Shown: positions 1 through 64,000 of the stretch, piece by piece
Layout: every line of letters starts with the position of its first letter
Position numbering within the stretch: the stretch's first letter is position 1
Origin: Nitrospirota bacterium
GTDB lineage: Bacteria > Nitrospirota > UBA9217
Direction: 5' to 3'
NCBI GenBank assembly: GCA_963751455.1
Contig: CAVVUN010000006.1
Coordinates: 128,001-192,000, forward strand
DNA: 64,000 nt
The notes under the pieces: generated by a model
The model's database searches: none
Seen by the model: the letters and a program-made list of their open reading frames with translations, nothing else
Told to the model about the DNA's origin: nothing
Program-made: the position numbers and the translations under genes

Positions 1-276
1 ACGAACGAAACCCGTGACACCCTGGCCGCTGATTGGCCTTTTTTGATGGATGTCGATTGCAGGCTGCTGCATGAGCTCGAAATGACGGATTCGACGGACA
101 AGGTACACGGCGAGATATACATACCCTATACGTTCATCCTGGATCACGATCTCACGATTTACAAAATATATAACGGCTGGTGGTACGTGGGCCGCCCTAC
201 TGCCGAAGAGATACGCATGGACCTGCGGGCGTTAATGAGCAGGCGGCATGACTGGGTCTATGGCAGCTCGAAGTAA
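1..276 (+). CDS. C-terminal part of a redoxin (AhpC/TSA-like) domain protein; starts before the window
   Basis: Frame open from base 1: ..ADWPFLMDVD..IPYTFILDHDLTIYKIYNGWWYVGRPT, resembling the C-terminus of a thioredoxin-fold redoxin. Confidence 0.55.
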   Translation, partial: TNETRDTLAADWPFLMDVDCRLLHELEMTDSTDKVHGEIYIPYTFILDHDLTIYKIYNGWWYVGRPTAEEIRMDLRALMSRRHDWVYGSSK

Positions 277-427
277 TAGAGAAAAAGCGCCCATGGACCG
301 CCCTTCCTCCTGCGGGTTTACCTTCAAATTGAAGCAGGTAATACATTGAGCCCACTTGACCGGCTTCTGATACGCGCTAAATTGATCATAAGGGCGGGGT
401 AGACGTCCCCAATATAGGAGGTAGCTA

Positions 428-898
428 ATGAAAATCAATTCAGGAGTTCTAGGCGTAATTTCGTCACTGGTACTTTTTGTTGCCTTTGCCTACGCGCAAC
501 AGGGCGGCGGACAGCAAGGCAGCATGCCGGATCAGAGAAGCCGGAGCGGGGCTCAGCAGCAGATGAACCAGCACGCGGCCTTGTCGCAGGATCCTCAAAC
601 AGTCAGGCAGGTCCAGCAGGCATTGAGCGCTCAAGGTTTCGATCCCGGTCCTGCGGATGGAAAATGGAAAACGAAAACGGAAAGCGCGCTGATGCTGTTC
701 CAGGAGGCACAGGGCATGCAAGCGACCGGGCAGCTCGATCAGCAAACCCTGGCATCACTCGGAGTCTCAGGAGCAGCGGCCGGAGGTCAACAAGGGGACA
801 TGACGGACCAGCAGGGAGCCATGCCGGATCAGAGCGGTGCAGGCGGTCGGCAGGGCGGCATGCAGAATCAGCAAAACCAGCAGGGAGGCAAATACTGA
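428..898 (+). CDS. Secreted peptidoglycan-binding domain protein with Q/G-rich tails
   Basis: Signal peptide; VRQVQQALSAQGFDPGPADG..T..AL..FQ..QG...TGQLD PG_binding_1 motif; AGGAGG RBS. Confidence 0.85.
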   Translation: MKINSGVLGVISSLVLFVAFAYAQQGGGQQGSMPDQRSRSGAQQQMNQHAALSQDPQTVRQVQQALSAQGFDPGPADGKWKTKTESALMLFQEAQGMQATGQLDQQTLASLGVSGAAAGGQQGDMTDQQGAMPDQSGAGGRQGGMQNQQNQQGGKY

Positions 899-928
899 TC
901 CTCCCGCATCTTGTAGAGATTCAAAATC

Positions 929-1017
929 GATGCATTCGTAAAAGTCCGGTCTCACACAAAGCCACAAAGACACAAAGAACCTCCGTGTGAAATTTTGACT
1001 TATTAGGGGTTCATCAA
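929..1017. repeat. MITE-like element (GATG..TCGTAAAAGTC ... GACTT..T..G..TTCATC type)
   Basis: Imperfect terminal inverted repeats; internal CACAAAG repeats; related element at about 12385-12590. Confidence 0.5.
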
Positions 1018-1029
1018 AATGGAGTTCTG

Positions 1030-1137
1030 TTTACCCCGTTAGAGAACAAGTTAGCTAATGAAGATAATAGTACCACAAGGTGTAAAGCAAAAGATCGACC
1101 GCTGACAGGAGTCTTCGGTTTTCTCTAACGGGGTAAA
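1030..1137. repeat. MITE/REP-like element with 17-bp terminal inverted repeats
   Basis: TTTACCCCGTTAGAGAA ... TTCTCTAACGGGGTAAA. Confidence 0.7.
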
Positions 1138-1264
1138 AACCCACTCGTGTTCAGAGAGGGTTTCTTTTGCGGCAAGATTAATAATACTGGCGTATAGCGC
1201 CGCTCACGCTGCTGCTCTCTGCTCAGCCTCCCTGCTTCTTTCCGAGAATATCCTCAGCGCCTCA

Positions 1265-2090
1265 TCAAAAGGCATTCCCGGGAATTCCATATTCTTCGAG
1301 CGCGGCGGTCCCGAGACCGAGTCGCTCTGCCCGGGCGATATGCTCCACATAATCGATGCCAAGCAGTTTCGCGCCTATTGCATCAGCGGCAACGAAATCC
1401 CTGCTCGCAATTACCAGCTCCGATTCGAAGGTGATGCCGCCGATCGGTCCTGTTACGATCATGGCCGGATGCCCAACGATAATGCCGAGCTGAATGGGGA
1501 ACCTTTTGCACATTCCGGCGATGAATGCATGCAGGTCCTTGAATATTTCATGATGGTGCAGCCTCCTGTTTCTCGGGTGGCCGTAGTAATCAGCAGCGGG
1601 AAACGACATTGCGATGTTCTTCATGGTGAGGGTCACCGCTGCTCCGCTATGGACCTTGTGCTGTGCCAGCGAGACGAGCGTCTCATACTCCAGCACAAGT
1701 GGATTCACCATGACCTCCTCCTGTGGACTGTATCCGAGGCTGACGGAGGCGAACGGCGGCCTGTTGTGGTCGAAGAACTTCACGCCTTCTTCCGCGATGA
1801 CCCTGTCTATGCCCAGCAGTCTGAATATGTTGTCGGTCTCGCCGGCGCCGGCCCCCGCCCGTGATTGTGATGGCTCCCGGGTTGTACATCTTCACGAAGC
1901 GAATTACCGCCCGTACCGTGTCGGCCTGCGTACAGGCCGTAAGATCATGGCTCGATGCCCAAATATCGTTCGGCTTGATGGCAACATGGCGGCCTTCAAA
2001 TAATGCGGGAAGATCTTCTATCAGGCTCAGCGACTGTTTAATTGCGTTTTCAATATCCCTGTTACGCGCAATTGCCACTGCGCTTTTCAT
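1265..2090 (-). CDS. DUF362 domain protein (frameshift near 1850)
   Basis: MKSAVAIAR..VAIKPN.. in one frame; LVSLAQHKVHSGAAVTLTMKN and D.VAADAIGAKLLG in the next. Confidence 0.75.
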
Positions 2091-2200
2091 ATCCCCCTCC
2101 CCAGGCGGTGCCCTGATGAAGTGGAGCCACAACCAAAGATAAAACAATTTTTCGCTTTTGATTTTTTTTGATGCAGAACCCGGCGCGCCGGGCTCATGGT

Positions 2201-3211
2201 TCAAGCGGCCTTTGCAAGCCTTTCGACACCCAAAACCTGCCGCAGCATGCTGTTCGCCAGACCTATCGCACTGCAAACAGCCGGCGTCATCGCGAGCGCG
2301 TTGAGCATTACAAAATCGTGGATCGTTCCCATATAGCGCACCGCGGTTACATCGACACCGGCCTGCATAAGTTTATGAGCGTAGGCTTCGCCTTCATCGC
2401 GGAGCACGTCGTTCTCGTCGACAATGATGAGTGCATCCGGCAGGTCCTTCAACTGGTCGATTGAAGCCTGGAGCGGTGAGGCAAACGGCTCTTTCCGCGA
2501 AGCAACGTCCGGCGCATAAGCATCCCAGAACCACTCCATTGCAGGCTTTGTCAGCCACGGGCCGTCCGCAAACTGTTGGTACGAGGGAGTATCCATGCCC
2601 GCGTCCGTTACCGGATAAAAGAGCACCTGGTAATCGATCTTCGGGCCGCCCCGCTCTTTCGCCAATAGCGTGACCACTGTTGCCATGTTTCCGCCGACGC
2701 TGTCACCCACGACAGCCAGATGGGACGTGTCAAAGTTAAACCGGTCGCCGTTCTCAACAATATACTTCGTCGCCAAGTATGCCTGTTCTATGGCAGTCGG
2801 AAACTTGACCTCCGGTGACGGGTCATAGTTCACGAACACCACAGCCGCATTTGCACCATTGGCAATTTCCCGAATGAGCCGGTCGTGGGTATTCTTGTTG
2901 CCCAGGATCCAGCCGCCGCCGTGAAAGTACATCACAACCGGCAGTTTGCCGGAGCCGGTTGCCGGACGAATGATCCGGATCGAGATGTCGCCAATCGGTC
3001 CTCCCGGAATCGTGGTGTCCTCAATCCGGGCCTGCATCTTGTCGACAGGTTCGGACTGCAGGCTGTCGAGCACATTCCGGGCCTCCGGAATCGGCAGTTT
3101 ATAGAGCGGCTCCCCGCCTTTCGCCGCAACTTCATCGATGAATTTTTGCGTATCGCGATCGAGCTGCGGGCTTAGAGGGGCGTTTTTTGTTGATGTTTGT
3201 GTCTTCTTCAT
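2201..3211 (-). CDS. HSL-family alpha/beta hydrolase (esterase/lipase)
   Basis: HGGGW oxyanion motif, GDSVGG nucleophile elbow, DVLRDEG and HDF motifs; GGAGG RBS before MKKTQ. Confidence 0.92.
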   Translation of the reverse strand: MKKTQTSTKNAPLSPQLDRDTQKFIDEVAAKGGEPLYKLPIPEARNVLDSLQSEPVDKMQARIEDTTIPGGPIGDISIRIIRPATGSGKLPVVMYFHGGGWILGNKNTHDRLIREIANGANAAVVFVNYDPSPEVKFPTAIEQAYLATKYIVENGDRFNFDTSHLAVVGDSVGGNMATVVTLLAKERGGPKIDYQVLFYPVTDAGMDTPSYQQFADGPWLTKPAMEWFWDAYAPDVASRKEPFASPLQASIDQLKDLPDALIIVDENDVLRDEGEAYAHKLMQAGVDVTAVRYMGTIHDFVMLNALAMTPAVCSAIGLANSMLRQVLGVERLAKAA

Positions 3212-3548
3212 AATAAACCTCCTTATTGCGCCTCGCACCATTGCTGATGCCGGGCGCCCAAACAAAACCATTCCATAGTTTAAGCAAAGCGCAACACCAG
3301 ATGAAAGTCAATTTAGTGAAAGTATTAAAACTCACAATCCGCACGATCTGCATGGGATACTATCCTCCGACAGTCAATCAGTCAGATAAATGCGAGGTCT
3401 CAAAAGCACACTTCTGACTCAACGTGCTCAAAATGTTCTTGTAGTTTCGCCACGGGGAGCTTCAATCATTTCTGGACAGTGCCTGGTACGGCGGTTTATA
3501 TTTAAAAGAGAGAGCTTGTTGAATAAGGCTCAATAATCAGGAGAAGGT

Positions 3549-4223
3549 ATGAGAACAAACTATACATATATGCGAGTGACGCTGATAGCGGCTGCACTCG
3601 TTCTTGCATCGTGTGCTTCGACCCGCGTCACCTCGGACTGGGCGGACGAGTCGTACCGGAAACAACCGAACAAGGTCGTTGTCATGGCTTTGATGGATCA
3701 AATCGCGGAGCGGCGGCTGATCGAAGACGAATTCGTGAGCGAGTTCAAGAGTTCAGGAGTCGAAGCGCTTGCGAGTTATGCTGTGCTTCCGGAAGCCAAA
3801 CCGGGAGACAGAGAGGCAATCGCGGCAAAAGTAAGAGAACTCGGTGCCGATGCTTTGCTCATGGCCAGGCTCGTGGACCGGAAAACAGAGCGGGATTACG
3901 TGCCCGGGGCACCATACATTCCGCCCGCCTCCTACTATGACTTGCACTCTTATTACGGTCGCTTTTACCCTCCGGGTTTTTATTCCGGCCCTTACGCAGG
4001 CTTCTATTCCGGCGCGTATCCGGGTGGATATTCTCCGGGATATGTCACGGAACGGGTGTACGGCATCGCGGAAGCAAACCTCTACGACGTGACAACGGGA
4101 AAACTTGTATGGTCAGCTGTCACCGAAACCGAGATGCGGGGCAATAACCGGAAGGAAATCAAGTCGTACGTGGACCAGGTCGTAAAGTCGCTCAGGAAGA
4201 AGAACCTGGTTCCGAGTGGTTAA
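3549..4223 (+). CDS. Putative lipoprotein (DUF4136-like)
   Basis: Lipobox LASC; Y/G/P-rich insert; LYDV.TGKLVWSA motif. Confidence 0.7.
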   Translation: MRTNYTYMRVTLIAAALVLASCASTRVTSDWADESYRKQPNKVVVMALMDQIAERRLIEDEFVSEFKSSGVEALASYAVLPEAKPGDREAIAAKVRELGADALLMARLVDRKTERDYVPGAPYIPPASYYDLHSYYGRFYPPGFYSGPYAGFYSGAYPGGYSPGYVTERVYGIAEANLYDVTTGKLVWSAVTETEMRGNNRKEIKSYVDQVVKSLRKKNLVPSG

Positions 4224-4407
4224 TAGGGATCTGGATATGAACGGGCCAAACACTGTTAAGCTGCTGTCGAGTTATTATAGCTGTGAACCCGCGCCATAAT
4301 GCCTACTTTTATCGTTCATGGAATTTCGGCTGTAGCGGTGAGTTCGTTGGCGCCGAAACTTAAAGCCCGTACCGATTGTCGCCGTCCGTAGTTCGAATTT
4401 TCCTTAA

Positions 4408-4548
4408 TGAACCTCCCGCAGCAAGCTGCGGGGTATCTGTTCCAATTTTCGCCCCTCCCTTGATGGGAGGGGATCAAGGGGAGAGTGAAGTATCCGTCGC
4501 GCATCACCGTCACCCCCACCTAACCTCCCCCATCAAGGGGGAGGGATC
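4408..4548. repeat. Cluster of REP-like palindromes
   Basis: CCCGCAGCAAGCTGCGGG; paired CCCCTCCCTTGATGGGAGGGG / CCTCCCCCATCAAGGGGGAGG hairpins. Confidence 0.65.
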
Positions 4549-4828
4549 TAAAGGGTCAAGTTAAAAGTTAATCTGAACAGTAAAGACTTGCCCCGGCCCC
4601 ATGCTTCAACAACAGCCCATCGCCCCAGTCCGTTCTTTTACTTCCGTTGTTACTGTTCGCGATATCACCAGCATCAATCTTTTTTTCAATCTGAGTAACT
4701 AAGGTTTATATTTTCATGTCCGCTATTTGGACTGGCTTTCCGAAGACTTTTTCCTGATTGACAGCCGCTGCCTTCGGTTCTATCTTCTTGACATATGCAA
4801 GGATTTCTATACTAAGGAGGGTACACTT

Positions 4829-5119
4829 ATGGCGATGCAAATTCCGCAAATCCTGGACTGCGAAGTAACTCAATGCTCCTATAACATGAATAAGATGTGT
4901 CACGCAGTTGCCATTACCGTAGGTAACAGCAAACATGCCATGTGCGATACTTTTTATAAATCTTCACAAAAAGGCGGCGCCACGGAAATTACAGGCAGCG
5001 TGGGCGCATGCAAAGCAGATGATTGCAAATACAATAAGTCCCTTGAATGTTCGGCACCCGGCATTCGTGTGGCTAACCACTCAGACCATGCCGACTGTTC
5101 GACCTATTCCCCGCAATAA
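4829..5119 (+). CDS. DUF1540 domain protein (two Cys-rich repeats)
   Basis: C.V..C.YN....C.A..I.V pattern twice; AAGGAGG RBS. Confidence 0.8.
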   Translation: MAMQIPQILDCEVTQCSYNMNKMCHAVAITVGNSKHAMCDTFYKSSQKGGATEITGSVGACKADDCKYNKSLECSAPGIRVANHSDHADCSTYSPQ

Positions 5120-5196
5120 ACAGGCCGGCCTGCTTAAGGATCCGAAACTACACAGGCGAGGACCCCCGCTGATCTCTCAAAAACTTTGAAGCAGCT

Positions 5197-5226
5197 GGTA
5201 CCGACTTTTCGTGTCGGTACCTTTTT
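5197..5226 (+). terminator. Rho-independent terminator
   Basis: GGTACCGAC-loop-GTCGGTACC followed by a T tract. Confidence 0.65.
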
Positions 5227-5327
5227 CTCTCATGCCCTGCTACGCCGTTCTAAACCAAAAGATTTAATCCCTTATAAATCTAAGACATCAATCTAAGACA
5301 TCATGGATCAAATGGAACAGGGAGACC

Positions 5328-5495
5328 GTAACTATTCAGCTTCTTTTCAGAACAGCATTAAGACAAATCTAAGAAAAAGCCCTTCTATCCGCAGATTTCG
5401 CAGATTGACGCAGATTCTAAAACCGGAATTCTGGTTTTATTTTTATCTGCGAAATCTGCGTAATCTGCGGATAAAAAAATGACCTGAGTAGTTAC
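5328..5495 (+). mobile_element. MITE family A, copy 1 (about 167 bp)
   Basis: TIR GTAACTATTCAG...CTGAGTAGTTAC; near-identical to 50788-50954 and 57145-57310; no TSD at this copy. Confidence 0.85.
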
Positions 5496-5600
5496 CGGGG
5501 TCTTCAAACACAGGTGAAATCAACATTGCCGGCGTGTTTGCCGACGTGTTTACAGTAAAATCAAATCTTAATTCGTTACAGAACTGTCATCATCGAAGAT

Positions 5601-6092
5601 TCAGGAACCTTCCTGGTATCTTTTCCCGGGGATCCATCTTCGCACGTTTTGACGATAGCGCCGGTATGATTCGCCGAACTTTCTTTCCAGGCTCGGCTCT
5701 TCGTAAAAAACTACAAACAGATGATAGACGATAAAGATCACGACAGCGTATTTCAGCAATGCCAGCGACCTGAAGAACATTGCTTCTCCAAGCAGCAGGA
5801 AAAGGCCTCCGATATACATCGGATTTCTGACGTATCGGAACAAACCGCGAACCACCAATGTTTTCGGCGGATCGATCGGCGCGGGAGTGCCGCACCCGAC
5901 AGTCGCAAAGTCCCAGACGCAACGGAAATAAATCGCTATCCCGAGTAATGCCGGGACTAGAGCCAGATAGTGCCGGATTTCCCAATGGGACGGCAGCAGC
6001 ACTAAGTTTCTGTTCAAAATCCAGTAAGGAATCAGTACCATAACCGTGCCGGGCACGAGTATGGTAAATAGTATGTTTTTGACGATCAGCAT
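5601..6092 (-). CDS. Isoprenylcysteine carboxylmethyltransferase/PEMT family membrane protein
   Basis: GTPAP.DPP..LV..G.FRYVRNPMY.G and EE..L...FG..Y..Y...V.RW motifs. Confidence 0.88.
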   Translation of the reverse strand: MLIVKNILFTILVPGTVMVLIPYWILNRNLVLLPSHWEIRHYLALVPALLGIAIYFRCVWDFATVGCGTPAPIDPPKTLVVRGLFRYVRNPMYIGGLFLLLGEAMFFRSLALLKYAVVIFIVYHLFVVFYEEPSLERKFGESYRRYRQNVRRWIPGKRYQEGS

Positions 6093-6131
6093 GGCATCTT
6101 CTGGATCATAGCCTTACGGATGCGGCGGTCT

Positions 6132-6320
6132 TCAGCACACGGGATATCTTCCTTCGCTCAATTCCCTGCACAATTGCTGAATGGCGGATAATTCCCGGTT
6201 GATGATCTCTTCTGCCGGTTGAACGATGTCCCGGATAACCCTCCCGTGCCGAGGTACGTTCTGTGCAGCAGCGATCCGGGGTTTGTCAATGGGCGTGTCG
6301 ATCCTGCTTACGAGAAAAAT
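6132..6320 (-). pseudogene. C-terminal fragment resembling archaeal-type methionine adenosyltransferase
   Basis: Hand translation IFLVSRIDTPIDKPRIAAAQ..EEIINRELSAIQQLCRELSEGRYPVC*; no start codon. Confidence 0.5.
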
Positions 6321-6353
6321 ACTATTGACTTGCGCCGAAGGTGGTGAAATACC

Positions 6354-6674
6354 TCATCCGCTTTCACTTTTGAGTGGTGCGAACTGCGCGATATACTCCA
6401 TCACGACAACAACGGCGCGAGCGCGTTTGTTGATCACGCCGAGGATGTCGTCAAGCTTCGCGAAAGGCTCCGTAATCGAGAGGTCCATGAACTCCTCTTC
6501 CGCTTCCTCGACGGTCTTCAGGACACGAAGCCCTTCCGGGGTACCGAGCAGCGCATCCTTCCATGCATCCTTTGCAAGGAGCAGCGATCCCAGGAGCAAT
6601 TTCCTGATCTGCGTGGCCTTGATCTCCAGGAATCTGAACGGATCATCAGACAGCTCATTGTGAAAATCAGTCAT
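6354..6674 (-). CDS. Hypothetical protein
   Basis: 106-aa ORF with GGAGG RBS. Confidence 0.6.
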   Translation of the reverse strand: MTDFHNELSDDPFRFLEIKATQIRKLLLGSLLLAKDAWKDALLGTPEGLRVLKTVEEAEEEFMDLSITEPFAKLDDILGVINKRARAVVVVMEYIAQFAPLKSESG

Positions 6675-6863
6675 CTCGTAACCTCCCCGTCGGAACAGGC
6701 CTTCTTTCCTGTAACTTCACGATCCCGACAGCGCATTCTTTGGTGACAAAGCGACTGAAGTCGACGTTATCGAAGGGCGACCAGTCATAGAAACTTCAAG
6801 CTCCCTTCTCAGGCAAACAATAATGATCCAGATGAATCATTCGGACCTTTTCCATCACTCCGC

Positions 6864-7136
6864 TCAATCTTCGGCCGTCCCTTTAGTCTGGGCTTCTTTG
6901 AGCTCATCCGGCGTGAAGGCCTCCACTTCTACGATCTTGGTCTTGGCCCGAAGGAAATCGGGAATCAGGCTGATCCCCTCTTTTTTATCCTTCAAATCAA
7001 CAAGCGCGTACCCTGTGTGGTCCCCCTCTTTGCATCCGTAATAGAACTTATTGCCGATTTTCGGCCCCGTATTCATTTGAGCGTCCAGAGTTTTCGAACA
7101 TTCTCCCTTTTCATGATGTGTTTCGATCATATACAT
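6864..7136 (-). CDS. Small hypothetical protein
   Basis: 90-aa ORF with GGAGG RBS; H.H....C and YGC..GDHTG motifs. Confidence 0.6.
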   Translation of the reverse strand: MYMIETHHEKGECSKTLDAQMNTGPKIGNKFYYGCKEGDHTGYALVDLKDKKEGISLIPDFLRAKTKIVEVEAFTPDELKEAQTKGTAED

Positions 7137-7714
7137 TTACAGACCCTCCCTGCATTTCGTTTTGAACATAATAAAAGTAAACACCCGTGCCGGGGGAGTT
7201 GTCAATAGGGGCACTATCGCAGCAATGACGTACCCCAAGGGTCCTCGCGCCACAAGAGTATGGCCGCCTGACGCGAGCGGCAGAATAATCGTGAGGTCGA
7301 GCGACGCTACCAGCCTGAATGCCCCAAGCTCTATTGGTGTCGGCCTGCCACACATCTCACGGGACGCACACATCTCAGGGAACGTAGTTGTTATTTGATA
7401 CATTAAAATACAGGAAGAATCTGGCATTTTTCGTGCCGCGCCAACCACGGCATTTGGCTCATGTTTATGTTTTCCTCTCCAAAGCACGTGCATTCGATTG
7501 ACATCCTGCAATATGGTTATTATATTAATTATCATGTATGCTTTATCGAGCATACTTCTATATGCGCAGAATATAGCGAACCGGTCTTCCCCACGGCTCA
7601 GGATCCAGATCCTTACAGTATGAACACAATCGTATTCGCTCGTTGATTGACTCCAGCAGCAGGCCCGTTTTTGCCTGGCAACTGAGAACAACAACTATGA
7701 CAGGAGGCGGCACT

Positions 7715-8074
7715 ATGAACCGGAGAGAATTCATTATACAAATGGGCACGGCTTTGATTGCGGTACCGATAGCACTATCTCTTGAATCATGCGGCAACGA
7801 TAATGGAGGAGACGTTGCTCTCCCGGCCACAGGCTTTGATGTAATTTCGACAACGGAAGTCGGCCACAATCACAGCGTGCGGATATTGAACTCGGACCTC
7901 GCCAGTCCGCTTGCGGGCGGCGTCGTATACACAAGCAGTCTCTCATTGGGACATTCGCACACCATTACCCTGACACAACAACAGCTCATGGACATTAATA
8001 ACGGCATAATCGTAACGGTGATTTCGTCACTGAACGACGGACATACCCATGGCTGGACAATTCAAAAGCCCTGA
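7715..8074 (+). CDS. Tat-type lipoprotein with three GH.H motifs (possible metal binding)
   Basis: MNRREF twin-Arg motif, lipobox LESC, GHNH/GHSH/GHTH. Confidence 0.7.
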   Translation: MNRREFIIQMGTALIAVPIALSLESCGNDNGGDVALPATGFDVISTTEVGHNHSVRILNSDLASPLAGGVVYTSSLSLGHSHTITLTQQQLMDINNGIIVTVISSLNDGHTHGWTIQKP

Positions 8075-8268
8075 GAGCGAAGAAGATCCGGGAAATGGCG
8101 GCATTCCCCGGGAGCTTCCTCAAACGTGACGATCTTTTAGTCTGATCATGACTTTCCATTTTTTTCGACCATGGACATCCTGGTGATGTTGTTAGTTGAT
8201 GCGTTAATAATACCAGAGCGAAGATGTAAAACTTATCAATAATGAAAGTTATAATGATAGCGACTCTG

Positions 8269-8709
8269 CTATGCCCGGATCAACAGGATCAGGTAGATCG
8301 CTAGCGCCAGCAGACTCAGCACGCTCCGGACAGCATGAACCCTGTTCCACTTTATCAGCAACATTCGGGTTTCGGCTGAGGCAAGGTCGCGCCCGGGCTC
8401 CAGGAGCTGGTGATTGATGGGCATGACCGCGATGAACGTGAAGGGCACGACTAGGCCGATCAGCATTGCGCCGGCAAACCACATAATGCCGCCGCCGAGC
8501 AGCGAAGCAGAAATGCCGGCAAGGAAGCTCACAACGGCCAATGGCGCCTGCATGACTGTCACGCGTTTATAGCTTGGGGCCCAGACTGTGGCAGCGATCC
8601 GCGTGCCGCAACTCATACGTGCGGGATGCTCGACAAAATTAATGTATATTGCCGCCCCTGAAAAAATATCGCAAGTTATGGCGGCGACAAACTGACCGAG
8701 GTGAAGCAT
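8269..8709 (-). CDS. DUF1772 (anthrone oxygenase-like) membrane protein
   Basis: GAA.YI..VEHPAR, P.N..L and W...H..RS motifs. Confidence 0.8.
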   Translation of the reverse strand: MLHLGQFVAAITCDIFSGAAIYINFVEHPARMSCGTRIAATVWAPSYKRVTVMQAPLAVVSFLAGISASLLGGGIMWFAGAMLIGLVVPFTFIAVMPINHQLLEPGRDLASAETRMLLIKWNRVHAVRSVLSLLALAIYLILLIRA

Positions 8710-8752
8710 ATCCTGTTCCTCAACTTGGAGCTGCACTCTCAGGAAGAACCGG

Positions 8753-8998
8753 TCATCTGCTCGTCTTTATTGGTCCCGGGCACTTTATGGATTTCATATA
8801 CCAGAACAGCATTCCCAGGCTGATAACAAAGAGACTTGCAAATATCACGACCTGCGGCACGATTGCCGGTTGTCCTTGTCGTATCATGAACCCAACCATT
8901 GACAGGATTGCCAGAACCAGAAGCACGAGATAGGAAAGAATTGCCCCGGCAAGCGTGTATCCCAGGGCCTGCCGCCGCCAGAGGCCGGTCATTTTCAT
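8753..8998 (-). CDS. Small membrane protein, possibly a fragment
   Basis: Two hydrophobic helices; LWRR..LGY motif. Confidence 0.4.
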   Translation of the reverse strand: MKMTGLWRRQALGYTLAGAILSYLVLLVLAILSMVGFMIRQGQPAIVPQVVIFASLFVISLGMLFWYMKSIKCPGPIKTSR

Positions 8999-9037
8999 GG
9001 ATCGTCCTGCTGATGTTTTGTCCCTCCCCCGGACTTC

Positions 9038-9493
9038 CTATCCAGATGCCGAGGCTTCAAGCAATAACGATGCATTTTTAAATCGGCCCGGAGCATGGGT
9101 GAAATCTCCCCGCAGCAGCTTCAATGCAGAACGCTCGGCATTGATTTCAGCCGCCGTCCTGATACCGAGTCTTCTCAAGAACGGTACAGGGGGGCACCAT
9201 CCCTGGAAGGCTTGTTGAAGCAGGAAGGCGGCGGCCACTGCCGACAGCAACAGCCATTTTTTGCTCACGGCGATGCTCAGGCCTAGTCCCGTCAGTGAAA
9301 GTACGGCTGCATTCGCCTCAAGCGTCCGCTCGATGTCCCACTCGCGTTCAAGCTGCGCGAGGCGCCGGTCAATGTCTTCCCTCGCCCCTGACATAGAGCG
9401 AGCGATAGCAGCTTCGGTTTTTACCCGGATGCGCATATTGGCTTCTTCACCCGTATGGCGAAACGCTCTTGATCGGTGGTCCGGCATGATCAA
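9038..9493 (-). CDS. DUF2892/YgaP-like membrane protein
   Basis: L..EWDIER.LE.N and FLLQ.A.QGWCPP...RRLG.RT..EI..ER.ALK. Confidence 0.8.
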   Translation of the reverse strand: MIMPDHRSRAFRHTGEEANMRIRVKTEAAIARSMSGAREDIDRRLAQLEREWDIERTLEANAAVLSLTGLGLSIAVSKKWLLLSAVAAAFLLQQAFQGWCPPVPFLRRLGIRTAAEINAERSALKLLRGDFTHAPGRFKNASLLLEASASG

Positions 9494-9500
9494 CCTCCCT

Positions 9501-10334
9501 TTACGATTTATACATCATCAGTTCCGGCGCATAAGGAGCAACCGCTGCTATGAGGCTTTCCTGTTCTTCCGATGATAGCGGGTTGAAGGAACTTGCGAAC
9601 GCCGCGTTCTGTTCCAGTTGCTCGACATTGTCGCAGCCGATCACAACCGTCGAAACCTGGCGGGAAAGGGCGAAATCGAGGAACGGCTTCATGGAAGTAT
9701 AAAAGGGAAGCTCCGCCGGCAGGCCGCGAAGATACACTTTCATCCCGATGATGCCCATTTTATTTTCGACTGCAAGAGGAAGCACCTCTTCGAGAAAACT
9801 CCCGTAGGCAGGCTCCGCAGGATTGACGGGCATGAGCACTGTATCGAATTCAAAAAGCTCCATGCATTTCCTGATGATAGAAGGATCTGAATGGCCGGTC
9901 ACGCCGATAAAACGCGTGAATCCCTGCTCCCGTGCGGTCATGAAAGCCTGGATAGCGCCATCCGGGCCGAATATTTCTTCAATATCCTCGTCAGTCCTGA
10001 CGTCATGCACCTGCCAGAGGTCCAGGTGGTCCGTCTTCATGTTCTTCAATGTCTGTTGGAGGTGGTTCAGCGCTCCCACACGGCCGCGCGCATGAGACTT
10101 GCTCGTAAGGAATATTTCGCTTCGCCTCTCCTTCAACGCATTGCCGTAATAGGATTCACTCCCCGAGTACGACCGCGCCGATTCACAGTAATTAATGCCG
10201 AGATCCAGGGCGCGGTTGATTAATGCATAGGCTTCTTTCTTTTGCCCGTAAGTCCGAAGCACTCCTTCGCCTCCAAGACCCAGAATGCTTACGTCCACGC
10301 CGGTTTTCCCGAGCGTTCTCCGTTTGATGGTCAT
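9501..10334 (-). CDS. Aldo/keto reductase
   Basis: R.LGKTG..VS.LGLG, DHLDLWQVH, RFIGVTGH, IGMK. Confidence 0.9.
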   Translation of the reverse strand: MTIKRRTLGKTGVDVSILGLGGEGVLRTYGQKKEAYALINRALDLGINYCESARSYSGSESYYGNALKERRSEIFLTSKSHARGRVGALNHLQQTLKNMKTDHLDLWQVHDVRTDEDIEEIFGPDGAIQAFMTAREQGFTRFIGVTGHSDPSIIRKCMELFEFDTVLMPVNPAEPAYGSFLEEVLPLAVENKMGIIGMKVYLRGLPAELPFYTSMKPFLDFALSRQVSTVVIGCDNVEQLEQNAAFASSFNPLSSEEQESLIAAVAPYAPELMMYKS

Positions 10335-10723
10335 ATTTCCGATTCTACCACCGGATTAACGGCATATCGAGGATGCCGTACCGGCTGTCGGGCATTAAAA
10401 TGACGGAACAAGGGATGACAGGCCCTAACCGCCTGGAGCAGCTATTATATTTATAAATACAGCATCAAGGAGATGCGGCAGAGCGGGATCGGATGGGACC
10501 AGATTGCAGAGAAGTTGCATCTCGACTTGTCCGATATTGCTGGTTCGCTGAACCGATTTGAAGACGGTACTCACTCCAGAATCAAAGCAGCGCTTGCCGA
10601 ATTTGGTCCGGCAGGCACGGCTGCGGGCGGAACGGATGCAAGCGAGCGATAGAATAGAGGCGGAAGCCGACAGCGATTTCGGCAGTTGCACAGAGGAAAG
10701 AACGAAACTTTACTCCTCACCCC

Positions 10724-12358
10724 TCACGCCTCACGGGCTTGATTCCCCGCTCGTGAAGAAATTGCTGAACTTCCGAAAGCCTTAAGATGCCCGCTCGGGC
10801 GACTATCTTCCTGACGGCTTTTATACGTGGTCAGAACTCCGCCGAAATCCCGCCGAGAAACAACACGAGCGCTGTCAGCGTGACGGGTATCCAGTAAGGC
10901 GGAACTTGCTGCTGTCGACGGGACTCCGGAGATAAGCGATAAGGACGGCCGAGAGTTCCCGGGATCCGCTGTTCCAACCCGGCTGTCCACCTTGAAGAAG
11001 GCGATCGCATCGACGAGACGTCCGGCCTGCGAGGACAGTTCCGCAGCCATGGATGCCATTTCCTCGGCAGCTCCGGCATTCTGCTGGATAACCTGATTCA
11101 GCTGCTGGATTGCAACGTTGATCTGATCCGCTCCGGCCGCCTGCTCTTTGCTCGAAGCACTGATCCCCTGCACGAGTTCGGAGGTCTTCTGAATATCGGG
11201 GACCAGATTACCGATCATTGCCCCCGCAGCTTCGGCAACCTCAACGCTTGTCCGCGAGAGATTGCTTATCTCAGCCGCCGCTACCTGGCTCCGTTCCGCA
11301 AGTTTTCTTACCTCTTTCGCCACCACCGCGAAGCCTTTTCCATGTTCGCCGGCCCGGGCCGCCTCGATCGCAGCATTGAGCGCAAGCAGGTTCGTCTGGC
11401 GGGAGATCTCCTCGACGATTTTGATCTTTTGGGCGATGTCCTTCATCGCGCTCACCCCTTCGGTCACGGCCTTCCCGCTCTCCAAAGCGTCCTGCGCGCT
11501 CTTCAAAGCTATTTTTTCGGTCTCTCCTGCGTTGTCGGCATTCTGCCGGATCGTCGCGTTCATCTCTTCCACGGATGAAGAAGCTTCCTCCGCAGAGGCT
11601 GCCTGTTCGGTGGCTCCCTGCGACATCTGCTCTGAACTGCTTTGTATCACATGGCTCCCCGACGCCACACCCGCGGCTGCCGACTTCACGTCCTCTACCA
11701 CGCCCCTCAGTTTTTCGACCATCGATCCGATCGAAGAGAACAGCATTCCGATCTCGTCGCCCGACCCCTCCGCGGCCTGAGTCAGATCTCCTCCGGCCAC
11801 CTTGCCGACGGCTTCTTTCAACCGGCTGATGGGCCGAACGGCCAGATTCCGGAACAGGATGTAGATGACGAACGAAATGAGCAGCATCGTCCCGGCCGAA
11901 AGGGCGGCCAGGATCGTCTGAGACCTGCCAAGCACACGATCGATATCGCGTGTCGAGTAACCGATCTTCACCGTGCCGATAGGTTCGTTCTGCTGCAGGA
12001 TGGAGCTGGTATACTCCATCGTTTTGCCGAAATTTTTGTCCTCCTTTTTCTCGCTGGTCAATTCATTGCCGTTCTTGTCGAGAACGGTCACGAACACGAT
12101 GTCGTCATCTGCGGCAGACACATAGTGAACGTGATTTTGAAGATACGACAGATTGTAGCTGAGGATCGGCTCGGCGGAGATAGCTGCAAGAAAACGGACC
12201 ACGTTCTCGCCCTTGTCCCGGAGATCCGCCTCAAGCACGCTCTTTTCGTGCAAGCTGATGATCATCCCCATGAGCGCAAAGACCACGAGAAGGGCCGAGA
12301 GAATACCGGCCAGGAATTTTCTGGTCAGCGACCAGTTCTTGATACCTTTTTTCTTCAT
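10724..12358 (-). CDS. Methyl-accepting chemotaxis protein
   Basis: 2 [42 protein letters not shown]. Confidence 0.95.
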
Positions 12359-12384
12359 GCCGCTACCCTCCTGTTCTCAAAATT

Positions 12385-12590
12385 TAATAAATTCATAAAA
12401 AGATCAATCTACCACGGAGGCACAGCCTGCACTCGCGCTGTGCACTCGTAGCACCGGGTGCAGGCTGGCCGAGGGCAAAGGCACGGAGAAAAACCAGGTA
12501 TGCATTAAAGTCTTTTACTCTGTGTTCCTACCTCTACGAACCTTCACTTGTGTCTCTGTGGTAAAATCCGACTTTTTACGACTTCATCAA
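12385..12590. repeat. Composite MITE-like repeat with a nested 41-bp element (12425-12465)
   Basis: Ends ..ATTCATAAAAAG / GACTTTTTACGACTTCATC; ACCACGGAG..CTCTGTGGT arms. Confidence 0.55.
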
Positions 12591-12641
12591 AATTGCTTTG
12601 CGAACGACCCGGGCTTAGCCGAAGGAATCGCTCTTCCCCTG

Positions 12642-13493
12642 CTACATGCCCCCGGCGATTTTCGCCGCCTTCCGGAGGTCATCGTACTCCTTGTCCGATA
12701 CCGGGATGAAGCCCGTCAACCTTGCCGGTCCCAGAATAGGTTCGTTCTTGGGGTCGTTCGGCTTCAGCTTGAGCAGCGCCGCTTTTACCTTCGCTGCCGT
12801 CTCGGGCTTTAGTTTCTCTGTGGCAAAGAACGGCCAGTTCGGGAAATAATCGGTATAACCGACGATTCTGATCTGCGAGATATCTATTTTGTCCTTGACC
12901 TTCTCCAGTTCGTCTTCGCGAATGCCGCCTGCGTCGGCCGATCTGTCCAGCACCGCCGCAATGACCTTGTCATGCCTCTTGGCAAAGGGAAGAAGGTGGA
13001 TGTCCGTCTTTGCGTCGAACCCCGCCCTGCTGAGCAGGAGGATCTGGAAGAGGTAGCCGGCGGGCGAATCCTTGTCCATGAACACGAACTTCTTCCCCTT
13101 CAGGTCCGGGAGCGCGGTTATACTGCTGTCCTTGCGCACGATAATAATGCCTCTCAGCCTGGTGCCGCTCTTCACTTCCGAGGACAAAGCAAGCGGTTCT
13201 ATATTCGCCGTCTGCTTTGCCTCTACATAGATAAGCGGATTCGCAAAACCGATGTCCATCTGCCCGGCCTTTACCGCTTCCTTGAAGGCCGGGAAGTCCT
13301 TGGGCACCACGATGCTCACCTTTTCCCCGGTCTCCTTCGACAGATACTCGGCGAGTGGCGCAAACATCTGTTGCAGCTCTGCGGCGCTCAAACGCGGCAC
13401 GGTCCCCATCCTGATCTCCGCCGTCGCAACCCCTGAAATCAGCATTCCCGCTGCAAGAAACAAAAAGACGGCACTGCACACCCTGTTTTTCAT
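12642..13493 (-). CDS. PhnD/PtxB-like periplasmic (phosphonate/phosphate-type) binding protein, no permease nearby
   Basis: Signal peptide; F.PL..YLS..TG..V, DLKGK...F.D..S..GY, H..V...V motifs. Confidence 0.85.
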   Translation of the reverse strand: MKNRVCSAVFLFLAAGMLISGVATAEIRMGTVPRLSAAELQQMFAPLAEYLSKETGEKVSIVVPKDFPAFKEAVKAGQMDIGFANPLIYVEAKQTANIEPLALSSEVKSGTRLRGIIIVRKDSSITALPDLKGKKFVFMDKDSPAGYLFQILLLSRAGFDAKTDIHLLPFAKRHDKVIAAVLDRSADAGGIREDELEKVKDKIDISQIRIVGYTDYFPNWPFFATEKLKPETAAKVKAALLKLKPNDPKNEPILGPARLTGFIPVSDKEYDDLRKAAKIAGGM

Positions 13494-13518
13494 ACTTCCT
13501 CCTTTTCATGCAGAAATG

Positions 13519-14919
13519 CTAAGCACTCTTCTTATCGGTCGTGAATCTGTCCGGCTGCGGGCCGGGTCTCGCCGGTTTCCTCTGAAACGCGAGCAGCGGC
13601 AGATAGATCCTGAAACGGGTGCCGGAGCCCGGCCGGCTTTCGCAGCGGACAGCTCCCTTATGCTGCTGAATGGTCCCGGCCACGATGGAAAGTCCAAGCC
13701 CCGTGCCGCGTTCCGCCTCCTTCGTGGTGAAGAAAGGCTCGAAGATCCTCTCCCGGGTCTTCTCGTCCATGCCCACGCCGGTGTCGGTGACTGTTATTAC
13801 CGCGCAGTGTTCACGCATCGTCAGGGTTGCCTCGTCGAGCAAATCGCCGCTCACGACATCCGTTTCAATGCTCAAAGTGCCTCCGTCCGGCATGGCATCG
13901 CAAGCATTGATCGCGAGGTTTATCAGGACCTGTTCGATCTGGCTCTGATCGGCGTTCACGAGAAGCTGCCGGGCTGCGGTCGATACGCGGAGGTCCGCTT
14001 TGCAACCCATGATCAGGCGGATCAGCTTCCCGGTCCTCTGGATGATCTCGTTGACATCGACGACCCGGAAATCGGTTTCCTGTTTCCTGCCGAATGTAAG
14101 CAGGCTCCGGATCAGCTTTGCAGCCTGGTCCGCGGTAGCCAGGATGTGTTCTGCGAGGCTGTTGGCAGGGTCATCCGGCTTCACACTCGTTGAGAGCAGA
14201 GAGGCATAGCCGACAATTGCCGTCAATATGTTATTGAACTCGTGAACGATGCCGCTCGTCAATTGTCCCATCGCCGCCATCTTCTGCGCCTGTCGCAGCT
14301 GCTGCTCCAGCTGCTTATATTCCGCCACGCCGGATCCGACCGGAACTTCCCGGGCCGACGCGTCCGATCCCTTGAAGGAATCGGCGATATCGGATCGGCA
14401 ACCGTTCTGTTCGATCATCGGCTCCCGGCGCTTTTCAGGGACCGTTCCGACTGCAGCCGCCCGGCGCTGCAGCAGCGATCTTCGAAGGCTGCGGTCGATA
14501 GCGGGAACGAGCCGATCAAGAGAGTCCTTCAGGACGTAATCCCAGCTTCCCCTGGGAAGCAGTTCGCGGGCACGAGCTTCATCGGGACGGCTTGCCAGGA
14601 GGATCACGGGAACAAACGGCATGCGTAAGCGGAAATAATCGAGGACTTCGGGCAGGTCCAGCGATGGGACGGGGAGATCGATCAGGACGATGTCCCAGTC
14701 CCCGGCGTTGACGGCGAGCTGCAGTTCATCGTTGTTCCGGGCGGAAGTGAACAGGGCGGGGAAGTTCTGCTGTTCCAATTGGGTTTTGATCAGCCGGCAG
14801 CCTCCTTCGTCGGCCGCTATCACCATTACGCTGGCGGACGCTTCTCTACTGCCGTTATCCTGAACGGCCGTCAGACACGGCTGTTGACCCCGGGATTGGA
14901 TTTCTTTACCAAGCGACAT
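13519..14919 (-). CDS. Cytoplasmic REC-HisKA-HATPase sensor kinase
   Basis: QAQKM..MGQL..GIVHEFNNIL, NL.INA.DAM, D.G.GM, FEPFFTTK, GTGLGL. Confidence 0.9.
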   Translation of the reverse strand: MSLGKEIQSRGQQPCLTAVQDNGSREASASVMVIAADEGGCRLIKTQLEQQNFPALFTSARNNDELQLAVNAGDWDIVLIDLPVPSLDLPEVLDYFRLRMPFVPVILLASRPDEARARELLPRGSWDYVLKDSLDRLVPAIDRSLRRSLLQRRAAAVGTVPEKRREPMIEQNGCRSDIADSFKGSDASAREVPVGSGVAEYKQLEQQLRQAQKMAAMGQLTSGIVHEFNNILTAIVGYASLLSTSVKPDDPANSLAEHILATADQAAKLIRSLLTFGRKQETDFRVVDVNEIIQRTGKLIRLIMGCKADLRVSTAARQLLVNADQSQIEQVLINLAINACDAMPDGGTLSIETDVVSGDLLDEATLTMREHCAVITVTDTGVGMDEKTRERIFEPFFTTKEAERGTGLGLSIVAGTIQQHKGAVRCESRPGSGTRFRIYLPLLAFQRKPARPGPQPDRFTTDKKSA

Positions 14920-14925
14920 GCGGGG

Positions 14926-14975
14926 ATTCTATAGGTTTCCTGCAATCTGTTGTACTACCCGTTTGGGCAGGTAGT
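14926..14975 (-). promoter_or_regulatory. Regulon box 1 and -10 (TAGAAT)
   Basis: ACTACCCGTTTGGGCAG at 14954-14970; minus-strand -10 at 14926-14931, 22-bp spacing. Confidence 0.7.
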
Positions 14976-15069
14976 ATTCGGATTTCACAAAAAAAGTGGG
15001 GATGCGAGGAGCCGGTCCGGTTCCCTCATGCCGGGAGCATGGACCGGCCCTCGATCTTCGTCGCTCTTG

Positions 15070-15337
15070 CTAGTACAGCGTAAACATAATCGCTAATAGT
15101 TCCACGCAGTCATTCCGGTGCGCTTTACGGCGACCAAGCCAGAATCAAAAAGATTGAACCGCGAGGGCGCAAAGGACGCCAGGAAGGCTGACATAGTACG
15201 GGAATTTTGCTTTCCTCGCGTTCCTCGCTTGCACCCAGCGTTTCGACTGCGAATGCGGGAGTGCAGGGCGCGACTTCGCGGTAAATATTCTATGCCGTTT
15301 TGAGCCTGTATCAAAAATTACTTTTACAGTGCACTAG
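15070..15337 (+). mobile_element. MITE family B, copy 1 (CTAG-bounded), carrying a 41-bp insertion
   Basis: CTAGTACAGCGTAAA...TTTACAGTGCACTAG; homologous to 16542-16821. Confidence 0.75.
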
Positions 15338-16434
15338 GTCGTTGCGTATTTTCGATGGGACCTCTCACGGATCTCTTTCAGCAGAGACGCCTGTTTATCG
15401 CGCCTTTCCCGATCTGCCGGGTCTACTGCATCCAGGACCGCCTCCTTGAGACGGTCATTTTCTCTCGTAAACGCCTGGAGCTGCTCGCTCGTGAACGCGA
15501 TCTCCTTGCCCGGCTGCACGAAAATCCTTGGATATCCCAGTTCATCGAGAACCGGACCAGCCACCGATTCGAATATCATAATGTCTTCCTTACCGGCTTC
15601 CTGGAGGAACTTGCGGGTATTTTCCCGCATTACCGGCTTCGTCAGATTGCTCCACAGTTCCGATGCCCCGGCGGTACTCCTGGCCTCGCCGCCGTTCGCA
15701 TACTCGAGCATTTGCGGCCGGTATCCGGCGCCGATGAATGAGCACAGTTTGCGACAGGTTTGCTCCGGATGCCGCGTCAACTCCTCGTAACTGACGCTCA
15801 TGAACCGGCTCCGATCGACCATTCCGGAGATAGCGAGTGCGAGTTTCTGAGTAGCCGTCCATTCCCGGGCGATGTGGTAGAAATGTTTTTCTCCGACCAC
15901 GGCTTTCCGGAAGGAGACAGCAACGTCGCGTCCGTCGCGATAGAGATAGATGTATCGCGGATCTTCGAAATGGAAATCGATATCATGAAAATAATTGATG
16001 TTCGCGAGGCTTTTGCAGCACCAGGTTCTTGCCCCCTGGGATTCCGCGTACATGTCGTACAGAGCTCCGTGGATTGCAACCAGCGCCTGTCTGGGCATGG
16101 AGAGCACCTGGGCCGCATGCACGGGATCGACCGGGAGCGACCGCTCCGCCACCTCGACCCGATCAAGGCTGACGCCGGCCCAGGCCACGGGATTCAGTTC
16201 GACGAGCCTGCAGACGTCGTCCACCAGTTGGTTGAACGCGTCCTCCCGGGTCAGCTCGCCGTACAGGGGCAGAACCGTCATCATCCGCTGCAGAATGTGC
16301 GGAGGGTGCGGCGCCGCGATCTCCGGGAGCTGATTCAGCATCAGGCGAAGCAGGTTTGAACCGGACCGTTGCGTACCGATCATGAAAATTGGATGCATAC
16401 TGTTATTTCCTCCTTGATTGCGAGAGTTGGTCAT
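15334..16434 (-). CDS. Sulfotransferase (Sulfotransfer_3)
   Basis: PIF.IG..RSGS.LLR.ML (5'-PSB), RDGRDVA.S (3'-PB), YE.L...P. Confidence 0.9.
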   Translation of the reverse strand: MTNSRNQGGNNSMHPIFMIGTQRSGSNLLRLMLNQLPEIAAPHPPHILQRMMTVLPLYGELTREDAFNQLVDDVCRLVELNPVAWAGVSLDRVEVAERSLPVDPVHAAQVLSMPRQALVAIHGALYDMYAESQGARTWCCKSLANINYFHDIDFHFEDPRYIYLYRDGRDVAVSFRKAVVGEKHFYHIAREWTATQKLALAISGMVDRSRFMSVSYEELTRHPEQTCRKLCSFIGAGYRPQMLEYANGGEARSTAGASELWSNLTKPVMRENTRKFLQEAGKEDIMIFESVAGPVLDELGYPRIFVQPGKEIAFTSEQLQAFTRENDRLKEAVLDAVDPADRERRDKQASLLKEIRERSHRKYATT

Positions 16435-16541
16435 TTGTTAGTCATTCCGGGCTTGCGGCAAAACAATAATTTCGTCATTCCCGCGAAAGCTGGAATCCAG
16501 TGTTTCAAAGGAAAGTCGCTGGATATTGGGCGATGAATCTT

Positions 16542-16821
16542 CTAGTACAACGTAAACCTAGTTGTTAATAGTTCCACGACGTCATTACGGTGTGCTTTAA
16601 GCCAACAAGCCGGAACTAAAAAGATTGAACCGCGAGGGCGCAAAGGTCGCCAGGAAGGCAATACTATCCTGTGGCATATTACGGGAATTTCGCTTTCCTC
16701 GCGTTCCTCGCGACTTCGCGGTAAATGTTCCTGCCGTTTTGAGAGGAATTCGATTTGTAACTGACTACTGGACCCGGCTAAAGGTGCAATACAATCAAGA
16801 ATTAGTTTTACAGTGCACTAG
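16542..16821 (+). mobile_element. MITE family B, copy 2
   Basis: CTAGTACAACGTAAACCTAGTTGTT ... AAGAATTAGTTTTACAGTGCACTAG, 25-bp imperfect TIR. Confidence 0.75.
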
Positions 16822-16856
16822 TATCTTTGTCTCCCGGCGCAGGCTGAAGCCTGCGG

Positions 16857-17663
16857 CTACACACCGGCCGATCCCGGGCTGAAAGCGAGGGACTCCACGG
16901 CGCGGGGCTGCGAAGCGACAAAAAAAGGATTGATCAGCTCCTGCTTGTTATAGCGCACCGGAAGGCCGCTTTCGGACTCGACGACCCGTCCTCCGGCCTC
17001 CTCTACGATGATCTGTCCCGCAGCCGTGTCCCACTCCATGGTCGGCCCCAGCCGCGGATAGATATCGGCTGCCCCTTCCGCGACGAGACAGAACTTCAGG
17101 GAGCTTCCGCGGGAAACAAACTGTACTTCCCCGTATCGGTCTCTTACGCGATCCACGTACTCAGCCAGCTGCGGGGTGCCGTGCGACCTGCTCCCCACAA
17201 CAACAAGGCCTTCCCTCCGGTTCGATACCCGGAGCCTTTTTGTGCCTTCCCGATCGAGCTTGAACGCCCCTCCGCCTTTCTGTGCGTAGTACAGCACGCC
17301 GCTGACCGGCACATAGATAACGCCGAGCACGGGCCGGTCCCGATGGATGAGCGCTATATTCACGGTGAATTCCCCGTTCCGGCTGATGAATTCTTTGGTG
17401 CCGTCCAACGGATCGACCAGCCAGTAATATTCCCAGTCCTTACGCTCTTCATAGGGAACATGTCTGCCCTCTTCGCTCATGACGGGAAAGGCAAACTCCT
17501 TGCTCAATTCGGCGGAAAGGATTTCGTGAGACCGGCGGTCGGCGAGGGTCAAAGGACTTCTGTCCTCTTTCCGCTCGACCGCGAAGTCCGAATTGTACAC
17601 CTTCAGAATCGCATCCCCTGCTGCCACCGCAGCAGGTATCAGAACCGACATAGTTACAGTCAT
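16857..17663 (-). CDS. cysQ: 3'(2'),5'-bisphosphate nucleotidase
   Basis: SPLT.AD, SEE, W.VDPLDGTKEF, GSSLKFC.VAEG.AD.YPR.GPT.EWDTAAG. Confidence 0.95.
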   Translation of the reverse strand: MTVTMSVLIPAAVAAGDAILKVYNSDFAVERKEDRSPLTLADRRSHEILSAELSKEFAFPVMSEEGRHVPYEERKDWEYYWLVDPLDGTKEFISRNGEFTVNIALIHRDRPVLGVIYVPVSGVLYYAQKGGGAFKLDREGTKRLRVSNRREGLVVVGSRSHGTPQLAEYVDRVRDRYGEVQFVSRGSSLKFCLVAEGAADIYPRLGPTMEWDTAAGQIIVEEAGGRVVESESGLPVRYNKQELINPFFVASQPRAVESLAFSPGSAGV

Positions 17664-17706
17664 AGGCACTCCTTGAAATAAGAGGTTATTAGACTTAGCT
17701 TTCGCT

Positions 17707-17912
17707 TTTCCAGACACCCCTGCATCCCGCGAACAGCGTCCGTGCTTTACATGACCGGCAGCAGGGACGGTAAATCACAAACCATGCATGTGCGTGCGAA
17801 GCGCAGCGAAGCTCAGCACTCTGAACCAAACTGAAAGTACACGTACAATCGAAATTTCACTGGCATGTCTGCACGGCGATGTGAGCGGCGGTGCAGAAAA
17901 AAATCAAGGATC
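17707..17912 (-). repeat. Repeat family C, copy A (about 200 bp, structured)
   Basis: Homologous to 19802-19998 and 41404-41686; core GTGATTTACCG..TGCTGCC..CATGTAAAGCACGGAC. Confidence 0.75.
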
Positions 17913-17978
17913 CTGAACAGCCTGGCATGAAGTAAAGATCTTATTTCTTTTCACCTCCCCTTCGCGTCCTGATCTCGG

Positions 17979-19145
17979 CTAATAGAACAGGACGCCTGCA
18001 ACGCCGGCGATCGGTATGACCCACGCTGTTTCCACTTTGAACTTCAGCAACGCGACCAGCGCCGCCGCAAAAATTGCGATTGAGACCAAATTCGGTTGGG
18101 CTGTCCTGGCGATGACGACTACGGCCGCGGTTATCATGCCGAGCACGCCGGACCGGATGCCGCGCAGGGCCGCAAGGACCGGGACCGATTGTTTGATCCG
18201 GTCCAGAAACCGGGTGCAGAGGAGCATGACGACGGCAGGCGGTCCGAACATGCCTGCTGTTGCAGCAACAGCGCCCAAGAGCCCCGCGACCTTGTACCCG
18301 ATGAAAACGGAACTGATGAGGATAGGGCCGGGCATTATCTGGCCGAGGGCGATGCCATCCAGGAATTCCTTGCGCGTGACCCATCCGTATCCGTCCACCA
18401 CGACCTGCTGCATGAGCGGAATAAAGACATAACCGCCGCCGAACAGGAGCAGGCTCATGCTTCCGAACGTTGCGAAGAGCTTTCCGGCGACCGCTATGTT
18501 CGTTCCCATCAAGGGCATTGACAGGGCGGGCGATAATGCATTCAGTCGTATTCCGTTCCGTGCGGTCCGATCTCCAGCGACACTTGCCGTTGCGGCCTGT
18601 TCGCCCGGGGCCGTTCCTTGCCTGAAGAGCAGCCATCCGAGCACTGCGCTCACCCCGATGATCCCAACCGTAGTAAAGAAGCCGCGGACCATGATCAGGC
18701 ACAGGCAGGAAGCAGCTGCGATAAGGCCTTCCGGCAAGGTCCTTGTCGTTTTCCTGGCCATGTTCCAGGCTGCGGCCAGAACGACGGCCGCGACTGCCGG
18801 AATAAAACCGTTGAAGAGCTTGCCGACAGCCGGGACCGAGCCCCAGCGAAAATAGGCATCGGTCAGGAGTAGCATCAGCAGAAACGACGGCATCATGACC
18901 GCTGTCGCAGCCACGGCAGCGCCTGCCCAGCCGCGGATCCGGTACCCGGTATATGCCACGGTATTTACGGCAACGGGCCCGGGAAGAATGGTCGCGAGCG
19001 AAATTCCGTCGAGCATGTCGTCCTGGCTCAGGAGCTTCCTCCGTTCGACCGCGTAGCTCTGCACCTGAGCGATGAGGGCCATGAAGCCGCCGAAGCCGGT
19101 GCTTCCTATTTTCAGGAACAGTTTAAAGAGTTGCCACAGGGTCAT
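17979..19145 (-). CDS. chrA: Long-chain CHR family (chromate/sulfate) transporter
   Basis: Two FGG..PGP repeats (F.KIG..GFGG; LLFGGGY..; GQ..PGP). Confidence 0.92.
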   Translation of the reverse strand: MTLWQLFKLFLKIGSTGFGGFMALIAQVQSYAVERRKLLSQDDMLDGISLATILPGPVAVNTVAYTGYRIRGWAGAAVAATAVMMPSFLLMLLLTDAYFRWGSVPAVGKLFNGFIPAVAAVVLAAAWNMARKTTRTLPEGLIAAASCLCLIMVRGFFTTVGIIGVSAVLGWLLFRQGTAPGEQAATASVAGDRTARNGIRLNALSPALSMPLMGTNIAVAGKLFATFGSMSLLLFGGGYVFIPLMQQVVVDGYGWVTRKEFLDGIALGQIMPGPILISSVFIGYKVAGLLGAVAATAGMFGPPAVVMLLCTRFLDRIKQSVPVLAALRGIRSGVLGMITAAVVVIARTAQPNLVSIAIFAAALVALLKFKVETAWVIPIAGVAGVLFY

Positions 19146-19695
19146 GCTGCCTCCTTTCGACCGGCACATCGAGGTAACCGCAGGATGAAAGGTGCCCCAA
19201 TATCCGCTCTGCCGACTGGCGCGGCGTTTCGTGCACCGTATCGATCGTCATTTCCGGACCCACGGGCGGCTCATAGGGATCGTCCAGCCCGGTGAAATTC
19301 GGCCTCTTCCCGTTCCTCGCTTCCTTCCACATGCCCTTTACGTCCCGGCTTTCGCAGATGTTCGCTTCGGTGCTTACCCATACTTCAACGAAATCCCGGC
19401 CGATCATGCTCCGTACCTCTTCACGCGGCTTACGATAGGGCGAAACCAGGGAACAGATCACTGCGGCTCCGTGCGAGGTTAGCAATTCAGCGATATGCCC
19501 CACGCGCGTAATGTTCGTGGCGCGGTCGCTCTTGCTGAAGCCGAGCTCTTTTGAAAGCCAGGGACGAACGACGTCTCCGTCCAGAAGCGTTACTTTCCGA
19601 CCGCGGCCCCGCAGCATGGATATGAGCTCCAGCGCGATCGTCGTCTTTCCCGAACACGGGAGACCCGTCAGCCAAACACAGAATCCTTTTTGCAT
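19123..19695 (-). CDS. cysC: Adenylyl-sulfate (APS) kinase
   Basis: W.TGL..SGKTTIA, LDGD.VR, SPY, RD.KG, FTG.DDPYE.P. Confidence 0.95.
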   Translation of the reverse strand: MQKGFCVWLTGLPCSGKTTIALELISMLRGRGRKVTLLDGDVVRPWLSKELGFSKSDRATNITRVGHIAELLTSHGAAVICSLVSPYRKPREEVRSMIGRDFVEVWVSTEANICESRDVKGMWKEARNGKRPNFTGLDDPYEPPVGPEMTIDTVHETPRQSAERILGHLSSCGYLDVPVERRQHDPVATL

Positions 19696-19801
19696 TGTTA
19701 TGCCCTCCTTCGTTTTTTGTCGTAGCAGCCCGGTTTCTACACATAAAAAAGGCTCTTCTCCAAGCAAGTGAATGAATTATAAGGAGCATCACGATGTACG
19801 A

Positions 19802-19998
19802 GATCCTTGATTTCTTTCTGCACCGCCGTTCACAGGTCCGCGCAGACATGACAGGATATCTCTTATTAGCCGAAGCTATTTTGGGCCGCTCATCGCGCTG
19901 ATGCTTCGCAACGCGCATGCATGATTTGTGATTTACCGTCCCTGCTGCCGGTCATGTAAAGCACGGACCTATTCACGGGATGCAGGCGCCTCTGGAAA
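19802..19998 (+). repeat. Repeat family C, copy B
   Basis: Inverted relative to copy A; the two copies bracket chrA-cysC. Confidence 0.75.
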
Positions 19999-20092
19999 TG
20001 CAAAACAAAAACAAGCGAAGAGCCCCCAAAAGAATTAAAGCGTGATCACCCAGAGACGAATCAAAAACTCCACTCATCAAGGAGAAGACCAT

Positions 20093-20131
20093 AAAAAAAG
20101 GCCAGGCGCCGGGTGTCGGCCTGACCTTTTT
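20093..20131. terminator. Bidirectional terminator-like hairpin
   Basis: A-tract AGGCCAGGC...GCCTGACCT T-tract; second hairpin AAGCCGGGGC..GCCCCGGCTT at about 20180-20204. Confidence 0.55.
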
Positions 20132-20254
20132 ACCGATAAAGGATATGTCCCGCAGCAAAGTACGAGGCTGGAAAACAAAAAGCCGGGGCAATGTGCCCCG
20201 GCTTAAGACGAGAATTGTTGTGCGGTAGAGAACGGTTGGTTCAAGAGCGAAGAA

Positions 20255-20590
20255 TCATTCTGTTGACGCATCCGGGCAAAGAGTCCGGTACGAGGCAACA
20301 GGCCGGTGCTGAAGCAGCCCTTGTTTTATCGCAAGCGCCCGGCAGCATTCCTGCTCGAGGATCTCCGAGACGGACTGGCCTGTTTCCGTAACCAGACCCT
20401 TTGCCTCTTCAGGAAGCGCGAATGCGGAAACCTCCTTAATGACTCCTTGTTCAGCTCTCTTCCAGATCTCATTCGTCCATGACGCTAAACGCTTGTCTAA
20501 TTCTTCTTTAAACCTCTCGGGATCCACACCTCTAAGCGCCGAGAGATACGCAAGTCGTCGTTTCTTTCTTCGGTCCTTTGCTTTTCCCAT
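20255..20590 (-). CDS. Hypothetical protein
   Basis: 111-aa ORF with AGGGGG RBS; basic N-terminus. Confidence 0.55.
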   Translation of the reverse strand: MGKAKDRRKKRRLAYLSALRGVDPERFKEELDKRLASWTNEIWKRAEQGVIKEVSAFALPEEAKGLVTETGQSVSEILEQECCRALAIKQGLLQHRPVASYRTLCPDASTE

Positions 20591-20801
20591 GTGACCCCCC
20601 TATTGAGTCGAACGATGTCTGTCGTCTTTGCAAGGGGACCTAATCGGGCTTTCGCCTTTTCGGCTATCGGTATGCCGGGTCAAGCTATGCGACCGTTTCC
20701 AGCATTACTTTTTATATTTGATCCAGTCGTTGCGCTGATATCGGTTACAGCTGATTCACCTTCTCATTCAGCGCAGAATGATCCAATTGTTCTCCTTTCC
20801 T

Positions 20802-20860
20802 GTGGAGCCCCCTGGCAGGAACCGGAGGCTCCCTATAAATGTCGCGACATCCCGCCGCAG
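20802..20860 (+). repeat. Repeat family D (REP/IS200-IS605-end-like), partial
   Basis: GTGGAGCCC..GGCAGGA.CCGGAGGCTCCC, shared with 49521-49629 and 44566-44762. Confidence 0.6.
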
Positions 20861-20974
20861 TCCCGATATTCGGGGCTGCGGCCGCGGGGTCAGTGTCTTG
20901 ATCCAGCTCCGGGAAATGCAACGATCTGCGATACCCATCGCCGAAGAACAAGTACTATAGTCTTACCATTTGAT

Positions 20975-21019
20975 ATTATAGCCAAGGCTTGCGAAGCAGA
21001 GTACTACCCGAATAGGTAG
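20975..21019 (-). promoter_or_regulatory. Regulon box 2 and -10 (TATAAT)
   Basis: ACTACCCGAATAGGTAG at 21003-21019; TATAAT at 20975-20980 (minus), 22-bp spacing. Confidence 0.65.
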
Positions 21020-21312
21020 GGTCGAATGATGGCGTATATCTCTGGCCATCAACCAATAAAATCAGGAATTTAAGGGAAGACATCACGGGGGGGGCAATGG
21101 CCAGCTGGTCGTGATCAGAGTGGTCAAGCGGATCAAGGAAATTAAGGAAAGAACCACCGAGGTATTGTTTGAGTTTTCCGGAGTTGAAACGCCGCACAAC
21201 CGGCTACCGGATTGGACTGCCAGAAGAATTTCAGCTTTTCGGACTGCTCGATTGTTTTTAAACCGATTAATGATCTGTTGCTTCTTCATGCTTTAAGAAT
21301 CTACGAGCACAA

Positions 21313-21633
21313 TCAAGCAAAACGCACGGAAAGTTGGCCGGTCTTTCTAGATCGAGATGCAGTCTTAACCACGATTTGGACATCGCGCCCAAGCAGTGTT
21401 AAGCACTCAAGCATTTTAGTTTCCGAAATGCCCCGAAACCGGCCACGAAGCATGTTAGAGAGCTTAGGCTGTGGCATTCCAAGCAGGGATGATGCCTGAG
21501 TTTGTGTCAGCTTTCTCAGTTTAATAATTTCTCCGATCTTCGTGGCAAGTTGTGCTTTGACCAACATCTCTTCTGCATCGGCCATGCCGAGATCTGCATA
21601 TATGTTCATACTGCCTTTTTCTATTTTATTCAT
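21313..21633 (-). CDS. higA: XRE/HTH_37 antitoxin (HigA-like)
   Basis: GS.N.YADLG..DA.EML.KAQL; LTQ.QA..LLG..QP..S. Confidence 0.85.
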   Translation of the reverse strand: MNKIEKGSMNIYADLGMADAEEMLVKAQLATKIGEIIKLRKLTQTQASSLLGMPQPKLSNMLRGRFRGISETKMLECLTLLGRDVQIVVKTASRSRKTGQLSVRFA

Positions 21634-21979
21634 TCCTTACTCCTTCTGAATGCTCGCAGGCTGATTTCAGCCGCGCTTCGATCAAGTCCTTATCCTGTTT
21701 TGAGGTTTCAATACCTTTTCTTGATTTCTTCTGAAAACAATGCAGCACATACACTGCGTTCCTGAATTTAACGGTGTAAACCGCTCTGTACGTGCTTCCG
21801 TCGTCATCCTCGACGACTTCAAGTACTCCCGCAGATCCGAAACCCCTAAGCGGCTTGGCTCGCGGGTGTTTGTGGCCGCCTTGCGCTAAATGAAGCGCAT
21901 AGCCGAAAACATCCAGAACCTCTTCCGGCATTTCCTTAAGATCTTTTTTCGACGATCCAACCCAGAATAAGGGCTTCAA
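21626..21979 (-). CDS. higB: RelE/Gp49-family toxin (HigB-like)
   Basis: W.GSSK.DL..., G.G.LE...D.DG.TYRAVY..., VYVLH.FQKKS. Confidence 0.88.
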   Translation of the reverse strand: MKPLFWVGSSKKDLKEMPEEVLDVFGYALHLAQGGHKHPRAKPLRGFGSAGVLEVVEDDDGSTYRAVYTVKFRNAVYVLHCFQKKSRKGIETSKQDKDLIEARLKSACEHSEGVRNE

Positions 21980-22001
21980 TAAATGACCTCACTGACGATA
22001 T

Positions 22002-22021
22002 TATACCTAAATGGGTATATA
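22002..22021. promoter_or_regulatory. Palindromic operator over the TA promoter
   Basis: TATACCTAAATGGGTATA between TTGCAT and TATAAT on the minus strand. Confidence 0.55.
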
Positions 22022-22523
22022 AATGCAAGGGCTGCTTCTTGGAACAATTTTATTAAGAGCCGGTTGGATGCGCTACTCTCTATTTGAAGTCCGTTTAAAC
22101 CCCTTTTTGGAAAAAATGCGACCTTATATTATTCCCTTTCACATTAAAAATGATATTTCAAGACCCCACGCCATTTGGTTCGTGGAGTGAAGAAGTAACG
22201 GCCTGCAGATCTAATTTCTCTAGTCCATTTCGGACACAACCCCTCAAATGTTATCTTGCTATTTTTCAAGAATCGAGAAGTGACCCGAAGTAGTTTTCGT
22301 CGTTTCAAGACGATTTTACGGCGCTTTTCGTTGGTTCTAAGAAGGTTTATTGTGAAAAACGGGCGAAAAAAGAGGAAGAGATAAAAAGCAGTAAGGAAAT
22401 GAAGATTTCACCTACAACTAAACAGATTTCGTAGAAGTGAAACTTTAACAATTACTACTTGAAAGTTGGTATTTGCCAGAATCGGGAAGTAAGTCTCTGA
22501 GCCTAAAAGTTACAACGTCAGTA

Positions 22524-23714
22524 TTACTGATAATTAATTGGACGAAGCTCATAGCCGGCGCTTTTCAGGGATGGTCTTCGTAGCGGAAGCACTCTCGGCG
22601 ACTTGCTGCTTGCCCGAAAAACAACATAAATATGATAATTGACCAGGCTTTCGGATTTATCCAGCCCATTTGACGAAATGTAAAAACCTCCACTCAAATT
22701 GCCAGCGCTTGTTGATTTCACTTCAATCGGTCGCTCACTTCCATCTTCATCGAACGAGAGAATGTCATAACCGGAACCGGCGTTTCTCTGTGACTCGTGA
22801 ACGATCCTTCTCGCAAGCTCTCTTTTTCCTGCGTCAATAAGCCTCCTTTTCTCAAGTTCGAGGACGATAGCTTCTCCGCGATCACCTATTCGCCTCAACT
22901 GCCTCTGACGCCTTTCGAAATCAGCAGGACCCGATGCACCTCGTCCAGAATTTGTTCGTGGCATGGGCGGCATTTCATCGATAAAGGCCGCTCCCTCCAT
23001 TGCATCGCTGAGAATCGGATAAGAACCTGTCGAAGTAGCGACTGCAGCAGAATCAGATGGATAACCGAAGACATCATAAAGAAATCGCATATATAAATAA
23101 ATCGGTTGAGACTTTAATTCCGGCCAAGACGCCCGGTACTCCATCAGAGCTTTCTGCATCGCGACTTCAGAATCAAAGGTTTCCCGGAAGGTTAAGTTCA
23201 GAAACAAAATGCTGAAGATGACGTTTTGAGTAAATAGGTGCGAATTTATGAGAATAGTATAAGAAAAGAAGCTTCCCTTTGAACATGGGGATATCTTGTT
23301 TTCCTTGATTGCGGCCATGTCATCTATACTCGCCGCATTGAGGAGCTGAACAAGAGCAGTCTTTATGTTTTCAAAGGCGTTGGTATAATTGTCGCCCCAA
23401 TGTGCGGCATGGCGATATCTTTCTCTGCGGTCGCTCTTCGTCTTTCCATAATAGACGCCGAACTTCGCAGCCGTCGCGCCCAGAATACGGCCGCATTTAT
23501 CTAACTCACGCTCTAATCTGTAGCAAAACGATTTGTTGTCGCGTCCCTTTCCAATTACAAAGTCGTCAATCTGCATCTGGGCTATCTTGCGCGGTGAATA
23601 ATCGGAAACAAACCGCCGGTGGTTCTTCTCAGTTTCTTTCCATTCTTCGCGGTCTCGTTCAGCAAGAATCGGCACCCGCAAGGCGATCTGTTCTGCCATT
23701 TCAATGCGATTCAT
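22524..23714 (-). CDS. DUF3883 (PD-D/ExK nuclease-like) domain protein
   Basis: IG..GE..V...E...L, GYDI.S.D.DG..R.IEVKS; internal segment looks like a compensated frameshift. Confidence 0.8.
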   Translation of the reverse strand: MNRIEMAEQIALRVPILAERDREEWKETEKNHRRFVSDYSPRKIAQMQIDDFVIGKGRDNKSFCYRLERELDKCGRILGATAAKFGVYYGKTKSDRRERYRHAAHWGDNYTNAFENIKTALVQLLNAASIDDMAAIKENKISPCSKGSFFSYTILINSHLFTQNVIFSILFLNLTFRETFDSEVAMQKALMEYRASWPELKSQPIYLYMRFLYDVFGYPSDSAAVATSTGSYPILSDAMEGAAFIDEMPPMPRTNSGRGASGPADFERRQRQLRRIGDRGEAIVLELEKRRLIDAGKRELARRIVHESQRNAGSGYDILSFDEDGSERPIEVKSTSAGNLSGGFYISSNGLDKSESLVNYHIYVVFRASSKSPRVLPLRRPSLKSAGYELRPINYQ

Positions 23715-23756
23715 AATTTACCCTTTTGCTCTGGGGAATCGCCCGCTTCTTACGGC

Positions 23757-26717
23757 TTATTCAACATGTATCCCGACTAACGCCGTCGTTACACGCGCCC
23801 GTTTCTGGCGGTCCGGAATCCACTCCAATATTACGCTTTTCATCGTTTCATCAAATCGCGCCTGAAGTCTGTTGATATCAAGACTCGTCAAAGATAGCGG
23901 TTTGGCGACGCCCGCGGTCTTTGTCCACTCTATTCGATCGCAGACCTCGATGTTCCCCTCCACCCCCTGTCCCCCGCCGGCGGGGGATAGGGGGTGGAGG
24001 CCCCGCAGAGTGAGCACACGTGCAGATGCATGTCCTGGCTTATCTTCATATCGGACAAGATACCGAGCGTAGACCACCCCTTCACCGCCGACCTGTGAGA
24101 CCTCGCCTGTAAAGCCCGGTTCAGACACTTCTTTCAGAAGAGCATCGACTAATGGATGTCCGATGCCGCCCAACTCACTGCCGCGTTTTCTGAGAGACAA
24201 CGCTCGATCAAAACATACATTTTCGTACCGCGGCGCCAGATGGTAGCGACGCTGCAGCGCTTCCGGTACATGGAATGTCCAGAGCTCGCCGTCCGGCATT
24301 GCAGCACCGCCGAGACGAAGGATGGTGCTGCGTACCCACTGGCCAAGCTCATCCAGGGTATGCCTGCCTTCGATGCGGCGGTAGTTTTCAAGGTTGAACT
24401 GCGTCAGATCCTGAGAAAGCGCGCTGAGTGCTTCCCGAGCCCGGTTCGCCTCCTGGATCATTTCAACCATGTCCTTCTCTGTCCTGCGGTAATCCCGGTC
24501 AACCAGAGCGCGTTTGTACAATTCCTGATAATCCGGACGGCTTCCCAACAGGCCGAGAATCTCGCTCTGGAAATCTTCCCGTACCTGCCCCTGTTCATCC
24601 ACCTTGCCGATGGACTCCGCAATCTCGGTTAATTTGAATTGAAGCATATCATAAATACGTTCTTCTACTGTATCGTCGGCAAAAAGGTTGTATACCTGCA
24701 CTGTCTCAAGCTGGCCGTACCGATGAATGCGGCCGATGCGCTGCTCTACTGCCATCGGGTTCCACGGCAGGTCGTAATTGAACAATATTCTTCCGATCTG
24801 CAGGTTGATTCCTTCGCCGCCCGCTGACGTGCAGATCAGGAAGCGCGCACCGTTCTCCTTCCAAAAAGACTCCATCGCTGCGATCTTGTCTTCAAGCGGT
24901 CCGCCTTTAATATTCGCGATGTACCCATGACCAAAAATGCGGCCCAACTCCTCCGAAAGAAATTCAAGGGTATCCCGATACTGCGTAAAGATCACAAATC
25001 GTTCAGCCGGATTGTCCCGCGATAGATCACTTATGGCGCGAACCAGCGTTTCAAAGCGGCGGTCGGTGCCATCCGGCACATGACTGATAAGATCGCGCAC
25101 TTTCCGTATCTCATCCGGTATATCCGTCTCAGCAAATACCCCCTCCTCGCCCTCTTCATCGCCGTCAAGCGACCAGTCCGTCGTTTCAGCTTGCTCCTCA
25201 CGCTTTTGCAAACGCCGCCTGACGCGGCCAACATAGGCCTCGGCAGCCATTCTAATATCTGTATCCGTTTCTATTTCAGTCATTCCGGCTTGTCCGGAAT
25301 CATTCCCCGCACTTGCCGGATGGATTCCCGACGCGTTACGCTTGCGGGAATGACGAAATTGTTCGCCGAGCGTGTTTCCCTCGCCGAGGATCGCCCTGGC
25401 CACTGCCAGCATCTCATCCTGGATGCGCATGATCTCTTCTGCAAAGGATGCAGCTTTCGCGGGTGTCTGCGTGCTGCGTCGCCGGGTTTCCAATTCAAGC
25501 TGTTTACGCACGAGCAAGACCAAGAGCCGCCGCCGCAGCGCCTGGCGAATAGCTCGCGGGCTGGATGACATGATCTTCTGAAAGGTAGCCATTACAAAGC
25601 CGATCGCACGCTGCTCGTTGGTAGTTCGCTTCTGGCCGATTCCTGCCGCATTGTACCCTTCACGAAGGTACTCGCTTAACTGATCATAGAAATGCCGTTC
25701 CCGAGGGGCAAGCGAGAAACGTTCAGTGTGGACCTGACGCCGCCGGAAGATAGGCCCGCCGGAGGAATCTGTCACCTCGCGCTTGGTGCGCCGGATCATG
25801 ACGCGATTCAAGAGACCCATGCGGTTATTGACCGCTTCCGGGTCCGCAAAGAGCTGATCATCAAGGATCTGGATCAAGGACCAGAACTGAAACGCATTGC
25901 CTTGATGTGGTGTTGCGGACAAAAAGATAAGATCGCGAGCGTGGTTTCGCAAGGCCTCGGCAAGCTTGTAATTCTGCGTCGTCACCGTCTTCTTGCCGCT
26001 CTTTGTCCGCGATACATGGTGGGCTTCGTCGATGATCACCAGGTCCCAAGGCGCAGCTGCCAGCATCCTCTGCATGCGGCGCGGCACTTTAAGCGTGTCA
26101 ATCGAGACAATGACCTGATGGTGTCGCTCCCAGGCAGCAGAGCCATGGTCCTGAAAATCCCGGCCCAGGATATCAAAATGCAGCCGGAAACAGCTATCGA
26201 GTTCCCTGCGCCAGTTCTCGAGCAGCCCTGCGGGGGTCACGATAAGAATGCGCTCTACGTCTTTGCGCGCTATCAACTCGCGGATCAGCATCCCCGTTTC
26301 AATGGTCTTTCCCAGGCCGACCTCATCAGCAATTAGCACTCGGCGGGGTGACTGATTGACGAGATCATGGACCATGAGGATCTGATGCGGAAGCAAATCC
26401 ACGCGGCTTGCGGAAAGTTCGCCGCCCGTATTCGCGTAGCTCATATCAAGAGCCATCTGCTTGATGCGATAATCATGCGGATCGTCGAACTGCCGCGTTG
26501 CAAGCCTCTCCCAGAGGTCCGCTGCCTTCTCCAGCCATTCTATCGGCAGGTTCTCGACCCGCTCGCCTTCTGCGGTCTTGAAGAGCACCTTGGCCTGATA
26601 AACACCAAACTCCTCTGAAACGCGCAGTACCTCTCCGACGCCTAATTCCGGCCGGTCCTTCACGCGAACTTTGTCGTCGCGATTGATCGCTATATATGTT
26701 GTACTCGTCTCACTCAT
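23757..26717 (-). CDS. SNF2/HepA-family helicase (defence-associated)
   Basis: LPHQ, LIADEVGLGKTIE, IIDEAHH, LSATPHQ, GGEGINLQ, YDLPWNP..EQRIGRIHR. Confidence 0.93.
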   Translation of the reverse strand: MSETSTTYIAINRDDKVRVKDRPELGVGEVLRVSEEFGVYQAKVLFKTAEGERVENLPIEWLEKAADLWERLATRQFDDPHDYRIKQMALDMSYANTGGELSASRVDLLPHQILMVHDLVNQSPRRVLIADEVGLGKTIETGMLIRELIARKDVERILIVTPAGLLENWRRELDSCFRLHFDILGRDFQDHGSAAWERHHQVIVSIDTLKVPRRMQRMLAAAPWDLVIIDEAHHVSRTKSGKKTVTTQNYKLAEALRNHARDLIFLSATPHQGNAFQFWSLIQILDDQLFADPEAVNNRMGLLNRVMIRRTKREVTDSSGGPIFRRRQVHTERFSLAPRERHFYDQLSEYLREGYNAAGIGQKRTTNEQRAIGFVMATFQKIMSSSPRAIRQALRRRLLVLLVRKQLELETRRRSTQTPAKAASFAEEIMRIQDEMLAVARAILGEGNTLGEQFRHSRKRNASGIHPASAGNDSGQAGMTEIETDTDIRMAAEAYVGRVRRRLQKREEQAETTDWSLDGDEEGEEGVFAETDIPDEIRKVRDLISHVPDGTDRRFETLVRAISDLSRDNPAERFVIFTQYRDTLEFLSEELGRIFGHGYIANIKGGPLEDKIAAMESFWKENGARFLICTSAGGEGINLQIGRILFNYDLPWNPMAVEQRIGRIHRYGQLETVQVYNLFADDTVEERIYDMLQFKLTEIAESIGKVDEQGQVREDFQSEILGLLGSRPDYQELYKRALVDRDYRRTEKDMVEMIQEANRAREALSALSQDLTQFNLENYRRIEGRHTLDELGQWVRSTILRLGGAAMPDGELWTFHVPEALQRRYHLAPRYENVCFDRALSLRKRGSELGGIGHPLVDALLKEVSEPGFTGEVSQVGGEGVVYARYLVRYEDKPGHASARVLTLRGLHPLSPAGGGQGVEGNIEVCDRIEWTKTAGVAKPLSLTSLDINRLQARFDETMKSVILEWIPDRQKRARVTTALVGIHVE

Positions 26718-27170
26718 CAATAGTACTCCAATTCCTATTGTCCCCCGCTGGCGGGGGTAGGGGGTGGACTGGCGCAGGGGGGGTGGACGCCTCTATATCT
26801 TCAATAACTTCCTCAATCCTTCTCGCCACACCCTGTATATTCTTCAGAACATCATCATCCGTAAATCGCAGGACTCTCATCCCAATCGCAGCAAGATCAC
26901 GGTCTTTTTTATCATCCTTAACAACCGTTTCCTCAAAGCCGTGTGTATATCCGTCAACTTCAATAACCAGTCGAAGCTCGCGGCACATAAAATCCGCTAT
27001 GTAATTGAGAACCGGGCGCTGTCTCCTGAATTGATACCCCTTCATCGTTCTTGCTCTCAATACATACTTCCACAACGCAGCTCTGCTTTGGTCATTTCCT
27101 TTCGCAGTTTGTTGGCGAAGGGCTGGAGGTTTTTGTTATAAGCGTAGTTGTTAGTGTTATCGGCTTGCAT
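26710..27170 (-). CDS. DUF559 (Vsr-like endonuclease) protein, frameshifted near 27075
   Basis: YN.NL...A..LR.EMT.AE; FRRQ.P...YI.DF.C....LVIEVDG..H; flanked by CCCCCGC..GCGGGG repeats. Confidence 0.85.
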
Positions 27171-27299
27171 AGGATTCCACCCCCTACCCCCGCCAGCGGG
27201 GGACAGGAATAGGCACGCCCGTTCGGCTGAGTGGCTTTGCCCTGTTTCTCGAACTTTCACCGCTGCTCAAATCCAATACGTTGCCATACTGCATTATTG

Positions 27300-27635
27300 T
27301 CATTTGTTTATTGCCTTCTCAAGCTCTATTTTCCTAAGCTGAAGCGCATTCAGTTTCTTCTTGATATCAGACATTTCTTTTATTATTTTCCTCAACTCCG
27401 CTTCGCCCTTTATTTTTGCCAGGTATTTTGCACCAAGCTCCTTGGCTATGTACTTTTCCAACTGGTTTCGGAGGACTCTGAGAAAGGGATTTCCGTATAC
27501 AGCTCCTTCTCGGCACTCTAATTTTCCCGCTTTTATGCCTTTGACAATGAAAGCGTAGTCCACCCCGTATTCAGCTTTTGCCGTCGCGTCGCTGAGCGTC
27601 GCGCCTTTTTGAGTCCATTCTCCGTATTCAGCCAT
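27300..27635 (-). CDS. Hypothetical protein
   Basis: W..KGATLS..TA..EYG.....G.LE.RE...YGNP.LR conserved-looking pattern; GGAGG RBS. Confidence 0.7.
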   Translation of the reverse strand: MAEYGEWTQKGATLSDATAKAEYGVDYAFIVKGIKAGKLECREGAVYGNPFLRVLRNQLEKYIAKELGAKYLAKIKGEAELRKIIKEMSDIKKKLNALQLRKIELEKAINK

Positions 27636-27645
27636 GCATGCCTCC

Positions 27646-27950
27646 TTATGATGAGCGTGGTCTTTTCACCATTTCCATGATCGTCCTCGCCGCTTCATCC
27701 AAATCCATATCATAGATTTTCAGTGCCTCGTCTTTGTCTATGGAAATATCAAAAGCCTCCTCGATATCGCAGAGAGGCCGCGTCTCCGTGAGGACATCCG
27801 GAAGCCTGCTGGTTGACCACATGCAACACATCTGTTTTGAATCAGGATTGGCCCTGTACTTGCGGCGGTGCTTATTGTAGATCGCGAGCAAGACCCGGTA
27901 TGCGGCATCGACGGAAGCGGGCGCGTTGTCAGAAGGTTTGCGCGGCAAGT
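27646..27950 (-). CDS. Hypothetical protein (start uncertain)
   Basis: C-terminal half of ORF 27646..28206: QMCCMWST..LPDVL..T.PL.DIE.AFDI. Confidence 0.5.
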
Positions 27951-28051
27951 TTGTATCTCCTCTCAAGTTGTTGGTGAGAAACAAGGTTACCCAAAGCGTA
28001 CAATTGAATCGAACACAGTGACCCTTCGGCGCTTTAAGAGAATTGCTTCCG

Positions 28052-28915
28052 CTATCTGCGGTTCCTCCGTCTTGACGCCTTTGCCTGTTTATGTCTGCTT
28101 CGGTTCTTCTTATTTTTTTTTCCTTGCGGGCTAAACGGCGACGGCTGCGGTTGCGAAACCACGCGCTCCTGCTCGTGAAATGAGGCAAACCATGAAATAT
28201 AGCCATGCACGTCCTCAGGCAGCCTCCATTCCCGAAGCTTTTCCAGCCTGGTCATGGCGGCGTCATATCCCTTGGCCATGACCTCATCCACTTCCCGGAG
28301 GGAGACCTCCCCTTCGAACACAAGCCCCTTGGCGAACAAGGAGCGAACCTCGGAAAGCAATTCGCCCGGATAGATATCCAGCAGATCCACCACGAGTGAG
28401 GCCCAGAAATAATCTCCGGGCTCGGCCAGGGTCTCATCGAACAGGGAAGCAAACAACTTGAGGCCTTTTTCTCGGGGCAGTTCTCCACAGGCAATTCCCA
28501 GCTTGACAGCCTCCAGGGCGGCGGTCCTCAGGTAGTCGTACGCGTCTCTGTCTCGCGCAATATCCATGATCGCAGAATAATCACCGCAGGCGGTGCGGCA
28601 AAGAAGAGCCGGGAGGGTTTCGGTGAGCATGTCGCCCCAGATGGAGTCGAGCTGTTCATCGGGTATCCTAAACGCCCTGATTACCGGAAGATGCGCCCTT
28701 TTTTCACGAAAATGCGCCAGGAGTGCAACCGCATACGTTTCGGCATGATGCTCTTCGGCGGCATACCGCGCCGGATCAATGGCAATACGATCAAGAATTT
28801 CGATAAGAAGCGGCGTTATTTCCTCCCTGAGGGTAAGGGCCTCCTCCACCTCAGCCAGACGGTATCGACCGATGAAAACATCAAATGCTTCTACAAGTTC
28901 GCTCGCTCTTGACAC
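28052..28915 (-). CDS. DUF1186 domain protein
   Basis: YA..LLA.FRE.RA; GD.LTE.LP; basic K/R-rich tail. Confidence 0.75.
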   Translation of the reverse strand: MSRASELVEAFDVFIGRYRLAEVEEALTLREEITPLLIEILDRIAIDPARYAAEEHHAETYAVALLAHFREKRAHLPVIRAFRIPDEQLDSIWGDMLTETLPALLCRTACGDYSAIMDIARDRDAYDYLRTAALEAVKLGIACGELPREKGLKLFASLFDETLAEPGDYFWASLVVDLLDIYPGELLSEVRSLFAKGLVFEGEVSLREVDEVMAKGYDAAMTRLEKLREWRLPEDVHGYISWFASFHEQERVVSQPQPSPFSPQGKKNKKNRSRHKQAKASRRRNRR

Positions 28916-28943
28916 GATGCCTCCTCTTCAAGATCAGTCACTT

Positions 28944-29129
28944 TCAAAACTCATATCCCATTGCCACCCAGTAACGCCAGTCCTCGATAGCCTCTTGGGT
29001 TTCCTTGGTCGCCTTGATGCCCTGCAACTGCGAAAGCGGCACGCCGAATTTCCGTTTCTCCCATCGGATCGTCACATACAGGGTCGGTCTCGCATTCGCC
29101 ATAATGTAGACGACAAAGAGTTTTTCCAT
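28944..29129 (-). pseudogene. Chimeric remnant: GIY-YIG N-terminus joined to a CcbP-like C-terminus
   Basis: F.VYIMAN.RPTLY joined to VPL.QL......T..AI.DW.YW...GY.F. Confidence 0.5.
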
Positions 29130-29440
29130 TTGTCAGCCACGCCAACAGAATGATTCCGGACAAGCCGGAATGACAAACAAGGAACGACTTCGGGACGTTG
29201 ATATTTTTAGTGTTCTCCGCTTTTCCCCGCCCCGGCAATCGATACTGCATTCCAGAGAGGCGAAATAGGATCACCGCAAATTTCGCCGGCGCCCCGGCTG
29301 CTCCTTAAAAGAAAAGCCGGCCAAAATGAATTTCTTCACTTCCGACCGGCTTCGCGCTGTCAATCACGATGAAGAGGCATCACGGGGAAGCCAATTGCGC
29401 ATACAGCTGCGCCGCTAAAACTAACCGCGTGCTCGTTCGC

Positions 29441-29626
29441 TCAGGCTACCTTGTGTTTTGTTTCCCTTGGTTTCACGCGCTTCAAATCCAATTTCCGGTC
29501 ACTCAAATATTTTCCGGCCTCTTCCCGTATTTTTTCCACGCGTTGTTCCGTGGACAAACCTTTTTCTTCCTCGGAGATCTTTTCCATGATCTCATGAATT
29601 TCCTCAAGAGCCTTGTATTTTTTCAT
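29441..29626 (-). CDS. Small protein downstream of the PIN toxin (putative antitoxin)
   Basis: 61 aa, EIH.I.EKI.EE; GGAGG RBS. Confidence 0.55.
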   Translation of the reverse strand: MKKYKALEEIHEIMEKISEEEKGLSTEQRVEKIREEAGKYLSDRKLDLKRVKPRETKHKVA

Positions 29627-29630
29627 TCCC

Positions 29631-30113
29631 TTATACCTCCTCAGGGGAACATATCTCGATGTTGTTATATCCGAGAAGTTTGTTTACGCCGTTGACCATC
29701 GTTCGCGTTTTGAGTTTCACGATATGCTCGAAGTTCCAGCTTATGATTACCTCTATTTCGTTTACTACGGCTATGGCGATGTGAAGCGCGTCGCCCCGAT
29801 ACCGCTCAGGAATAATCCCCTCACGAAGGTATCGTTCCGCCAGTTCCTCCGCTTCATTGTCTATCTCAAGGAGCAATGGGCTGACCCGCCTCAACAAGTC
29901 TTCCAGTAAAGATCTCCTGGGCTCAGGCGCCCTGCTGATTTCCCTGATCACTTCCTCGGAAATGAATACGTCATGACCGCTATTTGGAAGTTGCTCGAAG
30001 AATTTGACCGTTAGTTCTCTCTTCTCGGTTGCGTCATCCGCAAAGGCAAAATTGAACATGGTCGTGTCCAGATAATAGCGTATCCTTTTCAACCATACCT
30101 CCCGCCCGTCCAA
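29631..30113 (-). CDS. vapC: PIN domain toxin
   Basis: YLDT, S..V..EI, DA.HIA.A, SWNF.H. Confidence 0.85.
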   Translation of the reverse strand: MDGREVWLKRIRYYLDTTMFNFAFADDATEKRELTVKFFEQLPNSGHDVFISEEVIREISRAPEPRRSLLEDLLRRVSPLLLEIDNEAEELAERYLREGIIPERYRGDALHIAIAVVNEIEVIISWNFEHIVKLKTRTMVNGVNKLLGYNNIEICSPEEV

Positions 30114-30169
30114 TTCCGAACCGGTTCGGATAAACTGGAAATATCGCTCATAAACAGGACGTTATGATG

Positions 30170-30577
30170 TCAAAATAGCACAACAACCGGGTGAATGGCA
30201 AGGAGATTAAAATCTGGAATATTGGGGGAGCCGTGGCCCGGATTGCCTTTCCGTCTATGAGCGTCCCCGAAACATTGTATCGCAATCTGCGCGTCCGCCA
30301 TGGCATCAGGTGCTGTGTCCAGTGTTGCGACATAACTGTTCAGTGCGGCTTCCGACACCTTCTTGATGTTCTTCTTCTGTTCCAGCCCCCTGAACTTGAG
30401 ACACACGGCGGGCGCCATGTGGAACAGGTCCTTCTTCGTAAGCGTTACTCCTGCGGCGGGACCGAACGGGATCGCCTCTTCCGCGTCGAGATATGCGGCG
30501 GCGATTTCCTTCATCCATTCTGCCGGGGCCGAAGGGAGGGGCTTCGTATCCTTTTTCACACGGTTTTCCTTTATCAT
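30170..30577 (-). CDS. Hypothetical protein, probably truncated
   Basis: N-terminal ~100 aa look protein-like; the tail reads like out-of-frame sequence. Confidence 0.4.
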
Positions 30578-30858
30578 GAATGCGACGAAGACTTCTCGGC
30601 GACGCCACGCATCGCAGCGGCTTCTATCTTCTCATACAACGTCTCCGGCGCGATATCCGCGCCGTTCGGCCATGCTATCGTTCCGCCTTCCACCGTCGCT
30701 TGTTTGAAAAAATTGATATCTCTGAGCGGTTCAAAAACCGGCCCTTTTCCGAGGTACTCGGAAAAATCCACTTTCCCCTTCAGCCCGTCATCGAAGACTA
30801 TCTCATATACATATCCGCTTTTGTAGACAATTTCCTTTACGTCGTTCATATTCCACAT
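30574..30858 (-). CDS. DUF2442 protein (TA partner)
   Basis: F.DG..G.VD....L..GPVF.PL.D...F....[16 protein letters not shown]. Confidence 0.9.
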
Positions 30859-30866
30859 AGTTCACC

Positions 30867-31127
30867 TCATGCTAACGGAGCTATTTTCTTGAGTTCCTTT
30901 CCTTCTCTTGCCAAATCCCAGTCTTCGAGCAAATCCCTCGCGTGCAAATCAACCCACTCCCTCACAAGCCTGGTCGCAGTGGGCGAATGCAAATCGCCTT
31001 TCACAATATTGCCGCGGAAATCGAAAACAGCTTTATTCCCTTGGTACTCTGCGTGAAAGTGGGGAGGATTATGCTCATTGAAATACATTCTGATTGCGAT
31101 GCCGAAAAAAACAGATATGATGGGCAT
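30867..31127 (-). CDS. DUF4160 protein (TA partner)
   Basis: MP.IS.FFGI.I.MY..EH.PPHFHA.Y; V.EW...H..L...W. Confidence 0.9.
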   Translation of the reverse strand: MPIISVFFGIAIRMYFNEHNPPHFHAEYQGNKAVFDFRGNIVKGDLHSPTATRLVREWVDLHARDLLEDWDLAREGKELKKIAPLA

Positions 31128-31149
31128 AATTGAGATTTCCTCTCTCTTA

Positions 31150-31453
31150 CAGTCGCAGGTCCGTAGAGGACATCCCGGTATCCGGCAATTTCCGCTTCAG
31201 TGCGGTTCGCAGGCGCGGTTTTTTCCTCCACGAGTTCCTCGATCCTTTTGATGTCGGCGGTGATTCCTTCAAGGCGGTTGGAGGATTCTGAGCTTTGAAT
31301 CATCGCCGCCCGCCTGAGGTTTTCGAGCATTTCAGGGGCCTGATTCCGGTAAAGATCCTGCTTGCCCCGGTATTCGCCGATCTGCCTGATGGCCGTAATA
31401 AGGCGATGCAGAATCGTCAAAGTCTCGATATAATTTTTCTCAAATGATTTCAT
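31150..31453 (-). pseudogene. Fic-family protein, N-terminal fragment
   Basis: I.EY.GKQ.L...Q.PE.L..L...A.IQS.ESSNR.EGI..R.E.EIAGYRDVL, truncated before the Fic motif. Confidence 0.75.
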
Positions 31454-31518
31454 GGCACTCGTTCTGCTGCACCTTCGATCGGGGGGGCAGAGGTAATTTT
31501 GGTTTACCGTCCTCCGTA

Positions 31519-31920
31519 TCATTTAATGAACTGCCTTGGATTATCGGTTGAGGCAATGTTAATCCGATACTTCAAGCCCTCAAGCTCTTCAAGGTGCGCG
31601 TTCACAATCATTTTTTTTGCAGCAGGGAACAGGTCCAATTTCTTCTTGATAAGAATCCGCATATCATGAATAAGATTCTCCTCATCATCAATACCCGGAT
31701 TCAGACGCTTATATTCTTCTACAAAGCGTCGAAGGGCTTCATCGCGCTGATGCTCCGGCAAAATTGCAATATTCCAGGCTGTGCAGGCGCCGTTGAGATA
31801 GCTTTGGCAATCCTCAGTCGTATCGCCCATAGAGATATAATCAGACGCCATTTGTGTTAACATCTGGGATATTGTTAAGGCAGGGGGAATACGATGAGTC
31901 TTTTTTTTAATCTTCTTCAT
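31519..31920 (-). CDS. Hypothetical protein
   Basis: AC.AWNIA..P...R and LI..K..LFP pattern. Confidence 0.65.
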   Translation of the reverse strand: MKKIKKKTHRIPPALTISQMLTQMASDYISMGDTTEDCQSYLNGACTAWNIAILPEHQRDEALRRFVEEYKRLNPGIDDEENLIHDMRILIKKKLDLFPAAKKMIVNAHLEELEGLKYRINIASTDNPRQFIK

Positions 31921-31929
31921 CCGCGATCC

Positions 31930-32577
31930 TCAGTATGCCTCATACGCTTTATAGGCGATTGCGAGAAATTCTCCTAACTGGTTCGCTGACAGATACCCCG
32001 CGCCCGCATAGTTGTACAGTTCCATGTTGGCGTCGATGACCTTCGCAACGCGGTCATGGACCCGGCTCAGGTCATAAAGCCCCCAGCTTTCGCCGTTGCC
32101 CGCATTGAAAGTGATTTGATAGAAATCCTCCTCGCTTCCCGTCAGCATGCTCTTGCCGACCATGAGCCTCGGCGGGTTTCCCGCGAAGCGGGAGTTGCTC
32201 AGAATATCGAACACCACCTGCGGATCGTTTTCGCGGGACAGCAGGAGAAAATATTCGCTTTCCATCATCCAACGCTCCGGGGTGAGGCGTAGCGTTCCGC
32301 GAAAAAAGGCGCGAGCGCCGTTCAACATCATGAACATTAGGCTTCTCTCAAGCGCGTAACTCAATTCCAACTCGGTTTTCGGGACGTCCGGTGAATAGTT
32401 ATATCCGCTCTTTTCAAGGCGCTTGCGGATAGCAGGCCAAAATTCGTTCAAGAGCAACTCGTCAAGATGCTTTCGTTCATCCGGATTTTGCAGAATAACA
32501 ATGCCTTTGCCGTCATCGTCGGCCTTTTCCGCTTCCGCGAGCACCCAGCTTCTTTTACTCTTTCTCATGCGGGTCAT
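31930..32577 (-). CDS. Hypothetical protein
   Basis: Long ORF overlapping the mazF stop (ATGA). Confidence 0.6.
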   Translation of the reverse strand: MTRMRKSKRSWVLAEAEKADDDGKGIVILQNPDERKHLDELLLNEFWPAIRKRLEKSGYNYSPDVPKTELELSYALERSLMFMMLNGARAFFRGTLRLTPERWMMESEYFLLLSRENDPQVVFDILSNSRFAGNPPRLMVGKSMLTGSEEDFYQITFNAGNGESWGLYDLSRVHDRVAKVIDANMELYNYAGAGYLSANQLGEFLAIAYKAYEAY

Positions 32578-32933
32578 TTCGCCGCCCCCCTGTCCTGCAC
32601 CCATTCGGATATCTTTTGCTTTATCCGCGTCAATCGCTGCTCCTCGACTTGCCCCAATTTCCCTAGAAGGATTTCCTCGTTCACGACCGCGAGTCTGCTG
32701 ATTCTCAAGATGCTCGGCATTTTCAGGCCCGATGACTCGAAATCCGCGTCATCACGAGTAATGGGCTCGTCAAAACCTGCAATTCCCTGTTCAAGCTGGG
32801 AAGATACCATGCATATAAGCCAGTCGTCGTATTGACCGGGAAGCCTTCTCAGTACAAGGGCAGGGCGTAATTTCCCCACTGCCTGATCGGTCTGAGGAAA
32901 ACGAAAAAGAACTATCTGGCCCTCGACAATCAT
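32574..32933 (-). CDS. mazF: PemK/MazF family toxin
   Basis: G.IVL..FP.TD...GK.RPALV; SGLK..S..R. Confidence 0.88.
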   Translation of the reverse strand: MIVEGQIVLFRFPQTDQAVGKLRPALVLRRLPGQYDDWLICMVSSQLEQGIAGFDEPITRDDADFESSGLKMPSILRISRLAVVNEEILLGKLGQVEEQRLTRIKQKISEWVQDRGAAK

Positions 32934-33133
32934 GAAAAGGACTCCTTTAGATCAGAAAGAGAGTACGGCGCTGGTTCCTCTGCAATACCGCGCATTGCGA
33001 ATGACAGCGATAAGGTTGACCACTCCTGCTCTTCCGTCTTCGACCTCAGATATTCTACGAAATCCAGAACCGCGGCTTTTTTCGTTTCCGGCAATTCATG
33101 AACAGAACGTATGATTCTCTCTTCCAGTGTCAT
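32930..33133 (-). CDS. DUF2281-type antitoxin
   Basis: LPE.....VLDFVEYL..K; overlaps the toxin start. Confidence 0.75.
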   Translation of the reverse strand: MTLEERIIRSVHELPETKKAAVLDFVEYLRSKTEEQEWSTLSLSFAMRGIAEEPAPYSLSDLKESFS

Positions 33134-33279
33134 ATCGCAATTCCTCCTCATCTGCCACCTAATTCCATCGTCCGTCGTTCCGCTTTCTCTATTTCTCGAA
33201 TCGGATACCCGGTTATCGTCCGTATGCTTCCCGAATGATCAATAAACGCTAAATGATCGCTTTGATTTGACCATGAAGC

Positions 33280-33740
33280 TTACCTCATCTGCCCCGTACT
33301 CCTCTTTCTTTTCCTCGAGCCCTTTCCATCTATTTTTTCCCTGAATAAGCCGTAATGTCGCTTGATCCGCGCGATATAGTTAGGATCGCGCAGGAACAGC
33401 TCACGCGCCAATTCGAGAATGGCCGGCGCCTTAGCCGTGTGCGGACTGCCCATGTTCAGAATAGGCCCTTTTAGTTCCGCTACGGTATGCGGATCGGCAT
33501 TGCTGAGCCATTTGGCTCCTCCCAACCCCAGGCAATTACCGTTTCCACATCTTTTCGGACGGAGGATACGACATACCAGAATACCCTCCGGCAATCGCAT
33601 CCTTGCTCGTTGCAGAACATTTCATGATAATAATAATTGCCCGGCGGCAATCCGGCATCCGCATGATCCATCACGGTTATGCAGAGCGTTTCCCGTTCGG
33701 CAAGGTCCGGGAACAGGTCGTGAAACATCTGAAAAGGCAT
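33280..33740 (-). CDS. Hypothetical Cys-motif protein (frameshifted)
   Basis: FPDLAE.ET..; EMFC....CDCRRV; YI.R.KRHY..FR across two frames. Confidence 0.6.
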
Positions 33741-33784
33741 GGGGCTAAATTTCCTTTCGATGCATTTTCCTCGCGAGCTTACAG

Positions 33785-34198
33785 TCACAAATACACGGCG
33801 CCGATCTCGAAGGCTTGCTCGGGAGTGCCGAACCATTCGCCGTTCGGAAAACAGCACGGTTCGTAGCGCATGTTGCTGTAGGTGAAAAACGCGACGCTCC
33901 ACCGATCAATGCTGAAATGCCGCAGCCGGACAAGGTGCGTCGGCGTGTTTAGCAGCCGTTCAATGAACTCCTTGCGGGTCTCGCCGAAGCTTGCAGGGAG
34001 ACGCCTCGGGACGTTCTCCGGCTCCTTGTACGCGTCGATATAGCACATTGCGCCTCTAAATCTGACGTCGATGCGAATGAACTTGCCCGCATAATGCTTA
34101 TGTGCATGGGTGACGATGCGTGTCCGCACCGCGTTCTGTGTGGCGGGCGAGACCTTGACCCCGCCTGCATGGGGAACCTGCATCCACATTTTTCTCAT
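33785..34198 (-). CDS. Hypothetical protein
   Basis: RFRG..CYIDAY; THL.RLR.F...WS.AF.TYS...YEP. Confidence 0.7.
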   Translation of the reverse strand: MRKMWMQVPHAGGVKVSPATQNAVRTRIVTHAHKHYAGKFIRIDVRFRGAMCYIDAYKEPENVPRRLPASFGETRKEFIERLLNTPTHLVRLRHFSIDRWSVAFFTYSNMRYEPCCFPNGEWFGTPEQAFEIGAVYL

Positions 34199-34325
34199 CG
34201 AATTCCCTCAGTTTTTTCAGGACGATTTATTACCCTTGATCTCAATAGTGTAATATCGCCATCCTTATTACACTATTGCCTTATGCTTCATTCCGAAATT
34301 TATCGGCAAAAAGAATTCCAGCAAC

Positions 34326-34832
34326 TCACAATCTCAAATCCGTGGGATAATGGACCGCAATCTCCGTTACCCCATGAAATGCCTTATCACTCGACACGAG
34401 CACATCGGCCTTGAGCCTCAGCGCCACCGCCAGCACTACCGCGTCATTCGTGAGAAAAACGTACTTCTCCTGCATCTTGAACGCGGTCTTCGTGAGGTCT
34501 TCCAACGTGCAGGCCGCGAACCCAAGCCCAAGGTCCACAAGCGCGTTCATTTTGGCCCGGTAGAGACTCAGGCCTTTGATGACCTCTGGTTTTGAGTCCA
34601 GACGCAGAGCTGGTTTTCCCTCCGCAATGAGTCCTTTCATCATTGCCTCTGCGAGCATGAGCTTGTGCGTCAACTCCTGCCAGACCGTCTGCGGCAGAAT
34701 ACCGGAAAGCTCGCCTTGGGCGCAGCGCCGGATAAATCTCTGGGCCTGGACTGAAGAGCCTTGCTCCGCATAGAGCAGCACATTCGTATCGATCACGCAA
34801 AGGCTGCCGCTCGGGATGTCGTCAAGATTCAT
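34326..34832 (-). CDS. vapC: PIN domain toxin
   Basis: IDTN.L.Y; E..HKLM.AEA; LTNDA; S.D.AF. Confidence 0.85.
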   Translation of the reverse strand: MNLDDIPSGSLCVIDTNVLLYAEQGSSVQAQRFIRRCAQGELSGILPQTVWQELTHKLMLAEAMMKGLIAEGKPALRLDSKPEVIKGLSLYRAKMNALVDLGLGFAACTLEDLTKTAFKMQEKYVFLTNDAVVLAVALRLKADVLVSSDKAFHGVTEIAVHYPTDLRL

Positions 34833-35071
34833 AGATCCCACGCATCCTCCTCCAGAACCGCCTTGAACTGCGCAGAGGTCAGCTTCATCGGGCGATCGCA
34901 AAAGAGTTGATACGCCGCGTCACGCTTTGCAGGCTCGACAGCTCGTGTTGACAAGTAGTTTTCAATGGCGTCCTGGATCAGATCGCTTAAGGGACGGCCT
35001 TCATCAACCGCCCTGCGCTTGGCTTTGCGCAAAACATCTTCCTCAAGTAGCGTCCCGACTTTTCGTTTCAT
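34829..35071 (-). CDS. RHH-like antitoxin
   Basis: K.GT.L.E...R.AK.RA..EGR.LSD.IQ.A; overlaps vapC. Confidence 0.75.
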   Translation of the reverse strand: MKRKVGTLLEEDVLRKAKRRAVDEGRPLSDLIQDAIENYLSTRAVEPAKRDAAYQLFCDRPMKLTSAQFKAVLEEDAWDL

Positions 35072-35301
35072 GATTTGCCTCCACTCACAGTTGCTTGGGC
35101 AAGAACGGTCCCCGGACCAGCCCCCTCTTTGAATCTTCGACTGAGTCCTTTGAGAACCTTATGAAGGTCCTCGGAAAGATACGTCAGCTCGAAGAAACGT
35201 TGAGCGCTGCGCTCAAGACTGTCAGCAGGTCCTGAACGAAGACGTTCAAGGTCGATGACACCAGCAAGAGATTCGGTTGATTGGTAGCGGCGCTCTATCA
35301 T
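35068..35301 (-). pseudogene. DUF499-type ATPase, N-terminal fragment
   Basis: GVIDL..L.....LE.....FF.LTY.S.DL...L..L..R; ends at a Walker A-like GGKS. Confidence 0.55.
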
Positions 35302-35531
35302 GCAGGAAGAATAACACAGAATTCTTGACGTGTCAAGAAATTAATACAAAAGACGCTTTTATAGCCATAGTGCAAAACTAAAAAAAGGCTTGGATTTGTA
35401 TCCCATAGCCTTGCTTTCTTACAGCTTGAATAATGTTTTCGAACGGAATAACTTATCAATACCTTGGAATAGTGATCCTGGAAGTGCTTTCCCGCATGTA
35501 AAACAGTACCTATTACCCTAAAAAAAGCATT

Positions 35532-35676
35532 TGGGACGCAGAAAAATCGGATAAACGCAGATAAGGTCGGATAAAAAAACGTTCTTGTATCGTAAAAGCA
35601 GTCACCCTGCGGGTGAATTTTTTCTCTAAAAATTCTTTTGTTTGATCTGCGGTTATCTGCGTTCATCTGCGCCCAA
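35532..35676. repeat. GCAGAT/ATCTGC-type palindromic repeat
   Basis: TTGGGACGCAGA..CGCAGATAA ... ATCTGCGGTTATCTGCGTTCATCTGCGCCCAA. Confidence 0.55.
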
Positions 35677-36382
35677 CTGCCGTTTTCAGGATTACAGAAT
35701 GAAGCTTTGCAATATAACCCGGTCTGCCGGCGATCGTGAGTTTCAGGAAGAAGTCAAGGTACGACTTCTACAGCTTCAATTATGGGAATGCGTTCAGGCG
35801 CTTTTGGAATCGAGCAGGATAGTCGACCGGAATAATGGCAACAGGCCTAAGGTTATCGGGCAGACCAAGAATTTCGCTCATCATTTCCTCTTTGAAGGTA
35901 CAAGCCGCCATGATTTCCAGGAATAAGCCTCCCAGTCTGATCGAACTCTCCATGCATCAACGCTTCTTCATCATACCCGGTCAGGTCAAGTCTCGGACTG
36001 ACTCTTGTGCGAAACATGTAGCCGTGCTCTGCGGTGTTGGAAGTCAGCATGGCAAATCGAATCTAAGTACCCGGTGGTTCCTCAGGATCCCGCTTTAGGC
36101 AATCTCGATCTCTAAGCGTCCGTGAGTGCGATCAGGGGATTTTGCACCTGGTCCCATCGTTCCCGGAAAAACATTCCCGACAAGGCAGGCCGTATATTCA
36201 GGAAGGCCATGGCAATGGAGGCCATGCTGTAATACTGGGTTTCCCTGAGTTCCGACTTGTACCGAGGACACTGTGAAGCGTCGATTGGATCGGATGAGTA
36301 AACTATCGCATTGTAAGTTCGGTAAAATGGAGTTGACAGGGGGACTATAGGACGTCCCCCAAGGTCCTTCCCCGGCAGCCCT

Positions 36383-37105
36383 TTAAATCTCGGGCTCCCA
36401 GCTGAGGTCGCCCGCCATTTCCCACTGAACAAAATTTCTGATCACCTGTCTCGCGTCTTCAGGCATATCATTAAAACGGAGGCCCATGCCCGGTTCGAAT
36501 TCAATCCTGCCTTCGAGGCGGGCGGTCCTGACCACAACTGCTTCCAGTTTTATCGTTGTTACGTCATGGGGCAAACTGTACCTGATATGCAGGATTGTGC
36601 CTTCGGGGAGCGGAATCGGGGTCCGAAGATACATTCCTCCCTCAGAAAGATTTATGCAGGTAAGTTCATCTTCAGGAGCGCCTTCCTCGATCGTTACCCT
36701 GAACTTGACGGAAATTCTTGGATCGTTTCTCGGTTCCTTGCAAAGACGGCCGAGAACACGGAAAGCGAGCGCAACGTCAACCGGTTTTGCAATGATCGCA
36801 GCGCACCCCGAGGAGATTAATCTTTCTTTTTTTTCCGTATTTTCCTCGGCAGTGAAAAGTACGAGGGGGAAATCCTTCACTGCCGGATCACGTCTGAGCA
36901 GAGAAATCGATTTCTGAAGAGCCTGCCCGGGCAGGTCGCCGTCAAGGATTATCAGCTCGAACCTGTTTTCCCCGGCAAGAACGACAGCCTCTTCCGCCGT
37001 TTTTGCCAGTATCGGTTTGTACCAAAGCCGCTTCATCAGAATACTTAGATCCATCTGGCCGTAAGCGGTGTGACAGACTATCAAAACAGTTTTTCCCGTA
37101 AACAT
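36383..37105 (-). CDS. Pseudo-receiver plus PilZ domain protein (c-di-GMP effector)
   Basis: REC-like N-terminus (IILD, KP) lacking the acidic pocket; PilZ R..PR and NLSEGG motifs. Confidence 0.85.
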   Translation of the reverse strand: MFTGKTVLIVCHTAYGQMDLSILMKRLWYKPILAKTAEEAVVLAGENRFELIILDGDLPGQALQKSISLLRRDPAVKDFPLVLFTAEENTEKKERLISSGCAAIIAKPVDVALAFRVLGRLCKEPRNDPRISVKFRVTIEEGAPEDELTCINLSEGGMYLRTPIPLPEGTILHIRYSLPHDVTTIKLEAVVVRTARLEGRIEFEPGMGLRFNDMPEDARQVIRNFVQWEMAGDLSWEPEI

Positions 37106-37130
37106 TCAGGCTTCTGTCCTTTCCTGTTTT

Positions 37131-40100
37131 CTATGCCTCATAGCCAAGCTGCCGTATAAAGAGCGCTGCTATACTCGGGTCAAAATCCACTTCGCTCTTA
37201 TCTCTTAAATACTGCATTACGTTCTCTTTACTCCATGCGGGACGGTATGGCCGGTCGGAGCTTAATGCGTCCCAGACATCTACAACCGAAAAGATACGCG
37301 CTGCAAGCGGTATTTTTTCTCCTTTAAGTCCTTCAGGATACCCGGTCCCGTCCCATTTTTCATGATGACGTAAGGGTATATCGAGCGCAGGCCGTAAAAA
37401 AGCGATCGGCGAGAGAAGATCGTGCGCAAAAACAGGGTGCTTTCGCATTATGATCCATTCCTCTTCCGAGAGCTTCCCCGGCTTCAGAAGAATATGGTCG
37501 GGAATTCCCATTTTCCCGATGTCATGCAGGAGCGATCCTCTCCGGATGTGGACAAGCATATCCTCTCTTGTACCCATCTCACGGGCGATCTTTACGGTCA
37601 TGTCCGTGACCCTCCGGGAATGCCCTTCCGTTTCCTTGTCGCGCAGATCGAGCGCCCGGGACCAACCTTCGATGGTTGCATCGTATGCAAGGGCGAGTTC
37701 GTCATTGGCATGCTGTAAATCGCCGAAGAGCGAAGCCATATCTATCGCAATCGCCGCCTGCTGTGCCAATGCTTCGAAAAATTCGAGCCACGGCTTATCA
37801 GGCGTCAGGGGTCTCCGGTTTAAGACTTCGAGAACACCCTTCACCTGCCCTTTGATGACGAGCGGTGCAACATGATGGGAAACAAACCTTTCTCCCGTGA
37901 GCTGGCTCACATGGGCGCACATGGTGTGACCGGGAACGGCCTCTGGTACGCTGACCACGGTCCGTTCAAGCGCTGCGCGTCCAGCGCATCCCTCGCCCAG
38001 TTTTATTCTTGACTGTTCGATGTCCCGGGTCCGGAACCCGTGACCTGCGGCGTACGTCAGAGTGCGTGAATGAGGATTGAGCAGAAGTACAGCTGCCGCG
38101 TCGGCCTGAAGTTCCTTTGAAACGTGGGCAAGCAGCACGTTCAGCGTTACTCGCATATCCAGGCTGGAGCTGATCGCAATATCGATCTCATGCAGGGCCT
38201 GCAGGTGGTGCATCTGCTGCAAAGCCTGCTCGTGAAGGGTCAAACGGCGTACTGCAATGGCCGCAATTTCTCCGATCGCCGTTAGCAGCCTCACCCCCTC
38301 TTGCTTGATCGTCTTCCTGCATCCGATCATGATCGCGCCTATCGTCCTTTCTTCAGCAATCAGCGGAACGCATGCAACGGAGTTCAGTTTGTTGATCGCT
38401 TCCGGCCGGACTATCCGGGAGTCGTTCAAAAAATCGTCGCTCGAATAGGCTTTGCCGCCGGTGATAACGTGTCCCAGTACGCCTTCACCCGGCGGCAACC
38501 GGCGTCCCGTCCATTCGCTCAACTCGCCCCAACCCAACTCGACGAGGGTTTCTCCGGTAGCCGGTTCGAGAATGCCTATTGCGGCAGCCTCAATATCCAG
38601 AGACTCTACCGTATGAACCAGGATCAAGGGAAACTGATCCGCACGCGTGGAAGCCGACCGCAAGGCAATGCTTAACCGCGAAATCGATTCCAGTTCGCGC
38701 TCGCGCTGTTTCCGGTTCGTGATGTTATCGAATACCGCGATAAAACGCTGCTTTTCAGTGCTGTACGCGGAGACGGACAACCATGTTTCGAGGGGATCCA
38801 GGTATATTTCAAACTTTTCCCCCTTGCCGGTCAACGACACCCTGCCGTAAATTTCAAACAATTGCGGATAGGCCTCGCGTATACCCGGTATCACTTCGGT
38901 CACTTTTTTCCCGATCACGTTCGTCAGCCCGGTCAATCCTTCGAAGGCGGCGTTGACCTCGATATAGACGAAGTCCTTCGGCCGGCCGTCTTCAAAAAGC
39001 ATCTGACAATAAGCAAATCCCTCGAGCATGTTATCGAAGAGCGAGTGATAGCGATTTTCGCTCGCGCGCAATGTTTTTTCGCTCTGAATTCGGGTGGCAA
39101 TTTCGGACTCGAGTTCTTCCTTCGCGACAACAGCCTGCTCGGTGAATCGCTTGGTTTCACTCGTCCGCTTCATGATCGAAAGAATGTAGGCCGTCAATAG
39201 ACCTGTGATAACAAGCCCGCCTCCCAGCACGTCCCACGAATGACCGTACCGTCGACCGGCCAGGTACCCGGGTGCGGGAGTGGCAAGAAAAGTCCATTTT
39301 CTGCCTGCTATTTCGATTGTTTTGTCGTAATGCACCCCTTTCCGAAGGAAAGCTCTTTCATCGCCCGCATTGTCTGAAAGGGGAGTTCGAATCGACGGAG
39401 GATATGCATACAACAGGCGACTGTCTTGCTGCGAGGTCTCATCGTAGAGACGGATTGCGATATTTTGCCGGTCGAGATAAGACAAATATTTCTCTATCAG
39501 GCCGTTAATCGAGAAAACGCCCGCCACGTAGCCGCTCAAACGTTCACGACGGGCTTCCAGCGAATCAGGAACGGCTCCTTCCCCGTAGAGTGGGTGAAAA
39601 ACAGTAAACAAGAAACCCGCGTCAACCTTCTGAACCAGTGTCGATCCGGAAATGACAACCATCGTCCCGTTATCGCTGGATTTTTGCAGCGCATCTCGAC
39701 GAGTCGGATCAGAGGCGATATCGAAACCGAACGCTGCCTTGTTATCTGAATAGGGCTCGACGAAATAAGCGGGAAAGTATTCGCGGCGCTTTCCTGCCCG
39801 CGTCATGCCCCCCTGTGCCTTGAGTTCCGTGAGCTCAAACCCGGGCAGCCCCTCCTGCCTTGCTGCCGACTCATATCCGGCTCTCCGGGAATACGGCACG
39901 CGGGGAACCCACGCTAAAGCCTGTACCGCGGGATTATGCCGCATAAATGGCTGAACAAAGGCGTGAAACTCCTTCCGGGTGATCATGTCGGCATGGACAT
40001 AAAAAGCAGCGAGGGCTTCCATCTGTTGGAGGCTTTCCTCGATGCCTATCCGCAATGCTTCAATCAGTTCATCCGACTTGCTGTTGAATTCCAACTGGAG

Positions 40101-40271
40101 GCGGTCTCGGCGGTCATTACGGGAGAGAATAAACAGCGCAACGGATATCGCCACTCCCAAACAAACAACCAGCACTAACAGGACGTATTGATGTCTAAAG
40201 AGTTTATTGAATATGCCGGGAGTTTTGCCGGTCAAGCCGGTTTTACTATTTTGGCTCTTTCTGAAGTCCAT
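37131..40271 (-). CDS. CHASE-PAS-GAF-GAF-HD-GYP cyclic-dinucleotide phosphodiesterase
   Basis: CHASE (W.PRV, EP...N..A.GFD); D.ET.GHS.RV, LHDIGK, HHEKWDGTGYP, VDVWDAL.SDRPYR. Confidence 0.93.
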   Translation of the reverse strand: MDFRKSQNSKTGLTGKTPGIFNKLFRHQYVLLVLVVCLGVAISVALFILSRNDRRDRLQLEFNSKSDELIEALRIGIEESLQQMEALAAFYVHADMITRKEFHAFVQPFMRHNPAVQALAWVPRVPYSRRAGYESAARQEGLPGFELTELKAQGGMTRAGKRREYFPAYFVEPYSDNKAAFGFDIASDPTRRDALQKSSDNGTMVVISGSTLVQKVDAGFLFTVFHPLYGEGAVPDSLEARRERLSGYVAGVFSINGLIEKYLSYLDRQNIAIRLYDETSQQDSRLLYAYPPSIRTPLSDNAGDERAFLRKGVHYDKTIEIAGRKWTFLATPAPGYLAGRRYGHSWDVLGGGLVITGLLTAYILSIMKRTSETKRFTEQAVVAKEELESEIATRIQSEKTLRASENRYHSLFDNMLEGFAYCQMLFEDGRPKDFVYIEVNAAFEGLTGLTNVIGKKVTEVIPGIREAYPQLFEIYGRVSLTGKGEKFEIYLDPLETWLSVSAYSTEKQRFIAVFDNITNRKQRERELESISRLSIALRSASTRADQFPLILVHTVESLDIEAAAIGILEPATGETLVELGWGELSEWTGRRLPPGEGVLGHVITGGKAYSSDDFLNDSRIVRPEAINKLNSVACVPLIAEERTIGAIMIGCRKTIKQEGVRLLTAIGEIAAIAVRRLTLHEQALQQMHHLQALHEIDIAISSSLDMRVTLNVLLAHVSKELQADAAAVLLLNPHSRTLTYAAGHGFRTRDIEQSRIKLGEGCAGRAALERTVVSVPEAVPGHTMCAHVSQLTGERFVSHHVAPLVIKGQVKGVLEVLNRRPLTPDKPWLEFFEALAQQAAIAIDMASLFGDLQHANDELALAYDATIEGWSRALDLRDKETEGHSRRVTDMTVKIAREMGTREDMLVHIRRGSLLHDIGKMGIPDHILLKPGKLSEEEWIIMRKHPVFAHDLLSPIAFLRPALDIPLRHHEKWDGTGYPEGLKGEKIPLAARIFSVVDVWDALSSDRPYRPAWSKENVMQYLRDKSEVDFDPSIAALFIRQLGYEA

Positions 40272-40389
40272 ATTTCTTCTCCTTAATGTCATCCGTGGAA
40301 CGGCGGAACCGAAAGTGAAAGCGGCCAATTGTAGGGTCCCGGCTGAGCATTCTCGGATAGAACAAAATGCTGAATAATCGCTATTTTCT

Positions 40390-40439
40390 ATTTTAATGAT
40401 TTTCTGCAACTTTGTTTACTACCCGTTCGGGCAGGCAGT
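40390..40439 (-). promoter_or_regulatory. Regulon box 3 and -10 (TAAAAT)
   Basis: ACTACCCGTTCGGGCAG at 40418-40434; -10 at 40390-40395 (minus), 22-bp spacing. Confidence 0.7.
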
Positions 40440-40522
40440 TTTTTTGGTAATTACAAGGAATTTTGGTGAGAATGGGAATACGCGGATGGGGGTACTTTCG
40501 AAAGTATAAGCGCTGCCGGATC

Positions 40523-41350
40523 TTACAGTTGGATCAAGTTGTGTTCGAGCGCAGCCATAATGGCCTGCGACCGGTTCGCGACGTTCAGTTTCTGAAATAT
40601 GTTCTTCAAATGGAATTTGACGGTGTCCTGTGTGATCTCCAGGATGGAGGCTATCTCCCAGTTGTTCTTTCCCTCCTTGACCCAGACGAGTATCTCCTTT
40701 TCGCGGACCGTAAGGGAAACAGTTTCACTCTTGTCGTTTAACACGCGGTTCAGCTGGGGGACGACGACCTCCAGGATCGCATTCTGGCACTCGACCTCGG
40801 CGGCCTTTACCGTGATATGCAGCTGCGTGGCAATGGCTTTGAGGTCCTTGTCCTCTGCAAGCAACCCGAGGACCTCACGCTGGTTTTTATCGATCCGCTC
40901 CGGAATCTTCAGCTCCTTCTGCCGCAGACGCGCGGCGTACTCCTTGATCAGGACCCCGGCTACCCGGTTGCTGAGATAGCCCCCTCCGGCGGACACGCGG
41001 TTGATCGCGCTGATCACTTCCCGGAACGCGCAGTCCTTGAGCAGATAGCCCACTGCCCCTGCCTTGAGCATTTCGAGCACCATGCGCTTGTCCAGGTGCA
41101 TCGAGAGCGCGATCACCTTGACGGCGGGATTTGCGGCCTTGATCCGGCTGGTCGCGTCGATCCCGTTCACCCCGGGCATCGAGATGTCCATGATGACGAT
41201 GTCGGGGCGCAGTTTTCCCGAAAGCTCGATCGCCGCTTCGCCGTCCTCGGCCTCGGCTAAGACCCTCATGTGCGTCTGCTCGGCGATCAGCATTCTCAGC
41301 CCCTCGCGCAGCAGCTTATGATCGTCGGCAAGAAGTATCCGTATATCCAC
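40523..41350 (-). CDS. NarL-type response regulator with two LuxR-type HTH domains
   Basis: LADDH, MDISMP, GYLLK; degenerate HTH, then LTVREKEILVWVKEGKNNWEIASIL..TVKFHLKN..KL.V.NR.QA. Confidence 0.9.
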   Translation of the reverse strand: MDIRILLADDHKLLREGLRMLIAEQTHMRVLAEAEDGEAAIELSGKLRPDIVIMDISMPGVNGIDATSRIKAANPAVKVIALSMHLDKRMVLEMLKAGAVGYLLKDCAFREVISAINRVSAGGGYLSNRVAGVLIKEYAARLRQKELKIPERIDKNQREVLGLLAEDKDLKAIATQLHITVKAAEVECQNAILEVVVPQLNRVLNDKSETVSLTVREKEILVWVKEGKNNWEIASILEITQDTVKFHLKNIFQKLNVANRSQAIMAALEHNLIQL

Positions 41351-41403
41351 AGAGCCCCCCTCTATTCCGGGTCTTTTCCTTTAAGGAGCTTCAGGAAGTG
41401 CAA

Positions 41404-41686
41404 GATCCTTGTTTTTTTTCTGCACCGCGGTTCTCATCGCCGCGCAGACATGCCAGTTATATTTCTATTTTACTTGTCGCTACAGCCGCCCATAGCGCTA
41501 ATTGCTACGCATAGCCTGCATTCGCGCTTGGCACTCATAACCGCTGGCCACAAGCCGCGCAGGCAAGATTCGTGATTTACCGATCTTGCTGCCAGGCATG
41601 TAAAGCACGGACGCTGCTCACGCCCTACTCTCGCGCTGCGCACTCGAAGTCGTTGGGTGCAGGCGGGATGCAGGGGTGTCGGGAAA
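41404..41686 (+). repeat. Repeat family C, copy C, with two nested micro-elements
   Basis: Same ends as copies A and B; insertions at 41514-41564 and 41623-41663. Confidence 0.75.
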
Positions 41687-41709
41687 TACCAAACAAAGGC
41701 ACACGATTC

Positions 41710-43571
41710 TCAATTTTCTTTTCCCTGCAGCGGCGCGGTCAGCACTACCCTGGTCCCCCGGCCCGGGGCGCTCTCGATCGCGCAGGCAGCCGCCCAATCG
41801 TTTCAGCCGCTCCTGTACCAGAAAAACCCGAACCCGCTGACCTTGCCCGCGTTCATGTCCGCGTCGAAACCCGTGCCGTTGTCCTCGACGGCAATGTTGA
41901 TCAGCCGGCCTTTGGCGGAGACAGAGATGCGCACCTCCGTCAGCCCGGGAATGCTTGACCGCGTTCAGGAGCAGCTCCCGCACGCACCGGAACAGGAGAT
42001 AGCGCGTTTCTCCCTGCACCTGCTTGGACTCGCCGTCATCTTCGACTCTGATCAGTATTCCGTGGGTCCTCTGAAAGGCCTCGGCCAGCGCATCAAGGGC
42101 GGGTTTGAAGCCAAGCTCGGTCAGGATCGGCGGATTCAGCTCGATCGTCAGGGAGCGGGTGTACTGAATGGTCTGCTCCAGCGTCTCTCCGATCGTCCCC
42201 AGGATCCGCTGCGTCTCGGGGCGGCGGCAGCATTTGCTGGAGTCTTCCGACCATGAAGGTCATGACCGCCAGGTTCTGCCCGACATAATCGTGCAGGTCC
42301 GAAGCGATCAGGTGCCGCTCCCGCTCCTCCACGCGCGACTCGAGGGCGGACATTTCCGAGGCAACCGAGAACAACTGATTCTGGTAGAGCCGGATCTTCT
42401 CTTCCATCCCCCTGCGCTCCGTCTGGTCCCGGGCGATCACGAGCGCAGCCCTGCTGCCGTTGAACGGGAAAAGGGCGATCGCTATCTCTGCCTCGACCGG
42501 CGGACCCGTCCAGCTGGCGGTACCGGACGCTGGAGAGGGGCAATGGCGGCCCCTTCCTCCTCGACCTGCAGGAGGCGCGCTTCCATCATGGACCGGCAGC
42601 TCTCATCGATGAAGTCCGCGGCCGGCCTTCCCATCACCTGCAGCGGATCGTCAGCGCCCAGCGAGCTTTAACCCGGAAGGGTTGACGAAAACGATGCGGT
42701 CCTGATGCTGCACGTAAGATGGCGTCGGGAGAGAGCTCCACCAGGCGGCGATACCGCTCCTCGCTCTCCCGAAGGGAACGCTCCGCCTCGCTGCGCGCGC
42801 GCACCATTTCGTTAAAGCTCGCGGCAAGGTTCCCTACCTCGTCAACCGGTTTCGACGGGTACGGGCTCGACCGGAAGCCCCATGCCCAGGGCTTTCACCT
42901 TGTCGGTAAGGTTCACGAGGGGGGCGATTACCTTGCGAATGGCGAAATAAATAAGCGTCGTGCTCAGCAAGAATGAAGATAACCGTAATCAGCACGTTCT
43001 GCTTTATGACCGAAACGATCTCCTGGTGGTAGCTTTCCTTGCTCAGCACGATCCGGGCATAGCCGATCACCTTCGGGTGATGGCCCTTTCCCTTCATGCC
43101 GAAATAGAGCGATTCGTCACGGGCGCCGCCTGAGTCGAGCAGTACTGGCTTGATCAGCTCCAGGGTTTCGGATGTTTCCCGGACCGCGGGAAAGCGCTCC
43201 TCTTCTCCGTACTTCGGCTCCGGGGGCCGCCATTCGTCGAGCGCGGGTTGTCCTTTCCGCTCTTCGTGGATCTTCCGGAACCGGTTGTTATAGATGGATA
43301 CTGCGATGACATCGTGGAGACTGAGGATGTCCCGGGCCGCCTCCCGCAGCATTTTGGGGTTCTCGGCGAAGACCCCCAGCATGGAACTGCGGGACAGGAG
43401 TTCGACCAGCATTTCTCCCTGCTCCCGGAGGCCGGTCTTGGTCTTGTCCTCTTCGCGAAGCACGGCAAAAACGGTAAATACGGACAGCACGACGATGATG
43501 ATGCCGATGAACGCAGACAGCATCTTGACGCCCAGGCTTTTCCGCAGCGCATGGCCGATCTTCCTAGTCAA
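41710..43571 (-). CDS. Membrane HAMP/PAS HisKA_3 (NarX-type) sensor kinase, several frameshifts
   Basis: TM-periplasmic-TM; EERER..IA.DLHD.VGQ.L; FRCVRELL.NAVKHS; G.G F and S.PG.GT.V boxes. Confidence 0.8.
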
Positions 43572-44488
43572 TCCCTTTCACCCTCCGCATGGTCTCATCC
43601 GTGATCGCAAGCCCCATTTTCGCGGCCACGTTCCTGTTTACGGTGAGAAGCGACGTTCGGGCATACTCGCGGACGGAGCCCGATCCCGTTTTCAATCTGT
43701 TCGCCAACTCGCCGACCTGCACCCCGATATCATAGGGATCGAGGTCAAGGGAGGCCACGGCGCCCATGTCCACATATTTTCGGGAAAAGGTGAAGATGGG
43801 AACTGCCCGCTGAAAGGAAAAACGAAGCAGCAGATCGACATTCTCCGTGGTGACCACACTCGGGTCCGGCAGCATCCAGAAGATGTCGATCCTGTCCTGC
43901 ATGGCGGAGAGCGCTGCCGGCAGCCTGGAAGGATCATGGATCTGCTGGGAAATCAGTTCGAGTCCCGCAGCCCGCGCAGCCTTCACGGCGTCTTCAAAAA
44001 AGGCTCCGGTATTCCGGGGATCGTAGATCACGCCGATCCTTTTCTTGCCCGGGAAAATGTCGTGCATGGCTGCCAGATGGCTTGCCGGCGAAACATCCAT
44101 GCTTATACCGGATATATTCGGTCCCTGGCAGCTGAAGGGCTTCGGAAGGGATTGCCATTGCGTAGATGAGGGGAAGGGTCCTGATCTCTTTCAGCTTCTT
44201 CAGGCCAAGCGTGCCGACCGTGATGACGATGTCAGGCGATTTCGCCAGCACCCTTTCAGGCCCGTCATCGTCGCGAAGCGTCAATTCCCGCACAGAGCAA
44301 TTACACGCGTCCCTCAGCCCGCGCACGACTTCGAGGTGGGGCTGCAGCTGGGCGCTTCTGACCACGACCACACGGCACGGCTCGGCTGCGATAGCAGGAA
44401 TGGAAACTCCGACCACGAGCACAGCGACGAACAGCGCGATCGAACGAACCGTATGGGGGAACTGTGATAGTGATGAGAGTACCATCAT
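43564..44488 (-). CDS. ABC_sub_bind-type periplasmic binding protein with no ABC transporter (frameshift near 44120)
   Basis: Signal peptide; RIGV.YDP, D..WMLPD.SV, G.Q...LA...L, L.VN..A..MG. Confidence 0.8.
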
Positions 44489-44565
44489 TCCGTCTTGGGT
44501 TTGGCCTCTGCGGAAGCGACCGTTGAACGAGCATGATGGCGCTCCCCGGCGTCCGCGCCGCGACA

Positions 44566-44762
44566 TGAATCCCGCGCCTTGGAATCCCCCGGCTCCAGCC
44601 GGAGGAAAGCGCTTACTCGCGCCTGGCACGCATAAAGTCGCGTAGGCGAGAGTAAGCAGGCCCCACCATGCACTCGCGCTAGCGCACTCGTAAACACTTG
44701 GTGCAGGCGGGAGGTCGCGTTGTTTGAGGGAGCCCCCGGCTCCTGCCTGGAGGAGGCTCCAC
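44566..44762 (-). repeat. Repeat family D with nested insertions
   Basis: Reverse complement matches 49521-49629, plus a 41-bp element and an extra hairpin. Confidence 0.65.
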
Positions 44763-44781
44763 TCGATCCGGAGTTATCCTT

Positions 44782-46076
44782 CTACAGGCCGAATTCCAGG
44801 TCCTGCGCGACGAACGGGCCCAGCGTCCTGTCGAAGTATTCTTTCTGGCAATTGAGGCCTTCCATGGTCCCGGACCTCAACAACTGCATGTACCTGCAGC
44901 CGCCGAAGCAGAGCGGCAGATAGCTGCATTCCAGGCATCGGTCGTTCTTCCAGGAATCCAGCCCGTGCGAGGCCCGGTACTCCCGCACCCCGGTCCTCAC
45001 GTCGCCTACGCAGCACTCTTTCCTGCCGATCAGGCCCGGACATTTGTACAGCGTGCCGTCGTAGTTCACGACAAAGCTGTCCCGGAAGTCGAGCAGACAG
45101 GGAGAGGGCAAGACCTTCGGGGCGCGGTAGCCCCGTTTCAGCACCTCTCTGCGCAGGAAGAGCGCGGCCTCGCTGATCCACGGCTCGTTATTGGAGGTGC
45201 AGCCGTCGTGAAAATCCGGCGTCCCGAACTCGCTGCTTTCCTGCAAAACCGGGTCGAACTTGACGACCGGGACCTTCTGCGGGGTAAGTCCGTTTGCGAT
45301 GAGATGGTCGAGCAGGAGCGGGAACCGGTCATACTCGTCGCGGGTATAATTGCCGCCGATCTGGATACGGATCAGTTCGCGAGACGTCCTTGATGTTCCG
45401 GAGGATGACATCGAACGAGCCAATGCCCGATCGAAAAGGACGGAACCTGTTGTGGATGTCCTCCGGTCCGTCAAGCGTGACCTTGGCGCCCGTCAGTCCG
45501 AGCGGGACCAGTTTCCGGACCACTTCGGGCGTGAGCAGGGTCCCGTTGGTCACGAGCCCGAATTCGTAGCGCAGACCCCTTTCGGCAGCGTACGTGCCGA
45601 GCTTTTCCGAGATGCTCGATGATCCGCGCCGATGCTCAGCAGCGGTTCGCCGCCGTAAAAGGTGACCTCGATGGTCTTCTTCCCGGTCAGGTCCCTGCTT
45701 CTTGACGAAGGCAATGAATGCGTCGGCGGTCTCGTCGGACAGGTACCATTTCCCTTTTCTTTGGCCTTCGAAGCAGTAGGTGCAGGCGAGATTGCAGTCG
45801 AGGTTGAGGACCAGGATGATCCGGACCGACGTATCTGAGAGCGTTCAGTTCGCCGATGTAGCCGAGCATTTCCTGTTTTTCCCGCTCGGGGTCGTCGGTC
45901 ACGAGCCCGAGGCTGCCCAGGGATTCGCGTTCCTCCGGGGAAAGGCGGCCGCTTTCGATGTCTGCGATCAGACCCGAGGGCACGAGGACCGCCGAGGCGT
46001 TGGCGGTCGAGAACAGGACCTGGGAGCCGTCACCCTGCGCGGACGGGAATATTTTCGTATATCGGGACAAATTCAT
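44782..46076 (-). CDS. Radical SAM/SPASM peptide maturase, geopeptide type (several frameshifts)
   Basis: MNLSRYTKIFP N-terminus; LDCNLACTYCFEG (CX3CX2C); FYGGEPL; TNG.LL; VTLDG..IH...R; SPASM C..DG.LYKC..C..C..LP.C.GGC..C. Confidence 0.88.
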
Positions 46077-46107
46077 GAAAATTGTATGAGTCCTTTCAGG
46101 TGGCTGG

Positions 46108-46145
46108 AAAAAAAGGGAGGGAGAGCCTGTTCTGTTCTCCCTCCC
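46108..46145 (-). terminator. Intrinsic terminator/stabilising hairpin between peptide and maturase
   Basis: Minus strand GGGAGGGAGA-loop-TCTCCCTCCC followed by a T tract. Confidence 0.7.
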
Positions 46146-46154
46146 AAGCACTTT

Positions 46155-46256
46155 CTATCTTGAAACGTAAGGAGCGATCGAGCCGTAACAACAGAACATT
46201 GCCGCCACTTCTCTTTTATCCATGCCTCTTTTCAGTACTACGATGCGATTCTGCAT
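46155..46256 (-). CDS. 33-aa RiPP precursor peptide MQNRIVVLKRGMDKREVAAMFCCYGSIAPYVSR (geopeptide-like)
   Basis: Hand translation (below the ORF-track cut-off); purine-rich RBS AAGGGGGGGAG; I.VL..G leader and CC core; directly upstream of the rSAM gene. Confidence 0.8.
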   Translation of the reverse strand: MQNRIVVLKRGMDKREVAAMFCCYGSIAPYVSR

Positions 46257-46294
46257 GTTCTCCCCCCCCTTCTCTTTAGAGTTACATATCGCTC

Positions 46295-48176
46295 TTAAAA
46301 GCTATACCGGATGCCTGCCTCCGACCACCGGCCGGGGTTCTTATACAAGCGCTATCGGCATATTGAGCCCCGTTAAAGATATTGTGAACATCGACAAAGA
46401 GTTCGAGCGAGCTGTCGTCATCGGAATAGAGTGTCCTTGGCAGCATGGACGTCAACGATCATGGCCTTATATTTACCCTCATTGAATGCGTCCGAATTCC
46501 AGTAAATATAATGACCTGTCACGAGCATTTTCAGAGTGGCATCGTCATAGTGAAGTCCGAGGTCATAGGTCCGCTGAGGGGTATTCGGGACCGTCCTGCC
46601 GGTTTCAGCGTCCCTGGTGTTCATGAAGGCAGCTCCTGCTGAAAGGAACGTCAAATGGACAGGCTTGCTCCTCAGTTCGATCTCGAGTCCCTGCCTTCGT
46701 GCCTTGCCTTCGTTCACGGCCATGAACTGGGGCCCGGGCAACATGTTCGTTTACGATCAGATCGGCTAACATCATGCCGGTACACATCCATCTTCAGCCA
46801 TACAAAGGGCACTGCGGTTGTCTCAACGCCTGCCTGGTAGGACTTGACCCGTTCCATCCGCAGGTCCGGGTTCGGCACGGTGAATTGGTTGCCCCCGAAG
46901 GTTGCCGAGAGCGGAGGAACATTGAAGCCGCGGGCAGCATAGGTCCGGAGAAGAACGGTATCGAGCGGCTTGTAGGTCATACCGAGACTCGGGCTGTTGA
47001 AATCTCCGTTCGTATCGGTCTCGTCATGCCGGATGCCGGGTGTGAACGAGAACCGGTTGACGGTGATCGTATCGTTCAGGTAGAAGGCGTGCTTTCTCTG
47101 AAAATGCTCCCTGCCGGCCAGCGTGCTCGATTCCAGTTTTCTTGAATCCGCATCCGCACCGAGGACGACGTTGTGTTCCTGCCGCTTCCAGACCAGTTTT
47201 GCGCTCGAGCCGTATCCCGTGTCCTCGTAATAGTCATGCGAAAGTTGAGAACCGGTGCTTGCCTGGTAATTGTAGTAATCGTAGTCCTGACGAATATTCC
47301 AGAAACCGAGATTGAACGTCGTCTCCTTGCTGATCGCCGAGTTCAGCGAAAGGCTCGATCGTACTGTTTCAGTCTTGTTGTCGACGAACAGGTCATAGTC
47401 CGGGATCTCCACGACGCCCCTGTCGAACCGGTCTATAGCTTGTGCTGAACAGGACCTGGGTGGAGTTCGTTATGTCGTAGGTGATCTTGCCGAATGCGTT
47501 GTTCCCGGAAAAATCGTTAAGCGGCCTGAATCCATCCGTCTCCAGCCGCCTGGCCGTAAGGTAGTAGCCCACACCGGTCGTCCTTCCCGGACGCTTCCAT
47601 CCTGAAGTCTCCGGTATTGGCCTTGCCGTACGACGCCGACACCATACCGTTCAACTCGTCGCTGCTTCCTGATTTGGTGATGATGTTGATGACGCCGCCG
47701 AGCGCCGAGCCCCAGGCCGAGGAGGCGGGGCCCTTGATGATCTCGATCTTCTCGATGTTCTGGACCGGGACCGACCCGACTTCCGCGACGGTATCGCTCA
47801 GGTTGTTCAGCGGGATGCCGTCCATGAAGACAGCGACGTGCCAGTTCTCGGAGCCCTGGATCAAGGCCTGTGCGATACTGCCCGGCCCTCCGGTCAGGAA
47901 AACCTGGACACCGGTCACCGTGTTCAATACGTCGGCCAGGGTGTGAGCGTTCATCAGTTTTATATCCTGTGCGGTGACGATCGTGACATTTTCCGCGGTT
48001 TGAGTCAGCGACTTCCGGCTTCTCGTTGAAGACTCGACATACAAGTTATCTTCGGTGAAATACATCAGAAGGAATTTATCATCTTCATCGGGTTTGCTGA
48101 GTACGGGACCTGCGAGCGCCAGCTGTACGCCGAGTAAAGCAATTACGAAAGCTGCCAGAATCCTGTGTTTTTTCAT
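46295..48176 (-). CDS. TonB-dependent outer-membrane receptor (several frameshifts)
   Basis: Signal peptide; plug motif IE.IEIIKGP.SS.WG.ALGGVINIITK; NPDL..E...SY..G; C-terminal ..GIRYSF*. Confidence 0.88.
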
Positions 48177-48354
48177 GGCCCTTTCCACCTGTAATGGTTA
48201 ATGAATCTGATAGCAATGCAATTTTATGTATGCAATTACAGGTGGAGTATAAGGAGGGAACCATCCCGTGTCAAGAAATTATCTCCGATCGTCCGGAAAA
48301 TAAACTGCTCTTCGCATGGATCGTGGGAGCCGCCGATATCTCTTAATATGGTTC

Positions 48355-48400
48355 ACTATAGTAAATTGATGCAGAAAATAACACTACCCGTTCGGGTAGT
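48355..48400 (-). promoter_or_regulatory. Regulon box 4 (perfect 7-bp arms) and -10 (TATAGT)
   Basis: ACTACCC-GTTC-GGGTAGT at 48383-48400; -10 at 48355-48360 (minus), 22-bp spacing. Confidence 0.75.
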
Positions 48401-48550
48401 CTGCCCGGGTTATTTTTAATGATGCAGTTTACTTTCCTGTTAAGCCGAAGATCGGTGTCGGTTGCGCAATGTGCGGAAGTTTATGATGTCTTGAATGAAG
48501 TTCCGGGAAGTCAATGATCGTAGGATTCCGGTCTCATGTAGTGCGACCGT

Positions 48551-49363
48551 TCATCTCTTCCGGTAAATTCCCGGACATCCCGGCCAGGGCAGGAACCCGG
48601 CAAAACCGGGAGGCACTGTCTCATGGATTCCCACGACCAGTGCCCCCTGATCGTCGAGTTTATGGTACAATCGGGCCAGAATTTCTTTCTGTAACTCATG
48701 ATCAAAATACGTAAACGCCAGGTTTCTGCACAGAATAAGATGAAACAGTCCCTCTGGTTCCGCTATGCGGACATCCTGTTCAAGAAGGGCCACCTTTTCG
48801 CGTTCCCCTGCCCTGATACAGAAACGGTCTCCCTCGCGGATGAACGCAGTTTTCCAGTCCGGGGGCAGATTTCCGAGACTGCCTGAAGCGTAACAGCCCG
48901 CCTTTGCGCGTTCGATCATGTTCCTGTCCGCGTCGGTAGCGAGGATGGCTATTTTCATAGAAGGGAAGCGGCGGCCCGTGCCGAGGTCCCACAGGACAGC
49001 GAGCGTATACGGCTCCTCGCCGGAAGCGCAGCCGATGCTCCAGCAGCGGAGTTCCGTGCCTCCCTGCGCCATTGCAGCTTCACACAGTCGAACCAGGACA
49101 TCCTTTTCAAGCGATTGAAACACTTCCCGGTCACGATAAAAACGCGAGATCGCAACACGGCATAAGGAGTCGAGAACTTCCCATTCGCTCCTGTTGCCTT
49201 CAAGGAAGGACCGGTACCCGGCTGCATCCGCCAGCCCGAGCGCATGAAGTCGCCCGTCAATCCGATTGCAGACCTGTCCACGAACCTTCCGGAAACCATT
49301 CCACCGCATACGAAGCAGCGGAAGCGACCACTTGAGGAATTGTACGCAATCCTGGTCCCTCAT
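48551..49363 (-). CDS. cheR: CheR-family methyltransferase
   Basis: ISRFYRD, WSIGCASGEEPYT, I.ATD, LILCRN...YF, L.VG..E. Confidence 0.9.
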   Translation of the reverse strand: MRDQDCVQFLKWSLPLLRMRWNGFRKVRGQVCNRIDGRLHALGLADAAGYRSFLEGNRSEWEVLDSLCRVAISRFYRDREVFQSLEKDVLVRLCEAAMAQGGTELRCWSIGCASGEEPYTLAVLWDLGTGRRFPSMKIAILATDADRNMIERAKAGCYASGSLGNLPPDWKTAFIREGDRFCIRAGEREKVALLEQDVRIAEPEGLFHLILCRNLAFTYFDHELQKEILARLYHKLDDQGALVVGIHETVPPGFAGFLPWPGCPGIYRKR

Positions 49364-49520
49364 GACGGGTAATCTCCGGTCTACTTCTGGTATCAATCTT
49401 AGCAAATGGCTTCTGAAACGTGATCGTTTAACGAATCGTAGCAGGGCGGGGCCTCAACACTAAAGGAAGGCGAGGTAGTCTTAAAGGACAGTCCCATTCA
49501 CTACCCTCTTTTTAAACTCA

Positions 49521-49629
49521 GTGGAGCCCCCTCCGGCAGGAGCCGGAGGCTCCCTTTAATAACGCGACCTCCCGCGGACTACGGCGCATTACCCCCGGCA
49601 GGAGCCGGGATTGCAAGTCGCGGGATTCA
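49521..49629 (+). repeat. Repeat family D, uninterrupted copy
   Basis: GTGGAGCCCCCTCCGGCAGGAGCCGGAGGCTCCC...CCCCCGGCAGGAGCCGGG..CGCGGGATTCA. Confidence 0.65.
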
Positions 49630-49800
49630 ATCAAAGTGAAAAGAACTCAGATAATCTTTAAGCTTCGCCGTGTCCGGCCCGCTCGCCAAGCGCGGCCGCA
49701 TCGGTCAGAGGCCATTGTTAATCGCAACCTGGCTGATACAGAGCAGCCGGCAATACAATCGGGAAGAAATGATTGTGTCGAACAAATTCAGGGCGCCGCG

Positions 49801-50310
49801 TCATTTCATTTTTGCGGAATGCCGCATGATTTCTGTTTTATGAAGACGTACGTACGCACAGCTTGGCTCTTCGCCGCACTTCCGGCATTTCAAATCATAC
49901 GCGGAATTTATCGTCCGGCATTTTGGGCAGGAATAGTGTTCAATCATCTCCGCATACCACTTTTCGTACCCGGCTTCCTTTATGCGTTCCTGCGATTTCC
50001 AGAGCTCGATTCTATGCGGCATCTCTGCCTGAAACGTTTTCAGGTTTTGACAGGGATATTCCGGGCAGCGACCGCAAAAGTCCATCTTTTTTTCAGCAGC
50101 GCATTTTGCCATGGTACAGACGGTGCGGCAGTAAAAACATCTTTTTTCGGTACGGCATCCGTTGCAAGATAAATCCTCAACCGGTCGCTTAAGCCGCTGA
50201 GCCAGGACTTCCAGCCGTTTCGGATCTTCGTTCGTGCCGATAAATACACTGCATGCCGGGCAAAATAAACCACATACCGCGGCAAGGCGTTTATCATACA
50301 CATCTGACAT
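49801..50310 (-). CDS. DUF3795 Cys-rich protein
   Basis: CGL.C..C, C.GC, C..C..YPC. Confidence 0.85.
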   Translation of the reverse strand: MSDVYDKRLAAVCGLFCPACSVFIGTNEDPKRLEVLAQRLKRPVEDLSCNGCRTEKRCFYCRTVCTMAKCAAEKKMDFCGRCPEYPCQNLKTFQAEMPHRIELWKSQERIKEAGYEKWYAEMIEHYSCPKCRTINSAYDLKCRKCGEEPSCAYVRLHKTEIMRHSAKMK

Positions 50311-50332
50311 CTTTCCTCCTCTTCATGCCTCG

Positions 50333-50761
50333 CTACGGAGCAATAATTTTGTATTCCGTCGTAATCGCGACATTGCCTTTCAACATTTGCCATACGAGGC
50401 AGACCGATGCTTCCCCCAATTTGATTGCTTTTTGAACATCCGCATCTTGTGCATCTGCTGAGTTTATTGTGAAGTGGAGAAGAATCTTTTGGAATGATGT
50501 CGGTTGTTCGTCCCGTCTTATCCCTTTTGCATTCACCGTCACCGCGGATACGCTTTTCCCCATTTTTCTCAGTAAAAACCCGATTGTCCCGCCGCTGCAA
50601 GCGCCAAGACTCATGAGCACCATTTCAAGGGGCATATAACCCTGGCCGTCTCCGTGCGGTTGTATATAATCCATAGTGATTGGCGGAAGAGACCTTAAAG
50701 AACCGGTATATCCCAGCTTCCGGTTTGTTGAATTGACCGTAACTTTCAGTTGGTTGCCCAT
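50333..50761 (-). CDS. OsmC family protein
   Basis: P.E..L.SLGACS; C.V...L. Confidence 0.85.
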   Translation of the reverse strand: MGNQLKVTVNSTNRKLGYTGSLRSLPPITMDYIQPHGDGQGYMPLEMVLMSLGACSGGTIGFLLRKMGKSVSAVTVNAKGIRRDEQPTSFQKILLHFTINSADAQDADVQKAIKLGEASVCLVWQMLKGNVAITTEYKIIAP

Positions 50762-50787
50762 AGCGGTTCTCCTTAAATAAATTAATC

Positions 50788-50954
50788 GTAACCATTCAGC
50801 TTCTTTTCAGAACGGCATTAAGACAAATCTGAGAAAAAACCCTTCTATCCGCAGATTTCGCAGATTTACGCAGATTTTAACCGGAATTCTGGTTTTGTTT
50901 TTATCTGCGAAATCTGCGTAATCTGCGGATAAAAAAAATGACCTGAATAGTTAC
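50788..50954 (+). mobile_element. MITE family A, copy 2, 8-bp TSD AATTAATC
   Basis: TIR GTAACCATTCAG/CTGAATAGTTAC; TSD at 50780-50787 and 50955-50962. Confidence 0.9.
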
Positions 50955-50989
50955 AATTAATCAACCATTTCCCTGCCGCTCATGACAGT

Positions 50990-51421
50990 TCAATCGAGCT
51001 GAGGTCCTTTTCCGATTATCATTTTGCCGCGGTAATAGCGCTGCTTGATTTCCGGCTCTTTTTCAATGTACTTCGCCACGCCATGCTGCTTGATGAAGCT
51101 CAGGCTGAATACTTTGAGGTTATGCGGCAGGACATCCGCCCTGTCTGACGCCGGATTCAGTCTGGCACAGGGAAATTCCGGGCATTCGAAACAGAAATCA
51201 ACTCCCCGCCCGCTCGCGCAGCCGTACGTCGCACAGGTTCCCTGAACAAGCTGGTGCTTTCCCTTTGCCGATCTGCACCCCGGGCAAGGCACTCCGTTCC
51301 AGTTGATCCTTTTAACCAGCCCTTCCCGCAGAGACGGATCGTCTTTGACCCTGTACATCGGGCATGACCCGCAGTATATCCCGCACGGCGCTACCAGTGT
51401 AATATCTTGTTTCTTTTCCAT
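50990..51421 (-). CDS. DUF3795 Cys-rich protein
   Basis: APCGI.C..C, C.GCR, FC.EC.EFPC..L.P..D.A..LPHN.K. Confidence 0.85.
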   Translation of the reverse strand: MEKKQDITLVAPCGIYCGSCPMYRVKDDPSLREGLVKRINWNGVPCPGCRSAKGKHQLVQGTCATYGCASGRGVDFCFECPEFPCARLNPASDRADVLPHNLKVFSLSFIKQHGVAKYIEKEPEIKQRYYRGKMIIGKGPQLD

Positions 51422-51454
51422 TGCATATTCCTCCTTGTTTGGCTTGTATGCAGG

Positions 51455-51482
51455 TTAGACCGGCCCCGAAGGAAAAGGTTAC
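51455..51482 (-). promoter_or_regulatory. Putative ECF sigma promoter GTAACC-N16-GTCTAA
   Basis: Immediately after the ECF gene and before the DUF3795 RBS. Confidence 0.55.
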
Positions 51483-51488
51483 AAGAGC

Positions 51489-52271
51489 TCAGGAAAAAAT
51501 CGACCACTCTTTGCGCTGAATTCCGCACCTGACTCTTTCCACAAAGGCGTCATCCGCCCCGCTTTTATACATGTTCTCATAGAACGCACGGAGCGTCATC
51601 AGGTTGATGACGTCTTTTTTGCCTTGCACGTTGACCGGCGGGAGGGGTTGAACGGGGGCGTCTTTTGAAATCATTCCCTTCGATGCCGCGAAGCGGACGT
51701 ACTGTTTGCAATTGCAGGGATTATTTTTTTTGATGAACTGGCACATGTTCTCCATGTACCCGAACCATCGCTTCTTGGCGCGGTGAAGCGTCGTTTTGAC
51801 CGAGCCGACCGAACAATCCAGAATTTCAGCGATCTGCTTGTGCGGCAGGTCCAGCGTAATCGCCAGGCAGAACACCTTCCGTTCATTCGCCTGGAGGCAC
51901 TCGGTTAAGGCATGCAGGCACTTGATCCTTACCTGGTGGGCGAGAAGCTCGGTCTCCGGGTTGTTCGCGGGATTTCTATCTATCACTTCTTCAAATGAAT
52001 ATCCCATGTCCTCGGTCAGCATCTGGTAAGGGAGCTTGCTCCGGTATTTCAGATGGTCATTGGCGACGTTCAGCGCGATTCGGTATATCCAGGTGAAGAA
52101 GGAGCTTTCTTCCCGGAACGTGTCATAGGAACGAAAGGCGCGGAAGAACGTTTCCTGGGTGATGTCCTCGGCGTCGTGAGCGTTCCCAACGAGCGAAAGG
52201 GCGAGCCGGTACACTTTTACGTGGTTGTCGCGGTATAGTTGATCAAAATGTTCCTCGATTTCTTGAGACAA
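51489..52271 (-). CDS. ECF sigma factor with Cys-containing C-terminal extension
   Basis: DAEDITQETF, F.TWIYRIA.N, IAEIL..S.G.VK..LHRA; C....NPC.C tail. Confidence 0.9.
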   Translation of the reverse strand: MSQEIEEHFDQLYRDNHVKVYRLALSLVGNAHDAEDITQETFFRAFRSYDTFREESSFFTWIYRIALNVANDHLKYRSKLPYQMLTEDMGYSFEEVIDRNPANNPETELLAHQVRIKCLHALTECLQANERKVFCLAITLDLPHKQIAEILDCSVGSVKTTLHRAKKRWFGYMENMCQFIKKNNPCNCKQYVRFAASKGMISKDAPVQPLPPVNVQGKKDVINLMTLRAFYENMYKSGADDAFVERVRCGIQRKEWSIFS

Positions 52272-52379
52272 GGGGCACCTCTTTCTATGCGGCGAGCGTA
52301 CTATATTTTCAGGAAAGGAACAAGGGGAAAAAGCAGACTGAGAGCGCCGGGTGCAGGCGACGGGAAGCGACGGGTGTAT

Positions 52380-52414
52380 GAAGTTAGAAGTTAGAAGTTA
52401 GAAGTTAGAAGTTG
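52380..52414 (+). repeat. Heptamer tandem repeat (GAAGTTA)x~5
   Basis: GAAGTTAGAAGTTAGAAGTTAGAAGTTAGAAGTTG. Confidence 0.8.
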
Positions 52415-52468
52415 GGAGGTTCGGAGTGCGGATTGCACGCCCCGCACTCCTTCTTCTCTTCACTGCTA

Positions 52469-53275
52469 TCACGCAGCCGCACGTCCTTTTATCATTGCTT
52501 CCAGCTCCTGTTGATCCGGACCGACAAAGGGCTTCTGGTCCGGAGCCTGCGTCAGGAGGTGCAGCAGCTCTTCAGTCATAGTGTGCGCCGCCGGAAGATG
52601 ACTGCTCAGAATGACTTTTGGCGATACCATACGGATTCCATCGAGTGCCATTGCGAAGGTTTTCCGGTCCACCGCGTGCAGCCACGGTGAGTCTACCGTT
52701 GTCCAGGTCAGCAGTCCTTCCCCCAGCAGTTCTGATCCGATCGCGGCGGCGTCTTCTACCGGCTCTGCCATAAGCGCCCCGAAGCAATCCACGCTGAAAT
52801 AAGCAGCGCTTTTCGAATCATAAAACCCGGTCGACTCCGGAGCATCGTACGTCGGCGGCTTGATCGCGATGAGTGTCCGATCTCCCACGTTTATGGTTTG
52901 TCCCGGGTTCAGCAGGTAGATGCGCTCCATGGACAGAGGCCTGATCAGGCTCATTTTCCCGAGCGCAAGAAAGGTCGTGATAATGCGCAGCTTGGGAGCG
53001 ATCTCAAGGACCCGCTGGAGGCTTCCAATATGGTCCGAATCAACATGGGTCAGAAACAGCCACCTGAGATCCCGCGGGTCTATGACTTTTGACAATTTCT
53101 CGATAAACTGATCGGAGACAAGCGGCTGTCCCGTGTCTACGAGCACCGGTTCACCGGCCTTCAGAACGAAGGCATTTATCGGAAGGATACCCATTCCGGG
53201 TATGGGGAAATAGGAAGGTAAAACCTCTATATCCTGTGCTGCGCTGTACGGCTCAAACATTTTCGGCGTATCCAT
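52469..53275 (-). CDS. Metallo-beta-lactamase fold protein (FprA/ODP-like)
   Basis: LVDTG, THVDSDH.G, FS.DCFG. Confidence 0.85.
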   Translation of the reverse strand: MDTPKMFEPYSAAQDIEVLPSYFPIPGMGILPINAFVLKAGEPVLVDTGQPLVSDQFIEKLSKVIDPRDLRWLFLTHVDSDHIGSLQRVLEIAPKLRIITTFLALGKMSLIRPLSMERIYLLNPGQTINVGDRTLIAIKPPTYDAPESTGFYDSKSAAYFSVDCFGALMAEPVEDAAAIGSELLGEGLLTWTTVDSPWLHAVDRKTFAMALDGIRMVSPKVILSSHLPAAHTMTEELLHLLTQAPDQKPFVGPDQQELEAMIKGRAAA

Positions 53276-53314
53276 AGCTTACCTCCTAGCGATCGTGATC
53301 GGGTTTCAGCCCGA

Positions 53315-54761
53315 TTACGCTGCTTTCTTTTGCTTCCGTGGTTTGATATTGAAGTTGACGCGGAAAAGATTATCAGGATCGTAGATTGCCTTTACCTGCT
53401 GCAGTCTCGCATAGTTGGCCCCGAAGCTGGCCTCAAGCATTTTCTCCTTTTCCTCGGCAAGACCCGCAAAATTCAGGTACGTCCTCGACTGGGAAAGGTC
53501 CTGCACTTCTTTGAGCGATGTTCTCGTCCACTGGATATTGGCTTCGTCATCTTCCTTATTGTCCCAGTTGGACTCATAGTTGATGGTGAATTTGACATCC
53601 CGGCTTCCGAAGGCGGTCTCCGCCGGACCCACCCGGGCGAAAGCGCCGCCCATCGGCCAGATGTCGATGGAGGTGAGCAGCGACGGCCGCGACGCGCCAT
53701 GCCGGACCACTGCTTCGATCACCGGTTCGGTCAACTCCTTTATCAGCGTCGATTTCCAGTAATAGCGCCGGCCGCGCGGATAGTCTTCGTCGAAGAACTT
53801 CTGAACGTCGACCCACGTTTTGCGGCTCGTCAGGTCCGCAACCGCGGGTTTGCAGGTCCTCAGCGGCTCAAGAATCGCCTCCGCCTTCTCGGGAGGTCCG
53901 AGACAGCAGCCCAGCAGAAAGAGCACGTTGCTGCCGCGGTGCTTTTCGGGAACAGCCGGCAGATCCGGCGCGGTCCAGAGCGCACCCAGCACCATAAGCT
54001 CCTCCGGCGCCTCTGCCATGTACGAGCGCAGGAAACGGAGAACATCCGCAGCATGCTCCAGGGGAAAAAGGGTAACAGCGAACAGCAGTTCGCGCGGTAT
54101 GGGGTAAAGACGCGAGACAAAGGAGGTTACTACTCCGAAGTTGCCTCCGCCTCCCCGGAGCGCCCAGAAGAGATCGCTATGCTCTTCCGCGTTTGCCCGG
54201 CAGCAGCGCTCCATCCGCGGTAACGATCTCGGCTTCGACGAGGTTGTCTGCTGCCAGTCCGCGTTTCCTGAGCTGCCATCCCATGCCGCCGTGCAGCGTG
54301 AGGCCGGCGTATCCGGTTTCGGTTACGACACCTGTGGGCGTAGCAAGGCCGTGGACAAAGGTTTCGTGGTCCACATCGCCGAGCACAGCGCCGCCCTCGA
54401 TATGGACAACCTTTCTTTTCAGGTCAACCCGTACGGACCTCATCTCCGAAAGGTCCACGACCAGCCCTCCGTCGCACGTGGCATTGCCGGCAACGTTATG
54501 CCCTCCGCCGCGAACCGCAATCAGGATGCCGTATTCCCGCGCAAAGTTTACGCAATGGATCACGTCTGCCGTTCCCCGGCACTTCACGATAAGCCCCGGC
54601 CTCTTGTCGATCATCCCGTTCCAGAGCTTCCTCGATACTTCGTAGAGAGCGTCATCGGGCAGGATCAGCCTTCCGCGAAGTCTCCCCTTTAAAGCATCAA
54701 GCGCCGCTCCCTCAAGGACCGTTTCCCCTTCCGAGAGCGTTTTGACTTTCACAATTGACAT
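53315..54761 (-). CDS. FAD-binding oxidoreductase, berberine-bridge type (frameshift near 54205)
   Basis: RGGGHN, G..G.TL.GG.G, DLFWALRGGGGNFGVVT, Y.NF, K..YDP.NLF. Confidence 0.9.
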
Positions 54762-54866
54762 GATGGTACCTCTGTCCAGTATTCGGCATACACAGACAAT
54801 CTACGCGGCCGGACACTAGTACCCTGTAAAGGTAATTCTTGATGGTGTATTGCGCTTCTTTTTTCC

Positions 54867-54950
54867 GTCACCCCGGCATGACTTTAGCCGGGGTCCAGAG
54901 GTTTGAATCGAAATTTCCCTGGATTCCGGCTTAAAACGTGCCGGAATGAC
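54867..54950. repeat. GTCA..CCGG-type REP pair
   Basis: GTCACCCCGGC..GCCGGGGTCCAG ... CTGGATTCCGGC..GCCGGAATGAC. Confidence 0.55.
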
Positions 54951-54985
54951 GGCGTTGAACCATTAACAACTAAGTTTACGGAGTA

Positions 54986-56023
54986 CTAATCAAGCTTCGG
55001 CTTGGGCGTGCTTTCTGTTGAGGCGGGCAGGATCGGATAGGATACCGAAGGCTGCTCGCCCGTTGTTGTTCGAAGGAACTCACGGATTCTTTCAATTTCA
55101 GTCTGGTTCAATTTTATACCAAGCTGTGCATTCCCCATTATTGCGACCGCATCTGTAAGGCTCCATACCTTCCCCGAGTGGAAATACGGCGGGGTCAGCT
55201 CTATATTCCGGAGCGTCGGCGCCTTGAACCGGTATTCATCCGATTTGATTCCCGTGACCTTGAAGCGTCCCTTGTCGCCTGCCATGATATCAGCCGCGGG
55301 TTTCGCTATGACTCCGAATGGATAGTAGGCGGCTCCTCCCATGTTCACCCCGCCGTGGCATGCCGCGCAGCCCTTATCCATGAACAGCTTGAGCCCTTCC
55401 TTTTCTCCGCTGTTCAGCGAATCAGCTCCATTCAGGTACTGATCGAAGCGGGACCGGGGAGTGATGAGGGTGGCTTCAAACACGGCAATTGCCTTTACCA
55501 TGTTCTCAAAGGTGACCGGATCCTGTTCACCCGGGAAGGCTTTCTTGAAGATCATTACATATTCGGGCATGCTCTTGATGCTCTCAACCACGCGTGCAGG
55601 TGTATTGCTCATCTCGACCGCGGCCTGCACCGGTCCTTTGGCCTGCTGCGCAAGGTCTGCCGCCCTGCCGTCCCAGAATTGAGCGATGTTAAATACGGAG
55701 TTGAGAACAGTCGGCGCATTGCGCGGCCCTCTTTGCCATTTGTGCCCCACGGATGTTTCCTGAAAGTCGACGCCTCCCATTCCGAGATTGTGACAGGTAT
55801 TGCAGCTGATAAGACCGCTCGCTGACAACCGGGGGTCGAAATAAAGCTGTTTACCCAGAGCGACTTTATCGGGAGATGAGGGATTGTCCTTGACTGCGGG
55901 CGGCGTATCCGGTATGGAGATAAACATTTTCCCCGCCTGGGAGTCAAGAGCTTCATCCGCATAGGCTTCATTAATGATACCAAGAGCGAATATAAGCATT
56001 ACTCCGTATATAATCCGCTTCAT
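54986..56023 (-). CDS. ccp: Di-haem cytochrome c peroxidase
   Basis: LG..L.FDPRLS, CNTCH, RNAPT, QFWDGRA, CAACH, FK.PTLRN...T.PYFH.G. Confidence 0.95.
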   Translation of the reverse strand: MKRIIYGVMLIFALGIINEAYADEALDSQAGKMFISIPDTPPAVKDNPSSPDKVALGKQLYFDPRLSASGLISCNTCHNLGMGGVDFQETSVGHKWQRGPRNAPTVLNSVFNIAQFWDGRAADLAQQAKGPVQAAVEMSNTPARVVESIKSMPEYVMIFKKAFPGEQDPVTFENMVKAIAVFEATLITPRSRFDQYLNGADSLNSGEKEGLKLFMDKGCAACHGGVNMGGAAYYPFGVIAKPAADIMAGDKGRFKVTGIKSDEYRFKAPTLRNIELTPPYFHSGKVWSLTDAVAIMGNAQLGIKLNQTEIERIREFLRTTTGEQPSVSYPILPASTESTPKPKLD

Positions 56024-56212
56024 TTGACACCTCCTCTGCTTGACGGATACTATTTTGAATATAGCACGCCATGCCGGAATGTGCCCCGGCGAGCGGGTAA
56101 TCACTGCATAACGCATCACTAAACTTTTAGAGGCATATTTAAAGAAAGTCTGTTGCAGAAATTATTTTTTTGGGATAATCTTGACGCACGTATTCCGGGC
56201 TGAGGAGGTATT

Positions 56213-57113
56213 GTGGAGCGTCAGGAGCGTTTCAGCAGTGCGAACAGGGTCATTCAGACAGGGTTCTGGATAAACGCCGCGCTTATGACCATGAAGCTCC
56301 TCGCGGGTCATTTCGGCAGGTCCGAGGCGGTCTTTGCCGACGGCATGGAGAGCGCTGCTGATTTCATCGCCATCCTCGCAAGCATGGCCGCGCTTCGCAT
56401 CGGGCGCAAACCGTTTGACGAGCAGCATCCCTACGGCCACGGCAAAGCCGAAAGCATCGCCGCCATCGTCGTTGCCCTGGTCATCTTCGCGACCGGCGGC
56501 TGGATCCTTATCCGGTCAATCCATACGATCATAGATCGGGCATACGAGGTCCCGGGTGCTGTTGCGGTTGCCGCGGCCTTTCTGACCATCATCACCAAGG
56601 AGGCGCTCTACCGGTATACCTATGCTGCCGGCAGAAAACTCGGGAGCCCTGCCATCCTGGCCTCCGCGAAGGACCATCGGAAGGATGCAATTACTTCTGT
56701 CAGCACGTTGATCGGCGTGACCGGCGCTTTTTTCGGCCTGACAATCCTGGACCCCATTGCCGCCGGGCTCACCTCCTTCTTTATCTTTTACATCGGTTAT
56801 GAGACCTTTATGAGCGCCGCAAACGATCTGATGGACGGCAGCCCTGCTGACGAGTGCGTGGGCGATATCGTAAAGATCGCAGAGAGCTGTTGAAGGCGTC
56901 GAGCACGTGCATGAGATCCGCTGCCGCCGGTCCGGCCAGTACCTTATCGTGGACCTCAAGCTCGACATGGACCCGGACATGACCGTGCGGAAGTCACATG
57001 CCATAGCAACTGAGGTGAAACGGCTGATCTTTGTGCAGGTCCCGAATGTGGGCGACGTGATGATCCACATCAATCCTCACGAGGAAGACCATGAGGACCT
57101 GGTCCGGCTGTGA
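56213..57113 (+). CDS. CDF family cation transporter (frameshift near 56890)
   Basis: S.A..AD, D..HPYGHGKAE, H.KD, H.IA..V, V.IH.NP. Confidence 0.9.
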
Positions 57114-57144
57114 AATGTCTCAGAACGGGAGCTGTTCACGTTTT

Positions 57145-57310
57145 GTAACTATTCAGGTCATTTTTTTATCCGCAGATTACGCAGATTACGCAGATAAAAA
57201 CAAAACCAGAATTCCGGTTAAAATCTGCGTAAATCTGCGAAATCTGCGGATAGAAGGGTTTTTTCTCAGATTTGTCTTAATGCCGTTCTGAAAAGAAGCT
57301 GAATGGTTAC
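57145..57310 (-). mobile_element. MITE family A, copy 3, 8-bp TSD CACGTTTT
   Basis: Reverse orientation; TSD at 57137-57144 and 57311-57318. Confidence 0.9.
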
Positions 57311-57329
57311 CACGTTTTTTAAATTTACT

Positions 57330-57704
57330 TTACGCAGCCTTTTTCCGTTCAGCAGCGTTCATCCTGGCTTCTATATATTCTTTCAAGGCGGCAGCGTTGT
57401 TGAAGCGTTCCTCCTTTGCTCCGAACAGCAGCGAGACTGTTCCCTTCCGCGCAGCATCGGCTATCGCATCAACGATTTCTTCCCTGCCCTTCAGTTCCTT
57501 GATATAGCGTTTTTTGAATTCGTCCCACTTGTCTGAATCGTGACCAAACCATTTCCTGAGGTCGCTGCTCGGCGCAAGCTCTTTCAGCCATTCATCGATC
57601 CGCGCTTTTTCCTTCTTCAGTCCTCTCGGCCAGAGCCGGTCAATCAGTATTCTTTTGCCGTCTGCCCTTGACGGAGGTTCATAGACACGTTTTATATTTA
57701 TCAT
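57330..57704 (-). CDS. DUF488 (YeaO-like) protein
   Basis: KRVY.P....DG.RIL.DRLWPRG, W.K..APS..LR.WF.HD. Confidence 0.92.
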   Translation of the reverse strand: MINIKRVYEPPSRADGKRILIDRLWPRGLKKEKARIDEWLKELAPSSDLRKWFGHDSDKWDEFKKRYIKELKGREEIVDAIADAARKGTVSLLFGAKEERFNNAAALKEYIEARMNAAERKKAA

Positions 57705-57837
57705 TTGCCTTCCTCACACAATAACCATGGCATTCAAAATGAGACATCCGGCTGATTAATTTTATCATGCTTTCCGGATTGCCGCGCGGCAAACTGATGT
57801 GATAGTCTTAAGACAAGTGCATTCAAGAAGAATTCAA

Positions 57838-58655
57838 ATGAATACAATTAAAGATTATTCATAAACTACGGGATCAATCGGCTCTTGTTACGGGCGGCAA
57901 TACCGGCATCGGCAAGGCCATAGCAAACGCATTTGGAGAAGAAGGTTGTAATGTGGCCGTGAACTATATCGCCGGGGAAGAAGACGCCCAAAGAGTCGCA
58001 GATGATATCCGGCAGCAAGGAGTCAAAAGCCTGGCTCATAAGGCTGATGTGAGCAGCGAGGACGAGGTCAGGCAGATGTTTCGCCGGATGATCGAGGAGT
58101 TCGGCACAATTGATATTCTTGTAAATAATGCCGGGATCCAGAAGGACGCGCCGCTCATTGATATGTCCCTTGAATACTGGAAGCGGGTAATAGACGTAAA
58201 TCTCACCGGTTATTTCCTCTGTGCACGCGAGGCCGCGCGCGAATTCATCAGACGCGGCGTCGTGCCGAGCGCTCTGCAGCGGCCGGCAAGATCATCTGCA
58301 TCAGTTCGGTACACGAGGTCATCCCCTGGGCCGGCCACTGCAACTACGCGGCGTCAAAAGGAGGCGTCATGCTTCTGATGAAGACCATGGCACAGGAACT
58401 TGCACCCGATAAGGTCCGCGTAAACAGCATTTGTCCCGGCGCGATCAGGACGAACATTAATACGAAGCCTGGGAATACCCACAAGCGGCCGCGGAACTGC
58501 TCAAGCTTATACCCTACGGCAGAATCGGATTGCCCGACGATATTGCAAGAGCAGCGGTATGGCTTGCATCTGACGAGTCCGACTACATGACCGGCGCTTC
58601 GGTCTATATCGACGGCGGAATGACGCTCTACCCCGGATTTTCCGAGAGAGGATAA
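57838..58655 (+). CDS. SDR oxidoreductase, glucose 1-dehydrogenase-like (several frameshifts)
   Basis: ALVTGG.TGIG, ILVNNAG, SSVHE.IPW, YAASKGG, IDGGM.LYP. Confidence 0.88.
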
Positions 58656-58698
58656 GGAACCCGTAAAATGGGAAGTCGCCTGCGTGCTCAAAAACGAT

Positions 58699-59625
58699 TC
58701 ATCTCTTTTTTGTAAGAGTATAGAAATCGATCAACTTGCCTTTAGTGCTGTAGAATTCGAAGAGTACCGCAGTGTTTGAGGCGGTAATCAGCATGGCGCC
58801 ATGATCTTCATTGTACCGGAACCTGCTTCCGGGCACTTCCGATTCCATTGCGTGAATAAAAGAGCCGCCGAGCCCGTTGACAAAGTATGCAATGTCATCT
58901 ACCATTATGCTCTCGTAGATGTGATTATCACCTGAAATGACCGTATCCACTCCCCAGGCTTTAAAAGGCCACCTCATGACTTTGGATGAACCCTTTTTCC
59001 CTGATGAAAACGGAGCAGAGTGAAAATAGACGAGCTTGAAACTGCTTTGTGAACTGTTGACCGCAAGCCGCAGCCACTCTGCCTGGCGGGAATCGGCTTT
59101 GTTTCCGTCAGGCTCATTGTCCTCGCTGTTCAACACAAAAAACTGAACCGGGCCCCATACAAAGGTATAATACCGTTCGTTTCCCGGTAAGGTAAAATAA
59201 TCCAGGTACGGCCGGGCGCACGCCGCGCCCCAATCGTGATTTCCCATGCTCGGGAAGAAACGGTTCACGTTTCCGCCCGGTCCATATCTCCCGGGATAGG
59301 GATGAATAAATTCATTATAGTATTTGCCTATATTGGCATCGATCGTCGCTGCCTCTCCCGACGGATAATTGTTATCACCGGTGGTAATAATGAAATCCGG
59401 CTTCCAGGATTTTACGAGCTGGGAAACTGCGAGTTCTCCTGGACTGTCTGCGCCGAAATCTCCGATTACGGCGAATCGGATCTTCGCGGCGGTGTTGAAA
59501 ACCGGGACCGGACCTGTTGATGACGCCGGCCAGATGCAGTTACTGCCCGTTGTCGCGCATCCTGTCAACAGAATAAGGATCACCAGGCACAGTCTTGCAA
59601 GAATATGTCTCAAACCCGTTTTCAT
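58699..59625 (-). CDS. Metallophosphoesterase lipoprotein (acid phosphatase-like)
   Basis: Lipobox LTGC; GD.G, GDNNY, GNHD, H..P, SG..H.YE. Confidence 0.88.
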   Translation of the reverse strand: MKTGLRHILARLCLVILILLTGCATTGSNCIWPASSTGPVPVFNTAAKIRFAVIGDFGADSPGELAVSQLVKSWKPDFIITTGDNNYPSGEAATIDANIGKYYNEFIHPYPGRYGPGGNVNRFFPSMGNHDWGAACARPYLDYFTLPGNERYYTFVWGPVQFFVLNSEDNEPDGNKADSRQAEWLRLAVNSSQSSFKLVYFHSAPFSSGKKGSSKVMRWPFKAWGVDTVISGDNHIYESIMVDDIAYFVNGLGGSFIHAMESEVPGSRFRYNEDHGAMLITASNTAVLFEFYSTKGKLIDFYTLTKKR

Positions 59626-59674
59626 GATATCCGCACACGTGCAGGGGAGGACTGTTTCTCGGTTGGTTGGTCTC

Positions 59675-60193
59675 TCAGCCATTAACTTCTCCGATGGCGG
59701 CCCCTGCTCCCCACTCCTCTTCTTTCTCCTCCTCGTCCTCAACCGCGATCGGTTCGCTTTTAATGAAGAGGATCGAGCAGGGTATCTTTCTCAACAATTC
59801 CTTGTTTTTCCCGCCGAAGAGAAAGTGCTCGAGCCGTGCTTCCTCGTGCGCGGGTAAGACCATGAGGTCGATCTCTTTTTCCCTGATCACCTCCAGGATA
59901 TCGTTCACCGGCTTTCCCTCGCGGACCATATGCTCTATCGCAATTCCCTGCTGCGTCTCGCGGTTGATGATTACCTGCATGTCGGACTTGATTTTCCGGA
60001 GGAGCTGCTGATAGTCCTTTTCGAGGGAAGGCCTTGGAAGACTTAGCCCTTTCACGCCGAATGGATTGTAGACCACGGTCAGAACGACCAGCTCCGCCCT
60101 GGTGTCGCGGGCGAGCGTGGCCGCGTAGTGAACAGTTTCTCCGCAATCGCTCACTGTCCCGCAAATTGCGAGGATCCGTTTAATGTCTTTCAT
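59675..60193 (-). CDS. Universal stress protein
   Basis: KRIL.., V.EG.P...I...., DL.V.., L.FG....L...PCS.L. Confidence 0.85.
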   Translation of the reverse strand: MKDIKRILAICGTVSDCGETVHYAATLARDTRAELVVLTVVYNPFGVKGLSLPRPSLEKDYQQLLRKIKSDMQVIINRETQQGIAIEHMVREGKPVNDILEVIREKEIDLMVLPAHEEARLEHFLFGGKNKELLRKIPCSILFIKSEPIAVEDEEEKEEEWGAGAAIGEVNG

Positions 60194-60408
60194 AGTGCCT
60201 CCGCAGTATGCCGGGTTGTATGTACCGCAGGACGGCAACTATCTTTTCTAATTTAGAAGTAGCAAATTAAAAAGCTGAAGTCAAGCCGGATAAGGGCTGA
60301 GAGGATGAGGGCGGGGCGTTCCTGCAACTTTATCTTTTGTACAGGAGTGGGACCGCGGAACTGAGCGGCAGGCGCCCAGAACGATTGAAGCCCGGGCTTC
60401 TTCACCTG

Positions 60409-62607
60409 TTATATCGTGATAAAGTCAGGCGTCTTTGCGTCCAGGACTTTCCGGACTGCGGTAAGAAGCTGTCCAGTTTCAAAAGGTTTGTGAAGAAAAC
60501 CGTCGATCGTCGTGATGTCCTGTTTGTCGGCCACGTATTTCGTGTATCCGGACACAGCAAGGACTTTTACATCCGGCTTGTTTTGCTTGAATTGCCTGAT
60601 CAATTCTTTCCCGTCGATACCGGGCATCACGATATCGGTTATCAGCAGATCTATGTTTTGAGGGAGCCGTCTGAACATGTCCACGGCGTTCACCGGATCG
60701 GATGCTGCAATGAGGCGGTAGCCGTGGCTGCGGAGGCTTTCCTCCATTGAGTGCAGTATCTGCTCTTCATCATCAACGACGAAAATGGTTTCCGTGCCGG
60801 TAACTGCTGCGTAAGCCGGCTTCTCCTTGCGCGGCGAGGCCGGCTGAAAGACCGGTAAATAAACGATAAAGGTGCTGCCCTCCCCGATCTTGCTTTGGAC
60901 CATGATATATCCTTTATGTTCCTTCACTGCGCCGTACACCATCGACAGGCCCAGCCCGGTTCCCTTTCCCCGTTCCTTGGTTGTAAAAAAAGGCTCGAAG
61001 ATCGTGCTCAACAGGTGCTCCGGAATTCCAATGCCGGTGTCGGCCACGCTCAGCCTGATATATCGTCCGGCCGGTACGTACAGGGGCACGTCATCCTCTC
61101 CTTTTTTAACTTCCCGTGCAACAGCCTTGATCGTAATGCCGCCGCCTTCGGGCATCGCGTCGCGGGCATTGACGATCAGGTTCATGAGCACCTGCTGTAA
61201 ATGGTTGATATCGCCTTGAATGAACGGCAGGTCTCCGTCCAGCTCGACCCGGATAGTAATACTCCTATCGATGATCTGTTCCAACAGCTTTACCGTGTCA
61301 TAGACTACATCGTTCACGTTGATCGGAACGATTTGATAATTGCTCTTGCGCGCAAAACCAAGAAGTTTGGAGATCATCTGCCCCGCCCGCCGCGCTGCGT
61401 CTTCGATCACGTTGAGGCTTCGTATCGCTTTTTCATTCAGATTCTCGCTCAGGCGCACGATGTGCGTGTGCCCGAGAACCGCGGTCAATATGTTGTTGAG
61501 ATCGTGCGCTATTCCGCCGGCGAGAACGCCGACGGATTCCATTTTCTGAGACTGGAACAGATGCTGCTGGATCTTCTTCTTCTCGGTGATATCGCGGTAA
61601 AACGACTGGATGAAAAGCTCTTCCCCGATTTCGATCGTCGTTGAGCTGATTTCGAGATAGATGAGAGTGCCGTCCTTTTTATTGTGGACAGCCTCGTAGA
61701 CGAGAGCTTCTCCGTCGAGGATCCGGCGCATCCTTTCAACAATGCCGTCCTTGCTGCCGCTGTCTTCGAGGAGTTTTACATGTGTTCCCGTCAGCGCTTC
61801 CCTGGTAAAACCATGCATCGCGCAGGCTTTCTCGTTAACGTTCATGATGATTCCGTTGCGGTCCACAATGATAATGCCGTCGGAGGCATTCTCGAATACC
61901 GCCCGGTGCCACTGCTCGGATTTCCTCAACTCGATTGTCCGGTCTTCTACCATGCCCTTGAGCTGGCGCGAATAGACTTCCAGCTGTTTTCTCTGTTGCT
62001 CAAGATCGCCGGAATACTGTTCGAGTTTCTGTTTCTCCTGTGCCAGTTCCTCGCGGAGATTGAATTCATTGACAATGAGCTTTTGATTCTGCTGCCTCCA
62101 GACAAGCGCAATGATGAACGTGGCAATCATGAAAAAATTGTTGCTGATGAAGACCGGATCACTGATGGATTCCCGCAGCGCAATCGGGAGGACGTAAATA
62201 CCGTAAATGAGCACGAGAACGACGGTCGACAATGCCAGGTCGATCGGAATGAATCCGAGCGCGCAGATGGCGACAAGGTTCAGGCCGGCGTAATAGACCG
62301 AATGCTGGCCGCCTGATTCGAGAACCATTACTTCAATGGCTACGGCCGACAGCGTAGTCGCGCATACGATGACCAGGTACTGGTAAAGCTTGCCGGTTTT
62401 CAGCTTATTCACATGGTAAAGAAGAATGAGCATGGCCGAGATCAGCAGCCGGTAGGTCATGAACGTCTTGAACTTGAAGGGAACGAGGAAGAAATCCATG
62501 CTGCCCAGGAGGAGGAACAGGATGGACCCGAGCAGGAGAACATTACTGACCCACTTTTGTGCTATCTGTGAAAGGTGCACATCAAGTGACACTCGATCAT
62601 TCATCAT
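60409..62607 (-). CDS. Multi-TM PAS hybrid histidine kinase (HisKA-HATPase-REC)
   Basis: About 6 N-terminal TM helices; QSQKMES.G.LAGGIAHD.NNIL; FEPFFTTK..GKGTGLGL; C-terminal REC. Confidence 0.93.
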   Translation of the reverse strand: MMNDRVSLDVHLSQIAQKWVSNVLLLGSILFLLLGSMDFFLVPFKFKTFMTYRLLISAMLILLYHVNKLKTGKLYQYLVIVCATTLSAVAIEVMVLESGGQHSVYYAGLNLVAICALGFIPIDLALSTVVLVLIYGIYVLPIALRESISDPVFISNNFFMIATFIIALVWRQQNQKLIVNEFNLREELAQEKQKLEQYSGDLEQQRKQLEVYSRQLKGMVEDRTIELRKSEQWHRAVFENASDGIIIVDRNGIIMNVNEKACAMHGFTREALTGTHVKLLEDSGSKDGIVERMRRILDGEALVYEAVHNKKDGTLIYLEISSTTIEIGEELFIQSFYRDITEKKKIQQHLFQSQKMESVGVLAGGIAHDLNNILTAVLGHTHIVRLSENLNEKAIRSLNVIEDAARRAGQMISKLLGFARKSNYQIVPINVNDVVYDTVKLLEQIIDRSITIRVELDGDLPFIQGDINHLQQVLMNLIVNARDAMPEGGGITIKAVAREVKKGEDDVPLYVPAGRYIRLSVADTGIGIPEHLLSTIFEPFFTTKERGKGTGLGLSMVYGAVKEHKGYIMVQSKIGEGSTFIVYLPVFQPASPRKEKPAYAAVTGTETIFVVDDEEQILHSMEESLRSHGYRLIAASDPVNAVDMFRRLPQNIDLLITDIVMPGIDGKELIRQFKQNKPDVKVLAVSGYTKYVADKQDITTIDGFLHKPFETGQLLTAVRKVLDAKTPDFITI

Positions 62608-62798
62608 ACGATTATAGCACTAGGCCGAAAAATTGAAAGATTAAACAGGATCAATAACGCCTTTTTCACTTTCTAATAACCTGCAGCAAACTGCAACCTC
62701 TCGTGCTCTTTTCTATTGCGGCAAGTCTGCGGATTTTTTTACCTCTTTACAGCCGAACAGCCGAACATCAGGACGATGTCCGGCTGTCCTGACCGCTG

Positions 62799-63851
62799 TT
62801 ACCGTGTTGCCGTGAAAAACATTATTACTTCAGTTTTGTCCCTCTGGAATGCAACAGAGCCCGAAGGTATACCGGCCTTTTGTATGATTTCCCTGCAGTC
62901 TTCCTCGGTCCGTAGGAAAAAGCCGTCCCAGTCGACCATCCACCGGTAAAACTGGGGATTGTAGTTTTTGCAGTCCTTGAAGGAAGCAATCAGCCGCCCT
63001 CCCGGAGACAGGAGTTCATACAGGGCGCCCAGAAGCCGTATCAGCATATCGTCTTTCAGATAATCGAAGAAACCGACGCTGTAAATCAGGTCCTGGGACC
63101 CGAACTCCTTAAGGTTTCTTTCGTGGTTGATCATTTTAAATGCGTTGTATTTGCGGTAGGTTATAAGCTCGGACGCACTATTCGCAATCGCCATCCGGTT
63201 TGCTGCGAATTCCAGCGCTTCAGAATCAAAATCCACGCAGGTAACCCTGGCTCCTGTTTTTTCGACATCCGCGGCAATCTCGAACAGGTCCCGGCATGAT
63301 CCGCAGGCGACATCAAGGATTCTCGGTCCTGTGCGGGCCGCCATTTCCGCTTTCAGGATGTCCTGCAGGGTATTTTTGCGCTCCCTGACTGCTACGCACA
63401 ACGTGGTCTGGAGACAATACCGGTCAAGATAATATCCTATACCGCTCGAAGATGACATGTTGCGGTAGGCTGATTCGAGTATCTGGTAATCGCCCTGGTG
63501 ACCTCTCGGCCAGGTCCTCGCGTGACTGATGAAATTACTCTTCGTCAGTATTGGCCCTGTTTTTTCCCTGAAGCGTATACGCGCATCCCTTATTGCATCG
63601 GCTTCGTAAGGAACTGCCTTTTCGAACTCGGCACATGCGGCGAGGACCGAATCATTCATGGCGATGATCTCCGCGATCAGTTTCGCCCCGTCAGCGCCAG
63701 ATGCTGCCGCTCGTATTTCAAATTCTTTCAACTGCCCGACATACTGTTCTATTCGAGCGTCGAGGATCTCAAGAAATTTTCCACCTTTGTTAACGTCTTC
63801 AGATACTCTGTCCGTTGTTGGCAACCTGTGATACGTCAGCTCACTCTGCAT
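62799..63851 (-). CDS. Class I SAM-dependent methyltransferase, PhcB (autoinducer methyl-ester synthase)-like
   Basis: R.WPRG..GDY..LE..Y, AVR.R, ILDVACG, DLIYS.G.FDYL, LL.PGG.L, W..DW..F.RT. Confidence 0.75.
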   Translation of the reverse strand: MQSELTYHRLPTTDRVSEDVNKGGKFLEILDARIEQYVGQLKEFEIRAAASGADGAKLIAEIIAMNDSVLAACAEFEKAVPYEADAIRDARIRFREKTGPILTKSNFISHARTWPRGHQGDYQILESAYRNMSSSSGIGYYLDRYCLQTTLCVAVRERKNTLQDILKAEMAARTGPRILDVACGSCRDLFEIAADVEKTGARVTCVDFDSEALEFAANRMAIANSASELITYRKYNAFKMINHERNLKEFGSQDLIYSVGFFDYLKDDMLIRLLGALYELLSPGGRLIASFKDCKNYNPQFYRWMVDWDGFFLRTEEDCREIIQKAGIPSGSVAFQRDKTEVIMFFTATR

Positions 63852-64000
63852 ATCATCCTCCCCCTTGTTTTTTGCCGTTTGAACGGCTGTTATATGCTTG
63901 TATTCATGTTCCAATGCGCCGGCCGCATTGATTGATCCGGCTTACGGTATGGTATTTATGGATATTTATCCAATCGGAGGACGCATCTGATTTTATCGCC

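Follow-up and report, generated by a model that had tools for sequence, protein, structure and literature searches.

Palindromic operators of the lux type are known both from Vibrio fischeri and from the phylum studied here. In the available text of PMC3376562, the lux box of the V. fischeri luxI promoter is a 20-bp inverted repeat that is centred at -42.5 and abuts the -35 region. The available text of PMC8553950 describes the NspR1 box of a Nitrospira LuxI/LuxR pair, a palindromic lux-type element which was tested by reporter and gel shift and which drives a signal synthase and a c-di-GMP enzyme. Radical SAM RiPP operons have also been tied to signalling: PMC9389541, in its available portion, describes the quorum-controlled streptococcal shp/rgg clusters and an uncharacterised Parabacteroides cluster with a two-component system, a precursor, a radical SAM enzyme and a TonB receptor. 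In the geopeptide system (TIGR04280), a TonB receptor, a short Cys-Cys peptide, a maturase, a binding protein and a kinase are united in one operon; literature searches found no published function or regulation for this family.

Here, we examine a window (the whole 64,000-nucleotide stretch of Nitrospirota DNA that was analysed) in which four boxes accompany an operon of the geopeptide kind. Like the lux box, as the available text of PMC3376562 presents it, these are inverted repeats abutting the -35 region; their midpoint lies 31 nt upstream of the -10 hexamer (about -43 as judged from the sequence), and their probable reader has a LuxR-type C-terminal HTH; unlike the lux box, they have arms of CTACCC/GGGTAG rather than ACCTGT/ACAGGT. 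As in the NspR1 system of the same phylum, boxes 1 and 2 would drive signal and c-di-GMP genes. The NspR1 box is of the dissimilar ACCTGG...CCAGGT type (the training table of PMC8553950 could contain a related sequence) and, in the available text, serves an AHL-binding regulator with no two-component system and no peptide, unlike here. In common with the shp/rgg and Parabacteroides clusters, the locus links an operon for a radical SAM-modified peptide to a signalling module, but the RiPP systems of PMC9389541 rely on Rgg together with a separate peptide or else include a peptidase-domain exporter, and its available text describes no lux-type box or AHL-LuxR-derived DNA-binding domain for these clusters. 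Within the geopeptide loci, only a subset has the regulator with two HTHs and the box.

Four boxes and their putative promoters

The original prediction placed 18-bp boxes at 14954, 21003, 40418 and 48383, followed on the minus strand after exactly 22 nt by TAGAAT, TATAAT, TAAAAT and TATAGT, respectively. Both the positions and the spacing are as claimed (bits are matrix scores, explained below).

48383..48400, minus strand: box 1, with perfect arms of 8 bp; precedes the TonB-peptide-rSAM operon (39.5 bits)
48355..48360, minus strand: -10-like hexamer TATAGT, 22 nt past box 1; putative inducible promoter P1
48246..48274, minus strand: near-consensus sigma70 promoter TTGACA-17-TATACT between P1 and the TonB start; putative basal promoter P2
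40418..40435, minus strand: box 2, immediately downstream of the regulator gene (29.7 bits)
40390..40395, minus strand: -10-like TAAAAT; a weak -35, TAAACA, overlaps the last base of box 2
21003..21020, minus strand: box 3 (31.0 bits)
20975..20980, minus strand: -10-like hexamer TATAAT of box 3
14954..14971, minus strand: box 4 (26.1 bits)
14926..14931, minus strand: -10-like hexamer TAGAAT of box 4, 6 nt before the ATG at 14919

The genome-wide scan that had been proposed, with a matrix of box, 22-bp spacer and -10 element built from 21 sites in other genomes only, gave the four window sites the four highest ranks in the 5.7-Mb genome. The next unrelated locus scored 12.5 bits, no fifth site exceeded that value at spacer 22, and the best scores in three shuffled genomes were 14.8-16.4 bits. 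Setting the spacer to 20, 21, 23 or 24 lowered the best score from 39.5 to 20.8-30.5 bits. Information content in the 21 foreign sites is symmetric over 16 positions. The symmetric consensus of the box alone matched one site in the genome with no mismatch, one with two and 16 with three, where shuffled sequence gave 10.7 three-mismatch sites; by sequence alone, therefore, the two weaker boxes do not stand out. Among these 18 sites, only the four of the window have TAnnnT at +22, and with a local TAnnnT frequency of 0.027 the rough chance that four would share one offset is about 5e-5. Box-only matches in relatives, collected without a -10 condition, comprise 40 box orientations; 17 of these have TAnnnT at offset 22, and no other offset between 0 and 44 has it in more than 3.

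The edge of the box reaches the -35 position, a placement from which certain members of the LuxR family act as repressors. That the regulator represses from the box by overlapping the -35 region, or binds it unphosphorylated, nevertheless appears improbable: the -35 matches at the four sites are weak (at most 4/6), as would be expected where transcription depends on an activator; the boxes ahead of luxI genes in relatives have the same geometry; and the separate strong promoter P2 lies downstream, beyond the box's reach. Equivalents of P2 are present in G030, in G063 and at the single-HTH locus of G034. A sigma54 reading was dropped, the GG-to-GC spacing not fitting the sigma54 consensus, and the YGCA common to the four sites at spacer positions 10-13 (at most 0.14 bits in the 21 foreign sites) is no part of the motif. 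It is quite probable, in a judgement made jointly with the whole explanation developed below, that the four boxes represent a lux-type operator that is conserved and keeps a constant 22 nt to a -10 element.

The candidate reader and its relatives

40523..41350, minus strand: response regulator with a receiver, a decayed NarL-type HTH1 and a conserved AHL-LuxR-type HTH2; likely box reader

This protein resembles the NarL/FixJ regulators (NarL, VraR, LiaR, DesR) in its intact receiver, its HisKA_3 partner and its LuxR-type HTH, and its best fold matches are LiaR and VraR. In the acidic pocket and phosphoacceptor of the receiver, D55, S83 and K105 are invariant, with D9 and D10 nearly so. Unlike the NarL/FixJ proteins, with their single C-terminal GerE-type HTH, it has about 275 aa and two HTH units, whereas the full-length fold matches listed have one HTH and at most about 210 aa. 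The structural model (mean pLDDT 90) contains a three-helix HTH1 (155-206) and a four-helix HTH2 (215-269), and PF00196 matches residues 212-267 only. Only the second HTH is conserved: mean identity is 0.62 for HTH2, where K245 and K249 do not vary among 27 sequences, and 0.31 for HTH1. In a tree of 62 columns, HTH2 falls within a 100/94 clade with the LuxRs of G016 and G021, a clade which also contains HTHs without a box or without a box check. In the tree of receiver and HTH1, the 11 two-HTH proteins all group together (95/87), within a larger clade that consists mostly of single-HTH partners of geopeptide loci. As far as such short trees can tell, the regulator is a chimera of a NarL-type receiver, a decayed HTH1 and an AHL-LuxR-type HTH2. 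Its identification as EpsA (TIGR03020) was rejected, the 78 bits covering the HTH only against a whole-protein cut-off of 170. When the complete regulator was used to look for related loci in genome contigs, most matches were generic NarL-type proteins.

Searches of this genome found neither luxI, and hence no box upstream of an AHL synthase gene, nor a match to the autoinducer-binding domain of LuxR (Autoind_bind, PF03472); where the lux system has these, the candidate reader here is a phosphorylation-controlled response regulator with a receiver domain. In four related LuxI/LuxR loci (G016, G021, L327 and L330), however, the same box does stand ahead of luxI, with +22 hexamers of GATAAT in G016 and L327 and AATAAT in G021, that of L330 being poor. 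The lux-box geometry that had been proposed is thus more than an analogy, since the same box precedes luxI in relatives and three of those four boxes share the 22-nt spacing. The luxI genes of G001 and G014 have a different, ACCTGT-type box, at the same distance from the hexamer (20 bp + 21 nt), and LuxRs with a different recognition helix.

The strict pattern of box, 22 nt and TAnnnT was found in 8 of the 10 other genomes with a two-HTH regulator, versus 1 of 53 without, in a survey of 64 family genomes in which a reversed control pattern matched one; the genomes are related, and the search patterns were loosened after some loci had been seen. The two regulator-bearing genomes without it are G022 (92% complete) and G017 (63%), and a looser pattern occurs with no reader found in G074 (84%), G013 (86%) and G064 (93%). 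Box-only counts were discarded as a test of presence, the reversed control being equally frequent. The expected recurrence before orthologous TonB-peptide-rSAM operons was borne out in 5/5 loci with the two-HTH regulator, versus 0/13 without, the latter including a paralogous TonB-peptide operon in this genome (contig C1) and two in G063. In G065, a near-identical promoter directly precedes the regulator gene. Of 100 further LuxR-type HTH loci, 15 have a [DN]T[VI]K...K/R helix; a box with its -10 was present within 3 kb at five of these and at none of the other 85. At least two of the five seem to come from the organisms already represented by G065 and G005, and the ten boxless loci comprise eight distant HTHs below 80 bits and two on contigs shorter than 2.5 kb.

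Several relatives have palindromes without a -10 at +22, and some of these (G066, G018, G074) lack the two-HTH regulator, so another protein may read similar sites there. Such palindromes have extra repeats of TACCC, the half-site of the box, which is reminiscent of NarL-type heptamers. All four window sites fall within 34 kb, and their shared YGCA is not conserved in relatives, as might be expected if their clustering were the local duplication of a promoter cassette read by some other genome-wide LuxR/NarL-family protein. We regard this as very improbable: the regulator's HTH2 type occurs once among the eight LuxR-type HTHs found in the genome (frameshifts could conceal a further HTH gene), the remaining seven having different recognition helices; the paralogous operon on C1 has no box; and box plus -10 goes with the helix type in different genomes and in proteins whose N-terminal domains are unrelated. 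Co-occurrence across the 64 genomes, the orthologous promoters and the uniqueness of this HTH together favour the 40523-41350 regulator as the likely reader, in agreement with the original prediction. The boxes are thus most likely lux-type activator sites whose input has been switched from AHL to a histidine kinase.

The operon and the predicted targets

46295..48188, minus strand: TonB-dependent receptor gene (PF07715, PF00593), 5 frameshifts, end approximate
46158..46256, minus strand: precursor-like peptide of 32 aa, basic leader, Cys-Cys; homologues at the same position in related loci
46111..46148, minus strand: hairpin and T run past the peptide gene, terminator- or stabiliser-like on a reading of the sequence
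44782..46076, minus strand: geopeptide-type radical SAM/SPASM maturase (TIGR04280), 4 frameshifts
43564..44487, minus strand: ABC_sub_bind periplasmic binding protein (PF04392), 1 frameshift, start approximate
41710..43571, minus strand: sCache_4 / HisKA_3 sensor kinase (PF09984, PF07730), 10 frameshifts, end approximate
37131..40271, minus strand: CHASE-PAS-GAF-GAF-HD-GYP phosphodiesterase (domain matches; ATG with ribosome-binding site), predicted target of box 2
36383..37105, minus strand: receiver-PilZ protein (domain matches), predicted co-target
20255..20590, minus strand: 111-aa ORF of no known family, the first ORF of that size past box 3
20180..20204, minus strand: terminator-like hairpin, 11 pairs and T run, between box 3 and cysC
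15334..19695, minus strand: cysC, ChrA-type transporter, cysQ and sulfotransferase (family matches), doubtful box targets here
10724..14919, minus strand: receiver-HisKA kinase, PhnD-like binding protein and chemoreceptor (family matches), predicted target operon of box 4

The kinase beside the regulator retains PF07730 with its His box. The split frame of the maturase gives TIGR04280 pieces of 161, 289 and 56 bits against a cut-off of 400, whereas the orthologues in G030, G023, G036 and G063 score 549-564 bits. Four operon genes have 20 frameshifts in all in this assembly, and the coverage of their 10-kb bin by ORFs of at least 300 aa (0.14) ranks in the bottom 4% of 564 bins, whereas the genes for the regulator and the HD-GYP protein are intact. 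This might suggest a relic, with the peptide operon and kinase as pseudogenes and the boxes idle, but such decay has only a slight probability: all but one of the 20 events are insertions of 1-2 nt and no in-frame stop occurs among them, which read error would fit better, the orthologues in those four relatives are open, and boxes and hexamers are intact. The frameshifts of the TonB receptor gene are likely read errors. An alternative genetic code was ruled out as the cause of the short ORFs, the breaks being frameshifts without in-frame stops.

The 32-aa peptide has no NCBIfam match; its Cys-Cys is conserved, and peptide cores vary between species. The hairpin past the peptide gene has a loop beyond the 8-nt limit of the automated scan, and a similar hairpin lies 3' of the peptide gene in 10/10 loci compared. 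Repeats separate the genes for the radical SAM enzyme, the binding protein, the kinase and the regulator, and together with the hairpin they may limit read-through from P1 to the regulator.

At box 4, the distance from TAGAAT to the ATG would be a leaderless geometry if the start at 14919 is used. The right flank of this box resembles the end of a tandem box array that lies between cysQ and PhnD or a sulfotransferase in G023 and G063. Box 3 had been assigned to the sulfation genes, an assignment that holds for four relatives (G063, G023, G019 and G036), where boxes precede cysQ or sat-cysC. Here 1.28 kb separate it from the cysC start, with the 111-aa ORF (no family match, and no homologue in the collected related loci or elsewhere in the genome), the terminator-like hairpin and a dispersed repeat intervening, and the site is probably cut off from these genes in this genome.

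The proposed circuit and its signal

The explanation that we favour, with good confidence, is that HTH2 of the regulator reads the boxes, activates sigma70 promoters and boosts the regulator's own TonB-peptide-rSAM operon. A NarL-type regulator native to geopeptide loci would have gained the DNA-binding domain of an AHL-type LuxR, after which its own HTH1 decayed. The periplasmic binding protein and HisKA_3 kinase would lead to phosphorylation of Asp55, and the regulator would dimerise on the palindrome through HTH2 and recruit RNA polymerase from about -43 at promoters whose weak -35 overlaps the box edge. Receptor and peptide would be expressed at a basal level from P2 and, on induction, from P1, and the other sites would alter c-di-GMP turnover and chemosensing (and, in relatives, sulfation). 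The least certain step is the last, that the matured peptide is the kinase's own signal.

Of the autoinduction originally predicted, the pairing of box and regulator stands and positive autoregulation of the TonB-peptide operon is likely, while a simple loop is disfavoured by the hairpin. Autoinduction by the peptide is plausible, at somewhat less than even chances, because for 5 of the 11 two-HTH regulators no neighbouring peptide operon is seen (three of those five genomes have no TIGR04280 match over cut-off; of the 64 family genomes, 21 have one) and no exporter or protease was recognised among the operon's genes.

About equally credible is a circuit with the same regulator and box, overlapping with the favoured explanation and differing only in its last step, in which the kinase senses a cue unrelated to density. 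This could be a metal-loaded or substrate-bound Cys-Cys peptide imported through the TonB receptor, by analogy with siderophore- or methanobactin-like uptake loops, or some unrelated small molecule that the ABC_sub_bind protein binds. The most symmetric box governs a TonB receptor, the Cys-Cys is conserved, and PF04392 is a small-molecule binding family (the best NCBIfam match being a tryptophan-binding relative); the regulators without a peptide operon point the same way. Yet the output domain and box stem from AHL quorum-sensing loci, peptide cores differ between species as signals often do, and the genes predicted as targets concern c-di-GMP, chemosensing and sulfation, not metals.

A more tentative reading, slightly less probable than peptide autoinduction as such, is that of Gram-negative peptide quorum sensing by domain capture in the Nitrospirota, in which a radical SAM-modified peptide replaces the AHL in a lux-type autoinduction, is taken up via its own TonB receptor and is sensed by the periplasmic binding protein and kinase, which act on a response regulator that has acquired its DNA-binding domain and lux box from an AHL LuxR. 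If true, this would be the first function for the geopeptide family. The analysis offers a concrete candidate operator, reader and regulon for the uncharacterised RiPP family TIGR04280, and whether the geopeptide is a signal becomes directly testable with these boxes, their 22-nt spacing and the regulator of 275 aa. The occurrence of the same box upstream of luxI in related loci is new here. One DNA-binding domain and its box are found under three inputs in this phylum, an AHL LuxR beside luxI, a LuxR-solo and a two-component regulator, which suggests a route by which such circuits are rewired.

Four operator sites and the protein that would read them

The original prediction placed four palindromic boxes at a fixed 22-nt distance from a -10-like hexamer, and this is borne out at all four sites. 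On the minus strand, each of the following 18-bp boxes is followed after exactly 22 nt by a TAnnnT hexamer.

48383, minus strand: box 1, upstream of the TonB receptor gene
40418, minus strand: box 2, upstream of an HD-GYP gene
21003, minus strand: box 3, on the side of the sulfation genes
14954, minus strand: box 4, upstream of a receiver-kinase operon

In the whole 5.72-Mb genome the symmetric consensus is matched perfectly once, with two mismatches once and with three mismatches at 16 sites, where 10.7 are expected; TAnnnT stands at +22 in 4 of these 18, namely the four window sites. Because circularity was to be avoided, a matrix of box plus -10 was trained on 21 non-redundant sites, all from other genomes. 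With it the window sites score 39.5, 31.0, 29.7 and 26.1 bits, against 12.5 bits for the next unrelated locus in the genome and a maximum of 14.8-16.4 bits in three shuffled genomes. Among box-only matches in nine relatives, offset 22 carries TAnnnT in 17/40 orientations and other offsets in at most 3/40; the 22-nt spacer holds in other genomes as well. Judged by its sequence, the putative four-site operator set is both real and conserved.

The response regulator encoded at 40523-41350, which has a receiver and two helix-turn-helix domains (HTH1 and HTH2), had been proposed as the protein that binds the box, and co-occurrence across genomes, orthologous promoters and the distribution of one recognition helix all favour this assignment. 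The two-HTH regulator family is small, since it is encoded in 11 of 64 family genomes, was not found in other genomes of the 401 sampled across the phylum, and has about six single-stretch, full-profile representatives among the best 150 matches in a 50%-identity library. Of the 10 other genomes with this regulator, 8 contain the strict pattern, as does 1 of the 53 without it; these counts, like those for the loci below, are not independent trials, because the surveyed genomes are related and several are incomplete. Relaxing the last base of the pattern adds three genomes (G016, G013 and G064). We examined 28 geopeptide loci (TonB receptor, short Cys-Cys peptide, TIGR04280-type radical SAM maturase and partners), leaving out nine in which the TonB start is not on the contig and that of G017, in which the TonB gene begins at the contig edge. 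In the remaining 18, the box lies upstream of the TonB gene in 5/5 loci with the two-HTH regulator (this one included; four genera) and in 0/13 without it, where the best match has at least five mismatches; these 13 include a paralogous operon of this genome and two G063 paralogues. The DTVKFHLK recognition helix occurs in one of the eight LuxR-type HTH domains found in the genome, that of the two-HTH regulator. The paralogous operon (G000:C1:426000-433300) is intact; its kinase is of the HisKA type, its regulator is a different one, and no box was found upstream of it.

Locus anatomy, targets and mechanism

The minus strand carries, in order, the TonB receptor, a 32-aa Cys-Cys peptide, a TIGR04280-type radical SAM enzyme, an ABC_sub_bind protein, an sCache_4/HisKA_3 kinase, the response regulator, box 2, the HD-GYP gene and a receiver-PilZ gene. 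There are 20 frameshifts across the TonB receptor, radical SAM, ABC_sub_bind and kinase genes, 19 of them insertions and with no in-frame stops, in a region among the genome's most fragmented 4%; these are most likely read error. Box 4 lies upstream of an operon of receiver-kinase, PhnD-like and chemoreceptor genes, its hexamer 6 nt before the first ATG. That the sulfation genes are a target stands for four relatives (G063, G023, G019 and G036), where the box is directly upstream of cysQ or sat-cysC; in this genome the link is doubtful, because 1.28 kb separates box 3 from the cysC start, with a 111-aa ORF, a terminator-like hairpin and a dispersed repeat in between.

The dispersed repeat, non-coding and about 220 bp long (window ~19790-20010 and ~41380-41620), has many further copies in the genome; the dozens of matches, at 70-80% identity, are MITE- or REP-like. 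A shorter repeat occurs at ~20795-20855. Translations at ~21300-35700 read as toxin-antitoxin-like, PIN-like, SNF2-helicase-like and small hypothetical ORFs, and the 14-kb stretch between the PilZ gene and box 3 looks like an insertion.

In the proposed mechanism, the kinase would phosphorylate Asp55 of the regulator, a dimer of which would then bind the palindrome via HTH2. If the hexamer occupies -12 to -7, the box would span -52 to -35, overlapping a weak -35, and binding would probably activate transcription. In the TonB operon the box promoter is followed downstream by another that is close to consensus (48274-48246) and has equivalents in G030, G063 and a single-HTH locus; it would provide basal expression beneath the inducible one. 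Autoregulation may be a constant feature of the system, since in G065 a near-identical box promoter directly fronts the regulator gene and no peptide operon lies beside it. Taken together, we consider the putative regulator, box and activation a probable combination.

Is the peptide the signal?

The weak step of this mechanism is the peptide as signal, and we advance peptide autoinduction only tentatively. The regulator adjoins a peptide operon in 6 of 11 cases, does not in 4 and is at a contig edge in 1, and three of the five genomes whose regulator was not seen beside such an operon have no TIGR04280 match over cut-off. Read-through to the kinase and regulator is uncertain because a hairpin follows the peptide gene (10/10 loci displayed). 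No exporter was recognised among the operon genes, and this anatomy also suits a loop for metal or substrate uptake. Since cysQ, cysC or sat-cysC and a sulfotransferase adjoin geopeptide operons of either regulator type (L162, L163, L169, window 15334-19695), the gene neighbourhood suggests that a sulfated product, possibly the Tyr-containing peptide, may be part of the system. In some precursor peptides (L119, L160, L165) the Cys-Cys core follows a long, histone-like leader rich in Lys and Ala, and in L120 (G034) an insert of ~1.5 kb splits the TonB receptor gene.

Searches for geopeptide, TIGR04280 and TIGR04229 returned nothing relevant from a literature in which most subscription journals lay outside the search, hence limited evidence of novelty. 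Broader searches turned up a review on radical SAM RiPPs under quorum control in streptococci, which mentions an uncharacterised TonB plus two-component cluster (PMC9389541).

A lux-type box and a probably chimeric regulator

The published lux box is described as an inverted repeat of 20 bp whose centre lies at -42.5 (PMC3376562), and the predicted window operator is a lux-type box that would work like it and differs in lacking a luxI target and an AHL-binding reader; neither luxI nor an autoinducer-binding domain was found in this genome. Its sequence differs from that of the tested NspR1 box of Nitrospira (PMC8553950). Four family genomes have luxI. In G016 and G021 luxI is preceded by the same box, with a hexamer at +22, and the LuxR recognition helix is SQ[DN]TVK[FY]H; in G001 and G014 the box before luxI is of the ACCTGTCA type (20 bp and a 21-nt spacer, which leaves the distance from centre to hexamer unchanged) and the helix is SERTVHFH. 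Metagenome loci repeat the G016/G021 pattern fully (L327) or with a poor hexamer (L330). With the helix signature fixed before scanning, 100 further LuxR-type HTH loci had box plus -10 within 3 kb in 5/15 with the signature, at least two of the five looking like organisms counted already, and in 0/85 without; of the ten signature loci lacking a box, eight have distant HTHs and two lie on short contigs.

Another family of the phylum has the pattern in 21/76 genomes, directly after a LuxR-solo gene (helix SLNT[VI]KFHLKN) in 15/21 fetched loci. In family f9 (L294-L307, L310, L313; e.g. L301:630-2925) box plus -10 stands between the LuxR-solo gene and a ~423-aa ORF, which has no match in Pfam or NCBIfam; a weak lead, from 16% of the members of one Atlas cluster, is to nitroreductases. 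Four other loci have the box between an ORF resembling this one and a gene like those for cytochrome P450. The analogy with luxI makes the ORF a possible candidate synthase for an unknown autoinducer. Tandem arrays of two or three overlapping boxes with a 16-bp period (L112:3765-3814 in G023, L031:15445-15494 in G063, L228, L324:4641-4674) sit in the gap that separates cysQ from a divergent PhnD or sulfotransferase gene. Other sites (L225, L240, L244, L272, L277) have a perfect or nearly perfect palindrome and no -10 at +22, in some cases with more TACCC repeats after it; these occur also in genomes where the two-HTH regulator was not found and are possibly a second class of site.

The regulator's receiver is intact, and in the predicted model (mean pLDDT 90) it is followed by an HTH1 of three helices and an HTH2 of four. 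The regulator's fold matches are single-HTH NarL-family proteins, a family that it resembles in receiver and kinase and not in domain count. Mean identity is 0.31 for HTH1 (recognition helix 0.24) and 0.62 for HTH2 (0.71). The receiver plus HTH1 of all 11 regulators form one clade (95/87), nested in another (95/90), the rest of which is made up of seven single-HTH partners of geopeptide loci plus one other protein. Identity of HTH2 to the LuxR domains of G016 and G021 is 56%, and to the HTH of single-HTH regulators at other geopeptide loci 26-34%. In a tree of only 62 columns it groups with those LuxR domains in a clade (100/94) to which some HTHs without a known box also belong. By sequence its best solved relative is the AHL receptor CviR, VraR being a close second. 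Its K245 and K249 are invariant and may be equivalent to TraR R206 and R210. These arginines are described as mediating TraR-DNA contacts (bioRxiv 10.1101/2020.12.15.422598).

In a second geopeptide operon of G063, with a single-HTH regulator (L157, contig C6), a ACCTGTCA-type lux box lies ~290 nt upstream of the TonB start and 21 nt before TATAAT. An N-terminally shortened LuxR-type protein of 168 aa, whose helix type matches this box, is encoded ~30 kb away (L220:1255-1761). Lux-type boxes may have become attached to geopeptide operons on two occasions.

The two-HTH regulator appears, from its domain phylogenies, to be a chimera. The simplest reading of trees that are unrooted as to donor and direction would be that one fusion event placed an AHL-LuxR output domain under kinase control.

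Follow-up and report, generated by a model that had tools for sequence, protein, structure and literature searches.

Gene content of the locus

Do diderm bacteria make, re-import and sense a modified peptide of their own? The question is raised by a locus on contig C6 of the genome under study, within a 64-kb stretch of DNA that was analysed as a whole and is here called the window. Gene calls and domain searches agree with the original prediction that eight minus-strand genes follow one another in the order TonB receptor, peptide, maturase, binding protein, kinase, regulator, HD-GYP and REC-PilZ. The predicted 33-aa Cys-Cys peptide gene was found as an ORF at 46155-46256 (CC being residues 22-23). 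As also claimed, the binding protein and kinase genes overlap, by 8 nt at the kinase start, and a box precedes both the receptor gene (48384..48399) and the HD-GYP gene (40419..40434). The features are:

48384..48399, minus strand: palindromic box 5' of the receptor operon, with a -10-like hexamer (48360-48355) 23 nt beyond it
48246..48274, minus strand: second sigma-70 promoter from promoter scoring, near-consensus (11/12), nearer the receptor start
46295..48176, minus strand: TonB-dependent receptor of a distinct subfamily (Plug and barrel); 5-7 frameshifts, no in-frame stop
46155..46256, minus strand: 33-aa precursor peptide, intact; conserved leader, Cys-Cys at 22-23, variable tail of 10 residues
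46108..46145, minus strand: GC-rich hairpin and T-run between peptide and maturase (RNA folding)
44782..46076, minus strand: geopeptide radical SAM/SPASM maturase of the TIGR04280 family; 4 frameshifts, 85/86 conserved columns retained
43564..44488, minus strand: PF04392 periplasmic binding protein, orphan, whose N-terminus has a hydrophobic, signal-like stretch; 1 frameshift
41722..43571, minus strand: membrane histidine kinase, sCache_4-HAMP-PAS-HisKA_3-HATPase; about 10 frameshifts, architecture partly from an intact relative (L047)
about 41382-41700: repeat element between the kinase and regulator genes
40523..41350, minus strand: NarL/LuxR-type response regulator, REC and two HTH (domain search), intact
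40419..40434, minus strand: box before the HD-GYP gene, with a -10 element 23 nt downstream
37131..40271, minus strand: CHASE-PAS-GAF-GAF-HD-GYP protein (domain search), putative c-di-GMP phosphodiesterase, intact
36383..37105, minus strand: REC-PilZ protein (domain search), intact
21004..21019, minus strand: box with 1 mismatch and a perfect -10 at 23-nt spacing, facing cysC-chrA-cysQ-sulfotransferase (19767-15334)
14955..14970, minus strand: box and -10 element, facing REC-kinase, phosphonate-type binding protein and MCP (14919-10724)

As assembled, the receptor, maturase, binding protein and kinase frames are broken by about 20 frameshifts over 41722-48176 (5-7, 4, 1 and 10, respectively). 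None of the four genes has an in-frame stop codon; so many frameshifts without a stop probably reflect sequencing or assembly error, although the window copy may be a pseudogene. A second, intact cassette lies on contig C1 of the same genome. Its peptide tail differs from that of the window copy, and its maturase scores 574.7 bits against TIGR04280 (cut-off 400).

Linkage of the cassette across genomes

We collected 96 non-redundant maturase loci (101 fetched, less 5 duplicates). Within about 6.5 kb of the maturase we found the receptor in 88 of them, a CC peptide in 87, the binding protein in 78 and the kinase in 71. Where 5 kb or more of sequence flanked the maturase on each side (54 loci), all four partners were present in 46, and these complete loci span four receptor/binding-protein arrangements. 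The synteny expected by the original prediction thus exists, the peptide/rSAM pair keeping company with receptor, binding protein and kinase despite rearrangements.

Receptor and maturase also co-occur at the level of whole genomes. Among 301 genomes of the same phylum, the receptor subfamily (E<=1e-110) occurs in 37, and 31 of these have a TIGR04280 match (E<=1e-60). Among 251 genomes of a second phylum, the receptor accompanies the maturase in all 20 genomes with an above-cut-off enzyme, and a TIGR04280-like enzyme is found in 24/26 receptor-positive genomes; two genomes carry two receptors and two maturases each. Four genomes (G031, G086, G217 and G244; 98-100% complete) have receptor, binding protein and kinase, with no above-cut-off maturase and no peptide. 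A receptor scan of 1/64 parts of a metagenome collection returned 79 loci, 7 above 600 bits; six of the seven have an adjoining maturase and one has only the binding protein and kinase. The cassette is also present in cultured Geobacteraceae (Geomonas, Geotalea and Geomesophilobacter records; Pelobacter propionicus).

In a sister lineage, represented by 17 loci with a below-cut-off maturase plus L383, the binding protein has been exchanged: 12 of the 18 loci have an orphan PF00496 protein, and the kinases tested are of the dCache type. Of these proteins only that of L354 was compared with the PDB, and its closest structure is that of the oligopeptide binder AppA (1xoc, E 6e-74). NikA-type metallophore binders are among the lower matches of this family-5 protein. 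At four sister-lineage loci the peptide still has CC and the receptor is of the same subfamily; single-Cys precursors also occur in this lineage.

Maturase and precursor peptide

The window maturase pieces have TIGR04280 as their best match (287.5, 159.2 and 55.8 bits, each under the whole-protein cut-off of 400). The enzyme has the features of rSAM/SPASM RiPP maturases, namely CX3CX2C and SPASM cysteines (TIGR04085 50.3 bits, cut-off 27) and an adjoining short precursor. Weaker matches, all below cut-off, are CefB (E 4e-52), PapB (E 1e-40) and SCIFF (E 6e-27). By analogy with PapB and the sactipeptide maturases, we predict that it cross-links the Cys-Cys core by a thioether. TIGR04229 and TIGR04280 are in-silico names from NCBIfam, the latter graded 'hypoth_equivalog'. 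The statement that these families have no established function agrees with the literature searched, in which we found no functional study and neither the term 'geopeptide' nor the accessions. Haft and Basu are said to have published on rSAM families. Of the locus tags GSU0881-0884, GSU0884 is at most a candidate for the geopeptide maturase and carries no weight here; one study lists it among the genes with lowered expression in a csrA mutant, as a radical SAM protein (PMC11934962).

The window peptide matches a profile built without it at 40.7 bits (E 4e-11 among 5268 candidate ORFs). Among 88 peptides the tail measures 7-10 residues in 78 and 87 tails are distinct, ranging from aromatic to Ser/Ala-rich without a conserved second ligand residue; the leader motif is present in 61. 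A CC-type motif served to pick the peptides, which partly predetermines that CC is invariant; position, the leader motif and the clustering of tail lengths were only loosely constrained by the search. TIGR04229 (cut-off 30 bits) does not match the window peptide and gives 12.3 bits for the C1 peptide. Matches to it at E<=0.05 were obtained for 27 of 80 aligned family peptides, which places all of them in one broader family, the model being the narrower of the two. The 70-nt segment around the hairpin folds at -23.7 kcal/mol, against a median of -23.2 over 88 loci (raw folding energies), and hairpin and T-run are likely to form an attenuator or a transcript-stabilising element.

If tails and sensors coevolved, the peptide core should covary with the receptor or the binding protein, as the original prediction proposed to check. 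In 54 sets, remaining after four multi-copy loci and the loci without full-length genes were dropped, we detected no covariation. With the other two proteins controlled, the partial r of tail similarity was 0.045 with binding-protein distance (p 0.21) and 0.033 with receptor distance (p 0.25). Tail class requires 5 changes on the maturase tree, 5 on that of the binding protein and 6 on that of the receptor, so linkage alone accounts for the tail pattern.

All five peptides recovered from cassettes with the window-type regulator have Pro-Tyr in their tails, and the box-controlled sulfotransferase weakly matches protein-tyrosine sulfotransferases (E about 1e-7), which together raised the idea of tyrosine sulfation. 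We rejected it as a general modification: the sulfotransferase occurs in 22 of 64 family genomes, many of them maturase-free or with Tyr-free tails.

No exporter or leader protease was found by Pfam among the 33 other ORFs of the window, as had been noted, and none recurs in the 69 neighbour clusters scanned out of 107 recurrent ones. The genome encodes two C39 domains, neither of them linked to the cassette. The claimed release of the peptide therefore found no counterpart in a conserved exporter or protease among those clusters.

Receptor, binding protein and kinase

The receptor of the intact paralog has a BtuB/Cir-like fold (structure model and fold search), with Cir-MccV (9nn6) and FhuA-MccJ25 (4cu4) among the matches. 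Cobalamin uptake was rejected: the receptor scores 160.8 bits against the BtuB model TIGR01779 (cut-off 599.7), and no Rfam family, the cobalamin riboswitch included, reached gathering score in the window and four further loci. A lower-scoring receptor tier adjoins FecCD/ABC/TonB genes instead (L358).

The binding protein scores 64.3 bits against the TrpX-type model NF041285 (cut-off 390). Its neighbour is the kinase in 51 of 54 wide loci, and no permease or ATPase of an ABC importer was found near it. In the PF04392 structures that match best, the ligand is a single aromatic amino acid, Trp in the case of 3lft; a published account has Trp and Phe as ligands (PMC10805632). The kinase pieces of the window show sCache_4 and HisKA_3, and HAMP and PAS were seen in the intact relative.

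The box and its predicted regulon

Four box sites at no more than one mismatch occur in the window against 0.09 expected (none of 100 shuffles reached four), and all three exact sites of the whole genome fall inside it. A -10 hexamer lies exactly 23 nt beyond the box in 18 of 40 exact boxes; orientation hits number 20 at offset 23, whereas other offsets average 2.1 and reach 6 at most. In these 18 cases, the one before the receptor operon included, the box therefore occupies the -35 position. A receptor-upstream box with equal spacing is found in three relatives (L044, L052 and L053), and in L222 the box precedes the receptor without the offset-23 element. The box was present in all eight genomes with the closest full-length regulator, compared with 12 of 56 others. 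The shared box stands and is a likely activator site, having an activator's geometry and preceding the operon in relatives with the same regulator. From these patterns, the REC-HTH-HTH regulator is the likely binder of the palindrome, and a box at the -35 position before the receptor operon would imply positive feedback on it. The nearer sigma-70 promoter is a possible basal promoter. Regulator and box also occur in two maturase-free genomes (G115 and G024).

Outputs vary by lineage. In the window-type regulator subfamily, boxes face a cysQ/sat-cysC/chrA/sulfotransferase set and binding-protein/MCP/Che genes, and in the window genome also the HD-GYP gene followed by the PilZ gene. With its own box and -10 element, the HD-GYP gene, which likely starts at the ATG at 40271, is probably transcribed apart from the receptor operon. 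The c-di-GMP output, claimed as part of the module, was rejected as such: HD-GYP lies within 6.5 kb in 6 of 96 maturase loci and is absent beside the module in all five relatives with the window-type regulator. It is a genome-specific regulon member.

A probable peptide circuit and its alternatives

Since the module travels together in two phyla and several gene orders and in the window lies behind a conserved, likely activator site, its carriers likely produce a peptide that they take up again and sense, and we lean towards the geopeptide cassette being a modified-peptide autoinduction circuit of diderm bacteria. The rSAM/SPASM enzyme would cross-link the Cys-Cys core of the precursor, and the processed peptide would leave by a route encoded outside the cassette. 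Uptake would then likely go through the TonB receptor, after which the orphan binding protein would likely hand the peptide to the kinase, which would likely act through the regulator on the box upstream of its own operon, possibly in a density-dependent manner.

Several other functions could be served by such genes. A methanobactin-like metallophore, in which the Cys-Cys RiPP chelates a metal, the receptor recovers it, and the binding protein and kinase sense the loaded complex and induce uptake, would agree with the adjacent cysteines, with a receptor nearest BtuB and Cir, and with the membership of NikA-type metallophore binders in the family-5 binding proteins. An identical feedback loop would be expected, PfeRS/PfeA being a case of positive control of a receptor by its own two-component system. 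We nevertheless regard this as unlikely: the diverse tails offer no conserved second ligand, the sister lineage has single-Cys precursors, there is no inner-membrane permease for metal delivery, one genome holds two cassettes with different tails, and a Fur-like box lies upstream of only 1 of 76 receptors. The hypervariable tails would also suit a narrow-spectrum microcin or kin-discrimination peptide entering relatives via the receptor, with binding protein and kinase as danger sensor or periplasmic sink. Receptors of the same fold are the entry ports in the Cir-MccV and FhuA-MccJ25 structures, and receptor-only genomes could be engaged in surveillance. However, producers keep the receptor beside the peptide (88/96 loci), no recurrent immunity or exporter gene was found, and inducing one's own entry port would be of little benefit to a toxin producer, which makes this explanation improbable.

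We give equally little credence to a cell-autonomous reporter, a peptide that stays in the producer's periplasm and reports Fe-S/SAM supply, anoxia or envelope integrity while the receptor recaptures leakage. The lack of a conserved exporter fits it, as does the requirement of rSAM enzymes for Fe-S clusters and reductant, but this model leaves unexplained why tails are diverse, why a genome has two systems, why the outer-membrane receptor is obligate and why non-producers have sensor sets. Least probable is a generic sensor of an unrelated small molecule, the peptide and maturase being merely co-regulated or a source of a PQQ-like cofactor. Binding protein-kinase modules are widespread without the maturase (profile match at E<=1e-15 in 185 of 301 genomes), often beside distant receptors, and amino acids are the ligands of the best-matching structures. 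Still, one specific receptor subfamily goes with the maturase in both phyla, the genes stay linked through four gene orders and after an exchange of the binding-protein family, and a cofactor role would need a conserved core and further enzymes.

Relation to known systems

In NCBIfam the geopeptide system consists of two model names, one matched above cut-off by the C1 maturase and the other at E<=0.05 by 27 of the 80 aligned peptides, and these leave out receptor, binding protein, kinase, box and feedback. The Agr-like loop proposed originally is useful as a working analogy, its AgrB, AgrC and LytTR features being absent. The regulator of Agr is of the LytTR type, and peptide autoinducers are textbook knowledge for Gram-positive bacteria. 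With AgrBDCA (PMC8748961) the cassette shares a small Cys precursor whose C-terminal core varies, a histidine kinase with a response regulator, presumed autoinduction and two peptide systems in one genome. It differs in its diderm host, in a radical-SAM maturase in place of AgrB (none among window ORFs or recurrent neighbours scanned with Pfam), in a HisKA_3 kinase with a REC-GerE LuxR-type regulator, and in sensing that would be indirect, via the TonB receptor and periplasmic binding protein.

Orphan binding proteins serve as co-sensors of Cache-HAMP kinases, and receptors are induced by their own two-component systems, in LuxPQ, ChvE-VirA and PfeA-PfeRS; here a modified peptide, itself encoded in the operon, would be the ligand. 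Methanobactin operons encode a RiPP, a TonB importer and a periplasmic binding protein. The cassette has instead an rSAM maturase for MbnBC (no MbnB or MbnC gene among recurrent neighbours scanned), no recurrent exporter, a variable core and a kinase output. Ranthipeptides reportedly take part in clostridial quorum sensing (Chen et al. 2020). RaS-RiPPs, ranthipeptides and sactipeptides share the rSAM/SPASM maturase, and an uncharacterised Parabacteroides cluster combines a precursor and its RaS enzyme with a two-component system and a TonB receptor (PMC9389541). The cassette differs from them in its adjacent Cys-Cys with a predicted cross-link, the lack of a transporter and the dedicated binding protein-kinase sensor.

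In the literature searched we found no account of a general way in which diderms sense modified peptides that they make themselves. The chances seem about even that geopeptides are a widespread, strain-variable quorum-sensing language of diderms (Nitrospirota, Geobacteraceae and sulfate reducers). It would comprise an rSAM cross-linked peptide, a TonB importer, a binding protein-kinase sensor and positive feedback, with several channels per genome, listen-only species, AIP-like single-Cys cores and a sensor that was remade around a second binding-protein fold. Since cultured Geobacteraceae carry the cassette, it is experimentally accessible now, and the box provides a ready reporter and a predicted regulon of sulfation and chemotaxis genes and, in the window genome, c-di-GMP turnover. 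If true, this would explain what an orphan rSAM family does and possibly reveal a new cross-link chemistry on adjacent cysteines.

Gene Content of the Window Locus

The eight genes lie in the order first noted, all on the minus strand, and Pfam and NCBIfam searches assigned them as follows:

36383..37105 (-): REC-PilZ protein
37131..40271 (-): CHASE-PAS-GAF-HD protein (HD-GYP)
40523..41350 (-): REC-GerE regulator
about 41722-48176 (-): cassette of kinase (sCache_4 and HisKA_3 parts), PF04392 binding protein, rSAM pieces (best family TIGR04280), 33-aa Cys-Cys (CC) peptide and TonB receptor (Plug plus barrel)

The nearest relatives of the maturase are Nitrospirota records. The peptide matched no Pfam or NCBIfam model, but a profile of 88 relatives, from which it had been left out, recovered it with 40.7 bits (E 4e-11) among the 5268 candidate ORFs of the genome; the sole other ORF with a comparable score, on contig C1, is itself a profile member. 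The G+C content reaches 58-62% over 41000-46000 (inspected span 40200-48700) versus about 51% in the genome, which suggests acquisition or strong codon bias. Dispersed MITE-like repeats (41382-41700, 17700-17924, 19780-20005, 5327-5495, 50787-50937 and 57145-57310) include one between kinase and regulator and two that break up sulfation genes.

Frame-aware alignment to intact relatives revealed about 20 frameshifts in 41722-48176, of which 16 are gains of a single base; in-frame stops are absent. Conserved columns are kept much as in intact relatives (maturase 85/86, binding protein 18/21, receptor 77/82, against medians of 85, 20 and 78). A coarser method counts 6 frame switches for the three module genes (about 4 kb), versus 12 in about 179 kb elsewhere (10 of 161 other loci). 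A patch of assembly consensus error is a likelier cause than recent pseudogenisation. Two other loci, L349 (genome G226) and L351 (G206), have a broken maturase beside intact receptor, peptide, binding protein and kinase: that of L349 carries two single-base losses and a stop, possibly a real loss of peptide production, and that of L351 shows gain-biased shifts and no stops, resembling the window copy.

An intact second cassette (L009) is present in the same genome:

C1:425146-433313: receptor (605 aa), peptide (30 aa), maturase (430 aa, 574 bits), binding protein, hybrid kinase and two regulators

The C1 peptide has a leader similar to that of the window peptide and a different tail; the genome would carry two peptide channels. 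The C1 cassette is a better object for experiments than the window copy.

Conservation of the Cassette and Its Precursors

We collected 101 loci around TIGR04280-like enzymes, 96 after removal of five duplicates, and found nearby a receptor in 88, a CC peptide in 87, a binding protein in 78 and a kinase in 71. All four partners were present in 46 of the 54 loci with at least 5 kb of flank on both sides; one part was absent in seven of the remaining loci and all four in one. With four gene orders, divergent and convergent among them, and two phyla represented, the original prediction that the peptide/rSAM pair co-occurs with receptor, binding protein and kinase is borne out.

Among 301 genomes of the same phylum, the receptor subfamily (E<=1e-110) was found in 37, of which 31 have a maturase match. 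Two of the other six are 68-74% complete; in the four near-complete ones neither maturase nor peptide was found. These four, possibly listeners, have sensor-only loci (L176 in G031, L341 in G086, L177 in G217, L175 in G244) whose receptor, kinase and binding protein belong to the subfamily of the cassette. In a second phylum (251 genomes), the receptor accompanies the maturase in 20 of 20 genomes above cut-off, and a TIGR04280-like enzyme occurs in 24 of 26 receptor genomes. Since kin are not independent, we claim no p-value for these counts.

The leader pattern I-x-V-L-x-x-G, or one like it, occurs in 61 of 88 peptides, with the CC (a selection criterion in peptide picking) 8-12 residues further on. 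The tail after it measures 7-10 residues in 78 of 88; there are 87 distinct tails, of hydrophobic and small-polar types. TIGR04229 was matched at E<=0.05 by 27 of 80 aligned peptides. The expected covariation of peptide core with its putative binders was not detected, as tail type or sequence tracked neither binding protein nor receptor better than maturase (partial Mantel p 0.21 and 0.25, respectively). In eight loci (L041, L045, L048, L076, L080, L089, L106, L108) the precursors have a leader lengthened by long Lys/Ala-rich repeats (up to 81 aa).

The Box and Its Predicted Regulon

The palindromic box CTRCCCNWWNGGGYAG has four window occurrences at one mismatch or fewer, against 0.09 expected, and precedes both the receptor and the HD-GYP gene, as had been noted. 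The three exact sites of the whole genome all lie inside the window.

48384..48399: receptor operon
40419..40434: HD-GYP gene
21004..21019: cysC-chrA-cysQ-sulfotransferase set
14955..14970: kinase/binding-protein/MCP set

Of 40 exact boxes in this genome and relatives, 18 are followed at exactly 23 nt by the start of a -10 hexamer (20 orientation hits at this offset, where other offsets average 2.1 and reach 6 at most), indicating that the box takes the place of the -35 element, as expected of an activator site. All four window boxes share this geometry. A CheR methyltransferase gene (48551-49405) lies directly upstream of the receptor box on the same strand.

The box occurs in 8 of 8 genomes with the closest full-length regulator versus 12 of 56 others. 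L044, L052, L053 and L222 have it ahead of the receptor; eight inspected loci with other regulators do not, and it is absent from the C1 cassette. Since G115 and G024 have both regulator and box but no cassette, the regulator was recruited in one subfamily. In relatives with this regulator, boxes likewise face sulfation and chemotaxis genes. The genes that they face in the window (10724-21019) and in L044, L052, L053 and L223 are cysC/sat, cysQ, and those for a transporter of the chromate type, a sulfotransferase and a phosphonate-type binding protein accompanied by an MCP; in three relatives, two or three boxes in tandem separate divergent genes. An island (21313-35071) with a helicase, a NOV_C protein, and PIN-domain and other small toxin-antitoxin-like genes separates the two halves of the window regulon. 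The proposed c-di-GMP output may apply in this genome, where a box faces the HD-GYP gene, but is local, since only 6 of 96 cassette loci have such a gene nearby.

Probable Ligand and Mechanism, and Relation to Known Systems

The intact binding protein has a confident predicted fold (pLDDT 94) nearest to amino-acid-binding PF04392 structures (about 20% identity), a resemblance that in itself would not point to a peptide ligand. For the intact receptor (pLDDT 93) the nearest structures are BtuB and Cir; its score is far under the BtuB cut-off, and an Rfam search of the window and four loci found no riboswitch.

The strongest ligand clue, a comparative one, comes from a sister lineage of 18 loci, of which 17 have a maturase below cut-off and the last is L383. 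Twelve of them contain a family-5 binding protein that is an orphan, the kinases tested there being dCache; a PDB search, made with one family-5 protein, placed it closest to AppA, an oligopeptide binder (E 6e-74). Four of these sister loci retain both a CC peptide and a receptor of the cassette's subfamily. In eight sister loci (L353-L356, L372, L375, L376, L378) the below-cut-off maturase is followed by a 22-29-aa precursor that shares the leader type, has only one Cys and ends in 5-6 mostly hydrophobic residues. Next come, except in L356 at a contig end, an orphan family-5 binding protein and a kinase. The precursor termini, with their Cys, recall Agr autoinducer rings. Family 5 also includes nickel-metallophore binders, and thus the clue favours a peptide ligand while leaving signalling itself unproven.

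Beside the linkage, variability and promoter geometry observed here, we infer each biochemical step of a circuit that, as a whole, is probably the right reading and the most likely one. The maturase is predicted to cross-link the CC core, and a housekeeping route would release a peptide of about 9-12 residues, which the receptor would take back in; the binding protein would hand it to the Cache domain of the kinase, and the regulator would switch on the operon and lineage-specific targets. Of 107 neighbour clusters that recur, 69 were scanned, and no exporter or protease recurs among them; the remainder were mostly short or antisense ORFs. The genome encodes two C39 domains unlinked to the cassette, and TonB genes elsewhere. 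In one clade (L062, L066, L076, L079, L080, L106, L108) an amidohydrolase and/or a DUF3108 protein follows the cassette, as clade-limited processing candidates. Of the rival readings, a metallophore seems unlikely; a microcin or kin toxin is improbable, and so, to the same degree, is a cell-autonomous reporter; mere co-regulation is the least probable of all.

Precursor and maturase belong to named NCBIfam families, the latter graded hypothetical equivalog. In the open literature we found no paper naming 'geopeptide' or the family accessions, and nothing on this receptor-peptide-maturase-sensor system. PMC9389541 deals with thioether RaS-RiPPs and mentions a cluster, so far uncharacterised, that has a TonB receptor and a two-component system; PMC10805632 treats single-domain PF04392-like proteins near MCP genes. 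Compared with the Agr definition in PMC8748961, the suggested 'Agr-like' loop stands as a putative working resemblance, yet the cassette does not belong to the Agr systems.

On its own, the binding protein-kinase pair is much commoner than the cassette, often beside distant receptors and without peptide, which makes the cassette a specialised offshoot of a general scheme of receptor, binding protein and kinase. As judged from its genes, it is a real, conserved and functionally unstudied RiPP system that would serve in import and sensing.
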